A stretch of DNA of 64,000 nucleotides from Macrostomum hystrix. Its lineage: Eukaryota; Animalia; Platyhelminthes. Numbering within the stretch: position 1 is the stretch's first letter; every line of letters begins with the position of its first letter. The notes below the pieces were generated by a model. It saw only the letters and a program-made list of their open reading frames with translations. It did no database searches and had not been told where the DNA came from. The translations under genes and the position numbers were made by a program. Location: contig CATNEN010000001.1 in assembly GCA_950097015.1 (NCBI GenBank), forward strand, positions 27,491,946 to 27,555,945, in the 5' to 3' direction. Shown one piece after another: positions 1 through 64,000 of the stretch.

Positions 1-75
1 CAGGTAGGAGAACTCAACCACCCTGGCAGCCGCGAGGCAGACAAGAACGCAGCAGAGAGCGGAGACCAGAAGCAT
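1..75 (-). CDS. WSC-PAN secreted protein paralog 0 (5' end only; runs off the window)
   Basis: ATG at 75 gives MLLVSALCCVLVCLAAARVVEFSYL, the same signal peptide + 'ARV..FSY' start as the other paralogs. TATAAA lies ~58 nt upstream. Confidence 0.8.
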   Translation of the reverse strand, partial: MLLVSALCCVLVCLAAARVVEFSYL

Positions 76-541
76 GGTGCGATGCTGAATTTCTGATTCT
101 GATTCAGCACCTGGCCTGGTTTCCAAAGCTCATTTATAGGATAACTAAGCAGGTGCTTTTTGTCCAGCTTCCAATCAGACAAACTGAGCTAGCCAATAGA
201 AGGAGTTTTGAGCTGCATGTAGCTAGAGGTGTCAAAATTTCTACAGTGAGTACAGAGTGAGTAGTATTGAGTTCAAAATAGTGAGCACTGAATCAGTCTT
301 CGTGAAAGATATTCGTAAATAAAAAACCTACCATTGTATCCCACTTAACGTGCGACTTACATTGCTAAGATTAAATAAAATAGTAAGACACTCTTCATGG
401 GCTTAACATCGAAGCAGCGATGATGTCTATTTTAAATATCTTTAAATATGTGCTGCAATTTGAGTCCCTTCATTCGCTGGAGCGCAGCTTATCACATGCT
501 TGGCTATCAGGTCTGTCAATAATGTTCGGGCACACATGTAG

Positions 542-948
542 GAATAGTCTCAGCCACACAGGTAGTAGTCTCAGCCACACAGGTAGTAGTCTCAGCCACA
601 CAGGTAGTAGTCTCAGCCACACAGGTAGCAGTCTCAGCCACACAGGTAGTAGTCTCAGCCACACAGGTAGTAGTCTCATCCCCACAGGTAGTAGTCTCAG
701 CCACACAGGTAGCAGTCTCAGCCCCACAGGTAGTAGTCTCAGCCACACAGGTAGCAGTCTCAGCCACACAGGTAGCAGTCTCAGCCACACAGGTAGTAGT
801 CTCAGCCACACAGGTAGTAGTCTCAGCCACACAGGTAGTAGTCTCAGCCACACAGGTAGTAGTCTCAGCCACACAGGTAGTAGTCTCATCCCCACAGGTA
901 GTAGTCTCAGCCACACAGGTAGCAGTCTCAGCCACGCAGGTAGTACTC
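542..948 (-). repeat. 21-bp tandem array (GACTACTACCTGTGTGGCTGA), ~19 units, directly behind the stop of paralog 1
   Basis: Seen directly; the unit equals the terminal codons DYYLCG* of the gene family. Confidence 0.95.
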
Positions 949-2339
949 GTAGTCTCCAGCGATGCTGCTCAGGCTGGCAGGTGGGTAGGCGAACCTGAGC
1001 AGGTGGCACAGCTGCAGCTGAGCGGAGAAGATCACAGCCTGGCAGTCATCCCTGGCTCCGCAAAGAGCCGAGCACTCGATGATGGAGGTCGCATTTCTGA
1101 TCCAGAAAGTTTTTATCGTAGCCACCACCGTCAGACTGGGCTTTGGAGCTTTTGACACGATTTGCTTGCCTGAAACATGATCAAGCGAGTTATGCCCAAA
1201 CGAGTTCAGTCCATGGACTGGGTAGATGCCTTTTACTTTTACTTAATTGCAGGGGGGCCTGGGGCACTTGACGCACAAGCGCAGGAACGGCATGCCCCGA
1301 GGCCGGCGAACTAGGCAGGAGCCGCCCATCGCGCCATCTAGACCCCTGACACAGGCACCTCACACAGCCGCAAGCCAAGCGGGGAAGGGGGCGGCAGCCG
1401 GAGTGCCTGGACTTAGATGCCTGAAGGGTAGGGACGAGAGGACCAAGCCACGCGCGCAGACGGCTGGTGAAACCTCGCCGCTCAGAGCACGCATGGCTGG
1501 TGCACGGGCTCCACCCCCATACAACGCCTCACACCCGACCCTGCGCACAAACACAAACACAAACAAGCAGGCATGCTGACGGCAGGGGTTAAGCTATTTA
1601 AAATTAGCTTTGGTTGCACAGAATAAGGCGCATCTCCGCAAGTCACTACTTCGCAAACCTCCAACTATGCCCCGAAATAATCGTGACTTGGAGGGAGGAA
1701 CGAACCAGCGACCATTGGAAAGTGAGGCAGCGACATTAGCCGCTAAACCACTCACCCCCTTTGGGAGATGCCACACCCACCATAAATTACCCCAGCTAAT
1801 GCTGGCACCTATTTAACAGCTGCGTGAGCTGTAGGAATGCAGATTCAAGTGTCCTGCTAAAGGACAGAGATAGTTCCAGTAGAGTCAAGAATTGAAACCC
1901 CGACCTTCATGTGAGCGTTCCACAGCAACTAGCTGAGGAGTTTACCAGGGTAGGTCTGCGCAAAAACGGAGTTTCGCCAGCTGTTGCCGCACTTCTGTGT
2001 CGAGTTTCCTGAGCACAGCATGCTGCAGTCGGTCTCTTTGGCAGCTCCCTTGGAGCCGTAGGACTGGCCGCAGTAGCACTGCCTGCCGTACTGCAGGCTA
2101 AAGTACGGGAATCCGCCCAGCGAGCAGACATTGCTGCAGAACTCGTGGGTCATGCTGTTGCTTGTCACACCGTATAAGAGAGTAGCGCTGCGTCCGCCAA
2201 TGCTGCTCACACCGGCTAGTCCGTGGACGTCTATGGCGGATGTATCCACGAAGCAGCCGATGTAGGAGAACTCAGCCACCCTGGCAGCGGCGAGGACCGG
2301 CAGAACGAAGCAGAGAGTCGCGACCGGGGACGCGATCAT
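928..2339 (-). CDS. WSC-PAN secreted protein paralog 1 (intact, 211 aa; exons 2339-1946, 1169-928)
   Basis: Signal peptide MIASPVATLCFVLPVLAAAR. WSC motif YIGC..D...MTHEFC...C...GFPYFSLQYGRQCYCG...C...CSGNSTQKCG...NSVF. Phase-1 GT/AG intron. Exon 2 has the C-x3-C-x5-C-x-A-x2-F-x6-C-x-L PAN/apple-like pattern. Spliced length is 636 nt and in frame. Confidence 0.88.
1770..1920 (-). mobile_element. degenerate tRNA-derived SINE (family A) in the intron of paralog 1
   Basis: Reverse-complement similarity to the SINE at 14825-15136 (AAGGTCGGGGTTTCAATTC...CAGCTGTTAAATAGGTGCCAGCAT). Confidence 0.6.
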
Positions 2340-2392
2340 GTTTTGAAGATTTTTAGCGTGTCTGTGGATGCATGGCCATCTTTTGCTTAGCA

Positions 2393-2399
2393 TTTTATA
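2393..2399 (-). promoter_or_regulatory. TATA box candidate for paralog 1
   Basis: TATAAAA ~55 nt upstream of the ATG; paralogs 0 and 2 have TATAAA at a similar distance. Confidence 0.5.
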
Positions 2400-2583
2400 C
2401 ATTTTAAGGGGCTGTTTTCCCACGAGTTGAAGACGATCGCGCTTGGCGTTGCAAGGTCCAAAAATGCTTGATGCATGAACGCTTGAACGCCTCCATGACT
2501 AGAGACGCTGTTCTAAACTTCCATTTTTACAACTGCATGAAAGTTCATTCCGACGCGGTATCACAGCATTTTGAGCTTCTTGC

Positions 2584-2835
2584 GAAGGTGTTGACTCCCT
2601 CTGACAATGATGTGCTGCTACTGGTGAAGGTGTTGCCTCCCTCTGACAATGATGTGCTGCTACTGGTGAAGGTGTTGACTCCCTCTGACAATGATGTGCT
2701 GCTACTGGTGAAGGTGTTGACTCCCTCTGACAATGATGTGCTGCTACTGGTGAAGGTGTTGACTCCCTCTGACAATGATGTGCTGCTACTGGTGAAGGTG
2801 TTAACTCCCTCTGACAATGATGTGCTGCTACTGGT
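2584..2835. repeat. 42-bp tandem repeat x6
   Basis: GAAGGTGTTGACTCCCTCTGACAATGATGTGCTGCTACTGGT repeated. Confidence 0.95.
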
Positions 2836-3534
2836 GCATGTGCTTTGTTTAGAATAGTTAAAAAACGAAACGGAACTTTGTTGATGTGTGAAATAATTAT
2901 TTTCTTTTCCCGGGTATCAAAAGCATTAATATTAATACTGCAATTGGTTAAATTGGATGATTGATGTATGTCAGCTTTAAACTCAAAGTTCTCAAGACAA
3001 GACAATGAGACTCTCCTGGTCACGGATAAAGCGATATCCAGAGCACAAGATGCTGGGCCCCTGTTTAAGCGCCTTTTTACAGTCCTCAAGCTGGGCGCCA
3101 GTCTACAAGCAACTGCGACAGGAAACTGCGTTTCTTAGAAAATGCTTAGGGGGTGCAAATTTTGCCAACAAATACTCTGCGGAGATAAAATAATTTCACC
3201 TTTCACACTAAAATAGTTATGCATAACTTACATGTTATGCTGTTGCAAGAAATTTTACATAGCTAGTTTATTCCTTAAAATGTTATCTTTATACTATTAC
3301 TAGCTTTTTTTGCCAGTTGTTTTTGGGGCAGAAATTTAAAGCAAAGCAGTAAGCAATTCACGTCTCTGTATTAACTTTATAGTGAAGGTCACCATTTATT
3401 TATTTACTGCATTAATGAAAAGTGAAGAGTTTGTTGAAGGTCGTTTTAAGTAAAAAAGAAGTGAAAAGTTTGTCCAAACAGCCCCCTCTTGATTACTTCT
3501 TTAGAAACATGTCTCAGCCACTCCTCTATACAGT

Positions 3535-3809
3535 CAGTGGCAGATCCAGGAATTTTGTTTTGGGGCGGTCTGTCAGGGGAGCGCCATGAGAATCACAGAG
3601 GGGGTGCCAGCGGCCGAAAAAGGGCGCCAGGAGCCAAGAAAGGGCGCCAGCGGCTGAAAAACGGGAGCCAGCGGCTGAAAAAGGGGCGCCAGCGGCCGAA
3701 AAGGGGCGCCAGTGCTGCGACTGGCGCCCCTGGTGGGGGCATCTTATTCCCATGATTAAAATTTAGGGGGGAGACTGCCCCCCCGCCCCCCCCCCTAAAT
3801 CTGCCTCTG
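3535..3809. mobile_element. hAT-type MITE nested in Helitron unit 1
   Basis: Terminal inverted repeats CAGTGGCAGAT...ATCTGCCTCTG flanked by the 8-bp direct repeat TATACAGT; internal 21-bp GC-rich repeats. Confidence 0.75.
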
Positions 3810-3961
3810 TATACAGTATGCATGTACACGCGTATACATAAGGAAAATAGCCATGGCATAACAATAACAATGTCAAAGAAACAAAATTAAACTGTTTCAG
3901 AGTTCAGAGTTAGACAGGTCAAGGTCAATTCGTGACTACTTTTCTATTAATTGCTTGCGAG

Positions 3962-4570
3962 TCACCTCAAGGCCTGGGGATACACCACATTCTTCGTTAT
4001 TCCCCTTGGTGCAAAAATGAATAGGCCAGCTGGAGTTCCAACACGGGAGCAGGGGACATAAAGCTGCCCATGCGAGAAGCAAGGAGTCTCCAGGTTGATG
4101 CCAGCCACCTTCAGCGACTGTCCCTGAGCCTTGTTAATAGTCATCGCAAAGCACACTCTCACAGGGAACTGCAGTCGCTTGAACTGAAATGGCAGGTCCG
4201 TGGGGATAATTGGAATCCGGGGAACGAACACAGACTCTCCTCTGCCAGATCCAGTCATTATCGTGGCCTCAATCACGTGTGGGAAGAGCCGCCTGACTAT
4301 CAGTCTGGTGCCGTTACACAGCCTTGGCGCATTCAGGTTGCGGAGGAGCATAATTGGTGCCCCAACTTTCAGCTGCAAGTTGTGCGATGGAGTTCCAGGA
4401 GGATCTAGAGAGTTCAGAAACTCAACAGGATACTCCACAGCGGTGTCATCAGTCAACGTTGTATCAATTGACTTGTAGGTGAAAACTGCACCTGGCAACT
4501 CCTGAAGCAGTTGGTAGTTAATTTCGTTGGCGGCATCATTTCTAGGACACAGAATTGCCCTCTCTGACAG
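3962..4570 (-). pseudogene. Helitron RepHel C-terminal PIF1 helicase fragment
   Basis: Helicase motifs in ORF 3962..5167. The N-terminal part of that ORF is non-coding Helitron end and LTR sequence. Confidence 0.8.
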
Positions 4571-5100
4571 CCCGGGCTTCGGCGCCCGGGGAAGGGAGGG
4601 GGTGGCTGTAATAAAATTTGGCCCGCAGAGTGGCGGAGGGGAGTTGGGGTGGCTGTCCTCGGAAAACAAAAAGTGACTCACTTTGAGATGATGCAGCTTT
4701 GCTCTGGATTGAGTAGAGATGTTCAAAATTGACAGCATTGTTGGAAAACATGTAAAGTGTAAGTGGATCAAATTTGGAGAAAATCTGACAAAGTGGGGCG
4801 ACGATATGTCGAATTGAGTGATTTTTTGACGATTTTTGAGCAGTTTTTTGCACTTTTGAGCAGGAAGGAAATGATTTTTCGGGAATTTGAGTAGCCTATT
4901 GCACTCAGCGTAGGTGGTTTTAGGTATGTGCAAAGTTTGGTGCGATTTGGTTGAGCGGTTTCGGCGTCTATAAAGACAAAAGGTTGTACACACACACACA
5001 CACACACAGACAGACAGAGTTTTCACTTTTATATATATAGATACTAGCTTTTTTGCCCGTTGTTTTAGGGGCAGAAATTTAAAGCAAAGCAGTAAGCAAT

Positions 5101-5532
5101 TGTTGTGTCTCACGGCCCTACAGCCTTTGGGGAAGCTGCGACAGCCCAGGTCCCAGTCGGGTGCCACCCGTCCCGTCTCCCAGGGAATGGCAGAAAAGAG
5201 AGCGCAGGGTACTTACGGCAGACGACTGGCCCAGCGAGGCTTGAACTTGGATTGAATTGAAGGCTGTTTTAATTAATGAGCAATGCAGGGTGAACAGGCG
5301 GAACGGTTGAGACTCGGGTCTCTTCGCAGAGTCAATATATATTTAATTAACAAGTCTTCGCCCGGGGCTTACGCAAGCGCCGGCCCACGGGTGAAATGTA
5401 CATTTAACAATTAGGGGGTAGGCTGGGCGATCGATACATATGACTGGGGTGGGGCACGCTAGCCGACTGGCGGGGCAGGGAATGAGAAAGATATGAAAAT
5501 GATAGGGCAGAGGTGAGGGCTGCGTCACAACA
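5101..5532 (-). repeat. 3' LTR (432 bp)
   Basis: Direct repeat of 11507-11902; PPT at 5533-5545. Confidence 0.92.
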
Positions 5533-6653
5533 TCCTCCCCTCCTTAAAAAAACGGTGGGAAGTACGAAAACAAAGACTACGAGTATTAGAAGAAAAGAAA
5601 AACGGCATTACAAATGAAGAAAAAAAATGATAAGCGGATTAGCAATTGGGTAAGAATGCAGTGGGCAGTGAACGAAAACAAGACGCTCAAACGGATGACA
5701 AAAAAAACATGTTGATGACGCAATCATGTAGGATTAACGGAAAGGAGAAATAACACGAATCGCATGATATATGTAGATGACACATGAGCGCAAAATATTT
5801 TAGGGTTGAAACGTCAGTTAGTTTTTTTTTTAGAAAAATGATAATCGTGCTAGTAATGTATTCACGATACTCGGCTAGCACAGTTCCTGCAGCTTCGTCA
5901 CGTCGCGGTATCCAACCGGCTCGCTCCGACCTCGGTTCTGCCAAAGTCGCTCGCCTCACGCAGTCCTGGCTCGAAACACAGCAGTGTCCCAGCCGAGCTG
6001 AATGCCGAACTCGGGTCGCTCGCTGCCGGGCAGCCTGTCGACCCCGAGACCCGCTGACTCGCCTGCCAGCTCGCTGACTCGTGCGCGCCGACTCCCGTGG
6101 CTAGGCCAATGGTCGCTCTCGCATTTTGCCTTGGTTGCCGCCGAACTCGCTCGCACTGCCGTTGACCGGTCATCAAGCGCTCTTCAGCTCACAGCGACTG
6201 CAGGTGACGCCTTCGTAGCATCTCCGTCGCTCCAGTTCGCTGACTTGACGCTGACTGGTTGGTGGTGCTTTGCTGTGGCGCAGCGGTGTCTCCTGCCGTA
6301 TCTTGCTGCTTCCGGGTCTTCCGCCTCTGGTGTCCTCCACCTGGCCCTCCACCACCCCAATGGGAAACGGGCCGAGCGACACCCAACATGAAACCCAGGG
6401 AGTGCAGCTTCCCGGACAGGTACCCCTAACTGCTAAGACGAACTGGACGCAGAACTGTAGCTAAATAGCGCACGCGTAATACAGTAAAAATGTGTCAGTT
6501 GCAACGCAAGTACATGTACTCGTAAATAAATACTAAAATGAAGGAAGTTTTTGTGATTTTAGATGTTTTATTAGTCTTTTTTGCGTTTTGACAGTTTTAA
6601 TGTATTTTTTTGTATTTTTTTCCTTATTGTTTTTAGTGTAATTTATTACAGTG

Positions 6654-9600
6654 CTAGTACAGCACAGGGTTGCCGTAGCGCACCGGTGGATTTCCCCTTC
6701 CAGGCCGGAGTCTGCGCGGTGACGGCGGAGCAGGAATCTCCTGCAGTGGCGGCGCTGCACCTTGAATGGGTTCGTTCTGCGGCACTGGTGCTTCGTGCCC
6801 CGGCGGCGGCGGCACATAGACGAAGTCAGACTCGGCGTCATCTGACTCGGACTCATCCTGCTGAGGTGTCCCTCTAGCTACTTCACCCTGTACTTGGCGC
6901 GCCATCCGCCTTTGCCGTCTCTGTTTTGGAGCTTGCAGCTCAGGGGGCCGCTGTGGAATTTTTCTAAGATTGTTGTAATGGACTATTCTAGTTTTTCGAC
7001 TGTTCTGGTGGCGAATTTTGAAATTGACATCTGAGATTTTCTCTATGACCTCAGCCGGGCCTTTCCAATATTTGTGGAACTTGGCAACTTCGCTGGGCTG
7101 CAGGGCCGGCGAGTATTCAAGCACAATATCCCCAACATCTATGGTCGGACCTCGAACCCTGGAGTCGTAGTTGACTTTCTGCTTGCGCTGATATTGTTGC
7201 AGATTTTGCCTTACGTGCGAGTGCGCGTCTGCCAGCCTGTCACCCAGAGATAGCAGGTACTCAGGCGCATTAGCTGGCAGCGTTTCAGGCAAGTTCCCTA
7301 TGTCGACCGGAAGGCGCATCTCTTTCGCATACAGCATGTAATATGGGGTATACCCCGTGCCACGATGGACGCTGCTGCGATAGGCCAGAAGCGAGGGGCC
7401 AATCAAGTCCTCCCAGTCCGCCTCAGCCTCGCTCTGCCTGCACTTAATCATGTTTTTTAGCGTTTTGTTAAAGCTTTCCGCCTGGCCATCGGCCATGGGG
7501 TGATAAGACGTAGTTCGGCACTTTTTCACTGCCATCAGCTGACACAGCTGCTTCACGAGAAGTGATTCGAAGTTGGTGCCTTTGTCGGTTATCAGGAATT
7601 CTGGGCAGCCGAACTGGGCGATCCAGTTGTCAAAAATCGCCTTCGCCACGGTGCTCGCACGCTGATTCGAGAGCGCCACAGCGACCGGCCACTTCGTGAA
7701 TGAGTCCTGAATGGTCAGCACAAACCTGGAGCCATTCTTCGATCGAGGCAACGGGCCCACAATGTCACTCATGATGCGCTGGAATGGAGCTTCCGATACT
7801 ATCGGCTGCAGCGGCGCTCTGCCAGCTTTCCCCGGCTTGGCTCTGGCGCAATGCACGCAGCTCCGGCAATACTCCTCGATCTTTCTCGAGAGCCCTGGCC
7901 ACCAGAATCTACTCTTAACTTTCGCCTGAGTCTTCTTCACTCCAAGATGACCTCCAGCAACCCCGTCATGTAATTCACTGAAGACCCTCTGGAACAGACT
8001 CGGCGGCAAGACAATTTTTGGCTTCTCCGAGTCAGGTCCCTTGACGACCAAGACCTGCGCCTCCAGCCTGATCAGCTGGCGTTGAGACCATAGACATCTT
8101 TCCTCCCATGACATCACAGGCGGCGCAATCAGCTCAGAGTTACCATTGTGCACAAAACTGCGGATTACTTCCAGTTTGGACTCAGTTTCCTGGGCTGTTT
8201 GAATTTCCTCCCTGCCCAGTCCACTGCAAAGGACGGTATTAACGCCACGAGAGTCCGCCAGCGTACAGCTCGGACAGGTTTCGTGCCCGGAATGCTTCCT
8301 GTATTTGCGAGACAAAGAGTCCGCGTTGCCGTGGAGTTTCCCGGCTCGGTGTTCTATGGTGAACTCGTAATTTTGCAGCATCTGCAGCCAGCGAGCACAC
8401 TGGCCCTCTGTATCACGAAGATTCGTGAGCCACTGCAGCGCTTTGTGGTCAGACCTGATTATGAACTTTCTCCCAAGCAGGTAGTAACGGTATTTTTTTA
8501 CAAAATGCACGATTGCTAGTAACTCTAGGCGAGTGGTGCAGTAGTTCTTTTCACTGGGCTGGATCATCCGTGACCCATAGGCGATGACCTTCTCAGATCC
8601 ATCCGCCTGACGCTGTGACAGCACGGCGCCGATCCCGATCCTCGAGCTGGCATCCGTGTCAAGAATGAATTCGCCAGCGTCGGGCGAGAAATCTGGGAAT
8701 GCCATCACTCTAGGTGAACACAGGGCAGCCTTCAAGTTGTTGAACGATTCTTCCTGATCTTGGCCCCATTTAAACTCTGCTCCGCTCGCGGTGAGCCGGT
8801 ACAGCGGAGCGGCCATTTCGGAGAAATTTGGGATAAAGGCTTTGTAATACACGCACAATCCCAAGAACGATTGGACCTTCGCAGCACTGCAAGGCCTTGG
8901 CCAGTTTTGAATCTCCGCACACTTCTCGGGGTTCGCGGCAATTCCATCCTTTGAGATCACGTGACCTAGGAACTTGATCCGGTCGGCAAGGAAGACACAT
9001 TTCGCGGGCTTTAGCCTAATGTTAGCTGCCCGGAGACACTGAAAAACGTGCAAGAGGCGCTCAAAGTGCTGCCGGACTGTTATAGAAAAGACGACAATAT
9101 CGTCGAAATACACGAGGCACTCCTTCCAGTTCACCTCGGATAGCGCCATAGACATGAGTCTCGTGAATGTCGACGGGGCGTTCCTGAGCCCGAAGCTCAT
9201 GCAATTCCAGGCGAACTGTCCCCGATTCGGCACTACGAAGGCCGTCTTCAACTGGTCTTTTGGATCCAACGGGCACTGATGGTACCCGGAAGCCAGATCC
9301 ATGGTGGAGAAGATGCAGTTTCCCCCCAAGGCATCCAGCGTCTCGTCCATCCTGGGCGGAGGTAGCGGATCCGGCACAGTCACGCTGTTCAGCCGCCTGT
9401 AATCCAAGCACATTCGGAGGCTGCCATCCGGTTTCTTGACCGGCACCACCGGGCTCGACCAGGGTGACTGGCACGGGAATATGCGGCCTTCGGCCAGAAG
9501 CTGATCCACCTGTTTGTTGACTTCCTCTCGCCAGTGGGGCGGTAGCCGACGCAGCGGCTCACTTACCGGCTTTGCGCTGCCCGTGTCAATCTCGTGGGAC

Positions 9601-10556
9601 AAGAGGCCCGTCAGGCCAAGTTCAGAGCTGTCTTTGGCAAACACATCACGGTTTCTGGCGACAAGCTCCACGAACTCCCTCGACTCACCCTCAGTTAGGC
9701 CACACGACCCCCACTCCTTCACTTCGCTAAGGGGGTTCCACGAATCCTCCTCAGACTGCACAGTGTTCAGCTGCAGCTCTGCCGGCTGCTGCGCTGAGAT
9801 CGGCGAGAACCAACCGATGCGCGCCCCCTTTCTCATTGATAGGCTGGACTCGGACATGTTCATGATCCTGACTGACAGATGCCCGTCCTGACTCGGCATC
9901 TGCACGGACCGGGCCAGGAGGTGCTCACGCTCACCTTGCCGACAGGGCTCTACCATTCCTGGAAACTGGAAACCTTTCGCTCCTTTTCTCTGCAGGCGAA
10001 CCGGAATCAGCATCTCCTCTCCCATACTCATCCGGATATTCTGGCACAGTACAATACGACAAAGAAGCGGCCTCTCAGCGCACAGGCGAAAAGGATACAC
10101 GCTGGTTTCTGTCTGCAGGCAGTGTTTGGCAAAATCAATAATCATGCAATGCTTTAGAAAAAAATCTGTTCCAAGAATGCAAGGCTGTGAAATTCCGTCG
10201 ACAACCAGGAACTCGTGTGTGAAATTTGTCTCCCCAATTGAAAAATGAAATTGAATGTTTCCCTGAATTTCGATCGGCTCACCATTAGCAGTAAAAATAG
10301 AAAAATCTAATGTACTGTTTTGCAATTGACCTTTAATATTTTCAGCTTCTAAGAAACGATTGCTAAGCAAAGATACGTTGGACCCACTGTCCAGCAAGCA
10401 AGCTACCAGAGGCCCCGACTCGAACTTCGCGTCGATGTAGCCCAGCCCAGCTCTCCCAAGCACACTGTGGGTCTGGGTCGAGGGCCCTGGCGCTTTTCCA
10501 GTTACTGAAATCGGGGCCCGGGACGCTGGCCTAGCCGGGCCCCCATCCCGTTTCCC
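6654..10556 (-). CDS. pol: gypsy Pol polyprotein (protease, RT, RNase H, integrase), entered by a -1 frameshift
   Basis: Uninterrupted ORF with LLDSGS protease, LVYFDD RT, ILDTDAS RNase H, H-x6-H...CxxC integrase zinc finger, integrase core and KYWKGP (GPY/F-like) motif. Confidence 0.93.
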   Translation of the reverse strand, partial: GKRDGGPARPASRAPISVTGKAPGPSTQTHSVLGRAGLGYIDAKFESGPLVACLLDSGSNVSLLSNRFLEAENIKGQLQNSTLDFSIFTANGEPIEIQGNIQFHFSIGETNFTHEFLVVDGISQPCILGTDFFLKHCMIIDFAKHCLQTETSVYPFRLCAERPLLCRIVLCQNIRMSMGEEMLIPVRLQRKGAKGFQFPGMVEPCRQGEREHLLARSVQMPSQDGHLSVRIMNMSESSLSMRKGARIGWFSPISAQQPAELQLNTVQSEEDSWNPLSEVKEWGSCGLTEGESREFVELVARNRDVFAKDSSELGLTGLLSHEIDTGSAKPVSEPLRRLPPHWREEVNKQVDQLLAEGRIFPCQSPWSSPVVPVKKPDGSLRMCLDYRRLNSVTVPDPLPPPRMDETLDALGGNCIFSTMDLASGYHQCPLDPKDQLKTAFVVPNRGQFAWNCMSFGLRNAPSTFTRLMSMALSEVNWKECLVYFDDIVVFSITVRQHFERLLHVFQCLRAANIRLKPAKCVFLADRIKFLGHVISKDGIAANPEKCAEIQNWPRPCSAAKVQSFLGLCVYYKAFIPNFSEMAAPLYRLTASGAEFKWGQDQEESFNNLKAALCSPRVMAFPDFSPDAGEFILDTDASSRIGIGAVLSQRQADGSEKVIAYGSRMIQPSEKNYCTTRLELLAIVHFVKKYRYYLLGRKFIIRSDHKALQWLTNLRDTEGQCARWLQMLQNYEFTIEHRAGKLHGNADSLSRKYRKHSGHETCPSCTLADSRGVNTVLCSGLGREEIQTAQETESKLEVIRSFVHNGNSELIAPPVMSWEERCLWSQRQLIRLEAQVLVVKGPDSEKPKIVLPPSLFQRVFSELHDGVAGGHLGVKKTQAKVKSRFWWPGLSRKIEEYCRSCVHCARAKPGKAGRAPLQPIVSEAPFQRIMSDIVGPLPRSKNGSRFVLTIQDSFTKWPVAVALSNQRASTVAKAIFDNWIAQFGCPEFLITDKGTNFESLLVKQLCQLMAVKKCRTTSYHPMADGQAESFNKTLKNMIKCRQSEAEADWEDLIGPSLLAYRSSVHRGTGYTPYYMLYAKEMRLPVDIGNLPETLPANAPEYLLSLGDRLADAHSHVRQNLQQYQRKQKVNYDSRVRGPTIDVGDIVLEYSPALQPSEVAKFHKYWKGPAEVIEKISDVNFKIRHQNSRKTRIVHYNNLRKIPQRPPELQAPKQRRQRRMARQVQGEVARGTPQQDESESDDAESDFVYVPPPPGHEAPVPQNEPIQGAAPPLQEIPAPPSPRRLRPGRGNPPVRYGNPVLY

Positions 10557-11449
10557 TGCTGCCGAGCAGCCTGTTGATTCGGGCAACTGGCGCGGGTGTG
10601 ACCCGGCTGGCCACAGGCGTAGCATGCCACCCGATTCCTGCACTCCGCTGTCGAATGTCCAGCCTGAAGGCACCTTCCACAGCTCTTGGCCGACTGAGGC
10701 GCTGCTGCTGACTGTGGCTGTGGGCTCGGCCTCCCAGCCTGCGCAGACGCACCTCCTTGCTTCAGCTGCGCGATTTCCGCCTTCAAGCTAGCGATCTCCG
10801 CTGCCATGCGGGCTGCCTGACTTTCAGCCGCCGCGGCAGCCTGGTTGTTCACCACGTGAACTGACCGCTTTCCTTCCAGCAGCTTCATCGAAGCCAGAGT
10901 CTGGCGGACTCGCTGGATGGCGGCCTGTAGCGTGTCAGGGTCCTGCAGCAGCACGTTCTCAAGCACCCTGTCCGGCACCCGAATCCCCTTGAGGAAGCGG
11001 TCTTTCGCTAGCTCGTCCCTCTGCTCCACCGGCAGCGCCGGGTACGCCTTGCGCATTAGCTCCTTCAGAGCGTCAGCGTAGTCCTCAAGAGCCTCCCCGT
11101 CTCTCTGATTCCTGCTCTGAAATTCCGTCTTATAGTCCTAAGCCGTTCGATTTTGACTAAACCGAGCCTCCAGCTGTTCAACGAACTGGTCATAACCTAA
11201 CTCCTCGTCCAACTCCATGTTGGCCACTGCCTTGAAGGCCGTGCCGAAGTCAAGGAGACTCAACAGAGTCTGTTTCCTCTGATCCTCGGGGATCTGGGTG
11301 GCCTCGCAGTACGCATTAAATTGCTGCAGCCAGAGCGCAAAATCTTGACTGGGAACATATTTATTCGGACGAGGGATTCTCTGACCCACATGAAGCTGTT
11401 CCTGGATTCTCGCTGTCAACGCACCAATGAGATCGTCTAATCCGGCCAT
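10502..11449 (-). pseudogene. gag: gypsy Gag with an in-frame TAG at 11138-11140
   Basis: ORFs 11138..11461 and 10502..11056 share a frame and are joined by open sequence (RTA*DYKTEFQSRNQRDGEALEDYADAL). Two CCHC knuckles: CGRCLQAGHSTAEC and CYACGQPGHTRASC. Confidence 0.85.
10513..10556 (-). promoter_or_regulatory. -1 programmed ribosomal frameshift signal (gag-pol)
   Basis: Slippery heptamer G GGA AAC in the gag frame, followed by the stem GGGGCCCGG...CCGGGCCCC; pol is in the -1 frame. Confidence 0.8.
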
Positions 11450-11506
11450 GACGCACAGCACTCTCTCTCACTCTACAACCAGACGTCAAAAAAACTGAAT
11501 CACCGG

Positions 11507-11902
11507 TGCGACAGCCCAGGTCCCAGTCGGGTGCCACCCGTCCCGTCTCCCAGGGAATGGCAGAAAAGAGAGCGCAGGGTACTTACGGCAGACGACTGGC
11601 CCAGCGAGGCTTGAACTTGGATTGAATTGAAGGCTGTTTTAATTAATGAGCAATGCAGGGTGAACAGGCGGAACGGTTGAGACTCGAGTCTCTTCGCAGA
11701 GTCAATATATATTTAATTAACAAGTCTTCGCCCGGGGCTTACGCAAGCGCCGGCCCACGGGTGAAATGTACATTTAACAATTAGGGGGTAGGCTGGGCGA
11801 TCGATACATATGACTGGGGTGGGGCACGCTAGCCGACTGGCGGGGCAGGGAATGAGAAAGATATGAAAATGATAGGGCAGAGGTGAGGGCTGCGTCACAA
11901 CA
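11507..11902 (-). repeat. 5' LTR, lacking its last ~36 bp (U5 end); no PBS seen
   Basis: Matches 5137-5532 with one substitution noticed, and diverges from the 3' LTR right after GGGCTGTCGCA. Confidence 0.88.
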
Positions 11903-12084
11903 CAATTCACGTCTCTGTATTAACTTTATAGTGAAGGTCACCATTTATTAATTTACTGCATTAATGAAAAGTGAAGAGTTTGTTTAAGGCCGTTTTAAAT
12001 AAAAATAAATGAAAAGTTTGTCCAAACAGCCCCCTCTTGATTACTTCTTTAGAAACATGTCTCTTAGCCACTCCTCTATACAGT

Positions 12085-12339
12085 CAGTGGCAGATCCAGG
12101 AATTTTGTTTTGGGGCGGTCTGTCAGGGGAGCGCCATGAGAATCACAGAGGGGGTGCCAGCGGCCGAAAAAGGGCGCCAGGAGCCAAGAAAGGGCGCCAG
12201 CGGCTGAAAAAGGGGTGCCAGCGGCCGAAAAGGGGCGCCAGTGCTGCGACTGGTGCCCCTGGTGGGGGCATCTTATTCCCATGATTAAAATTTTGGGGGG
12301 CGACTGCGCCCCCCCGCCCCCCCCCTAAATCTGCCTCTG
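12085..12339. mobile_element. hAT-type MITE nested in Helitron unit 2
   Basis: Same TIRs and TATACAGT duplication as 3535-3809, with one internal 21-bp unit fewer. Confidence 0.75.
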
Positions 12340-12491
12340 TATACAGTATGCATGTACACGCGTATACATAAGGAAAATAGCCATGGCATAACAATAAGAA
12401 TGTCAAAGAAACAAAATTAAACTGTTTCAGAGTTCAGAGTTAGACAGGTCAAGGTCAATTCGTGACTACTTTTCTATTAATTGCTTGCGAG

Positions 12492-13140
12492 TCACCTCAA
12501 GGCCTGGGGATACACCACATTCTTCGTTCTTCCCTTTGGTGCGAAAATGAATAGGCCAGCTGGAGTTCCAACACGGGAGCAGGCGACATAAAGCTGCCCA
12601 TGCGAGAAGCAAGGAGTCTCCAGGTTGATGCCAGCCACCTTCAGCGACTGTCCCTGAGCCTTGTTAATAGTCATCGCAAAGCACACTCTCACAGGGAACT
12701 GCAGTCGCTTGAACTGAAATGGCAGGTCCGTGGGGATAATTGGAATCCGGGGAACGAACACAGACTCTCCTCTGCCAGATCCAGTCATTATCGTGGCCTC
12801 AATCACGTGTGGGAAGAGCCGCCTGACTATCAGTATGGTGCCGTTACACAGCCTTGGCGCATTCAGGTTGCGGAGGAGCATAATTGGTGCCCCAACTTTC
12901 AGCTGCAAGTTGTGCGATGGAGTTCCAGGAGGATCTAGAGAGTTCAGAAACTCAACAGGATACTCCACAGCGGTGTCATCAGTCAACGTTGTATCAATTG
13001 ACTTGTAGGTGAAAACTGCACCTGGCAACTCCTGAAGCAGTTGGTAGTTAATTTCGTTGGCGGCATCATTTCTAGGACACAGAATTGCCCTCTCTGACAG
13101 CCAGTCAACGTCAGCATATCGAGAGAAATAGGCTGGCTGG
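12492..13140 (-). pseudogene. Helitron RepHel C-terminal PIF1 helicase fragment
   Basis: DWLSERAILCPRND...FSHGQLYVACSRVG...TKNVVYPQAL in ORF 12492..13187. Confidence 0.82.
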
Positions 13141-14824
13141 AGAGAAATATCAACCGGAGAGCCCTGCGCACTGGGACGCCACCGCACTCACCGCAATTAG
13201 TCTCAGTGCTGCTTGGGGGCCAGAAGACAGTCTAGGGGTTTGGGCTGTGTACATTCACGGCTTGAAATACAATGTACAGTCTGGGGCTTCGGCGCCCGGG
13301 GAAGGGAGGGGGTGGCTGTAATAAAATTTGGCCCGCAGAGTGGCGGAGGGGAGTTGGGGTGGCTGTCCTCGGAAAACAAAAGTGACTCACTTTGAGATGA
13401 TGCAGCTTTGCTCTGGATTGAGTAGAGATGTTCAAAATTGACAGCATTGTTGGAAAACATGTAAAGTGTAAGTGGATCAAATTTGGAGAAAATCTGACAA
13501 AGTGGGGCGACGATATGTCGAATTGAGTGATTTTTTTACGATTTTTGAGCAGTTTTTTGCCCTTTTGAGCAGGAAGGAAATGATTTTTCGGGAATTTGAG
13601 TAGCCTATTGCACTCAGCGTTGGTGGTTTTAGGTATGTGCAAAGTTTGGTGCGATTTAGTTGAGCGGTTTCGGCGTCTATAAAGACAAAAGGTTGCACAC
13701 ACACACACACACACACAGACAGACAGACAGACAGAGTTTTCACTTTTATATATATAGATTTACTAAGCCTATATATTAAAACATTGACAGGGTCTTGCCA
13801 TACAATAATAAGCAATCATACAATCATAAGGCTAGGGTCTAAAGAGAAGCTTCATCGGCGGAAATAGACGAACCTATAAATAAACTAATATCAATAGAGA
13901 AGATTTTGATCCGCCTCAATTCACTTGAATTTTGCATAAAAATAATTAAAATTTCTAATATACATTGTGTACTTTTAGGCCTTTTCAAAAAGTACCTTTT
14001 AGTGTACTTAAATAGGCGTAAAGCAGCCTCTTAGACCTTTTCTAAGAAATCTTGTCTTCCGTCCTTTAACTCCGAAGTGGTGCTTGTGACCACCTTCAAA
14101 ACTAATGCTTTAGCCTACCCTTGCCACTTCATTCTGAGCTTCATTTGTCTGCTCAATCAATCACCTGTTGCTTGTCCCGCCGCCTCGCTGTCACATTCGC
14201 TCCTCGCTCGCCGCCTTTGCCACCAGCAGCTTCATCCACAAGCACCGATCGATGCTTACCTCGACATCTGGCCCGCCATCTATTAGCCAGCTTTCCAAGA
14301 CTCTTCATAGCACGAACATTGAAAATCACCTCAACGATTTTTGACACATACTCACACACACACACACACCATAAATATCCAATCTGCTTCTTATTACCAG
14401 TTTTCTTCTCAATCTTTGAATAAACAAACTAGCGTGGCATTCTCCTATAGCTACTTTAAGTAGCTGATTAAATAAAAGTATATTTGGTAGTATTCTCGGG
14501 TTTCGCCTTCTTGTTGGAGCTATGGACTTCTGAACAATAATAGGCCGGGAGTTCAAATCGCAGATACAATTTTATCTGTTCACTTGACTCTGAAGTGGGT
14601 ACCAGCTTCAGTTATGGTAGATGCTATCAACCAGGGTTCATTTATAATAAACAATTTTAACAATAAGATTCAGTAGTATTAAGTAGTATTGTAAAGCGAT
14701 TTTTAATTCCTTAGTCTCGACCATAGACTACGCATTAAACGCGTGCATTAAACTTCCCGCGGTCCCTAAGCGTTTAATGTACAAGGGCAATATCAAGGGC
14801 AATATCAAAATTGCTCTATATCAA

Positions 14825-15136
14825 GAGGTTGTAGCCTAGTGGTTAGGGCGTCGGACTAACGACTTGAAGGTCGGGGGTTCGATTCCCGACTCCCCTGAAC
14901 AATTTGTGTCCTTTAGCAAGACACTTAACTCTGCATTGCTTCAGTTCACCCAGCTGTTAAATGGGTACCAGCATCAGCTGGGATAATTGAAGGTGGGTGT
15001 GGCGTCCCCCCAGTCCATGGACTGAACATCTGTACGCAGCCTTCAGATGTGCCGCGCAATAGCTGCGGCTGTGCTGTCGGCTGCACATCTGGCCCGATTG
15101 GGGCAGGTGTAATTAGTTATTAATTATCATTATTAA
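14825..15136 (+). mobile_element. tRNA-derived SINE family A (most complete copy)
   Basis: Pol III A box TAGCCTAGTGG and B box GGTTCGATTCC, CORE-like GTGTCCTTTAGCAAGACACTTAAC, AT-rich (TTA) tail; several dispersed copies in the window. Confidence 0.8.
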
Positions 15137-15839
15137 TCTATATCAAACTCTATGGCGAATGCATATCGGTAAAAAAATCAAATAATTGACAATAAGATCA
15201 TAAAAATAATAAATAATAATAGCCGACATTGTCAGATGATGAATTTTTGTGAGCAGAAATAGAAAAGAAAGGAAGTAGCGGGTATTTGAAAACCAGACGT
15301 GGTCTCTCTCTGCTGTTAAGACAAATACGAGACAGATTGTACAGGCAGTCGCTAGATACAGAAACTTAGAAAGCTTCGTGCAGCGCTCGCAGCTCTTCCT
15401 GAGCAGTGCTCATCGTGTTACTCTGCTTACTCTGTGAAATTCGAAATCGACAATCACATTGTAGCAAACTGTCCAGAAGTAATATTTTGAGCCGTTTTCC
15501 TGGAAAGGCAAACGCAAGCTGTCTCGAAAACTTATTTTGAATGACTTAATTCAACCGAGTCAAACACAAGACTTTATACAACGATAGCCTCAAATTGCCT
15601 CAATGAGGCGTTTCAAGCTGTCAATCATCGCTCATTTCGCTTTGCCAGCAGCTCTTTCCTAACTTTTGCTTTCAGTTCTGCATCGGTAAGTCTCACCAGA
15701 CCGAAGCGATTTCATTCACATTCGTTTCGTTATCCGCATCACTTGATGAACTGCCATGGACTAATAGGGCCAGCAACTGCACACTGTATTTTGTAGACTG
15801 AGAAAATAGTATTACAGAACAGACAGGTAAAATACAGGT

Positions 15840-16082
15840 ACTCTGTTGTGCAGCCGAAAACACAGCCGCAGCTGTTGCGCGGCGCATCTAAAGGCTGCGT
15901 ACCAGTGTTCAGTCCGTGGACTGGGTATACCAGCTAATGCGGGTACCCGTTTAATAATTAAGTGAACTGAAGCCAAGCAGAGTTAATTGACTTGCTAAAG
16001 GATTGAAATTGTTCCAATAGAGTCAGGAAACGAACCCCCAACGTTTAAGTCCGTCGTTCAAAACACAAGGCTATAACTCCCC
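15840..16082 (-). mobile_element. SINE family A copy (inverted, diverged)
   Basis: Reverse-complement match to 14825-15090. Confidence 0.7.
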
Positions 16083-16189
16083 TGATTGGTACTGCTGCAG
16101 GATTTGAGATTTGGCCTCACTAACTGTTGCAACGTTAATTTTTAAAGGCATGCTAATGAACTTGACTAATAAAAAAGCCAGTTAGTATT

Positions 16190-18646
16190 CTCAGTCACAC
16201 AGGTACTTGTCTCAGACAGCCATGCAGGTAGTAGTCTCAGCCCCACAGGTAGTAGTCTCAGCCACACAGGTAGTAGTCTCAGCCACACGGGTAGTACTCT
16301 CAGCCACGCAGGTAGTAGTCTCAGCCACGCAGGTAGTAGTCTCAGACACACAGGTAGTAGTCTCAGCCACGCAGGTAGTAGTCTCAGCCACACAGGTAGT
16401 AGTCTCAGCCACGCAGGTAGTAGTCTCAGCCACGCAGGTAGTAGTCTCAGCCACGCAGGTAGTAGTCTCAGACACACAGGTAGTAGTCTCAGCCACGCAG
16501 GTAGTAGTCTCAGCCACGCAGGTAGTAGTCTCAGACACACAGGTAGTAGTCTCAGCCACGCAGGTAGTAGTCTCAGCCACGCAGGTAGTAGTCTCAGCCA
16601 CACAGGTAGTAGTCTCAGCCACACAGGTAGTAGTCTCAGCCACACAGGTAGTAGTCTCAGCCACACAGGTAGTAGTCTCAGCCACACAGGTAGTAGTCTC
16701 AGCCACACAGGTAGTAGTCTCAGCCACACAGGTAGTAGTCTCAGCCACACAGGTAGTAGTCTCAGCCACACAGGTAGTAGTCTCAGCCACACAGGTAGTA
16801 GTCTCAGCCACACAGGTAGTAGTCTCAGCCACACAGGTAGTAGTCTCAGCCACACAGGTAGTAGTCTCAGACACACAGGTAGTAGTCTCAGCCACACAGG
16901 TAGTAGTCTCAGCCTCGCAGGTAGTAGTCTCAGCCATGCAGGTAGTAGTCTCAGCCACACAGGTAGTAGTCTCAGCCACGCAGGTAGTAGTCTCAGCCAC
17001 ACAGGTAGTAGTCTCAGCCACACAGGTAGTAGTCTCAGCCACACAGGTAGTAGTCTCAGCCACGCAGGTAGTAGTCTCAGCCACACAGGTAGTAGTCTCA
17101 GCCACACAGGTAGTAGTCTCAGCCACACAGGTAGTAGTCTCAGCCACACAGGTAGTAGTCTCAGCCACACAGGTAAGTAGTCTCAGCCACGCAGGTAGTA
17201 GTCTCAGCCACACAGGTAGTAGTCTCAGCCACGCAGGTAGTAGTCTCAGCCACACAGGTAGTAGTCTCAGCCACGCAGGTAGTAGTCTCAGCCACGCAGG
17301 TAGTAGTCTCAGCCACGCAGGTAGTAGTCTCAGCCACGCAGGTAGTAGTCTCAGCCACGCAGGTAGTAGTCTCAGCCACACAGGTAGCAGTCTCAGCCAC
17401 ACAGGTAGTAGTCTCAGCCACACAGGTAAGTAGTCTCAGCCACACAGGTAGTAGTCTCAGCCACACAGGTAAGTAGTCTCAGCCACACAGGTAGTAGTCT
17501 CAGCCACACAGGTAGTTGTCTCAGCCACACAGGTAGTAGTCTCAGCCACACAGGTAGTAGTCTCAGCCACACAGGTAGTAGTCTCAGCCACACAGGTAGT
17601 AGTCTCAGCCACACAGGTAGTAGTCTCAGCCACACAGGTAGTAGTCTCAGCCACACAGGTAGTAGTCTCAGCCACACAGGTAGTAGTCTCAGACACACAG
17701 GTAGTAGTCTCAGCCACACAGGTAGTAGTCTCAGCCTCGCAGGTAGTAGTCTCAGCCATGCAGGTAGTAGTCTCAGCCACACAGGTAGTAGTCTCAGCCA
17801 CGCAGGTAGTAGTCTCAGCCACACAGGTAGTAGTCTCAGCCACACAGGTAGTAGTCTCAGCCACACAGGTAGTAGTCTCAGCCACGCAGGTAGTAGTCTC
17901 AGCCACACAGGTAGTAGTCTCAGCCACACAGGTAGTAGTCTCAGCCACACAGGTAGTAGTCTCAGCCACACAGGTAGTAGTCTCAGCCACACAGGTAAGT
18001 AGTCTCAGCCACGCAGGTAGTAGTCTCAGCCACACAGGTAGTAGTCTCAGCCACGCAGGTAGTAGTCTCAGCCACGCAGGTAGTAGTCTCAGCCACGCAG
18101 GTAGTAGTCTCAGCCACGCAGGTAGTAGTCTCAGCCACGCAGGTAGTAGTCTCAGCCACACAGGTAGCAGTCTCAGCCACACAGGTAGTAGTCTCAGCCA
18201 CACAGGTAAGTAGTCTCAGCCACACAGGTAGTAGTCTCAGCCACACAGGTAAGTAGTCTCAGCCACACAGGTAGTAGTCTCAGCCACACAGGTAGTTGTC
18301 TCAGCCACACAGGTAGTAGTCTCAGCCACACAGGTAGTAGTCTCAGCCACACAGGTAGTAGTCTCAGCCACACAGGTAGTAGTCTCAGCCACACAGGTAG
18401 TAGTCTCAGCCACACAGGTAGTAGTCTCAGCCACACAGGTAAGTAGTCTCAGCCACACAGGTAGTAGTCTCAGCCAGCCATGCAGGTAGTAGTCTCAGCC
18501 ACACAGGTAGTAGTCTCAGCCACACAGGTAGTAGTCTCAGCCACACAGGTAAGTAGTCTCAGCCACACAGGTAGTAGTCTCAGCCAGCCATGCAGGTAGT
18601 AGTCTCAGCCACACAGGTAGTAGTCTCAGCCATGCAGGTAGTAGTC
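16190..18646 (-). repeat. 21-bp DYYLCG* tandem array, ~116 units, behind the stop of paralog 2
   Basis: Seen directly; variant units (CGT, CAT, CGA, GTC, 22-bp GACTACTTACC) mark higher-order duplication. Confidence 0.95.
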
Positions 18647-19336
18647 TCCAACGATGTCAATCAGGCTGGCAGGCGGGTAGGCGAACCTGAGCAGGTAGCA
18701 CATCTGCTGCTGCTTGTTAAAAATGAGAGCCTGGCAGTTTTCAGTAGCGCGGCACTGAGCAGCACACTCAAATTTCATCTTGGCATTCCGGATCCAAACA
18801 GGTGTACTCGTGGACACAACAGTCAGAATGGGCATTGACTTTTTGTAAAGTAACCGCTGTCTGAAAAATTTAATAACATGAATTTTTAACCTCAGAGCTG
18901 CTAAACAGAAGTATTAGTCATGCTAAGTCAGGGATTGTGTACCTGGATAGGTCTGAGCAAACACCGAGTTCCGATCACCTGCTCCGCACTTCTGCTTGGA
19001 GTTACCTGAGCACGCCTTGTTACATTCGGTGTCACTGGCATTTCGCTGCGATCCGTAGGAGAGGCCGCAGAAACACTGAGAGCTGAACTGCACACCAAAA
19101 TAAGGAAATCCACCAAGGGAGCAGACACCGCTGCAGTACTCATGCGTCATCACACTGCTCTGCACACCTGCAGAAAGACTGAATGCGAATTCACCGATGC
19201 TGCTAACACCTGCCAGCGCATTCAAGTCTCTCATGTTCATTGTGTTGTCACGGTAGCAGCCGATGTAAAAGTACTGAGCCACCCTGGCAGTTGTGAGGCC
19301 CAGCAGTGTGCTACAGATAGCCGAGAACAGAAGCAT
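18626..19336 (-). CDS. WSC-PAN paralog 2 (exons 19336-18943, 18860-18626; apparent 1-nt deletion early in exon 2)
   Basis: MLLFSAICSTLLGLTTARVAQYFYIGC..., complete WSC cysteine set; exon 2 ends ...CYLLRFAYPPASLIDIVGDYYLHG*. The spliced frame needs one extra base near AAAAGTCAATG (~18835-18845). Confidence 0.78.
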
Positions 19337-19667
19337 GATTTGGTCGTAACGATCTGAAAAGCTCCCAGTGTCACGGCTTATGCTCATTGATAGCTTTATT
19401 TATACCCTGGAGAACCTGTCCTGTTTGGCTTCATCCCATTGGGTACTTAAAGATTTGAAAACAGTTTTTCACTAATTCTACGAGTATATGAAAAAAACGT
19501 GTTCATGAGGCTGAAAAAAATATCTGCTTTGGGTGTGTTTAGCACAGGTGTTTAGCACTAGGTGTTTGGCACAGGTGCTCAAACAGGAACTTGAAAGCTT
19601 TTATTTGTGAAGCGAAGCATGTACTCTTGCCAAATCCACCCTCTTTGTCGACTCTCTCATCACCCAG

Positions 19668-22600
19668 CTCTGCTCAGCTCGGCCTTGAGCTGAACGAGCC
19701 ATGGCTCGTGACCAGCGCCGGTGCCTACGTGTGGAACTACGGCCAACACCTGCTGGCCATGGGCCGGCACAACCTGCTGACGCAGCACCTGCTGCCGCTA
19801 GTCGACTGCCTGCGCCGAGGCGGCCACGATGGCCGGACGGAGCTGCTGGTGAACGTGTGCACGGCTGTGGGCTACGGGCTCATCAGGCAGTGGCTGCCAC
19901 CGCTGCCGAAGAGACAGACTGCTGGCGAGGGCGAGGACGGAGGTAGGAAAATGTCGAAGATCTTTGGCTGAATCTACAGAGCTGGGAGGCTGAGTGGCGG
20001 TTCGACTCTCACACCAATGTCCCCGAGCTCGATTCCGAGGTCGGTTTCAATCATTGTGGGCCGAAGCCGCGGGGAGACGGCTTAGAATTAGAGCCTTAGT
20101 CTCACAACTTAAAGGTCCACTGGCGGGGAGACGGCTTAGAATTAGAGCCTTAGTCTCACAACTTAAAGGTCCACTGGCGGGGAGACGGCTTAGAATTAGA
20201 GCCTTAGTCTCACAACTTAAAGGTCCACTGGCGGGGAGACGGCTTAGAATTAGAGCCTTAGTCTCACAACTTAAAGGTCCATTGGAACAATTTGTGTCCT
20301 TTAGCAAGACACTGAACTCTGCATTGCTTCAGTTCACCCAGCTGTTAAATGGGTACCAGCATCAGCTGGGATAATTTAGGTTTGGGTGATGCTTCCCCCC
20401 AGTCCATGGACTGAACATCGTCCTTCAGATGCGCCGTGCCATGGCTGCTTCTGTGCTGTCTGCTGCACATAAACACAGCTTGATTATAAAAGTCAGGGTA
20501 TTTGACAGCCAAGAATATCCGTGACCATCGGAATGAGCATTCGAAGTCGCATCTTCGCTGGCTGCAGGCGGCCACAGCACCCACAGCCCCTGCAAGAATT
20601 CCCCCCATATCTGAATCCCCCGATCCGCTCATCCTACACAGCCGAGGCCGCCGCAGCTGCGGGCAGCAAGAAGAAGCCCGGCAGCGGCAAGGCGAAGCCG
20701 CAGGCAGCCGCGCCCGTGCAGATCAGCCCGGAGGGCGTGCCCGACTGCAAGCGGGCCGCGGAGGTCACGGCTTACGCGCTGGACGTCACGAATGGCAACC
20801 GTGCGGAGGATGGCATTCCGATTGGCCTGCGCTATCCGCTGTTGCAGGTGAGTTCCCTAATTAGCTGCTCAGGTGAGTTCCCTAATTAGCTGCTCAGGTG
20901 AGTTCCCTAATTAGCTGCTCAGGTGAGTTCCCTAATTAGCTGCTCAGGTGAGTTCCCTAATTAGCTGCTCAGGTGAGTTCCCTAATTAGCTGCTCAGGTG
21001 AGTTCCCTAATTAGCTGCTCAGGTGAGTTCCCTAATTAGCTGCTCAGGTGAGTTCCCTAATTAGCTGCTCAGGTGAGTTCCCTAATTAGCTGCTCAGGTG
21101 AGTTCCCTAATTAGCTGCTCAGGTGAGTTCCCTAATTAGCTGCTCAGGTGAGTTCCCTAATTAGCTGCTCAGGTGAGTTCCCTAATTTGCTGCTCAGGTG
21201 AGTTCCCTAATTTGCTGCTCAGGTGAGTTCCCTAATTAGCTGCTCAGGTGAGTTCCCTAATTTGCTGCTCGAGTGCTCACAAGTGAGAGGCTTACAGTTT
21301 ATTCAATCACCGACATCATCTGGGCAGGTGTGGCTGCAGGCCAAGCAGATGGCCCAGCAGGCTGTCGGCAAGGGCCTCGGCGCGGAGGAGGGCCTCGAGT
21401 CGTACGACGCGCCCCGCCAGATGACCCGCGCCTGCGTTGCCGTAGAAATGCTCTGGCTAGGCCGCAACGGCGTCATGGAGTTCAAGGAGGCCCCGGGAGT
21501 CGGCGAGGCCGTCCAGATGGTGACGGACTGCCAGTGGACCGACAACCTGGTGGCGCTGCAGCTGTTTGTCAAGCTGGCCTTCATTGGCCTGGAGATGCAG
21601 GAGTACCACCAGGTGTGCTCAATTTATGCAGTGCTTTCCTAACCCTTTTAGCCATTTTTAAAATGAAATTTCGTCTAACTTGGCTCCCATATCCCATTGT
21701 GTGGTTGAAGTAATCAAGCCTGTTCTCCAACCTTCAGGTGCTGAAATGCTGCGACAAGGCCCTGCAGCTGGATGGCCACCTGGAAGATGGTCAGCAGCAG
21801 TCAGAGCTGAAGAAGCAGCAGCTGCAGCAGCTTCAGCAGCACCGCCAGATTGTCGGCCGCGAGCATCTGTCACTGGCAGCAAGTTTGAAGGGCCAGGCGC
21901 TGATGCGGGTGATGCAGGGCAAGATGGCAGTCCGCAGGCAAGCGATGGCAGCCTTCCTGTTGGCCTGTCGGCACGCCAGGCAGGCGAAGAACTACCAGCT
22001 GATTGCAGCAGCAGCCAGGCTGTACTGGAATGCGGCTGCCAGCCTTGTCGGCCAGCCGATCGAGCGGCAGCTGCTGCTGGAGCCGCTGCAGACGATGCTG
22101 GAAGCTCTGGCAGCCACTGTGGACAAGAAGCGGCTCAAAAAGCTGTTTGAGCGGCCTGAGGGACAGGTAAGACTTGCTAATCTGGGGTGAGATTGATTAC
22201 CTGTGATTTCATGCATACCGTTAAACTCCACTTTGCCGACGCACAGGAGGGCTCAGGCGCCGGTGTTGTGGAAGACGACGGCCCGACGGATCCCGAGGAG
22301 CGCCGGCTGGAGCAGAAGATTCACTTCGTGCAGTCCTCACCTGAGCAGACGGTGCTGGGCCTATTCCCACCGGCCATCAGCCCGCCGCCCAGCGCCAAGC
22401 AGCTGGAGGAGGACCTCACTCTGCGGGCCAACATGTACGGCGTGCTGTTCCAGGCCTACGCTGACAAGGTAGGCGGCTTTTTCTAATTTTATGATTTGTG
22501 AGCTAAACTGACTACTGATGACGTCACAGATAAGTAGGTACGACAAATAATGAAAGTGACGTCACTAAAGATTATAAAGACCACGGAAAGTAAATGCCCA

Positions 22601-25600
22601 CATTTTCTTCGAAATCTCGTAATCTAATTACCCTAGGGGGGGATTGGCTGGTCTTTCGACATTTTCCTGGTTTTCCTAGATAAAGTTACACCGAGAAATG
22701 TTTCTGCGTTTTTCTGCTCCAGGGCGACCTGGACAAGGGCATCAAAGCCATGGACGCCGCCATCGCCAGCATGCCGAGAACGAAGCACCGGCTGCTCATC
22801 TTCAAGCACCGCATACTCACGAGGGCCAAGCTTGGCCAGTCTGTGGCCATGGACATTCAGAAGTTCCGCGTGAGTTTTGACCATTTGCGTATTGTCTGGC
22901 TGCCACAGGTATGAGTCTACTGCTCTGCGTGCGTCTGTGTAGCATGCTCAGAGCTCTGGACTTCTGTTCCAGACGCCCTACTCTCGATTGAGCTGATCGG
23001 CAGTTCGATTGTCGACCCAAAGGGTGCCATTTGCATTTTATTCTAAATTACTTCAGTTCACCCCAGTAGTAAAATAGGTGCCTCCCCCTACCCAGTCCAT
23101 GGACTGAAAAGCTGGCTAAACTGGGATATTTGCCAATTCTAACCTTCTGTCGAAGATTATGCAGCGCGATTAACGTTTTTGCCTGTCGTACCAAGGTCCT
23201 GAGCTCGATTCCGCGGCGAGGCCTTTTGTCGTGCAATTAAAGCCCTTCAGGGCCAACTTCCAAGGCACAGTGAAAGTGAACACTGCCTGATGATGAGAAA
23301 GTCAGGCCAGATGTGTGTGTGTACGCGTGTGTGCTCAGGAGTCAGCGAAATGGGCAGAAATGCCTTCTCGCTGGCTGCGGGTCAAGTGGCCACCAAATGA
23401 TGTGCCATTGCCCGCAGCCCTCCTGCATAAAATATTATTATTAATATTACAAGAGCCATGAAATGTTGTTACTGTAAAATGAGTAGTTTAGAACTTTTAT
23501 AAGGAAGTTTTTCTTTAATTTCTGGCTAATTGTCTCTAATCAATCCACTTTTGTCGAGCTCAGACCGAACTGATCAAACTGAGACTTCCCGTAAGAAACT
23601 TAATGAGCGACCTTGGATTGACGCATAATTCTTTTCTGTAATATAACTGTTCAAATGCCCTTGAAATGCACATCGCACTGATTTTTCGACAGTAATTCAT
23701 GCACAGGATTCGACATTCTCACGCCTCTCTTTTGTTATTTTGCTATTCGTATTCACTTGTCACTACTTTACACTGATTATCAGTAGGCACATCCGAAAAA
23801 TGCCACTAATTTATATTAGAAACTTCAAATGTTCGAATACTTTCAGAGCGAACCGGAGGACAAACAGGCGGAGCTCTGGCGCATTGTTGCTCTGAGCAGT
23901 CACGACACGAAATCTCAGCTGGAGGCTTACAAGAACGCCATCGAGTGCATCACGGTAGGCTGAGTAATATCTGGTGCGCACTCAAGGAAAACGTATTAAA
24001 TCTAGAATGGGTCAGAATGGGATCTAGATGCGATCTAGTTGGGATCTGATGGGATCTAGTTGGGATCTGATGGGATCTAGCTGGGATCTGATGGGATCTA
24101 GTTGGGATCCATACTGGATCTAGAGGGGATCTAGTTAAGATCCGACGGGATCTAGTTGGGATCTGATGGGATCTAGTTGGGATCTGATGGGATCTAGTTG
24201 GGATCTGATGGGATCTAGTTGGGATCTGATGGGATCTAGTTGGGATCTGATGGATCTAGTTGGGATCTGATGGGATCTAGATGGGATCTAGAAAGGATCA
24301 GAATGGGATCTAGAAAGGATCAGAATGGGATCTAGATGGGATCTAGTTGGGATCCGATGGGATATAGTTGGGATCTGATGGGATCTAGTTGGGATCTGAT
24401 GGGATCTAGTTGGGATCTGATGGGATCTAGTTGGGATCTGATGGGATCTAGTTGGGATCTGATGGATCTAGTTGGGATCTGATGGGATCTAGATGGGATC
24501 TAGAAAGGATCAGAATGGGATCTAGAAAGGATCAGAATGGGATCTAGATGGGATCTAGTTGGGATCCGATGGGATATAGTTGGGATCTGATGGGATCTAG
24601 TTGGGATCTGATGGGATCTAGTTGGGATTCATAAGGGATCTAGATGGGATCTAGATAAGATTTTTAAACTGCAAGTTTTCACAAAAAACTAGCTACTTGC
24701 AGCTTCCGGAGCACGACTGGCTCAAAGTGGACCTGCTGGTGGAATTCTCCCAGTGGCTGTACACAAACAACTTCCCGTTGGACTTGTGCACTGCTCAGAT
24801 TGACTGGGCCATAGACATTCTGCTGGGCATGCCGTTTGAGGAGCCGGTCAAGGAGGACACCGGTAAGCTGCGGTCTGAGTGGCTTTTGCTCAAACACCTG
24901 GTTTATTGCTTGGCTTATCTGCACACAATTTTCTTTGCTGCTCTGCTGAAGATTCTCTCAGCTTCTCAACTGAAGATTCTCTCAGCTTCTAAACTGAAGA
25001 CTCTCAGCTTCTCAACTGAAGACTCTCAGCTTCTAAACTGAAGACTCTCAGCTTCTCAACTGAAGATTCTCTCAGCTTCTCAACTGAAGACTCTCAGCTT
25101 CTCAACTGAAGATTCTCAGCTTCTCAACTGAAGATTCTCAGCTTCTCAACTGAAGACTCTCAGCTTCTCAACTGAAGATTCTCTCAGCTTCTCAACTGAA
25201 GATTCTCTCAGCTTCTCAACTGAAGACTCTCAGCTTCTCAACTGAAGATTCTCTCAGCTTCTCAACTGAAGACTCTCAGCTTCTCAACTGAAGACTCTCA
25301 GCTTCTCAACTGAAGACTCTCAGCTTCTCAACTGAAGACTCTCAGCTTCTCAACTGAAGACTCTCAGCTTCTCAGCTGAAGATTCTCTCAGCTTCTCAAC
25401 TGAAGACTCTCAGCTTCTCAACTGAAGATTCTCTCAGCTTCTCAACTGAAGATTCTCTCAGCTTCTCAACTGAAGATTCTCTCAGCTTCTCAACTGAAGA
25501 TTCTCTCAGCTTCTCAACTGAAGACTCTCAGCTTCTCAACTGAAGATTCTCTCAGCTTCTCAACTGAAGACTCTCAGCTTCTCAACTGAAGATTCTCTCA

Positions 25601-28600
25601 GCTTCTCAACTGAAGACTCTCAGCTTCTCAACTGAAGACTCTCAGCTTCTCAACTGAAGACTCTCAGCTTCTCAACTGAAGACTCTCAGCTTCTCAACTG
25701 AAGATTCTCTCAGCTTCTCAACTGAAGACTCTCAGCTTCTCAACTGAAGACTCTCAGCTTCTCAACTGAAGACTCTCAGCTTCTCAACTGAAGACTCTCA
25801 GCTTCTCAACTGAAGACTCTCAGCTTCTCAACTGAAGACTCTCAGCTTCTCAGCTGAAGACTCTCAGCTTCTCAACTGAAGACTCTCAGCTTCTCAACTG
25901 AAGATTCTCTCAGCTTCTCAACTGAAGACTCTCAGCTTCTCAACTGAAGACTCTCAGCTTCTCAACTGAAGACTCTCAGCTTCTCAACTGAAGACTCTCA
26001 GCTTCTCAGCTGAAGACTCTCAGCTTCTCAACTGAAGACTCTCAGCTTCTCAACTGAAGATTCTCAGCTTCTCAACTGAAGACTCTCAGCTTCTCAACTG
26101 AAGACTCTCAGCTTCTCAACTGAAGACTCTCAGCTTCTCAACTGAAGACTCTCAGCTTCTCAACTGAAGACTCTCAGCTTCTCAACTGAAGACTCTCAGC
26201 TTCTCAGCTGAAGACTCTCAGCTTCTCAACTGAAGACTCTCAGCTTCTCAACTGAAGACTCTCAGCTTCTCAACTGAAGATTCTCAGCTTCTCAACTGAA
26301 GACTCTCAGCCTTTCAACTGAAGACTCTCTGAGCTTCTCAACTGAAGACTCTCAGCTTCTCAACTGAAGACTCTCAGCTTCTCAACTGAAGATTCTCTCA
26401 GCTTCTCAACTGAAGATTCTCTCAGCTTCTCAACTGAAGATTCTCTCAGCTTCTCAACTGAAGATTCTCTCAGCTTCTCAACTGAAGATTCTCTCAGCTT
26501 CTCAACTGAAGATTCTCTCAGCTTATCAACTGAAGACTCTCTCAGCTTCTCAACTGAAGACTCTCAGCTTCTCAACTGAAGACTCTCAGCTTCTCAACTG
26601 AAGACTCTCTCAGCTTCTCAACTGAAGACTCTCAGCTTCTCAACTGAAGACTCTCAGCTTCTCAACTGAAGACTCTCAGCTTCTCAACTGAAGACTCTCA
26701 GCTTCTCAACTGAAGACTCTCAGCTTCTCAACTGAAGACTCTCAGCCTTTCAACTGAAGACTCTCTGAGCTTCTCAACTGAAGACTCTCAGCTTCTCAAC
26801 TGAAGACTCTCAGCTTCTCAACTGAAGATTCTCTCAGCTTCTCAACTGAAGATTCTCTCAGCTTCTCAACTGAAGATTCTCTCAGCTTCTCAACTGAAGA
26901 TTCTCTCAGCTTATCAACTGAAGACTCTCTCAGCTTCTCAACTGAAGACTCTCAGCTTCTCAACTGAAGACTCTCAGCTTCTCAACTGAAGACTCTCAGC
27001 TTCTCAACTGAAGACTCTCAGCTTCTCAACTGAAGACTCTCAGCTTCTCAACTGAAGACTCCCTCTGCTTTCTATATGTGTATTTTGCTGTTTCTTATTA
27101 GCTTTTTTGCATGCTCACTTTAGTTTCTCAATGACTCATGCGTTGTATTTCGGAGCCCGAGACTGTTTCTTGACAAGCATTCTCGAGGTCGATCACTATC
27201 CCACCCGAAGTCGTGAATAAAAATCCCGAAATTGGCAGACAAAAAAGCTCGCGGCAAATCCCGGCAAAAGCCGCCGCCATCAGCGGCCTCCGCAGCGAAT
27301 CCTCAGCAGCAACAGCAGCTGCAGCCGCAGCAGAAGCGAGCGGGCGCTTCTGCAGCAAAGTCTGCAGCCACTGCATCGTCCGCAGCTGAAGGCGCTGCTT
27401 CAAAGAACACAGCTGCTGCTGCTGCTGCTGTTGCAGATCCGAATCAGCGCGAGCTACAGCAGCAGTCCTACATTCCAGTGGAAAAGAAAATTGTCATTGG
27501 TGTGTCTTGTGTGTCTGCCCCACTGCCTGTGTGTCTGCATTGGTCTAACTGTAGTCTGACCTGATTTTAAACACCTTTATATGCTCTAAATTCGCTACTC
27601 AGGTAGTTCTATCAACTTTGACGTTTTTAATTACTAAACTTGAAAATATCAATTAAAAATACCGATTTTTAAGGGCGATTTGACTGTCATTTATATCTGG
27701 TAAGGGTGTTAGACAGTCATTTGGGTGAGGTGAGGGTGTTAGACAGTCATTTGGGTGAGGTGAGGGTGTTAGACAGTCATTTAGATCTGATGAAGGTGTT
27801 AGACAGTCATATAGATCTGATGAAGGTGTTAGACAGTCATTTAGATCTGATGAAGGTGTTAGACAGTCATTTAGATCTGATGAAGGTGTTAGACAGTCAT
27901 TTAGATCTGATGAAGGTGTTAGACAGTCACTTAGATCTGATGAAGGTGTTAGACAGTCATTTAGATCTGATGAAGGTGTTAGACAGTCACTTAGATCTGA
28001 TGAAGGTGTTAGACAGTCACTTAGATCTGATGAAGGTATTAGACAGTCACTTAGATCTGATGAAGGTGTTAGACAGTCATTTAGATCTGATGAAGGTGTT
28101 AGACAGTCACTTAGATCTGATGAAGGTGTTAGACAGTCATTTAGATCTGATGAAGATGTTAGACAGTCATTTAGATCTGATGAAGGTGTTAGACAGTCAC
28201 TTAGATCTGATGAAGGTATTAGACAGTCACTTAGATCTGATGAAGGTGTTAGACAGTCATTTAGATCTGATGAAGATGTTAGACAGTCACTTAGATCTGA
28301 TGAAGGTGTTAGACAGTCACTTAGATCTGATGAAGGTGTTAGACAGTCATTTAGATCTGATGAAGGTGTTAGACAGTCATTTAGATCTGATGAAGGTGTT
28401 AGACAGTCATTTAGATCTGATGAAGGTGTTAGACAGTCACTTAGATCTGATGAAGGTGTTAGACAGTCATTTAGATCTGATGAAGGTGTTAGACAGTCAC
28501 TTAGATCTGATGAAGGTGTTAGACAGTCACTTAGATCTGATGAAGGTATTAGACAGTCACTTAGATCTGATGAAGGTGTTAGACAGTCATTTAGATCTGA

Positions 28601-31600
28601 TGAAGGTGTTAGACAGTCACTTAGATCTGATGAAGGTGTTAGACAGTCATTTAGATCTGATGAAGGTGTTAGACAGTCACTTAGATCTGATGAAGGTGTT
28701 AGACAGTCATTTAGATCTGATGAAGATGTTAGACAGTCATTTAGATCTGATGAAGGTGTTAGACAGTCACTTAGATCTGATGAAGGTATTAGACAGTCAC
28801 TTAGATCTGATGAAGGTGTTAGACAGTCATTTAGATCTGATGAAGATGTTAGACAGTCACTTAGATCTGATGAAGGTGTTAGACAGTCACTTAGATCTGA
28901 TGAAGGTATTAGACAGTCACTTAGATCTGATGAAGGTGTTAGACAGTCATTTAGATCTGATGAAGATGTTAGACAGTCATTTAGATCTGATGAAGGTGTT
29001 AGACAGTCATTTAGATCTGATGAAGGTGTTAGACATTCATTTAGATCTGATGAAAGTGTTAGACATTCATTTAGATCTGATGTAGGTGTTAGACATTCAT
29101 TTAGATCTGATGAAGGTGTTAGACATTCATTTAGATCTGATGAAGGTGTTAGACATTCATTTAGATCTGATGAAGGTGTTAGACATTCATTTAGATCTGA
29201 TGAAGGTGTTAGACATTCATTTAGATCTGATGAAGGTGTTAGACATTCATTTAGATCTGATGAAGGTGTTAGACAGTCATTTAGATCTGATGAAGGTGTT
29301 AGACATTCATTTCGATCTGATGAAGGTGTTAGACATTCATTTAGATCTGATGTAGGTGTTAGACATTCATTTAGATCTGATGAAGGTGTTAGACAGTCAT
29401 TTAGATCTGATGAAGGTGTTAGACATTCATTTAGATCTGATGTAGGTGTTAGACATTCATTTAGATCTGATGAAGGTGTTAGACAGTCACTTAGATCTGA
29501 TGAAGGTATTAGACAGTCACTTAGATCTGATGAAGGTGTTAGACAGTCATTTAGATCTGATGAAGGTGTTAGACATTCATTTAGATCTGATGAAGGTGTT
29601 AGACAGTCATTTAGATCTGATGAAGATGTTAGACAGTCATTTAGATCTGATGAAGGTGTTAGACAGTCATTTAGATCTGATGAAGTTGTTAGACAGTCAT
29701 TTAGATCTGATGAAGGTGTTAGACAGTCATTTAGATCTGATGAAGGTGTTAGACAGTCATTTAGATCTGATGAAGGTATTAGACAGTCATTTAGATCTGA
29801 TGAAGGTGTTAGACAGTCATTTAGATCTGATGAAGGTGTTAGACAGTCATTTAGATCTGATGAAGGTGTTAGACATTCATTTAGATCTGATGTAGGTGTT
29901 AGACAGTCATTTAGATCTGATGAAGGTGTTAGACATTCACTTAGATCTGATGAAGGTGTTAGACATTCATTTAGATCTGATGTAGGTGTTAGACAGTCAT
30001 TTAGATCTGATGAAGGTGTTAGACATTCATTTAGATCTGATGTAGGTGTTAGACAGTCATTTAGATCTGATGAAGGTGTTAGACAGTCACTTAGATCTGA
30101 TGAAGGTATTAGACAGTCACTTAGATATGATGAAGGTGTTAGACAGTCACTTAGATCTGATGAAGGTGTTAGACAGTCATTTAGATCTGATGAAGGTGTT
30201 AGACAGTCACTTAGATCTGATGAAGGTGTTAGACAGTCACTTAGATATGATGAAGGTGTTAGACAGTCATTTAGATCTGATGAAGGTGTTAGACAGTCAC
30301 TTAGATCTGATGAAGGTGTTAGACAGTCACTTAGATCTGATGAAGGTATTAGACAGTCACTTAGATATGATGAAGGTGTTAGACAGTCATTTAGATCTGA
30401 TGAAGGTGTTAGACATTCATTTAGATCTGATGAAGGTGTTAGACAGTCACTTAGATCTGATGAAGGTGTTAGACAGTCACTTAGATCTGATGAAGGTATT
30501 AGACAGTCACTTAGATATGATGAAGGTGTTAGACAGTCATTTAGATCTGATGAAGATGTTAGACAGTCACTTAGATCTGATGAAGGTGTTAGACAGTCAC
30601 TTAGATCTGATGAAGGTGTTAGACAGTCACTTAGATCTGATGAAGGTGTTAGACAGTCATTTAGATCTGATGAAGGTGTTAGACAGTCATTTAGATCTGA
30701 TGAAGGTGTTAGACATTTAGATCTGATGAAGGTGTTAGACATTTAGTTCTGATGAAGGTGTTAGACATTTAGATCTGATGAAGGTGTTAGACAGTCATTT
30801 AGATCTGATGAAGGTGTTAGACAGTCATTTAGATCTGATGAAGGTGTTAGACAGTCATTAGATCTGATGAAGGTGTTAGACAGTCATTAGATCTGATGTA
30901 GGTGTTAGACATTCATTTAGATCTGATGTAGGTGTTAGACAGTCATTTAGATCTGATGAAGGTGTTAGACAGTCATTTAGATCTGATGTAGGTGTTAGAC
31001 AGTCATTTAGATCTGATGAAGGTGTTAGACAGTCATTTAGATCTGATGAAGGTGTTAGACATTCATTTAGATCTGATGTAGGTGTTAGACATTCATTTAG
31101 ATCTGATGAAGGTGTTAGACAGTCATTTAGATCTGATGAAGGTGTTAGACAGTCACTTTAGATCTGATGAAGGTGTTAGACAGTCATTTAGATCTGATGA
31201 AGGTGTTAGACAGTCATTTAGATCTGATGAAGGTGTTAGACATTCATTTAGATCTGATGAAGGTGTTAGACATTCATTTAGATCTGATGAAGGTGTTAGA
31301 CATTCATTTAGATCTGATGTAGGTGTTAGACATTCATTTAGATCTGATGTAAGGTGTTAGACAGTCATTTAGATCTGATGAAGGTGTTAGACATTCATTT
31401 AGATCTGATGTAGGTGTTAGACAGTCATTTAGATCTGATGAAGGTGTTAGACATTCATTTAGATCTGATGTAGGTGTTAGACATTCATTTAGATCTGATG
31501 AAGGTGTTAGACAGTCACTTAGATCTGATGAAGGTGTTAGACAGTCACTTAGATCTGATGAAGGTGTTAGACAGTCATTTAGATCTGATGAAGATGTTAG

Positions 31601-34349
31601 ACAGTCACTTAGATCTGATGAAGGTGTTAGACAGTCATTTAGATCTGATGTAGGTGTTAGACATTCATTTAGATCTGATGAAGGTGTTAGACAGTCACTT
31701 AGATCTGATGAAGGTGTTAGACAGTCATTTAGATCTGATGAAGGTGTTAGACATTTAGATCTGATGAAGGTGTTAGACATTTAGATCTGATGTAGGTGTT
31801 AGACATTCATTTAGATCTGATGAAGGTGTTAGACAGTCACTTAGATCTGATGAAGGTGTTAGACAGTCATTTAGATCTGATGAAGGTGTTAGACATTCAT
31901 TTAGATCTGATGAAGGTGTTAGACAGTCATTTAGATCTGATGAAGATGTTAGACAGTCACTTAGATCTGATGAAGGTGTTAGACAGTCATTTAGATCTGA
32001 TGAAGGTGTTAGACATTCATTTAGATCTGATGTAGGTGTTAGACAGTCATTTAGATCTGATGAAGGTGTTAGACAGTCATTTAGATCTGATGTAGGTGTT
32101 AGACATTCATTTAGATCTGATGTAGGTGTTAGACATTCATTTAGATCTGATGTAGGTGTTAGACAGTCATTTAGATCTGATGAAGGTGTTAGACAGTCAT
32201 TTAGATCTGATGAAGGTGTTAGACATTCATTTAGATCTGATGTAGGTGTTAGACAGTCATTTAGATCTGATGAAGGTATTAGACAGTCACTTAGATCTGA
32301 TGAAGGTGTTAGACATTCATTTAGATCTGATGTAGGTGTTAGACATTCATTTAGATCTGATGAAGGTGTTAGGCAGTCATTTAGATCTGATGAAGGTGTT
32401 AGACAGTCATTTAGATCTGATGAAGGTGTTAGGCAGTCATTTAGATCTGATGAAGGTGTTAGACAGTCATTTAGATCTGATGAAGGTGTTAGACAGTCAT
32501 TTAGATCTGATGAAGGTGTTAGACAGTCATTTAGATCTGATGAAGGTGTTAGACATTCATTTAGATCTGATGAAGGTGTTAGACAGTCATTTAGATCTGA
32601 TGAAGGTGTTAGACAGTCATTTAGATCTGATGAAGGTGTTAGACATTCATTTAGATCTGATGAAGGTGTTAGACAGTCATTTAGATCTGATGAAGGTGTT
32701 AGACATTCATTTAGATCTGATGAAGGTGTTAGACATTCATTTAGATCTGATGAAGGTGTTAGACATTCATTTAGATCTGATGTAGGTGTTAGACATTCAT
32801 TTAGATCTGATGAAGGTGTTAGACATTCATTTAGATCTGATGTAGGTGTTAGACATTCATTTAGATCTGATGAAGGTGTTAGACAGTCATTTAGATCTGA
32901 TGAAGGTATTAGACAGTCATTTAGATCTGATGAAGGTATTAGACAGTCATTTAGATCTGATGAAGGTGTTAGACAGTCATTTAGATCTGATGAAGGTGTT
33001 AGACAGTCATTTAGATCTGATGAAGGTGTTAGACATTCATTTAGATCTGATGAAGGTGTTAGACAGTCATTTAGATCTGATGAAGGTGTTAGACAGCCAT
33101 TTAGATCTGATGTAGGTGTTAGACATTCATTTAGATCTGATGAAGGTGTTAGACAGTCATTTAGATCTGATGAAGGTGTTAGACAGCCATTTAGATCTGA
33201 TGAAGGTGTTAGACATTCATTTAGATCTGATGAAGGTGTTAGACAGTCATTTAGGTCTAGTGAGTTAGACAATCACGTTGGATGTTTTTAGACAGTAATC
33301 ATGAAGCTCAATTAATTAATGTGGCCAGCATGTTTGTACTTTTCGTAAAGTAACAAATCTTGTATGGCATAGTAACTAATTTTCTGTTTGATTAACTTAA
33401 AAAGTTTCTGTTACTAATCAACACAATTATAGTTCTTACTAATAGTAATACTAAACAGACTTGTGTACACCAATCTTATTCTCAGACAACAAATCTGATT
33501 GTGTTGCTAGATCGTTCTAACCCAATTCTTGATGATTAAGCAGACAAAGTCTGTCCTAACTATGTAGTTCATTAATTTCAGCCTTGATTAAAGCTAATAA
33601 TGTATTTTTAGATTGCATATAAGAACGACTAACTTGGGTGAGTTGTAGAGCGGTTAACGCGTTTGCCTCTCGCACCAAGGTCCCTGAGCTCGATTCCGCG
33701 GCGAGGCCACATTTATTTAGGGCGCAGCGGCGGAGAGAAGGATTGGGGGCTTGTCTTGCAATTTTCGCCCTTCAGGGCCAACCTCCAAGGCACAGTGAGT
33801 GTACTCTGCGTACAGTATCTGTGGCGTGTGTGCTCAGGAGTCAGCGAAATGGGCAGAATTGCCTCCTCGCTGGCTGCAGGTCTAGTGTCACGAAATGATG
33901 TGCCATTGCTCCCAACCCTCCTGCAATAATTATTATGGGTAATCCGTCAAGGTCACAAGAGGCAACATTTAGATCGTGGCGTGAGTGAGGTGTTTTAGAA
34001 AGTTCTTTAAACGTCACACAGAGAAAGCTTCATTCTGAATTTGAAATACTTCAACTTAATTAGTATTTTCTGACAGGTTTAATTTTATTTTAATCACCGA
34101 ATCGCAGGTGTTAACACCAGCGCCAAACCTGTGACCAGCTTCTCGGCTCTATTCAACGTGCGCCAGCTGGACAACCTGCTGCGCTGTTTCTGCCTCCTCG
34201 CCCGCCTGGCCACCCCGGCCAGCCCCGCACATCGGCACGCGCTGCACGCCGCCCACGCGTGCGTTGTGCGCATCTTCCAGGTGGCCGTGCCGGCCGCACT
34301 GCCAGCCTCCAGGGAGGCCGCCAAAACCAAGGTCGAGGAGAAGGAGAAG

Positions 34350-34381
<32 letters not shown>

Positions 34382-37300
34382 AAAGGGCGGCAAAGGCGGG
34401 AAAGGCGCCGGAAAAGACAAAGAGGTCAGTAAGCTCAGTAAATAATGTGCGTTTCAGGTGCGATTGTAGAGTACGTTGGTCTATGGGTGGTCTTGATAAT
34501 ATTTGATATATCTAAATTTACATTGGTTTATGGGTATCAGAATGTATGCCGCACATTTGTCTACGGGCGTGTCTAGGTGTACATTGGTCTATGGGCGTGT
34601 CTAGGTGTACATTGGTCTATGGGCGTGTCTAGGTGTACATTGGTCTATGGGCGTGTCTAGGTGTACATTTGTCTATGGCTGTCTAGGTGTACATTTGTCT
34701 ATGGGTGTGTCTAGGTGCACATTCGTCTATGGGTGTGTCTTAGTGCATATTTGTCTATGGGTGTGTCTAGGTGTACATTGGTCTATGGGCATGTCTAAGT
34801 GTACATTTGTCTATGGGCGTGTCCAAGTGTACATTTGTCTATGGGTGTGTCTAAGTGCACATTTGTCTATGGGTGTCTAGGTGCACATTTGTCTATGGGT
34901 CTCTAGGTGTACATTGGTCTATGGGGGTGTCTAAGTGTACATTTGTCTATGGGCGTGTCTAAGTGTACATTTTTCTATGGGCGTGTCTAAGTGTACATTT
35001 TTCTATGGGCGTGTCTAAGTGTTCATTTTTCTATGGGCGTGTCTAAGTGTACATTTGTCTATGGGTGTGTCTAAGTGTACATTTGTCTATGGGGGTGTCT
35101 ACATTTACATTCATATATTGATGTGGCTCACCCATTATTCACATTAAGTCTATAAAAATCTTAAGTCCTAATATATATTTCTCAGCGTATTTCAGTGTAC
35201 AAAGATTTATAACTGTAATTACTCGTAGTTCTTTGCACATGGAAAATGTATGAGCTAAGCAATTTCTGCTTTAGTTTAGCACTGTAAGAGCCGACGAACC
35301 CAACAGCACATTATTTAATTATACGCCTTATAATAAGCTAACTATCGTAGACTTACTTTTTTGTGTTAAATATTCACCTAATTGGTGCAGAACTATTAAA
35401 TTAAAATGGGCTTGTCTAAAACGAAGCGATTTAGATTGTTTAAACAAAAACTCGCAACAATTTAAACGCACAGGAGCTGACCTCACTGATCAGTTTTGCT
35501 GCTGCAGCAGCTCTAAAACCAGTTAATGATGTACGGCTTTATTTCTTTTTTCCTACAATATTTTTTTACGATGCACTGAAACTCACAGGTCATCAAATGC
35601 AAGGATCAATTATACGCAATTTAAATATTTATCTGCTGAGTTAGCATTATATGCCTTTCGTTAAGCCAAAGTTCTCACGTTGACAACCTAAACACCTTCT
35701 AGGATTTAGATAGGCGTATTGGAATTCAAATTAAATTCCTTTATTATTAAAATCGGTTCCTGCATTTTTTCACATTTTAGTAGGGGTTGTAGCATTGTGC
35801 CAAGTGGTTGGAGGGTCGGGCCTATGACTTGAAGGTCTGGGGTTCGATTTCCGACTACATTGAAAACGAATGTGCCCCTTTAGCTCGATACCTAACTGTT
35901 AAATAGGTAACAGCTATAGCTGGGGGTAACTGAGGGTGGGTGTCCCCCTGTCCACGGACTGAACAGCCGTACGCAGCTTTCAGAGGTCCAATTTAGTGCA
36001 ATCGTACTATAAAATAATTCAATATTAGGAAAATATATTTTCTTATCCATCATATTTTCATTCCGTTTCAGTCCGTCCCGGGAATCATTGAGTTAGAAGT
36101 AGGAAGAATTTGTGCTCACCAATTTTGCCTCATTGAAAATATTTATAACAGCTTCGATTTTTTGATTCCTTATTTTTTTGTTTTACTTGCGTGCTCATGT
36201 AAATTGGCGCAGGCTTAGCAACTGGAGTCCCGTTTATTCCTAGTGCTGCACATTTATGCTCTGTTTTCATTTAGATTTAGATTTCATTGACTCTGTTTAA
36301 AGTTAGTAAAATTTGTACAACTCTGTACATGTCCGCGTACTCACAGCCACCCATTGAGCTGACAATGTGCTTGATAACAGGCGAAACAGATGGTAACCAT
36401 GCACTCTTTCCGTTTGAAAACACAATTAATCGATGGAGCATTTCAATTGAAAACTACTAACAATTTTGCAGCCCCAGAAAGAGAAGCCGAAGCGCAAGGG
36501 CGGCCTGGACTTTGTGCCCCAGTCGGCTGAGGACTGGGCCACCTACGATGTGCCCGACGAGCTGCTGGAGGTGTTCAAGCGCCAAGACTTGATGCCAGCA
36601 ACCGGATTGGGACTGCACAACATCGCCAAGCCGGTGAGTTTCTAAATGCTTTTCAGGTGGTATTCCGAACTGATTACTGATTTGTTTTCTTTGGCGAAAA
36701 ATTCCGCAGACAATCACTCTATACTACTGCCGTCTACTCACTGAGAAACTTCGCAACGTCGGCTTGAGCCACCTGAGCTTGCCAGTGCTGGCTCTGCAGG
36801 ACTGTCTCACTCGCGACCTGTGCAAGAGTAGGCCGGCCAACTGCCTCGTCCACCTGACGTGAGTGCCTTCCAAAGCTGTCTTTTTGCGTGGGGGCAGCGT
36901 TGAAGTAGAGTAAAATCGATATGCAAACAAAATCCCCTGGTATACCTGACTAACTCCTGAGCTCGAATCTACAGCGAGGCCACTTATTCGTGTTTATTAT
37001 ACATGCATGCTGTTCCATGGATGCTACGGGACTGGGGACTTCATTTGGTATTGCAGCGCCATGGACGTCTGCCTGGAGCTCTGCCTCCACCGCGGTGTCG
37101 AGTTCCATGAGCACTGCGCCGGTGAGATCGCCCCGGGCGTAGACGAGCTCACAGAGAATCGCAAGATGCTCGTTCAGTGGCGCGAACGACGCGCCCAGGT
37201 TCGCCGCGAAGAGGCGCGTGCTCGCGAGTCGCTGGCCGAGCTGGCGCGCGAGCTGGGCCGCGACCCGGCTGAGCTGACGGCCGCGGCTGGAACTGTCCGC

Positions 37301-40300
37301 GGCACTAGCAGCGACGAAGACGACGCTGGCGGACTCGCTGGCGGCCACCTGGGCGAGCCGCTGGGCGAGCTGCGGCTCCACAGCCAGTGGCTGGAGATGG
37401 CCCGCTTGCTCACAGAGCAGGGCCAGTACCAAACCTCCAGACTGCTGCTCCGCGAGGTTCAACTGACCGCCGGTGAGCTGGGCGACAAGCGTTGCCTGGC
37501 CGCAGCGCTGCTGGAACTGGGCCGGCTGGCCCTGCGGGAGCGCCAGTTCGGTCAGGCGGCTCAGTGCGTGCGACAGGCTCAGGCCATGATGCAGGTGAGA
37601 GGGACTGTATCTATGTTCGGGCTTCAAGGCTAGTCTCCAATTTTTTAAAGAACACGATGACTGATTATTACGAGTATCCTCGTATCCTCGACCTCATCCT
37701 TGTCTCGCCTTCAGGGCTGGGCGTCGGAAGAGGACTGGTTCCTGAGCTGCCGGCTGCTGATTGAGGCCACAGCCAGTGACTTCACCAAGAAGGACGCACT
37801 CAGCCGGGCCAAGACAGAAGCCCTTCGGGGCATCTCCGTCTTCGAGGAGCTGGCTCGCCGACGACCGAACAAGGCGCCGCTGATTGACAGTCTGGTGGGC
37901 CGGCTGGAGCTGCTGTTCGGTCGGCTGCAGACCACCTGGGCGCTGGACCGGCTGTCTCAGCGGCTGTGCTCCAGGGGCCGAGCGCACCGCTGGCTCGAGG
38001 TGTCCCGGCGCTTCCTGCACTGCGGCCTGGAGCGGCTGACCAACGGGCGCGACTTTCGCCAGGCTCTGGAATGCTTTCAGCAGCTGGGAGCCTGCCAGTT
38101 GGAGATGAGCAAACTGGCTGATGACGAGGAGGCCAAAAGGTAAGTTACATTATCTCAGGTGTCAATCTAGTTTTCTATTTGGCTATCCGCTCGATTCCTC
38201 TGCCCATCCGCAGGCAGCTGCTCGTGGACGCGGCGAGCTGTTTCCGCGCGGCGACTCGCTACGCTGAGGCGTTCGTGGCTGACGCTCAGACCAGCGGCTC
38301 GTTGGGCGACCTCCGGCGCGCCTGTCCGCCAGCGAATCGACTGGCAGCCGCGGCCAAGCTCAGCCTGGCCGAATGCCTGCTGCAGCTGTTTGAAATCCAG
38401 GTGAGGAGGCCTGTTTCTAGATGATGTTTCTAGCCGCACCCAGAACGCAATCCTAAGGGCACAGTCAGAGCGTGCAATGCATGACGATGAAAAAGTCAAG
38501 GCAGGTTATAATTACCTGTGTGAGCGTGCTTACTGTCTTATAAGCAGTAAACAGAAGTGACAGAATGCTTGTAGTGACTTCTTAAAATAAATTGAGAGCC
38601 AGTGTTGACGGCACTGAACGAATGTAAAACGGTAGGCCGAAGCCCTCTAGCCGATAGTCTAGGGTGAGGAAAGAGAGACGAGCAGCTAGCCAATCAGAGA
38701 CAAGGGACAGGAAAGAGAAGTGAAGGTTAGCTAAGAAGTTGAACAGATTGAGGGAGAGAGGTGAAAGTGCAATAAGATGGCGCGCGAGCGTAAACAAGCT
38801 CCCGCATCTTCATCTCGCAGGTGGAAACAGAGAGAGCCGAGGCGGAACGGCAGCTGGCAAAGCCGGCGGACGCCCTGGCCGTTGAAGAATTTGTCCACGA
38901 GGAGCCGCAGCTGTCCGAGCCACAGGCGGCCTGGATGACAAAGGTGCGCCTGGCTTTCGACCTGGCGGTCGGCCAACTGCAGGACGCTCACTCGCTTGCG
39001 TCGTCTGGCGGCCCGCTGCCGACACGAGCCCGCTGCCTGGCTCTGATTGGCCGAGCGCTGCGCCTGCTGGCCAGCCGTCTGGACCCGGACTCGCCGGCTC
39101 AGTGGCGCCTGCTGGAAATCGACTCGTCTGCGTGGGCGCAAGTTGAGGAGGCCGCTAATGAAGAGGCCGACGATGACAACAAATGTGAATCGGAAGAGAC
39201 GCCTCGAGACGAAGATGGCGCCGGATTGGTTATTGGCCGCGAGTCCGCCGCTGCGGCTGCAGCTGCGCGCGAGCGAGAGGCCAAGGCGGCCAGGCGAGCC
39301 CGTCAGGCGTGGGCGGCCTTTCAACGAAGCCGCGATCGTCTGGCACAGGCCACTGAGGTGTTGTACCAGGCGCAGACGGTGGCCCTGCACAAGGACGCGC
39401 TGGTTAGTCCTAGAGGCAGATTTTTATGCCCAATAAGCCATTCATTAGTCACAGTGTCCCATATTGATGATGTCAGAATGTCAGAATGAACTGAAGCAAT
39501 GCAGAGTTAAGTGTCTGGCTAAAGGACACAAATTGTTCCAGTGGGAGTCGGGAATCGAACCCCCGACCTTTAAGTCGTGAGTCGGACGCTCTAACCCCGA
39601 GGCCACAACCCCCTTTGTGTCCCAGGAAGTCGCAAGCCTTGCCTCCCAGGAGCTGCTGGAGTGCATCGGCCAGTATGACATCGGCCTGTCCTGGCAGGAG
39701 CTCAGTCTGCACCAGTCCTGCCAGACGGCCCGACTGCTGCGTCGAACTCTGCGGTTGGCTCTGCGTGACTCCAACCTATCCGAGACCGCCGCCCTCATCA
39801 ACCAGCTGGACAACCTGGAGGCTGAGGCGGCCTTCTGCAATGGACTCCAGAGCCGTGTGGCAGCCACGGCCCGCGATACGCTGAGGAGGACGTCACTGGT
39901 GAGGCGCCAAAAGTCAAGAATTATTTTATTTCAAAGCGAAATATGAGTCTTCTCTTCGCAAAATGAACGAACTCACAGGCCTGGCGCCAGAGCTGCGTGG
40001 ACCACGCGCATCAGGACATCGGCAAGTCGCTGCCGCCCTTCCTGAGCTTCTTGCTGCTTCAGCACAGTCCCGACTATCGCTACTTGTACGCCGGAGCCAC
40101 GGAGAGGCAGAAGGCCAAGCCTGGAAAAGGTGAGTAAATTATCAATTCTAAGTACTGAGATACTTTAAAAAAGGCAGAGAAGCAGTGACTTACCATCGCT
40201 GGTTAATTCTGCTGACTTTTGAGTACCATGAAGCTAGAATAACAAAGAAACATAATACCAGAATACCAGAGTCCTGGAGTAAAAATGTACCAGAGTCCTA

Positions 40301-42980
40301 GAGCATCAGAGCATCAGAGTACCAGAGTACCAGAGTACCAGAGTACCAGAGTACCAGAGTACCAGAGTACCAGAGTTACCAGCGTACCAGAGTTGCGGCT
40401 AAAAGGTGACCCATTGCGCATCGCACATTCAGGAGCTCAGGCTGCCGGGGGAGCAGGCGGTACCAGTGGCGGAGCGGGCCAGATGCTGGGCCGCAGTTTC
40501 ATTCTGCGGCTGGACACTAGCCGAGAGCGTCTGGAGCGCCTCCTGGACAGCATGCACGACTTCAAGTCGGAGGTCGGCACATTGCTGCTGAAGCACGAGT
40601 ACCAGCGCAGCCAGGCGGCCAGGCAAAGGCGGATGCTGGAGGCCATCACGGCTGGAGTCGACGGGGAGATTGGCGCGTCAGCGGTGAGTGGGCGGGATGT
40701 TCAAATTGTGGGTGCCACCTGTTGAACTTCTTACCTAGAATAATTCGTTATTTATTAGGCTCAAGATACGTCAGGATTTACTCAAGAAACTAGAGTCAGC
40801 CAACCTGTTAGACACAAGAGCCAATCAAACTGTTAGACACTAGAATCAGTGAAACTGTTAGACACAAGAGCCAATAAAACTGTTAGGGCACTAGAATCAG
40901 TGAAACTGTTAGACACAAGAGCCAATCAAACTGTTAGACACTAGAATCAGTGAAACTGTTAGACACAAGAGCCAATCAAACTGTTAGACACTAGAATCAG
41001 TGAAACTGTTAGACACAAGAGCCAATCAAACTGTTAGACACTAAGCTGTCCTGTCGGTCGCTAAAAGTACATTTTTGATATTTGCGCACAGACTGAATCT
41101 AACCAATTAGATCTTAGATCTAATTCTGATGGCGGAGTGTTTTGTGGGAGTACTAGTTTATAGTTTAAATTACTAGCTAATGAGTAGTTTACATCCAGTA
41201 ACTAGCTGCACACTTTAACAAAATTAGTTCTAACTCAGTTGAAAGCACTTCTAAGTGGCATGTGTTTTGCACGCTAATCCTTAAAGTCGGAATTCGTTTT
41301 CAGCGTTCAGCAAACTCCATCGATGTAAGTCATTGTTTTGTGGTCTGCGACTAGCATCCGCCTTTTCATGATTGGCTCCCTAGTTACTGTTACCTGCCGC
41401 GTCTGCAGTTTTTTTTGCTTTTCAGTTAACAGTGTCAATTAACCCCAGCTTTTCTGACGCATTTAACAGTAGAAGGACCAGTGGGTGATATTTCAAATGT
41501 AGAATTCAGGTAGAGTTGGTCGCTTGGCGACTAAGATAAATAGAAAAGTGAAAATCAACATTTAATTGAACGACGCGTTTCGCACAACAGTGTGCATCTT
41601 CAGGTTTAGTTTAAATGAAGAAAACGAGTAGAGAAGTGAATAAATATGAAATTTGTTAGGGTGTAAATTTAATGAATATTTTAAGTACATATTTGTTAGT
41701 GCGTAAGTCGAGAGGCAAAGTCCCGGGGCGGATTGTTAGCGTTGCAGCCAACAGTACAGAATGTACAGCCCACCCCCTCCGTCAGAACACACGGAGAACA
41801 TAGCCCGCGCCACTGTGTTGGAGTTGGGGGAATGTGCTTTACTGTACAACACTTCAAGAATCTGCAGTTTGGAGTCAAATGAGCATTGGTCAATGACTTT
41901 GAAGCGCTCTTCCGGGTGCAGGTGCCTTTTAGTCTTCCCCACGTAGGTGACGCTCTGGTCATCAGAGCTGTTGAATTGATAAACAACATCATACCTGTGG
42001 GTACATCTTCAGAGTACTTTTAACTGTCTAGAGTGTTTGCGCCAGTGGCCGCCGCAGTGCTACATTTATTTAGCTCGTATTTACTCAAACTCGTGTGCCG
42101 AGTGAAATAACACACAAATCAACAAATCAATAACCTGTCCGAACCTAGTTTTCTTGTTTTTTTGTTTAACCTTATTTCACCGAAGACAAATAATTTCGAA
42201 ATAAACAGCTTTGCTCTGGTTTCAACACCTGGTGCTTTCGAATCAGATGAGAAGTGAAAAGTGAAACAGTCCCACTCCCACTTCCTTCCCCGCCCCTCAG
42301 AGCTGCCTGACCGAGGAGCACCGGGCGGACCTCGAGCTGCTGCAGACATGGTTCAACCGTCTCGTTGGCGACACCGCCGAGTACCTGGGCCCCGCTCTGC
42401 ACCGATTCGAGCGCCTCAACCGGCCGAGTTCGGCCACCACAGTCAGCACCAGCAGGCGAGAGATGCAGCAGCAGCAGCAGCAGCAGCCAGATGACTGTCT
42501 GGTGATGCTGATAGACCCGCACCTGGCCGAGCTGCCCCTGGAGGCTCTTCAGCAGCTGCACTTCGACAGCCTGGCTGGCATGAGTCGTGACTTCAGCCTG
42601 CAGCTGGTGGCCCGCCGCATGTTCGGCTCTAAGCACCTGCTGGATGACGATGGAGGCGGCGGCGGTCCCGGCGGTGCCGACGAGGACGTCGATGACGAGC
42701 AGCGCGCTGCCAACGCTGGCGGTGGCGGTGGCGGCGGCGCCGGCGGTGGCAAGGGCGGCAAGGAGAAGGGCAGCAAGGCGCTGAGCAGGATTCCCGGACT
42801 GCGAGATGCCAGCAAGAAGCTGAGCAAAATCATCCCGCTGGTAAGCGCTGCAACCGTAACCTGCCCATCAAGCATTCCACCCATCACTCCTGACAGCAGG
42901 GCACATCATTTGGTGACAGTCAACCCGCAGCAAGCGATAGACGATTCTGTCCATTCCACTGCCTACAGACACACACACAC

Positions 42981-43020
<40 letters not shown>

Positions 43021-44717
43021 GCACGCACCATACCCAGGTTGCACACATCGTAGTGTAGATCTGCCCTGACTTCTTCACTGTCGTCAGCAGGGTACACTCT
43101 TCTCAGGGCAAGGGGTGGTTCTCAGGGGCCAAAGTACCGATGGCAAAGATCTATGGCATTGGGTTCAGCTTAGACTTCAGCGAATCAAGCATGAAGGCTC
43201 TAAAAAATTATAATATTTGCATTGCTCTACTAACAGTAGGCTTATTTGAGAAAAACGACACTCTTCAATCCGATACGTTCCGTAAGTCACGTGATCGATC
43301 TGAAATCTCGAAACACCGAAATGTCACCTCCTCACAGGTGCGCCCAGTGCCTCCGGGTCACCTGGCCGTGGACACCAGCCACATCAGACACGTGGTGGAC
43401 CCGTACCTGGACTGCGCGGACACTGAGCAGTGGAAGCCGCTGGACCAGTTCCGCGCCATGATGGACCGGCCCGAGAGGGTCCAGCAGTTCACGCCGCGCT
43501 GGCTCGGCGTCACCGGAGACGATCACGCGCCAAGCGTCGGCGAGTACGAGGTCTACCTGCGCGAGGGCACCGGCTTCATCTTCTACGGCATGGAGCGCTT
43601 CCTGGCCCACCTGCCGCCGCACGCGCTGGCGAGTCTCGGCCTCACGGACTGCCGCCTGGTGGCCCTGTTTGACATGGCGCAGACCAGCCAGAGCTTCCTA
43701 CGGCAGAGCAAAATCGATGTAGTCAAGCGGAGCGACCAGCTCAAGCTCGAGAAGCCAGTTGAGACCGCTCTGCTCATGACACTGGCTGGTGTGCCCGCTC
43801 TGTGCTGCCACCAGTGGGCCAGCACACTGCAGGAGAATGCCACCCGACTGGACACTTTCCTGGCTGGTGAGACAACTGAAGGCCTCTTGTTTGGACTAAT
43901 TGCTGTTAACGTAACATCCCCCTTATCATCTAGGTGTTCACATCCCAAATAATATTGGGCGTTATCCAACATCATTTGGGGACACGACCCGCAGCCAGAG
44001 AAGAGGCAATTCTGCCCATTTCGCTGACTCCTGAGCACACACACCCACAATGGCTAGACGAAGGCATACGCTCACACAGGTGCGTACATCTGCCGTGACT
44101 TTCTCATCGTCAGGCAGTGTAAACTTTCACTGTACCTTGGAGGTTGACCCTCAATTGAGTAAATTGCACATCAAGCCCCCAAGCCTTCTCTCCGCGGCTG
44201 CGCCCCAAGTGAATGTGGCCTCGCCGCGGAATTGAGCTCATGGACCTTGGTGCGAGAGACAAACGTGTTAACCGCTCTGCCACCGACCCCCGAAGCCCGA
44301 CTAAACATGCAGCTAAAATCCCTATTGCAGACGTCCTGGAGGGCGGCAAGACCATCGGCCAGGCGGTCAATTTCATCTACGAGCCGCACAAGCGCGCGGG
44401 TCCTGACGACGGAGTGTCCACTGCGGCAGCGACCGCGGCTCCTGCGCAGTCGGATGAGCCCACGGCTGCCGGTGAAGCTCTCGGTGGAGACGCAGCTGCC
44501 GCACCCGCGGCTGAAGGTGCCGAAGGACAACAATCGCAGCCGCAGCAGCGGGCAGGTTCAGCAGGAGGGGCTGGAGCTACAGTGGAAGCCGGCACCAGCA
44601 CTGCAGCCGGTCCGGACAGTTCGGAGGCCGCAGAGACTGCAGTTGCGAACCGGACTTCGTTTCAACATGATCCTGTACGGCCTGCCAAATATTCTTGTCA
44701 CCCTGATTGACAAGTGA
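19668..44717 (+). CDS. CFAP46: cilia- and flagella-associated protein 46 (TTC40), 5'-incomplete in this window
   Basis: Phase-consistent GT-AG exons: 19668-19942, 20642-20847, 21328-21612, 21738-22166, 22247-22468, 22723-22869, 23847-23954, 24703-24862, 27239-27499, 34108-34424, 36472-36633, 36710-36858, 37057-37594, 37715-38139, 38214-38400, 38821-39402, 39626-39898, 39979-40129, 40433-40683, 42301-42840, 43338-43866, 44331-44710/44717 (~2,190 codons). Segments I recall as CFAP46-like: EPWLVTSAGAYVWNY, MPRTKHRLLIFKH...AKLGQ...DIQKF, SRDFSLQL, VVDPY...GFIFYGMERFLAH. Confidence 0.85.
20069..20480 (+). mobile_element. SINE family A copy whose head is a 54-bp tandem repeat x4
   Basis: GCGGGGAGACGGCTTAGAATTAGAGCC...GGTCCACTG x4, then a SINE body matching 14897-15090. 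Confidence 0.7.
20848..21273 (+). repeat. 25-bp tandem repeat x17 starting exactly at a CFAP46 splice donor
   Basis: Unit GTGAGTTCCCTAATTAGCTGCTCAG. Confidence 0.95.
23160..23447 (+). mobile_element. SINE-like family B copy
   Basis: tRNA-like head (...CAAGGTCCTGAGCTCGATTCCGCGGCGAGGCC), shared body GTGCTCAGGAGTCAGCGAAATGGGCAGAA and ATT tail; homologous to 33635-33936 and 43950-44290. Confidence 0.7.
24001..24655. repeat. ~21-bp GGGATCTAGTTGGGATCTGAT minisatellite (intronic)
   Basis: Seen directly. Confidence 0.9.
24944..27062. repeat. 22/24-bp GAAGACTCTCAGCTTCTCAACT minisatellite (intronic)
   Basis: Seen directly; two interspersed length variants. Confidence 0.95.
27700..33270. repeat. 30-bp GAAGGTGTTAGACAGTCATTTAGATCTGAT minisatellite, ~185 units (intronic)
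   Basis: Seen directly; lies between phase-compatible CFAP46 exons ending 27499 and starting 34108. Confidence 0.97.
33635..33936 (+). mobile_element. SINE-like family B copy
   Basis: tRNA-like head GTAGAGCGGTTAACGCG...GAGCTCGATTCCGCGGCGAGGCCA; body shared with the 23160 copy. Confidence 0.72.
34550..35105. repeat. 28-bp GTCTAGGTGTACATTTGTCTATGGGCGT minisatellite
   Basis: Seen directly. Confidence 0.9.
35782..35985 (+). mobile_element. SINE family A copy (diverged)
   Basis: GGGGTTGTAGC...GACTTGAAGGTCTGGGGTTCGATTTCC...GGACTGAACAGCCGTACGCAGC. Confidence 0.65.
39485..39613 (-). mobile_element. SINE family A 5' part, antisense, abutting a CFAP46 acceptor
   Basis: Reverse complement of the head and CORE-like segment of the 14825 copy. 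Confidence 0.78.
40255..40392. repeat. 8-bp AGAGTACC repeat
   Basis: Seen directly. Confidence 0.85.
40805..41043. repeat. 50-bp dimeric repeat (two alternating 25-mers sharing AAACTGTTAGACAC)
   Basis: Seen directly. Confidence 0.9.
41550..42000 (-). mobile_element. Penelope-like retroelement 3' remnant (GIY-YIG endonuclease fragment)
   Basis: Minus frame DVVYQFNSSDDQSVTYVGKTKRHL...FKVIDQC...KLQILEVLY matches the GIY-YIG pattern (VVY...YVG.T.R); a hammerhead motif follows downstream. Confidence 0.72.
41569..41606 (-). ncRNA. minimal type I hammerhead ribozyme (Penelope-associated)
   Basis: AAC-CUGAAGA-U-GCAC[ACUGUU]GUGC-GAAA-CGCGUC-GUU: CUGANGA and GAAA cores, stem II, palindromic stem III and a GUC cleavage triplet. 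Confidence 0.72.
43950..44290 (-). mobile_element. SINE-like family B copy (antisense, last CFAP46 intron)
   Basis: Reverse-complement match to 33635-33936. Confidence 0.72.
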
Positions 44718-45019
44718 TTCAATATTTGCTCATGAGGTACTTCCCAACTTCCCAAGCCCTATTTTTTCAGTAGAGTTCGCTGACAATTGAACATCAATGA
44801 GCAGTTTTACCATGCGTAAAATATTTCCAAAATATTCTGTGATCTATAAAGAATTTTGCTCTTGCACATTTTCATTGAATAAATGTTATATTCTTAACTG
44901 ATTTTTTACAAGAATTAAAACAACATTTCAGTGCATCTTTTTGTGTCACATTCTGTTTTACTCCACTTACTTTTATTGAGTCTCGAGACGGATAACAAGA
45001 TGGAAGGGTGGCACCAGAT

Positions 45020-45298
45020 GGGTGTCTACGAGAGAGACGCTCAGCCACACACAGGTCGCACAGGGTAAGGGTGGCGGCGGGGTGGGTGTCTACGAGAGAG
45101 ACGCTCAGCCACACACAGTCGCACAGGGTAAGGGTGGCGGCGGGGTGGGTGCCTACGAGAGAGACGCTCAGCCACACACAGTCGCACAGGGTAAGGGTGG
45201 CGGCGGGGTGGGTGCCTACGAGAGAGACGCTCAGCCACACACAGTCGCACAGGGTAAGGGTGGCGGCGGGGTGGGTGCCCACGAGAGAGACGCTCAAC
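45020..45298. repeat. 63-bp tandem repeat, ~4.5 units
   Basis: CTACGAGAGAGACGCTCAGCCACACACAGTCGCACAGGGTAAGGGTGGCGGCGGGGTGGGTGC. Confidence 0.92.
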
Positions 45299-46044
45299 CA
45301 ATCACACGAGCTGGGGCTAGAAAATACGAGAAGAGATAGAATTGCAATTTAGCGAAAGGGCAATGACAATAACAATAACAATATACAGATTTTTTGCCGC
45401 AACCGCCATTTGCAAATGCAATGGCTTCAACGCTTTAAATATCTTGAAAATAGTTTTTTTCTTGTAAACGTTTCTGAAACAATCGACAGTGTTTGACCAC
45501 TAGAAAACTGGTCTCTTGTTTCTTCTGATTTTATCGATCAGCCAGCAGCTCTGCCGGCCCGTGAATGACAGCCTAAGAATATGGAGATGAAGAAAGTCTA
45601 GAACTCTAGATTCTATAAGCATCGATTAAAACTTCTGCATAGGACCGGTTGTGCTTCTGTCACCTGCATTATTTTCACCTCCGTTATTTTCTGTCGCTTT
45701 TCCAATGTTTTACAGAAGAAAGTAACTTAAGAAAACTGACATTGAAGTGAAGTTTCAGGCAACGGTGAGCGCACCAGATCAGACTAGTTTGTTGAGGATA
45801 AACTTTCTGGAAAGAAGTTGTAAGAATCATTTAACCGGATTTAACTGAGTCTAGCGATCAGTTTGCTCTGCGTTTGTGTTTGCTGAAAAACTAAAGCTGC
45901 ATCCAAGCTTTACCGAAGGACGAAAAAAACTTTCATTTTGCAGTCCTTGGCTTCGATGATAGGGTCGCGTTTTCGCAGTTAAAAGAAATAATAATTTTAA
46001 AGTATTTCACGAGTATTTCACACCAAGGAATTAATCTCAAATAA

Positions 46045-46232
46045 ACAGGTAGTAGTCTGTCTCAGCCACACAGGTAGTAGTCTCAGCCCCACAGGTAGTA
46101 TAGTCCTCAGCCACGCAGGTAGTAGTCTCAGCCACCCAGGTAGTAGTCTCAGCCACACAGGTAGTAGTCTCAGCCCCACAGGTAGTATAGTCTCAGCCAC
46201 GCAGGTAGTAGTCTCAGCCACGCAGGTAGTAA
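46045..46232 (-). repeat. 21-bp DYYLCG* array, ~9 units, ~40 nt downstream of the paralog 3 stop
   Basis: Seen directly. Confidence 0.9.
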
Positions 46233-46274
46233 TCTAACTGTAATCTAGGTAATCTAACCTTCTACCTCCGATTT

Positions 46275-46985
46275 CTAGCCTCGCAGGTAGAAATCGCCAG
46301 CAACGCCAGTTAGGATAGACGGTGGGTAGGCGAACCTGAGCAGGTAGCACTGACTTCGAATCTTTGAGGAGATCACAGCCTGACAGTCAGCGCTGGCATG
46401 GCACTGAGCCACGCACTTGATCTTCAATGTCACAGCGCTTGTCCAGAATGTGGTATAAGTGGCCACCACAGTCAGGCTTGGCGTTTGGGTCCGGGTGAAG
46501 ATGTTCCTACCTGCAAATCAAGTTTTTAAAGGCTAAGTCACGGCTCCTAGAACTCTACGAACTCCACGAATTCCTAGAACTACCTACCCGGGTAGGTTTG
46601 GGCGAACACGGAGTTCCGGTCGCTTCCTCCACAGATCTGTGACGAGTTTCCTGAGCAGGCCATGTTGCACTCGGACTCACTGGCTGCTCCGTAAAGCCAG
46701 AAGGACTTGCCACAAAAGCACTCACGGCTGTTCTGCACACCGAAGTACGGGAATCCGCCAAGTGAGCAGACATTGTTGCAGAAATCATGCGACATTTTGT
46801 TGCTGCGCACGCCGTAACCGTGGGTGTAAGTGAATCCACCAAGATTGCTCACTCCATCCAGCCCGTTTAAGGCCCTGACGCGATGATAGTCGTCCATGAA
46901 GCAGCCGATGTAAGAGAACAGAGCCACCCTGGCAGCCGCGACGGCCAGCAGAGCGCAGCAGGACAGCGGAGACCAAAGCTCTCAT
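46275..46985 (-). CDS. WSC-PAN paralog 3 (exons 46985-46588, 46510-46275; 1-nt insertion in the signal peptide)
   Basis: WSC ORF 46580..46927 and PAN-like ORF 46275..46469 (ends GDFYLRG-TAG). The ATG at 46985 is out of frame by one extra C relative to paralog 6. Confidence 0.75.
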
Positions 46986-48156
46986 GTGATTTTCTGTAGA
47001 CTTTAGAATTTAAACGCGCAGCAGTTCTTTGTCATTTAATTCTGATGCCTGGATTATAACTAGTTGTCATAATTTCTGTTGCTACTCGAAAAAAGACAGA
47101 CTTGCGAACTTTCTCTACCCAACCAGAACGCCGAAGAGCTGTAAGTACTCGTAGATAGTAATACAGTTCTTTTATGATCTTCGCTGTGTTACTTTTGCAA
47201 GCAAGTAGTCTGCGTGGAATCTGTTTGAAAACAGCCTAGGGGTCTATTGGTGTCTCTCTAGCTTTCAGTGCCCCACCTGCTAGGTAGCTTTGGTGCCTTT
47301 TCGTTGACACTGAGGGACTGTCCGACCCACCTCTCTCTCGTGCCGTCTGGACTGTCTCTCTCTCTGCCCGCCTGTTCACCCCTAGCCGCGCCTGCGCTAT
47401 AAGTGTTCTTTCTTGTGCACTTCAAGTGCACAATTCAAGAGTCATCACCTCTTCGTCCCGCGCTGGCGTCTTTGTCTCGTAAAAGTATAGTAAACATATT
47501 TACTGTTCTTGGTGTTTCGATCATGAGTCAGGGCCTTCGTAGGAGTGACGTAGGAGTGACGTTTTGCACGTCACTGACGTCAGTTGCTATTTTTAGAAAG
47601 CACATCACGTCTGTCTGGTCTGCACAACGAACTCTGAGATAGTGTTAGCAAGGGCGAAAAAACACGATGAGACCGTTTCAACCTAATGTAACTTAGTTGT
47701 ATCGTGCCGCGCGAGCAAGTTGCGTACATTGACAAAGAGAACACTAAGGGTTAAGTTAGAGGTTGTCAATAGGAACAGCCAAGTCGCGCCACAGTGACAT
47801 GAATTTTTTGGCAATTGTGAGCGGACCAGGCCTAATTCATTTGTTAAGAAGAAGCTTTCAGGAAAGAGAATGTAAAATTCATTTTTGCTGAAATAAAACG
47901 AGTTTACAAGCATCCAAGCTTACAAGGTACAAAACTACAAACTAGAATGCTTTAAAACTACAAAACTTGCGCCGCGCGTCGACAGAATGTCGCGTGCTTG
48001 CAGTCGACTCAGAAACCTGTATAAACCTTGAACTCGTAGTCTAAAAGCTGCTCTCCAATTAACAAAGTAACTTTAAGCCTGAATGCAAAAAGCCGATGAT
48101 AAGAGGAAAAAGGAATTAAAAAAACTTAATTGAATATTTCCCAACCAGGCAGCTAG

Positions 48157-48392
48157 TCAGCCACCCAGGTAGTAGTCTCAGCCACACAGGTAGTAGTCTC
48201 AGCCACACAGGTAGTAGTCTCAGGCACGCAGGTAGTAGTCTCAGCCACACAGGTAGTAGTCTCAGGCACGCAGGTAGTAGTCTCAGCCACACAGGTAGTA
48301 GTCTCAGCCACCCAGGTAGTAGTCCTCAGCCACACAGGTAGTAGTCTCAGCCACCCAGGTAGTAGTCTCAGCCACACAGGTAGTAGTCTCAG
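48157..48392 (-). repeat. 21-bp DYYLCG* array, ~11 units, no adjacent PAN exon
   Basis: Seen directly. Confidence 0.9.
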
Positions 48393-48589
48393 TTTAGTCA
48401 TCGAAAACTAAAATAGCAGCTACTTTCACTAGGTCGAAACTTCCCAACGTTGAGAGCTTTAGCAAGAGATTTCATAGCTGCTATGAAGGTAGTTGCTATT
48501 TAAGTTTTCGACGTTGTGAAGTTTCGACCTTGTGAAAAAATTGCTTTTCGGTGTTGTGAAATTTCGAGCTTGTGATAGCACCCCCCTAA

Positions 48590-48941
48590 CCGGGTAGGTC
48601 TGGGCGAACACGGAGCTCCAGCTGCTTCCTCCACAGATCTGTGACGAGTTTCCTGAGCAGGCCATGTTGCACTCGGACTCACTGGCCGCTCCGTAAAGCC
48701 AGAAGGACTTGCCACAAAAGCACTCACGGCTGCAATGCACACCGAAGTACGGGAATCCGCCAAGTGAGCAGACATTGCTGCAGAGCTCGTGCGACATGCT
48801 GGTGTTGCTGAACACACCTTGCGCGTCGCTGTAAGTGAATTCCCCAAGTTTAGTCACTCCCTGCAGCCCGTTCAAAGGCTCTGACGCTTAGAAAATCGTC
48901 ATTGAAGCAGCCGGTGTACGAGAACTGAGGCCACCCTGGCA
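48590..48941 (-). pseudogene. WSC-PAN paralog 4 remnant (WSC exon only; no signal peptide, no exon 2)
   Basis: WSC ORF 48459..48875, very similar to paralog 3 in its 3' half; frameshifts upstream; similarity stops at ...CTTGCCAGGGTGG. Confidence 0.75.
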
Positions 48942-49252
48942 AGAGAAAAGAGAAGTAAGACCCTCACTAAGAGAAAATTAGTAGTTGACTTCGTTTATTC
49001 CGTTGGGATGAATTCTCTATTTTAGCTTCAGGAGTCCAGAAGTGTCATTGTTTGACATGGCTTCTGCGGGCAGCCTTCAAGTGCTGAAGACGCTTTGGAA
49101 AAGACATGGGACTTGCATGGGCTTATTGGTTGTGAGCAGTTGAGTATATATTACAAAGTCGGTTTCAGGCTTTGGCATCTTTAATGGGCTCTCTAAGGCC
49201 TGAAGAAGGTCATTGCTCTCCTTTCCTGACGCCTGAAGTAGTCCACTAAACA

Positions 49253-49653
49253 ATGAGCTTACGCCTGACTCACACACTGCTGGCTGCGTGTGCCGTCATG
49301 ACCTGCGTGGCTGGCCGGCTGTTCCAGGTCTCCTACATCGGCTGCTACAAGGACAAGGGCCAGTAACAGAGACTTGGACGGGCTCACTGCTGTTGTAAAA
49401 GTTGGTGGTTTTTCCGTTTCCAGCCTCGGCATCAGAACTGGAAGCATGACGCCCCAGTTCTGCGCGGGCCTCTGCAGTCTCGGCGGCTTCCCGTACTTCG
49501 GGGTGCAGGCGGGGTTCCAGTGCTTCTGCGGCAGAGCCTACGGATCGCTGGGAGCAGTCAGCGAAGGCAACTGCAGCACGAGCTGCAACGGAGATGCGAG
49601 CCAAGTTTGTGGCGGTGGCCTCCGTAACTCGGTGTTCGCTCTCACCTACCCCA
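49253..49653 (+). pseudogene. WSC-PAN paralog 5 (exon 1 only; truncated in the intron by a minisatellite)
   Basis: MSLRLTHTLLAACAV...VSYIGCYKD, a 1-nt frameshift, then WSC ...MTPQFCAGLCSLGGFPYFGVQAGFQCFCG...NSVFALTYP; near-identical to paralog 7. Confidence 0.75.
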
Positions 49654-49711
49654 GTGGGTTGCGCTCTGTCTTGTATGGTCCCATGCTTCAACTTGAGCTG
49701 CAGTTGTCTTA

Positions 49712-50168
49712 TCTCTCCCGTGTCTCATGTGTCCCGTGTCTCATGTGTCCCGTGTCTCATGTGTCCCGTGTCTCATGTGTCCCGTGTCTCATGTGTCCCG
49801 TGTCTCATGTGTCCCGTGTCTCATGTGTCCCGTGTCTCATGTGTCCCGTGTCTCGTGTGTCCCGTGTCTCGTGTGTCACGTGTCTCGTGTGTCCCGTGTC
49901 TCGTGTGTCCCGTGTCTCATGTGTCCCGTGTCTCATGTGTCCCGTGTCTCATGTGTCCCGTGTCTCGTGTGTCCCGTGTCTCGTGTGTCCCGTGTCTCGT
50001 GGTGTCCCGTGTCTCGTGTGTCCCGTGTCTCATGTGTCCCGTGTCTCATCTCTCCCGTGTCTCATGTCTCCCAGTCTCCTCTCTCCAGTGTCTTATCTCT
50101 CTCCCCATGTATTATCTCTCTCCCCTGTCTCATCTCTCCCCTGTGTCATCTCTCCCCTGTCTCATCTC
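49712..50168. repeat. 16-bp GTGTCCCGTGTCTCAT minisatellite
   Basis: Seen directly; degenerates at the 3' end. Confidence 0.92.
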
Positions 50169-50772
50169 GCCAATAAGCCTGCATTCGTTTCTTGCCTTTC
50201 GGAGTGTCAGGCCCGTGCTGTACGATATGGCTTATGAGTCCTGCATAAGCGTGCTAATGCCTGGTTCGGTGATTACCTGTAGTTCACTCAATGGTAGTTG
50301 CAAAAGACCGTTTCTGCTACATTTCTTCTTATTTTTCCGTCGCTTCCCAATTGCTTAATAGACTAAAGTAATTCGAGTATGACATAAATTTGTCTTAATT
50401 CTTTGTATTAAGCGCACCAGGCCTACTTAGTTGTTTAAGAAGAATTTTCAGGAAAGAAAAATGCAATAATCATTGATGCGGATGAATTTGTATTTGCTGA
50501 AAAGTAAAGATATTGCATTTCAGCTATCAAAAACTAAAAAAACATATATTTAACATTCCGTGCATTGACAGTAGGTCGCATTTATCAAGTCAACTAGAAG
50601 GCATTGAGACCAGTAAAAAACTTTGAACTTGTAGGCCTACATGCGTTTCATCTGACAACAAATTAACTTCAGGCTTGATTGAATAAATTGAAGGTGAAAG
50701 GAAAAACGAATAAAAATTGATTGAATATTTGACGAATTGGCCATAGTTGTAGGCAGTAGTAACACGCAGTTA

Positions 50773-51769
50773 CTAGTCTCAGCCACACAGGTAGTAGTCT
50801 CAGCCACACAGGTAGTAGTCTCAGCCACACAGGTAGTAGTCTCAGCCACACAGGTAGTAGTCTCAGCCACACAGGTAGTAGTCTCAGCCACACAGGTAGT
50901 AGTCTCAGCCACACAGGTAGTAGTCTCAGCCCACACAGGTAGTAGTCTCAGCCACACAGGTAGTAGTCTCAGCCACACAGGTAGTAGTCTCGACCACACA
51001 GGTAGTAGTCTCAGCCACACAGGTAGTAGTCTCAGCCACACAGGTAGTAGTCTCAGCCACACAGGTAGTAGTCTCAGCCACACAGGTAGTAGTCTCAGCC
51101 ACACAGGTAGTAGTCTCAGCCACACAGGTAGTAGTCTCAGCCACACAGGTAGTAGTCTCAGCCACACAGGTAGTAGTCTCAGCCACACAGGTAGTAGTCT
51201 CAGCCACACAGGTAGTAGTCTCGACCACACAGGTAGTAGTCTCAGCCACACAGGTAGTAGTCTCAGCCACACAGGTAGTAGTCTCAGCCCCACAGGTAGT
51301 AGTCTCAGCCACACAGCTAGTAGTCTCAGCCACACAGATAGTAGTCTCAGTCACACATATAGTAGTCTCAGCCACACAGGTAGTAGTCTCAGCCACACAG
51401 CTAGTAGTCTCAGCCACACAGATAGTAGTCTCAGCCACACAGGTAGCAGTCTCAGTCACACAGGTAGTAGTCTCAGCCACACAGGTAGTATAGTCTCAGC
51501 CACACAGGTAGTAGTCTCAGCCACACAGGTAGTAGTCTCAGCCACACAGGTAGTAGTCTCAGCCACACAAGGTAGTAGTCTCAGCCACACAGGTAGTAGT
51601 CTCAGCCACACAGATAGTAGTCTCAGCCACACAGGTAGTAGTCTCAGCCACACAGGTAGTAGTCTCAGCCACACAGGTAGTAGTCTCAGCCACACAGATA
51701 GTAGTCTCAGCCACACAGGTAGTAGTCTCAGCCACACAGGTAGTAGTCTCAGCCACACAGGTAGTAGTC
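50773..51769 (-). repeat. 21-bp DYYLCG* array, ~47 units, behind the stop of paralog 6
   Basis: The first unit is the gene's own GAC TAC TAC CTG TGT GGC TGA. Confidence 0.95.
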
Positions 51770-52843
51770 TCCAGCAATGCCAGTTAGGCTAGGTGGTGGG
51801 TAGGCGAACCTGAGCAGGTAGCACTGTCCCTGCTGCTCAGAGAAAATCACAGCCTGACAGTCAGCGTCGGTTTGGCACTGGGCCACACACTCGATATTCA
51901 AAGTCACAGCTCTTGTCCAGAATGTGGTACTTGTGGCCACCACAGTCAGGCTTGGCGTTTGGGTCCTGGTAAAAGTGTTCCTTCCTGTAATTCAAGTTTT
52001 AGCGCTATGTATCTGCTCCTCTTAAAAGAGTTAGAAATCCTTGATTTCTAGAACGAGTATTTTTCGGTATTTGGGCAGTTTCACAATAGAAATTTTAGCG
52101 GCATAGCTGGCTATGCATCTCTTGTGCTTCATTATTCACTTCAGCTTAATTAAGAGCTACGCTCGTGCCCACCATTGATTTGTAGGGTATTTGTAGGGTA
52201 TTTGTAGGGTATTTGTAGGGTATCCGCTTGCAACTTTGCAGCATCGAACGTGCTCATACAACACACCCATCCTCCGCTATCGTTAACCAATAAATATATC
52301 GACCCTAAGCCTTAGAGACTGCAATTCTCGCTGCCAAATCACTTGGGCCTTCAAGAACTGGGCCTACAAGCGTTTTTCACGACTCAATTCTTGCTGATCT
52401 TATGGTCTTAAAAACCCTTAGTCTTTGGCATGTAGTTCATTCTCACCCAGGTAGGTCTGGGCGAACACGGAGTTCCGGTTGCTTGCTCCACAGATCTGTG
52501 ATGAGTTCCCCGAGCAGGCCATGTTGCAGTCGGACGCATTGGCAGCTCCGTAGAGCCAGTAGGACTTGCCGCAAAAGCACTCACGGCTGAACTGCACTCC
52601 GAAGTACGGAAATCCGCCAAGTGAGCAGACATTGCTGCAGAGCTCGTGCGACATGGTGTTGCTGCGCACGCCTTGTCTGTCGCAAGCGAATTCACCAAGT
52701 GTGCTCACTCCATCCAGCCCGTTCAAGGCTCTGACGCTACGCCAATCATCCTTGAAGCAGCCGACGTAGGAGAACTGAGCCACCCTGGCAGCAGCGACAG
52801 CCAGCAGAGCGCAGCAGACGGCGGAGGCCAAAGCGCTGATCAT
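51749..52843 (-). CDS. WSC-PAN paralog 6 (intact, 210 aa; exons 52843-52447, 51984-51749)
   Basis: MISALASAVCCALLAVAAARVAQFSYVGC..., complete WSC domain, phase-1 intron, exon 2 ...ECVAQCQTDADCQAVIFSEQQGQCYLLRFAYPPPSLTGIAGDYYLCG*. Spliced length is 633 nt and in frame; the ATG at 52852 is an alternative start. Confidence 0.88.
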
Positions 52844-53240
52844 TATCGCCATTACGAAGCTAACTATGGAGATAATATTAACCGTTGCTGTTTTAGCCTT
52901 CTTAAGTAACATACAACCTGAGCATAATCTCGCCGGACTTCTGTTTTACCTAAAGTAACATGTAAAATGCGATTTGCTGTCCAATTTATCACAATGGACT
53001 GGCCGAACCAATCAGAAAGCAGAACCTGCTTGCGAAGCCTTCTGAGCTAATTGTGAAGCATAAGGGGTGCTGACTGTTGTTTTAATACACCTAAATAGTC
53101 TGTAAATTTCCTCAAAACTGCCAAATTATTAAAAAAAAAAAACTTTTGGAATCTGAATAGTTGGCTCGAGGTATTTAAGTTCAATTCGGGTGTGCATGGA
53201 CATTTCAGAAAATTGATGTACGACAAACTCAAGAGATGCA

Positions 53241-53452
53241 TGAGCTGAAGTGACAGGTGAGCTGAAAGGACAGCTGAGCTTAAGGGACAGGTTAGCTTAA
53301 GGGACAGGTGAGCTCAAGGGACAGGTGAGCTGAAGGGACAGGTGAGCTTAAGGGACAGGTGAGCTGAAGTGACAGGTGAGCTGAAAGGACAGATGAGCTG
53401 AACTGACAGATGAGCTGAAGGGACAGGTTTGCTTAAGGGACAGGTGAGCTGA
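53241..53452. repeat. 17-bp GAGCTGAAGGGACAGGT minisatellite
   Basis: Seen directly; same family as 62218-62808 in the opposite orientation. Confidence 0.9.
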
Positions 53453-53954
53453 ATCGGGGCTGACTAGAATATTCCTGGTACGGGTCAGCGGTAGTTTTTA
53501 TTCAGATTTTGACAAACGGAAGCTCCGTAAATTGCAGCAGGGAAGATTTGAGCATTGTTAGGAGTGTCACACTGCATCCAAACTTTGAGTGGATGCACTG
53601 CCCAAACATTTTGACTTGTGAAGGAGACTGCTAATCGCAAGGAATAGCCCCCCTGCTGGGTGGCTTTGTAGAGTGACATGGATGGGAAATAATCAAACGA
53701 AAGTTGTCCCGAGGACAAAGTTTAAAACAGCTCCCTACACAGCTCAGTTCAGAGATGCCACAAGACTGCTTGACTAGATCGCAACAGGGCATTCAAAGTA
53801 GGGTAAAAAATTTGAATAGAACAGCGTCTTCAGTTTTTGCTTCACAGCAATTTGTCACAAGAAGAGGCTTAGAATGACATTCACTTTCTTGAATAAGCGT
53901 GCCTACTACTGCTATCAGCACCATCTAAACCTGAACGTTCTTTTCGCTGTGTCA

Positions 53955-54066
53955 ACCACATAGGTATAGTCTCAGCCATGCAGGTACGAGCTAGAAGTCA
54001 CACAGGTAGTAGTCTCAGCCACACACGTAGTAGTCTCAGCCACACAAGGTAGTAGTCTCAGCCACT
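53955..54066 (-). repeat. orphan degenerate 21-bp DYYLCG* units (~5)
   Basis: Same unit, with no parent gene visible upstream on the minus strand. Confidence 0.75.
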
Positions 54067-54744
54067 CAGAAGTCTTGGAGGATTGTGACATACAGATGAG
54101 TCTCTCGATGAGATGAGATCAAATGAGAACACCATTCAAAACACTAAGATACTTAAGAGACCTTGAGAGCACGTCTAGCCAGATTAATTAGTAGTATTGT
54201 ATGCTTAGTTCGCAGTTCAGTAATCAGGTGTAAGTTGGTTCGTTTGATTTTATAGATACCCATCCAAGTGACACAGCAAAGCAGTTCTCATTAGCCCTGC
54301 TGGAAAATGTGAAGAAAGACTTTCTTGGAAACTGTCAGCAGGCAAACTCATTTTTTGTCCCCTGGTAAAGTGGGCTCATTAAAAGGTGCACAGCAGATTT
54401 ATTGTTTTTTTTCACAAATGACAAAGGCATCACACAGGCCTCACCAAGTGACTAGGAGAGAGAGTTAAGAAACAATTAGAAGTTGGCTTCGTTGATGTCT
54501 TTAGGAAGGAAGATTAGCTTCAGGAGTCCAGAAGTGTCATTGTTTGACAATGGCTTCTGCGGGCAGCCTTCAAGTGCTGAAGACGCTTTGGAAAAGACAT
54601 GGGGCTTGCATGGGCTTATTGGTTGTGAGCAGTTGAGTATATATTACAAAGTCGGTTTCAGGCTTTGGCATCTTTAATGGGCTCTCTAAGGCCTGACGAA
54701 GGTCATTGCTCTCCTTTCCTGACGGCTGAAGTAGTCACTAAACA

Positions 54745-55465
54745 ATGAGCTTACGCCTGACTCACACACTGCTGGCTGCGTGTGCCGTCCTGGCCTGCGT
54801 GTCTGGCCGGCTGTTCCAGGTCTCCTACATCGGCTTGCTACAAGGACAAGGACAGTAACAGAGACTTGGACGGGCTCACTGCTGTTGTAAAACTTGGTGG
54901 TTTTTCCGTTTCCAGCCTCGGCATCAGAACTGGAAGCATGACGCCCCAGTTCTGCGCGGGCCTCTGCAGTCTCGGCGGCTTCCCGTACTTCGGGGTGCAG
55001 GCGGGGTAACCAGTGCTTCTGCGGCAGAGCCTACGGATCGCTGGGAGCAGTCAGCGAAGGCAACTGCAGCACGAGCTGCAACGGAGATGCAAGCCAAGTT
55101 TGTGGCGGTGGCCTCCGTAACTCGGTGTTTGCTCTCAACCTACCCCAGTGGGTTGTGCTCTGACTTGTATGGTCCCATGCTTCAACTTGAGCTGCAGTTG
55201 TAAAGATTGTTTTGAATTCTCCTTACAGAAAACAACTGCTTCTCGAAGTCATCCCGGCCTACTAAAACCGTTGTCGCTAGCAACGCCATTGTGTGGGCCA
55301 GCGCCTCCACAAGCAGACTGGGCTGCCTGGTCCAGTGCCAGCCCAGCTCCGACTGCCAGGCTGTGATCTTCATCTCAGCAGCAGCAGCTGTGCCACCTGC
55401 TCAGGTTCGCCTACCCACCCGCCAACCTGAGCAGTACACCTGGAGACTACTACCTGCGTGGCTGA
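54745..55465 (+). pseudogene. WSC-PAN paralog 7 (exons 54745-55147, 55229-55465; several 1-nt indels, possibly sequence errors)
   Basis: Both exons are present and the gene ends GGA GAC TAC TAC CTG CGT GGC TGA. Only about one degenerate extra unit follows; AATAAA at ~55549. Confidence 0.72.
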
Positions 55466-56049
55466 GACTGTGTACCTGTGTGCCCGTGTCTGACATAAAT
55501 AACTATGTGAGATTATTAAGGAAAAGCATGAAGTACATTCTATGATGTTAATAAAAATGCAAGCTCATATCAGTCCACTGAGTTACTTTGATTCAATTCT
55601 ACGAGTATATCATGTGAAGTGTTGACGATAATTAGTGTGCAGCAAAAGTCATTGAAATTTTCAAGTCCTCAACTTGGTACGAGTAAAGAATTCAAAATGG
55701 AAAAGCATGGAAAATGATGGTCAGTTTTGATTTCAGTTTCTAGCCACTATTAGCAGCCTTCAAGTTAAGCTGCCTCAGCCGGGACCAGGATGGTGAAATG
55801 CTGGCTGTCACACCTGATGGGTAATAATTACCATTGTGAGCTGAGCCCAGTGAGCTAAGCCTGGCACGGACTCAAAAGCTCGAAAGAAGGCTCCATCGCT
55901 CAGAGTCTGGGCCAAGACGGCTCTCTGTAGCTATGGTAGTATCATGGTAGGTACTGAGGGCTGAGAGCATTCTGGATGACCTATATTTATCCCTCCCTTC
56001 GTCTTATTTACGTCATCATTTTGATGATTGATTCAATTCTGGTTATGAT

Positions 56050-56160
56050 TGAGTGCCATTGTGGACTAGCGCTGTCGGAAATCGGTTTGGCTGCATTGTC
56101 CAGTTCGATATTCTCTGAGCAGCAGCTGCCGTCCCCACCTGCTCCGGTTCACCTAGCTTC
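56050..56160 (+). pseudogene. degenerate fragment of the PAN-like exon
   Basis: ...TGGACTAGCGCTGTC...GGCTGCATTGTCCAG...TTCTCTGAGCAGCAGCTG...CACCTGCTCCGGTTCACC resembles exon 2 of paralogs 7 and 8. Confidence 0.5.
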
Positions 56161-57283
56161 CGTGTTGCGTTCTAGCGGTCCCTGGCGCCACCCGGCGGAA
56201 CTGACAGGGACGCAGGAGGCTCCAGCGTCACCTGGATTTGGAAACTGAGCTCTGGGTTCCTTAGAGTTCCTCAGGATTTGTAGATCTGGTCATCCATTGA
56301 TGGCCCTCCAAACTGGGTGCGGCCTAGGTGAGGAAAACGCGGAAGTCCACGCACATTCTGCCAGCTTTTTTGAGAAAAGAGTGCAGACGACATCTCATTC
56401 ACCTCCAAGGGATCGAACGAGTTGGAGCACTTGGATCCGCGAGCTCCACGGTCTTCGTTCGACTCATCGCCAACGCCGAGCCACTTCCCCCGTCCCCCAG
56501 AGACTGGACTTACTTGACTTAGCTTCAGGGTGCACCGGCCCGAGCGGATGCAGCGAGGAGGCGGTGGGAGCCGCCCGTTTCGTGCGGGCTTGCGGAGTGC
56601 GCAGCGGCCCAGGCAGCGAGGACCGACGCCGCGCTCTTCGCAAGGCGTCTTTGTTGTCCTTGTCACCGGCAGTCTTTGTTGTCCTTGTCACCGCGTCTTT
56701 GACCACAATCGATAAGTATCTCAACGATGCTGACCTTGTGATTCATCGGAAAAGAGCTCTAATGTTAGACCGTGTTCTGGATTTTCATGACGATAGATTG
56801 AATATTTTTGGAGATACATAAAAGTTCAAAATGTACGTGGGTAGTCTGAAAAGTTAAAAAACTTATGAGCTTTTTACCCCCCCGTTTGACAAGCAATTTT
56901 ACTGATTGAATCGGCACTGAATATTTCAGTCAGGGAATTGCACTTTAACCTTCGGCCGGCCTTCGAATTTCTCAAAGAAATGTCCATCGGACCACAATTA
57001 CAGTTCCAAATATTAGAATAAAGACGATATCTAATGGCCAATAGACAGTGTTGACTTTCAAATCTCATTGCAAAGGATTGACCAATGGGAGCTGAATGCT
57101 ACTTGCGGCGCGCGCTCGCACTGGATAATATTGAGTTCTAATTGGACTTCTGAGAAACAATTCATGCGCCGCCAGTGTAACCGTCCCCTGCTTGCATTGC
57201 CGCCTCAGGGATCGCAAACGACAAAAAGGTTGTCAATAAGAATCATCACACAGGCAGGTCGGTATTATTTATAATTCAGCAAC

Positions 57284-58026
57284 ATGAGCACGAGCCTGCT
57301 CTTTGCTGTCTGCTGCGCTCTCCTAGCCCTCGCGGCTGGCCCGTGTGGCTCAGTTCTCGCGCATCGGCTGCTACGTCGACAACACAGCTGGTGTTAGAGA
57401 TTTAAACGGGCTCATTGGAATCAGCTCAGTCGGTGGAACTTCACTGGTGGGCTCCGGGTTGCTAAGCAACCGCAATGTCTCACGAGTTTCTGCAGCAATG
57501 CGTGCTCGCTCGGTTGGATTCGCCTACTTTGGTGTACAGTTCAGCTCTGAGTGCTATTGCGGCCAGTCATTCGGGTCCCAGGGAGTGGCCCATGCGAGTG
57601 AATGCAACATGGTTTGCAGCGGGAACTCGAGTCAGATCTGCGGTTCAGTCAACCGGAACTCAGTGTTCAGGCTGACCTATGCAGGTAAGTTGCACACTAG
57701 CTAGCTTCTCTGAAGTCTCTGCTTTCCCTCAGCTGTCCTCGCGACTCGCGATGTCTCACATCCTTTTCAATCCATTTAGACAAAGCGTTTTTCACCGAAA
57801 TCTCCGAGACTCACCCTAACAGTGGAAGCTGCCGAGACCACGCACTGGACCTTGGCTGCGAATGCCGCTTCTCAGTGCCTCATCCTTTGCGAGGCCAGCC
57901 CCATCTGCCAGGCTGCAATTTCTCTGAGCAGCAGCAGCTGTGCTACCTGCTCAGGTTTGTCTACTCGCAAGCTAGCTTGACTCGGTTTACAGAGACTATT
58001 ACCTGCGAGGCTACCTACGTGGCTAA
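57284..58026 (+). pseudogene. WSC-PAN paralog 8 (exons 57284-57684, 57780-58026; several 1-nt indels, possibly sequence errors)
   Basis: MSTSLLFAVCCALLALAA..., WSC in ORF 57345..57704, donor CAG/GTAAGT; exon 2 ends DYYLRGYLRG*. Confidence 0.72.
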
Positions 58027-58038
58027 GACCAGCGTAAC

Positions 58039-58201
58039 TACGACCTACCTTCGAGGCTACCATTTTGACAAGTGACCAAGACTTCTACCTTCGAGGCTAC
58101 CATTTTGACAATTACAAGACTTACTACCTTTGAGGCTACCATTTTGACAATGACCAAGACTTACTACCCTCGAGGCTACCATTTTGACAATGACAAAGAC
58201 T
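58039..58201 (+). repeat. ~39-40-bp tandem repeat x4 downstream of paralog 8
   Basis: CTTACTACCTTCGAGGCTACCATTTTGACAATGACCAAGA; contains the terminal TACTACCTnCGAGGCTAC motif of the gene. Confidence 0.85.
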
Positions 58202-60462
58202 TTCGACAGGCGAGGATGCCGATAAAAATTTACTGAAGTGACAGACTGCGATTAAAAATTCATTTGTCATTCAATTTGTAAGGTTTGTTATAATTTAGTT
58301 CTTATTGTGGTAATATGAGTCAAATAAATTCTTCTTATGCTTCTCTGGTACTTTTTCAAAATAAAATCCACAAATTATTTACTGCATTCAAAAAAGTCTG
58401 GAATAGGTGTTAGTGTGCTCACGTGAAGGCCCCACGTGAGTCCTCCAGTATCCATTAAAGACTTCACATTCCCGCTGCCTCACATCACATCAATTAGCTA
58501 CTCTGGTTCAGGCTAAATAGAGTTTCATTTCCCCGCGTGGTCTGTTTTGCTTAGAAATGCGATTTCAATTGAGCGGCTAATGTAGCGGCAGCCCTATTAG
58601 TGCGCCGCAGGTCTACAAAGAAGCTCGGCAAATATGGGGAGCGAAAGTTCTAAGAACTGTTTTTAGTTCCCATTGGATTGTGTTTACTACCGCTGGTTCT
58701 GAAAATATTCAGCTACTAGTCTGGCATGCGTTTGTGCAATGGAGTTTTTTAGTTTTAAGGCGCACAATGTCCCGATTTCTTCTAGGAAACCACAAACTGG
58801 CCTGTGAGACATTGCGCACTGTAAGACGAAGATCGCCTATGAGAACAGAACATGTCCAAAATGTAGAGTCGAGGTAGAGAACGAAACTCCTATTCTCTTT
58901 GGATGCAATTGGTCCGTTTAGGTTCCAATTAAAAAATAAATTCATAGAGAAAGTGGCAGGTTCGAATTTCGAAAGCCTAACAGCTGATGATAAAACTGTG
59001 TATTTACAGTAGGACTACCAAGCCGTTTTGCCGCCCGTTTTTATACCAAGGGGGGGAATTTTTTTAAAAACACCATTTGAAAAGGTTGACAGACCAGTCG
59101 AGGGTGTCCTGTGGTTGAGCTGCGCCTAATAGTTAGGCTTGAACAGTGAAATTGGAGAAATTCGCGTCAGGGTGGTCCATAGTGGCCTAGTTCCACCTGT
59201 TGTAGCTCTTGAAGGTCTAGATAGATAAGAGAGATAGATCTAGGATAAAGGTCGGTGATGATGCAAGCACATTCGGGGTGACATGCTGATAAAGTTTGAA
59301 GGTCTGGAAAGGCCGCACTGAGGCGCAGTGCAAATTCGTGTATAGGGGTGTATGAAATACACTAGCTCTTATGGGAAAATCGGACCTTCGGCCAGAAACA
59401 TTGAATATCTCGACGGCCTGAAGAGCTGGCGACTTGTTTCTTGTTTCAGAAGATGCGCAACAAAAAGTTGGCCCGTGTTCTTGAGTTTCGTGTGCTTGCA
59501 TTGTTCCGTTCGGGTGCAGCAAAAGAATTGTCAGGGGGGGGAATTCCCCCCGATTGGTAGTTCAACTGTTAATGACACAGGAAAGCACAGAATTAACAGA
59601 AAGTTTTGTGGACTTCATAGAAAGCATGCTTAAAGCTAGGTAAAAAGGCCACTGCCCTGAGGCCCATAGTTAGAATGCTTGATTATAGTTGTGTTTTTTG
59701 TTTTCTTACATTTGATCGTAACTCACAGAAACACAAACAGCTTTTCTCCTTTCGTGAGAGAAGTGATTTCAGTCCCAGTTTTAATTTCCTCTTCCAAAAA
59801 TGAGAACATCAAGGGTACCAAAAACTCACAGCTCCTTCACCACAAACACCAAACGCTTGAATTTGATTTCCAGAAACACTCGTATCAGCATTACTGACTT
59901 TTTAATCATGCACTGCCAACGCACTATCGTGAGAACCTAGAAGCATAGAACGGAAGACCAACGGGACTATGATTTTTTTCCCGTCGAGCCTTTTTCCCAC
60001 ACATCTGTTTTCCTGCTAATGGCTAAACCAAAATAACAGGCAGATGCATTGATGTGCGCAGCGCTTAACTACTTGTAACAATGTGTGCGCGAAGACAAAA
60101 CCACGAACATGGAAAAAAAAACCTTAATATAAACTTCCATAGGGATATTGATTACAAGAAATTACACAAAAAAAAATTAACTTCTATAATAAACGATACC
60201 TTTAATTTGTACGATTGAAAATTTCAAACTTCTGCTGTGGCAAAATCGAGAAAAATGGTGCTTCGTTAAAGTACGTATAAGAAGTCTAATTACCTTCAGG
60301 TCGTGATTTAGTTTTTTATAAATATAGAAGAATCGAATTTAAGCGGAAAATTAATTTACACTGTGACTCGCTTCTTCACACATGACTAGCCTCTTTGTTG
60401 TTTTCAAATTATGAATCAGAGTCAACGTAGGAGTGACGTAGATCTTCTAAGCTTAAGTCTTA

Positions 60463-60770
60463 GGTAATAGTCTCAGCCACACAAGTATTAGTCTCAGCCA
60501 CACAAGGTAGTAGTCCTCAGCCACACAGGTAGTAGTCTCAGCCACACAAGTATTAGTCTCAGCCACACAGGTAGTAGGTCTCAGCCACACAGGTAGCAGT
60601 CCAGCCACACAGGTAGTAGTCTCAGCCACACAGGTAGTAGTCTCAGGCAACACAGGTAGTAGTCCTCAGCCTCGCAGGTAGTAGTCTCAGCCTCGCAGGT
60701 AGTAGTCTCAGCCTCGCAGGTAGTAGTCTCAGCCTCGCAGGTAGTAGTCTCAGCCTCGCAGGTAGTAGTC
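60463..60770 (-). repeat. 21-bp DYYL(R/C)G* array, ~14 units, behind the stop of paralog 9
   Basis: The proximal five units read CTGCGAGGCTGA like the gene end; distal units read CTGTGTGGCTGA. Confidence 0.92.
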
Positions 60771-61505
60771 TCCGGGAATGCCGCTCAGGCTGGCAGGCGG
60801 GTAGGCAAACCTGAGAAGATAACAGTGGCAGTTGAGTCTTAGAGAAGATCACAGCCTGACAGTGGCTCGGGCATGGCACTCGGTCGCACACTCCGATCCT
60901 GGATGTCGCATTTCTAGTCCAGAAGGTGGCGTGCGGTCGCCTCACAGTCAGGCTGGGCAACATGGTCCATGAAAGATGGATCTATCTAAAAAGCAATTTA
61001 TAGAATCAGTTTTCCTTGTTACACCAAGGAATCGTGCATTCATATGTACGAGTATCAGCTCACGGAATAATACAAAGTGAAGCATTGTATTGCTTGAGAT
61101 TCAGCTCACCCTGGATAGGTCTGAGCGAACACGGAATTACGGGCGCTGCTTCCGCACTTCTGTGTTTGATTTTCCCGAGCAGGCCCAGTTGCAATCGGAC
61201 TCACATCGCCGCTCCATAGAGCCCATAGGACAGGCCGCAAAGCACTGATAGCTGTATTGTAGACCGAAGTACGGAAAGCCGCCAAGAGAGCAGATTTTGC
61301 TGCAGAGCTCGCCGCGTCATGCTGCTGTACACTCCGGCGCTGTCGCTGTGAGCGAATTCCCGAGCCTGCTCACCCGTGCAGCCCGTTCAGATCTCTGACG
61401 CTTGAGGAGTTATCGATGAAGCAGCCGATGTAGGAGAACTGAGCGACCCTGGCAGCTGCGATGGGTCAGGCAGCAGATGGTGGCAAGCAGAACTCTGATC
61501 ATCAT
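60750..61505 (-). pseudogene. WSC-PAN paralog 9 (exons ~61505-61110, ~60985-60750; multiple 1-nt indels)
   Basis: MMIRVLLATICCL..ARVAQFSYIGCFIDNSSSVRDLNG...CSLGGFPYFGLQYSYQCFCG...; exon 2 FWTRNATS...CQAVIFSK...GDYYLRG*. Confidence 0.72.
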
Positions 61506-62217
61506 TTCAGGAAGCTCTTCTTCACTGGCCAGCAGTCCAGAAGGCAATCGTTTTAACTAGAGTTCTTCTTGACGCTGCAATTCTTACTGCAGTGGACACT
61601 GCACTCCTCATCCCGTGAGCAGTCCTCACCTAATCAGAAGGCTGCAGTGCCTGGCTAGCTGTAGTGAATTTAGGCCCAGTGCTTTGGACCAGCAATATTT
61701 TCATATTTCCATGGAAACAGATCTTTTTCCAAGCTCTTTTTCTCGAGCAAGGACTCAGAACTCAGAATACTGCTCAAGAAACCACAATCCAACAAGAAGC
61801 AGCCTCGAAAGAAAGGGTTGAATAAAAAACAACCAATATGCTGGTAGCGACATTTACATTTGTTAAAATGATTTCAATCACTCTCTTAAAATGGAATCTT
61901 AATTGTACCTGCTAGCAAGACCGTAACACTGCAGCAAAAACTCCAGTAACAATTGAAGCGAACAAGAATAGAAAAACCACAGTTCTGCGTCCACCGGAAT
62001 GACAACACAGCTAAATAACTGCCTCGAAGTGCAGGCTTTTGATTTAACACAGCCGTCATATTTGGGGTATAAAAATAGCATCTGTGGATTCTGCATGTGG
62101 GAGTCACCATGTCAGGAAAACAAATTTGGATTTAGGAAAGAAAACAAGAGAAAAACGTGTCGCAAAACTAAATGTAATCTGAAATGCCTAACAATCAACT
62201 CTAAAAAATTAAAAAAA

Positions 62218-62808
62218 GCTCAGCTGTCCCCTTCAGCTCGCCTGTCCAATCTGCTCACCTGTCCCTTCAGCTCACCTGTCCCTTCAGCTCACCTGTCCAA
62301 TCTACTCACCTGTCCCTTCAGCTCACCTGTCCCTTCAGCTCGCCTGTCCAATCTGCTCACCTGTCCCTTCAGCTCACCTGTCCCTTCAGCTCACCTGTCC
62401 AATCTACTCACCTGTCCCTTCAGCTCACCTGTCCCTTCAGCTCACCTGTCCAATCTGCTCACCTGTCCCTTCAGCTAACCTGTCCCTTCAGCTCACCTGT
62501 CCCTTCAGCTCACGTGTCCCTTAAGCTCACCTGTCCCTTCAGCTCACGTGTCCCTTCAGCTCACCTGTCACTTCAGCTCACCTGTCCCCTTCAGCTCACG
62601 TGTCCCTTCAGCTCACCTGTCACTTCAGCTCACCTGTCCCTTCAGCTCACGTGTCCCTTCAGCTCACCTGTCCCTTCAGCTCACCTGTCCCTTAAGCTCA
62701 CCTGTCCCTTCAGCTCACCTGTCCCTTCAGCTCACCTGTCCCTTCAGCTCACCTGTCCCTTCAGCTCACCTGTCCCTTCAGCTCACGTGTCCCTTCAGCT
62801 CACCTGTC
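62218..62808. repeat. 17-bp CCTTCAGCTCACCTGTC minisatellite
   Basis: Seen directly. Confidence 0.92.
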
Positions 62809-63719
62809 TATTTAGGAGCTCATGCCTCCAGTCCTCAATCTGAACAGTGTTACAGACTGAATCGTAAAATAGTGCTTTGTTGTAAGTTCAGTTGTCAAGG
62901 ACGAGTGTGAGTTTTGTATTTTTCGAAAAAATTGCAAGTAAATTGTCGCGATGTGAGTGAAAACCATAGGACCACTAGAGGAAGGAAGCGACATTTCGTT
63001 TCTTGGAAAATTTATTATAAAGGCATTAAATATATTTATTTTGTTAAATAAAATGAATATCAATATTCATAATTGATGCTTTTTTTAAATCGTTGAAGCA
63101 TCATGTTTTGAAAGTTGTGCTTAAATAAATGCATTGGATCTGCTTCCGATATGAATTTATTACCATTTTAATGTGAAAAAGTGAAAATTTTCTACCTCGC
63201 TAGTGTTTTTCCCCGAGAAAATCTGCCTTTTTACAATTACTACTCATTATAGTACATCTTAAGCTGTCAAAGTCTGTCACTTAGCGAATGTCAGTTTGTC
63301 AGATATCACGCTGGTGAGCACTTGAGGGTGTTGTCATTTCATTTTCCTCTTCTTATCTGAAAGCAAAGCGACTTTCTTGACAACGAGAAAATTGCATATT
63401 ACAAAATTACAAAGGCATTTGTCTCACCTGTCAATTGCTTCTGGGATAAGTCACACACAACACGACAAGCGCACGCACAATCATAAAAGATCACAAAGAA
63501 CTTCACTAAGCCATCATACAGGGTGACAGACATTGCGATAAATAACTTTGAGTTCTGATTCAGGTGACACTCGTACCTGTGAGTTCAAAATATCCCAACA
63601 GATTTCTGCAGTTGAGAATTTTTGAAACAGTGTATGAAACGTCCAAACCTAATTAGAAAGGTGTCCCGTTCCCAATGGCTTCTGAATACCTAAAACTCTT
63701 GCAGGATACCTATAACTCA

Positions 63720-63876
63720 AGTGGTTGGGATTCTGAAAGTGGTTGGGATTCTGAAAGTGGTTGGGATTCTGAAAGTGGTTGGGATTCTGAAAGTGGTTGG
63801 GATTCTGAAAGTGGTTGGGATTCTGAAAGTGGTTGGGATTCTGAAAGTGGTTGGGATTCTGGAAGTGGTTGGGATC
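63720..63876. repeat. 18-bp AGTGGTTGGGATTCTGAA tandem repeat, ~8.5 units
   Basis: Seen directly. Confidence 0.92.
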
Positions 63877-64000
63877 TATGCAGGCTTATGCAAATAAATG
63901 AAAATTTATTGATGTTTTAGGAGCAATGAATTATTGTACCTGTCAATTACTGGCTGATTGTTGGCCATCTGACTTTTCTCGAGAACGTAGCAAAGTAAAA

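Follow-up and report, generated by a model that had tools for sequence, protein, structure and literature searches.

A 21-bp minisatellite grown from the coding end of WSC-PAN genes in Macrostomum hystrix

Genes and arrays in the window

The window analysed here is the final 64 kb of contig C1, and holds a cluster of WSC-PAN paralogs in both orientations. These are small two-exon genes: exon 1 encodes a signal peptide and a WSC domain, exon 2 a PAN/Apple domain, both domains being identified by Pfam on the separate exons. The family is characterised by WSC (PF01822) followed by PAN/Apple (PF00024) after an N-terminal signal-like segment, and the proteins are predicted to be secreted. The nearest database proteins are Macrostomum lignano WSC-domain proteins of 206-219 aa, at 50-55% identity. 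The paralogs are as follows:

P1 exon 1, 1946..2339, minus strand: signal peptide and WSC (Pfam WSC E 2e-16); ATG at 2339; phase-1 donor after 1946
P1 exon 2, 928..1169, minus strand: PAN (Pfam PAN_1); C-terminus EYYLRG; TGA 928-930; acceptor at 1169
P2 exon 1, 18943..19336, minus strand: signal peptide and WSC (Pfam)
P2 PAN exon, 18626..18844, minus strand: C-terminus DYYLHG; TGA 18626-18628 (Pfam)
P3 exon 1, 46588..46960, minus strand: WSC (Pfam); no in-frame start codon found
P3 PAN exon, 46275..46510, minus strand: C-terminus DFYLRG; TAG stop 46275-46277
P4, 48462..48887, minus strand: WSC exon alone (Pfam WSC); PAN exon absent, no PAN match
P5, 49302..49650, plus strand: WSC exon fragment (Pfam) without a PAN exon, followed by an unrelated 16-bp array
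P6 exon 1, 52447..52852, minus strand: signal peptide and WSC (Pfam WSC E 1e-16)
P6 exon 2, 51749..51984, minus strand: PAN (Pfam); C-terminus DYYLCG; TGA 51749-51751
P7, 54761..55465, plus strand: WSC and PAN exons; C-terminus DYYLRG; TGA 55463-55465; frameshifted in the window, intact in the C15 copy
P8, 57327..57982, plus strand: WSC and PAN exons; TAC at the stop position
P9, 60750..61316, minus strand: partial WSC exon and PAN exon; C-terminus DYYLRG (Arg = CGA); frameshifts are assembly errors

The expected acceptor of P2 is out of phase; this could mean a defective gene or a 1-nt error in the assembly.

TRF finds seven 21-bp arrays in the window, every one on the minus strand, head-to-tail, with 88-96% matches and 5.6-116.7 copies, values typical of a minisatellite. 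They are listed here together with two related stretches on the plus strand:

Array 1 (P1), 550..948 (TRF 545-945), minus strand: 19 units (TRF 19.1), each 21 nt long and in frame; the CDS end forms the first unit (928-948); decayed partial unit distally
Array 2 (P2), 16191..18646 (TRF 16179-18648), minus strand: ~116 units (TRF 116.7), with 22-nt and 25-nt variants
Array 3 (P3), 46037..46234 (TRF 46059-46235), minus strand: ~9 units (TRF 8.2), behind ~40 nt of decayed repeat-like spacer after the stop
Array 4 (P4), 48157..48388 (TRF 48157-48392), minus strand: 11 units (TRF 11.2), immediately after intron-like sequence
Array 6 (P6), 50779..51769 (TRF 50763-51771), minus strand: 47 units (TRF 47.9), first 9 in register, then 22-/23-nt units
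Orphan array, 53952..54069, minus strand: ~5 decaying units (TRF 5.6); no upstream WSC or PAN exon
Array 9 (P9), 60473..60770 (TRF 60462-60772), minus strand: 14 units (TRF 14.6), the first 5 carrying P9's private CGA codon
P7 tail, 55466-55490, plus strand: one decayed unit directly after the stop-bearing unit
P8 derivative array, 58045..58202, plus strand: 40-bp unit x 4, made of a 21-mer derivative and ~19 nt of flank

The arrays of the PAN-less P4, at 53952-54069 and behind P8 had not been listed in the initial annotation; the second of these lies near a 17-bp donor-like array (53241-53453). Array 4 directly abuts intron-like sequence and is thus orphaned from its PAN exon.

The gene products share a strongly conserved C-terminus, D-Y-Y-L-R-G-stop. 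Homologs in M. lignano (~209 aa) end in GDYFVRG, GDFFLRG or GDFFARG, which identifies this motif as the true protein end. The initial annotation had recognized the 21-bp unit as the end of the CDS, and indeed the first unit in P1, P2, P6 and P9 consists of the last six codons plus TGA of the PAN exon. On C1 as a whole, 12 of 17 arrays start exactly 21 nt before the end of the stop codon. The offset noted earlier for P3 is real, lying between its TAG stop and the array, and its spacer layout recurs behind the sister paralog L059 on C15; P7 is nearly array-less as described, with one unit and one decayed unit.

It is very improbable that assembly error produced the arrays or their lengths. This contig-end window does have homopolymer indel errors when compared with the C15 end that overlaps it, but the P6 array has 47 units and the P9 array 14 in both contigs, the arrays have internal higher-order structure, and the arrangement of terminal motif plus array recurs at >15 loci. 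At the P9 locus the C15 copy is intact and the window differs from it solely by single-base homopolymer indels, so the 22-nt units and PAN frameshifts of P9 are not biological. The P9 array, earlier described as staying in register, thus contains 22-nt units in the window that are assembly errors absent from the C15 copy.

The terminal 21 nt with and without arrays

Close paralogs that lack arrays have the same or a similar terminal motif: at least 13 at 24.8-26.5 Mb of C1, three at 27.2 Mb and one on C39. In thirteen close paralogs the identical 21 nt is present once, without an array; a single copy is therefore the ancestral gene end. Private coding variants have also been copied into neighbouring units, CGA five times in P9 and CGA-GCC twice in L043a. 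The repeat is a clear case of one grown from the gene's own end.

The view of the arrays as a family-wide 3' module of variable length held for the length, which ranges from 1 to ~127 units, and failed for the distribution: arrays are confined to one sub-group and one ~0.7-Mb neighbourhood. Genome-wide, two-unit matches on the reverse strand all lie in C1 and the remainder are all forward, a pattern that fits a single cluster continuing into the inverted contig C15. On exon trees the array/no-array label needs 3-4 changes, of which well-supported branches force only 1; the AU test for a single origin of the arrays gives p = 0.075. The array of one C15 paralog has drifted to another 21-mer by 5 changes, and a distant paralog on C7 is followed by a 15-bp array; the cores TGAGAC and TACCTG persist in both.

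Frame, codons and stops within the units

Repeated in-frame UGA behind an ORF is a feature that the arrays share with known UGA systems, namely programmed stop-codon read-through and the selenoproteins that contain several UGA codons. The initial annotation had suggested that the UGAs form a ladder of sites for read-through or selenocysteine recoding, giving (DYYLCGX)n tails. Some arrays do consist wholly of 21-nt units with in-frame TGA (P1 19/19, L037 73/73, L032 20/20), and TGA is rarely mutated. The claim that the arrays stay in register thus stands for P1, but only for the first 9 units of P6 and the first 2 of P2, after which 22-, 23- and 25-nt units shift the frame; these variant units have been propagated as higher-order blocks. 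Frame is lost after 2-9 units in P2, P6, L031 and L034, and neither frame nor coding constraint is kept past the stop, contrary to what programmed read-through would require. Extra stops are abundant: unit variant 6C>A creates TAA, and 9C>G, which accounts for as much as 40% of one array, creates TAG. Within the copies, the Arg codon that is under selection in the gene has degraded to TGT, and read-through at each seventh codon would presumably lead to vanishing yields. The SECIS search that had been proposed returned no family match on either strand of the 64-kb window, at gathering score or with E up to 5, so the element that UGA recoding relies on in the 3' UTR was not seen there. We regard the ladder as having next to no chance of being correct. 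The best reading of the sequence is that the array copies behind the stop are untranslated and not kept in frame.

The C/R codon is the most variable part of the unit, as reported, with 19% variation at the C/T site of CGT/TGT. The coding unit has CGT or CGA in 11 of 14 gene-linked arrays, and array units have TGT (545), CGT (123) or CAT (6). Symmetric CpG decay would give equal numbers of TGT and CAT; at a ratio of ~90:1, the TGT units either share ancestry or are favoured. Near-complete retention of TGA was also borne out (~98.7% of ~690 units). Comparison by position, another earlier suggestion, puts TGA among the least variable triplets, with 3 variant events against a triplet mean of 13; only 2.6% of random triplets are as low. 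This is contrary to what strict neutrality predicts (nominal p about 0.03).

Such low variation could reflect a functional 3' UTR element, with copy number tuning mRNA stability, localisation or translation through a protein or small-RNA site. The unit is uniform among arrays despite gene divergence, its TGAG and TACCTG cores vary little and persist in drifted arrays, TGT dominates over CAT, and the unit core pairs with nucleotides 3-11 of the genome's let-7 candidates. These candidates start UGAGGUAGUG, however, and the unit puts G opposite G at nucleotide 2, so the match fails within the seed (2-7 or 2-8) and is not a canonical let-7 site. Against a tuning role, copy number runs from 0-1 to 127 among close paralogs and is 8 versus 73 in near-identical twins, many paralogs lack an array altogether, orphan arrays survive with no gene attached, and compared with shuffles the fold of the RNA has only a modest gain in stability (z = -2.0). 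We consider this reading unlikely. Similarly doubtful is the broader idea that the unit itself functions in RNA or DNA, as a 3' UTR site tunable by copy number or as a favoured motif for recombination, and that this activity keeps the arrays uniform. If so, selection would account for the TGAG...TACCTG core and the TGT bias, and the length of an array would govern its paralog's expression or turnover, in a family of secreted lectins that evolves rapidly. No AATAAA signal was found consistently downstream of the arrays.

Turnover of arrays and comparison with mirage minisatellites

Copy number changes fast relative to flanking sequence. The twins L036 and L037, with identical flanks and no difference at 4-fold sites (0/53), have 8 and 73 units, and L031 and L033, with 3% difference at 4-fold sites, have 127 and 115 units with different internal maps. 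Unequal exchange is indicated by a duplicated block of ~30 units in array 2 (units 16-45 and 52-83) and by decayed partial units at distal ends. Of 16 arrays, 15 have one and the same consensus unit, while the 4-fold-site distance of their genes is 0.55 (saturated). Compound variants are also common to arrays of deeply diverged genes: the two-site variant 2T+3T occurs in L031 and L037, 600 kb apart, and a 25-nt unit (4-nt insertion + 18T) in L033 and L034. The arrays evolve in concert.

The initial annotation had further proposed recombination hotspots. In its strong form, the arrays drive the cluster by duplicating, deleting or inverting gene-plus-array modules and swapping C-termini, and are retained for this reason. 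The part that finds support is exchange between arrays, seen in the common consensus and the compound and indel variants shared by deeply diverged paralogs; the mixed gene orientations, orphan arrays, PAN-less copy and unequal twins would suit a hotspot as well, as would array-type codons in the coding copies of P6 (Cys) and P2 (His). No other near-identical stretches in the cluster come close to the arrays in length. However, paralogs without arrays make up a tandem cluster just as large, so the family can expand without them. Synonymous divergence in the 3' half of the PAN exon is alike in all pair types (array-array 0.25, array-none 0.27, none-none 0.19); since it is equally low in array-less paralogs, arrays do not explain it. 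No breakpoint within an array has been demonstrated. The strong form is therefore improbable in our judgement, if a little less so than a 3' UTR element.

Mirage minisatellites have been described in amphioxus, in Adh3 and the globin genes BflGb6 and BflGb9, where units of 10-160 bp in few copies span exon-intron boundaries and the gene product is apparently unaffected (PMC3087553). As in those mirages, the tandem duplication in Macrostomum takes in a functional boundary of the gene, whose authentic copy sits at the array edge, and is accompanied by length instability, concerted evolution in the cluster and exclusion of edge units from homogenisation (PMC3087553). Unlike them, the Macrostomum boundary is a stop codon (CDS/3' UTR), there are up to ~127 units, and one array type lies behind many paralogs and is concerted between them. 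The arrays are a variant of the described mirage type, in which the stop codon replaces the splice site.

We therefore favour, as probably correct, a non-coding ‘stop-codon mirage’ minisatellite that grew from the gene's own end, is near-neutral and exchanges between paralogs. In one sub-group the terminal 21 bp, six codons plus TGA, would have been tandemly duplicated. Since the duplicate carries a stop codon, translation would still end at the first copy, leaving the protein unchanged and the duplication tolerated; the M. lignano protein ends indirectly support use of the authentic first copy. The duplicate, presumably in the 3' UTR, may then have behaved as an ordinary minisatellite, with unequal exchange and slippage lengthening or shortening the array, spreading variant units as blocks and leaving decayed units at the distal edge. 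CpG decay (CGT to TGT) would remove the Arg codon from the array copies, in which additional stops would also build up. Sequence would pass between the arrays of paralogs by ectopic conversion or unequal crossing-over, so that one consensus is kept although the genes are saturated at synonymous sites. As side effects, an array may sometimes overwrite the last codons (Arg to Cys in P6, Arg to His in P2), and loss of a PAN exon may orphan an array (P4).

Two other kinds of repeat are comparable. Classical VNTRs in 3' UTRs and 3' flanks have 10-60 bp units, large length differences, higher-order blocks from unequal exchange and degenerate edge units, often with no demonstrated function. The Macrostomum arrays share their unit size, length differences, blocks and degenerate edges. 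To our knowledge the seed sequence of most VNTRs is unknown, whereas here it is the conserved last 21 nt of the gene, still single-copy in sister paralogs. The sea-urchin Sp185/333 (SpTransformer) genes likewise form a tandem family for small secreted proteins with repeats beside the genes; short tandem repeats flank each gene and are thought to promote instability, duplication and deletion (PMC5103432). Those repeats are simple microsatellites not derived from coding ends, and the instability data belong to that system alone (PMC5103432). Tandem repeats make up 27% of the window, which suggests a genome generally prone to minisatellites.

The gene family and the junction with its arrays

The genes are small and have two exons, delineated from stop-to-stop ORFs with tblastn and Pfam. 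Exon 1 encodes a signal-like segment followed by a WSC domain (PF01822, E ~1e-16) and exon 2 a PAN/Apple domain (PF00024); the intron that joins them in most copies is phase 1, with a donor of the GTGAGT type. We surveyed the family across the 220-Mb genome (42 contigs), searching the WSC and PAN exons separately and building trees per exon. The window forms the final 64 kb of contig C1 (27,491,946-27,555,945). At least 124 genome matches to the PAN exon were counted, mostly on C1 (20.9-27.55 Mb) and on contig C15; the wider family was sampled through 20 further fetched loci, and the C15 portion of the cluster in short pieces. The nearest matches among database proteins are WSC-domain proteins of Macrostomum lignano (206-219 aa, 50-55% identity). 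M. lignano homologs terminate in GDYFVRG, GDFFLRG, GDFFARG or GEFYARG, which makes the stop codon the genuine end of the protein and the terminal motif an old one. A structure prediction for an M. lignano homolog from 8 aligned sequences had a mean pLDDT of 37.5, too low for use.

Tandem arrays occupy 27% of the window. TRF reports seven 21-bp arrays of one unit, all on the minus strand, where the unit reads GAC TAC TAC CTG TGT GGC TGA. The initial annotation placed the start of the array at the gene's own end, and this is what we find in paralogs P1, P2, P6 and P9: the last six codons of the PAN exon and the TGA make up the first unit. The two departures it described were also recovered, P3 having a TAG stop and then ~40 nt of decayed repeat before its array, and P7 a single unit plus one decayed unit. 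P4 consists of a WSC exon and an array, without a PAN exon. Two other arrays in this part of the window are as follows.

53952-54069: short orphan array
58045-58202, plus strand: 40-bp x 4 array behind P8, each unit built from a modified 21-mer and ~19 nt of the downstream flank

The array behind P8 is a second repeat, born independently from the same gene end with a different period. At the stop position of P8 itself stands TAC, the stop codon being lost. The window also holds two very large unrelated minisatellites, at 24946-27061 (22 bp x ~94) and 27682-33258 (30 bp x ~187, 5.6 kb).

Units were also said to stay in register with the reading frame. They do so throughout in P1 (19/19 units), but the frame lasts for nine units in P6 and two in P2 before it is broken. 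The break in P6 is due to 22- and 23-nt units present in both C1 and C15. The P2 array contains 22-nt and 25-nt variant units, and a block of ~30 units is present in it twice, so that the variant units are real and have been spread by unequal exchange. Elsewhere in the cluster register is perfect at loci L037 (73/73) and L032 (20/20), and shifts after 2 units at L031 and after 4 at L034. In P2, bearer of the 116-unit array, the TTTTTCAG acceptor expected for the intron at 18845-18943 is out of phase with the phase-1 donor, and the frame is kept solely if an acceptor further upstream is used, giving an intron of 42-45 nt; a defective gene and a 1-nt assembly error are both possible.

Assembly quality can be judged from the end of C15, which overlaps the window from ~35.7 kb onward (35700-64000) in inverted orientation. 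The two copies differ by single-base homopolymer indels only, denser toward the contig end. P6 with its array is 99.6% identical in the C15 copy, with 47 units in both. P9 differs by ~23 single-base indels in short homopolymers and nothing else; because its C15 copy has an intact PAN exon and 13 of 14 units of 21 nt, the frameshifts and 22-nt units of P9 in the window are assembly errors. The frameshifts of P7 and P8 in the window probably are too.

Distribution and origin of the arrays

Array bearers at C1 26.88-27.49 Mb carry 2, 8, 11, 20, 71, 73, 115 and 127 units, and each of these arrays starts with the final 21 nt of the coding sequence, stop codon included. Thirteen paralogs at C1 24.8-26.5 Mb end in the same 21 nt without an array, mostly as GAC TAC TAC CTG CGT GGC TGA; nor is there one in the diverged sub-family at 27.2 Mb, which ends in DLYVRG or ALYVRG, or in a contig C39 paralog. 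The arrays are thus length-variable, as proposed (2 to ~127 units), but not family-wide. Among 17 arrays on C1, 12 lie directly against a PAN stop codon, one is displaced from it and four are orphaned. Among the matches listed, 185 two-unit matches are on the reverse strand, all in C1, and 88 lie outside C1, all forward, as expected if they are in the inverted C15. This one-strand pattern points to a single neighbourhood of ~0.7 Mb for the arrays, among the matches listed.

In the exon trees 11 array-less paralogs fall in one well-supported clade. Presence of an array requires 3-4 changes on the best exon trees, of which well-supported branches force just one, and an AU test of array-bearer monophyly gave p = 0.075; from these trees a single origin of the array is neither shown nor rejected.

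Drift of arrays was seen at other loci. At L058 (C15:2048520-2048800) the array behind C15:2048367-2048591 has a 21-bp consensus drifted at five positions, with the TGA kept. At L057 (C7:8221160-8221420), a distant paralog, there is a 15-bp array with the same TGAG and TACCTG cores.

Coding status and RNA-level readings

One proposal was that the arrays are a ladder of UGA read-through or recoding sites that would extend the protein. In its favor, the TGA is, as first noted, nearly always kept (~98.7% of units), with 7 of the 9 exceptions being TAA inside one orphan array. Triplets average 13 variant-by-array events; the TGA has 3, a count that no more than 2.6% of random triplets match or undercut. 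This excess conservation is suggestive only, since unit positions 1, 4, 8 and 10 are as invariant and the hypothesis was drawn from the same data. Variation otherwise speaks against translation. It does fall mostly in the fifth codon (C/R/H/W), as had been observed: the C/T site there is the most variable (19% of ~690 units), and it is the CpG within an ancestral CGT. That codon is CGT or CGA (Arg) in the coding copy, that is, the gene's own end, of 11 of 14 gene-linked arrays, and TGT 545, CGT 123 and CAT 6 times in the array copies beyond the first stop. The next commonest variants create extra in-frame stops: TAG through 9C>G, which reaches 40% of the units in one array, and TAA through 6C>A. 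No SECIS-family match was found in the window, whether at the gathering score or with E relaxed to 5. With no SECIS, additional TAA and TAG stops, and an Arg codon kept mostly in the coding copy only, the read-through reading is very unlikely; array copies are not coding.

A second proposal made the array a repeated element of the 3′ UTR that would tune the expression of each paralog. The predicted RNA fold of eight units is modestly stable relative to shuffles (z = -2.0), which is unremarkable for a tandem repeat, and AATAAA/ATTAAA motifs, scanned for 3′ of the arrays, gave no consistent sign of polyadenylation there. That the arrays have a role in regulation or recombination is conceivable but less likely; should unit number affect expression, the paralogs would constitute a natural dosage series.

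Two let-7-like hairpins occur in the genome, at C39:429395-429473 (minus strand) and C1:16096876-16096990 (plus strand), with scores of 44 and 40 bits (Rfam cut-off 53.5) and 5′ arms that start with UGAGGUAGUG. Nucleotides 3-11 of both candidates can pair with the core of the unit, but a mismatch at seed position 2 rules the unit out as a canonical let-7 target site.

Concerted evolution and turnover

The consensus unit is identical in 15 of 16 arrays, the sixteenth differing at the CpG site only. Array-bearing genes differ by a median of 0.55 at 4-fold sites (WSC exon plus the 5′ half of the PAN exon), or ~1 substitution per site after Jukes-Cantor correction, at which independent neutral drift since duplication predicts ~10 of the 21 consensus positions changed per array. 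Complex variants are common to separate loci: a two-site variant with T at both positions 2 and 3 is present in ~10 units of L031 and 13 units of L037, deeply diverged genes 600 kb apart, and a 25-nt unit (4-nt insertion plus 18T) is common to L033 and L034, neighbours that are also deeply diverged. Turnover is fast. L031 and L033 have wholly different internal maps while their genes differ by 3% at 4-fold sites, and the near-identical twin genes L036 and L037 have 8 and 73 units. Taken together, fast turnover and common complex variants argue that array sequence moves between paralogs; persistence of ancestral polymorphism as the source of these variants looks unlikely.

The coding copy is still being duplicated, since private coding variants are found copied into adjoining units (CGA five times in P9, CGA-GCC twice in a two-unit array). 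Array-type codons in turn occur in the coding copies of P6 (TGT, Cys) and P2 (CAT, His). These codons and the variants common to diverged loci give partial support to the third proposal, a recombination hotspot that swaps C-termini, but a further pattern that might be credited to it is unrelated to arrays. In the 3′ half of the PAN exon, 4-fold divergence is far below that of the rest of the gene: among 26 paralogs (the window plus L031-L052) it is 0.19-0.27 over the last ~35 codons against 0.50-0.56 elsewhere, and the last 80-100 nt are 90-98% identical between paralogs otherwise 55-70% identical. Conversion tracts spreading from the arrays into the gene end were rejected as the cause, array-less pairs being equally low (array-array 0.25, array-none 0.27, none-none 0.19). 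With equal reduction whether or not arrays are present, low 3′ divergence is a property of the family and not an array by-product; it could stem from constraint at the nucleotide level, from codon bias or from conversion across the family.

The arrays are a real feature, of unusually clear origin. Most likely they are non-coding and near-neutral and evolve in concert, through unequal exchange both inside single arrays and from one array to another. The closest described class is the amphioxus ‘mirage’ (PMC3087553), in which an exon-intron boundary is duplicated in tandem like a minisatellite, is unstable in length and evolves in concert within its cluster; the flatworm arrays are its stop-codon counterpart. 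The flatworm arrays differ in being far larger, in lying behind many paralogs and in being homogenised between loci. No stop-codon minisatellite family is described in the literature searched.

The seed of a minisatellite is rarely identifiable. Here it persists in sister genes, single-copy and under selection, and within the one family arrays of 2 to ~127 units adjoin it, so that minisatellite birth, growth, drift, decay and orphaning can be read in a single gene family. A filter is suggested as well: if the stop codon is included in a tandem duplication, the protein is spared and the duplication is therefore tolerated. Long arrays behind diverged paralogs can evolve in concert and can in return alter the protein's last codons.

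A 17-bp array whose tandem junction resembles a 5′ splice donor (CAGGTGAGC) lies at 53241-53453, at 62217-62808 and in L032 (~5100-5163), recurring beside orphan 21-bp arrays. AGGTA/AGGTG donor-like motifs are weakly enriched in the window's repeat units with the 21-mer family counted once. The remaining features of the window are listed below.

6657-11137, 3965-5212 and 12495-13187, minus strand: Ty3/gypsy-type gag-pol element (Pfam RVT_1, RNase H, integrase, zinc knuckle) with two ~2-kb direct repeats on its flanks, each containing an ORF with a Pif1 helicase 2B domain
14825-14894, plus strand: tRNA-like match (27.6 bits, just below the Rfam gathering score of 29)
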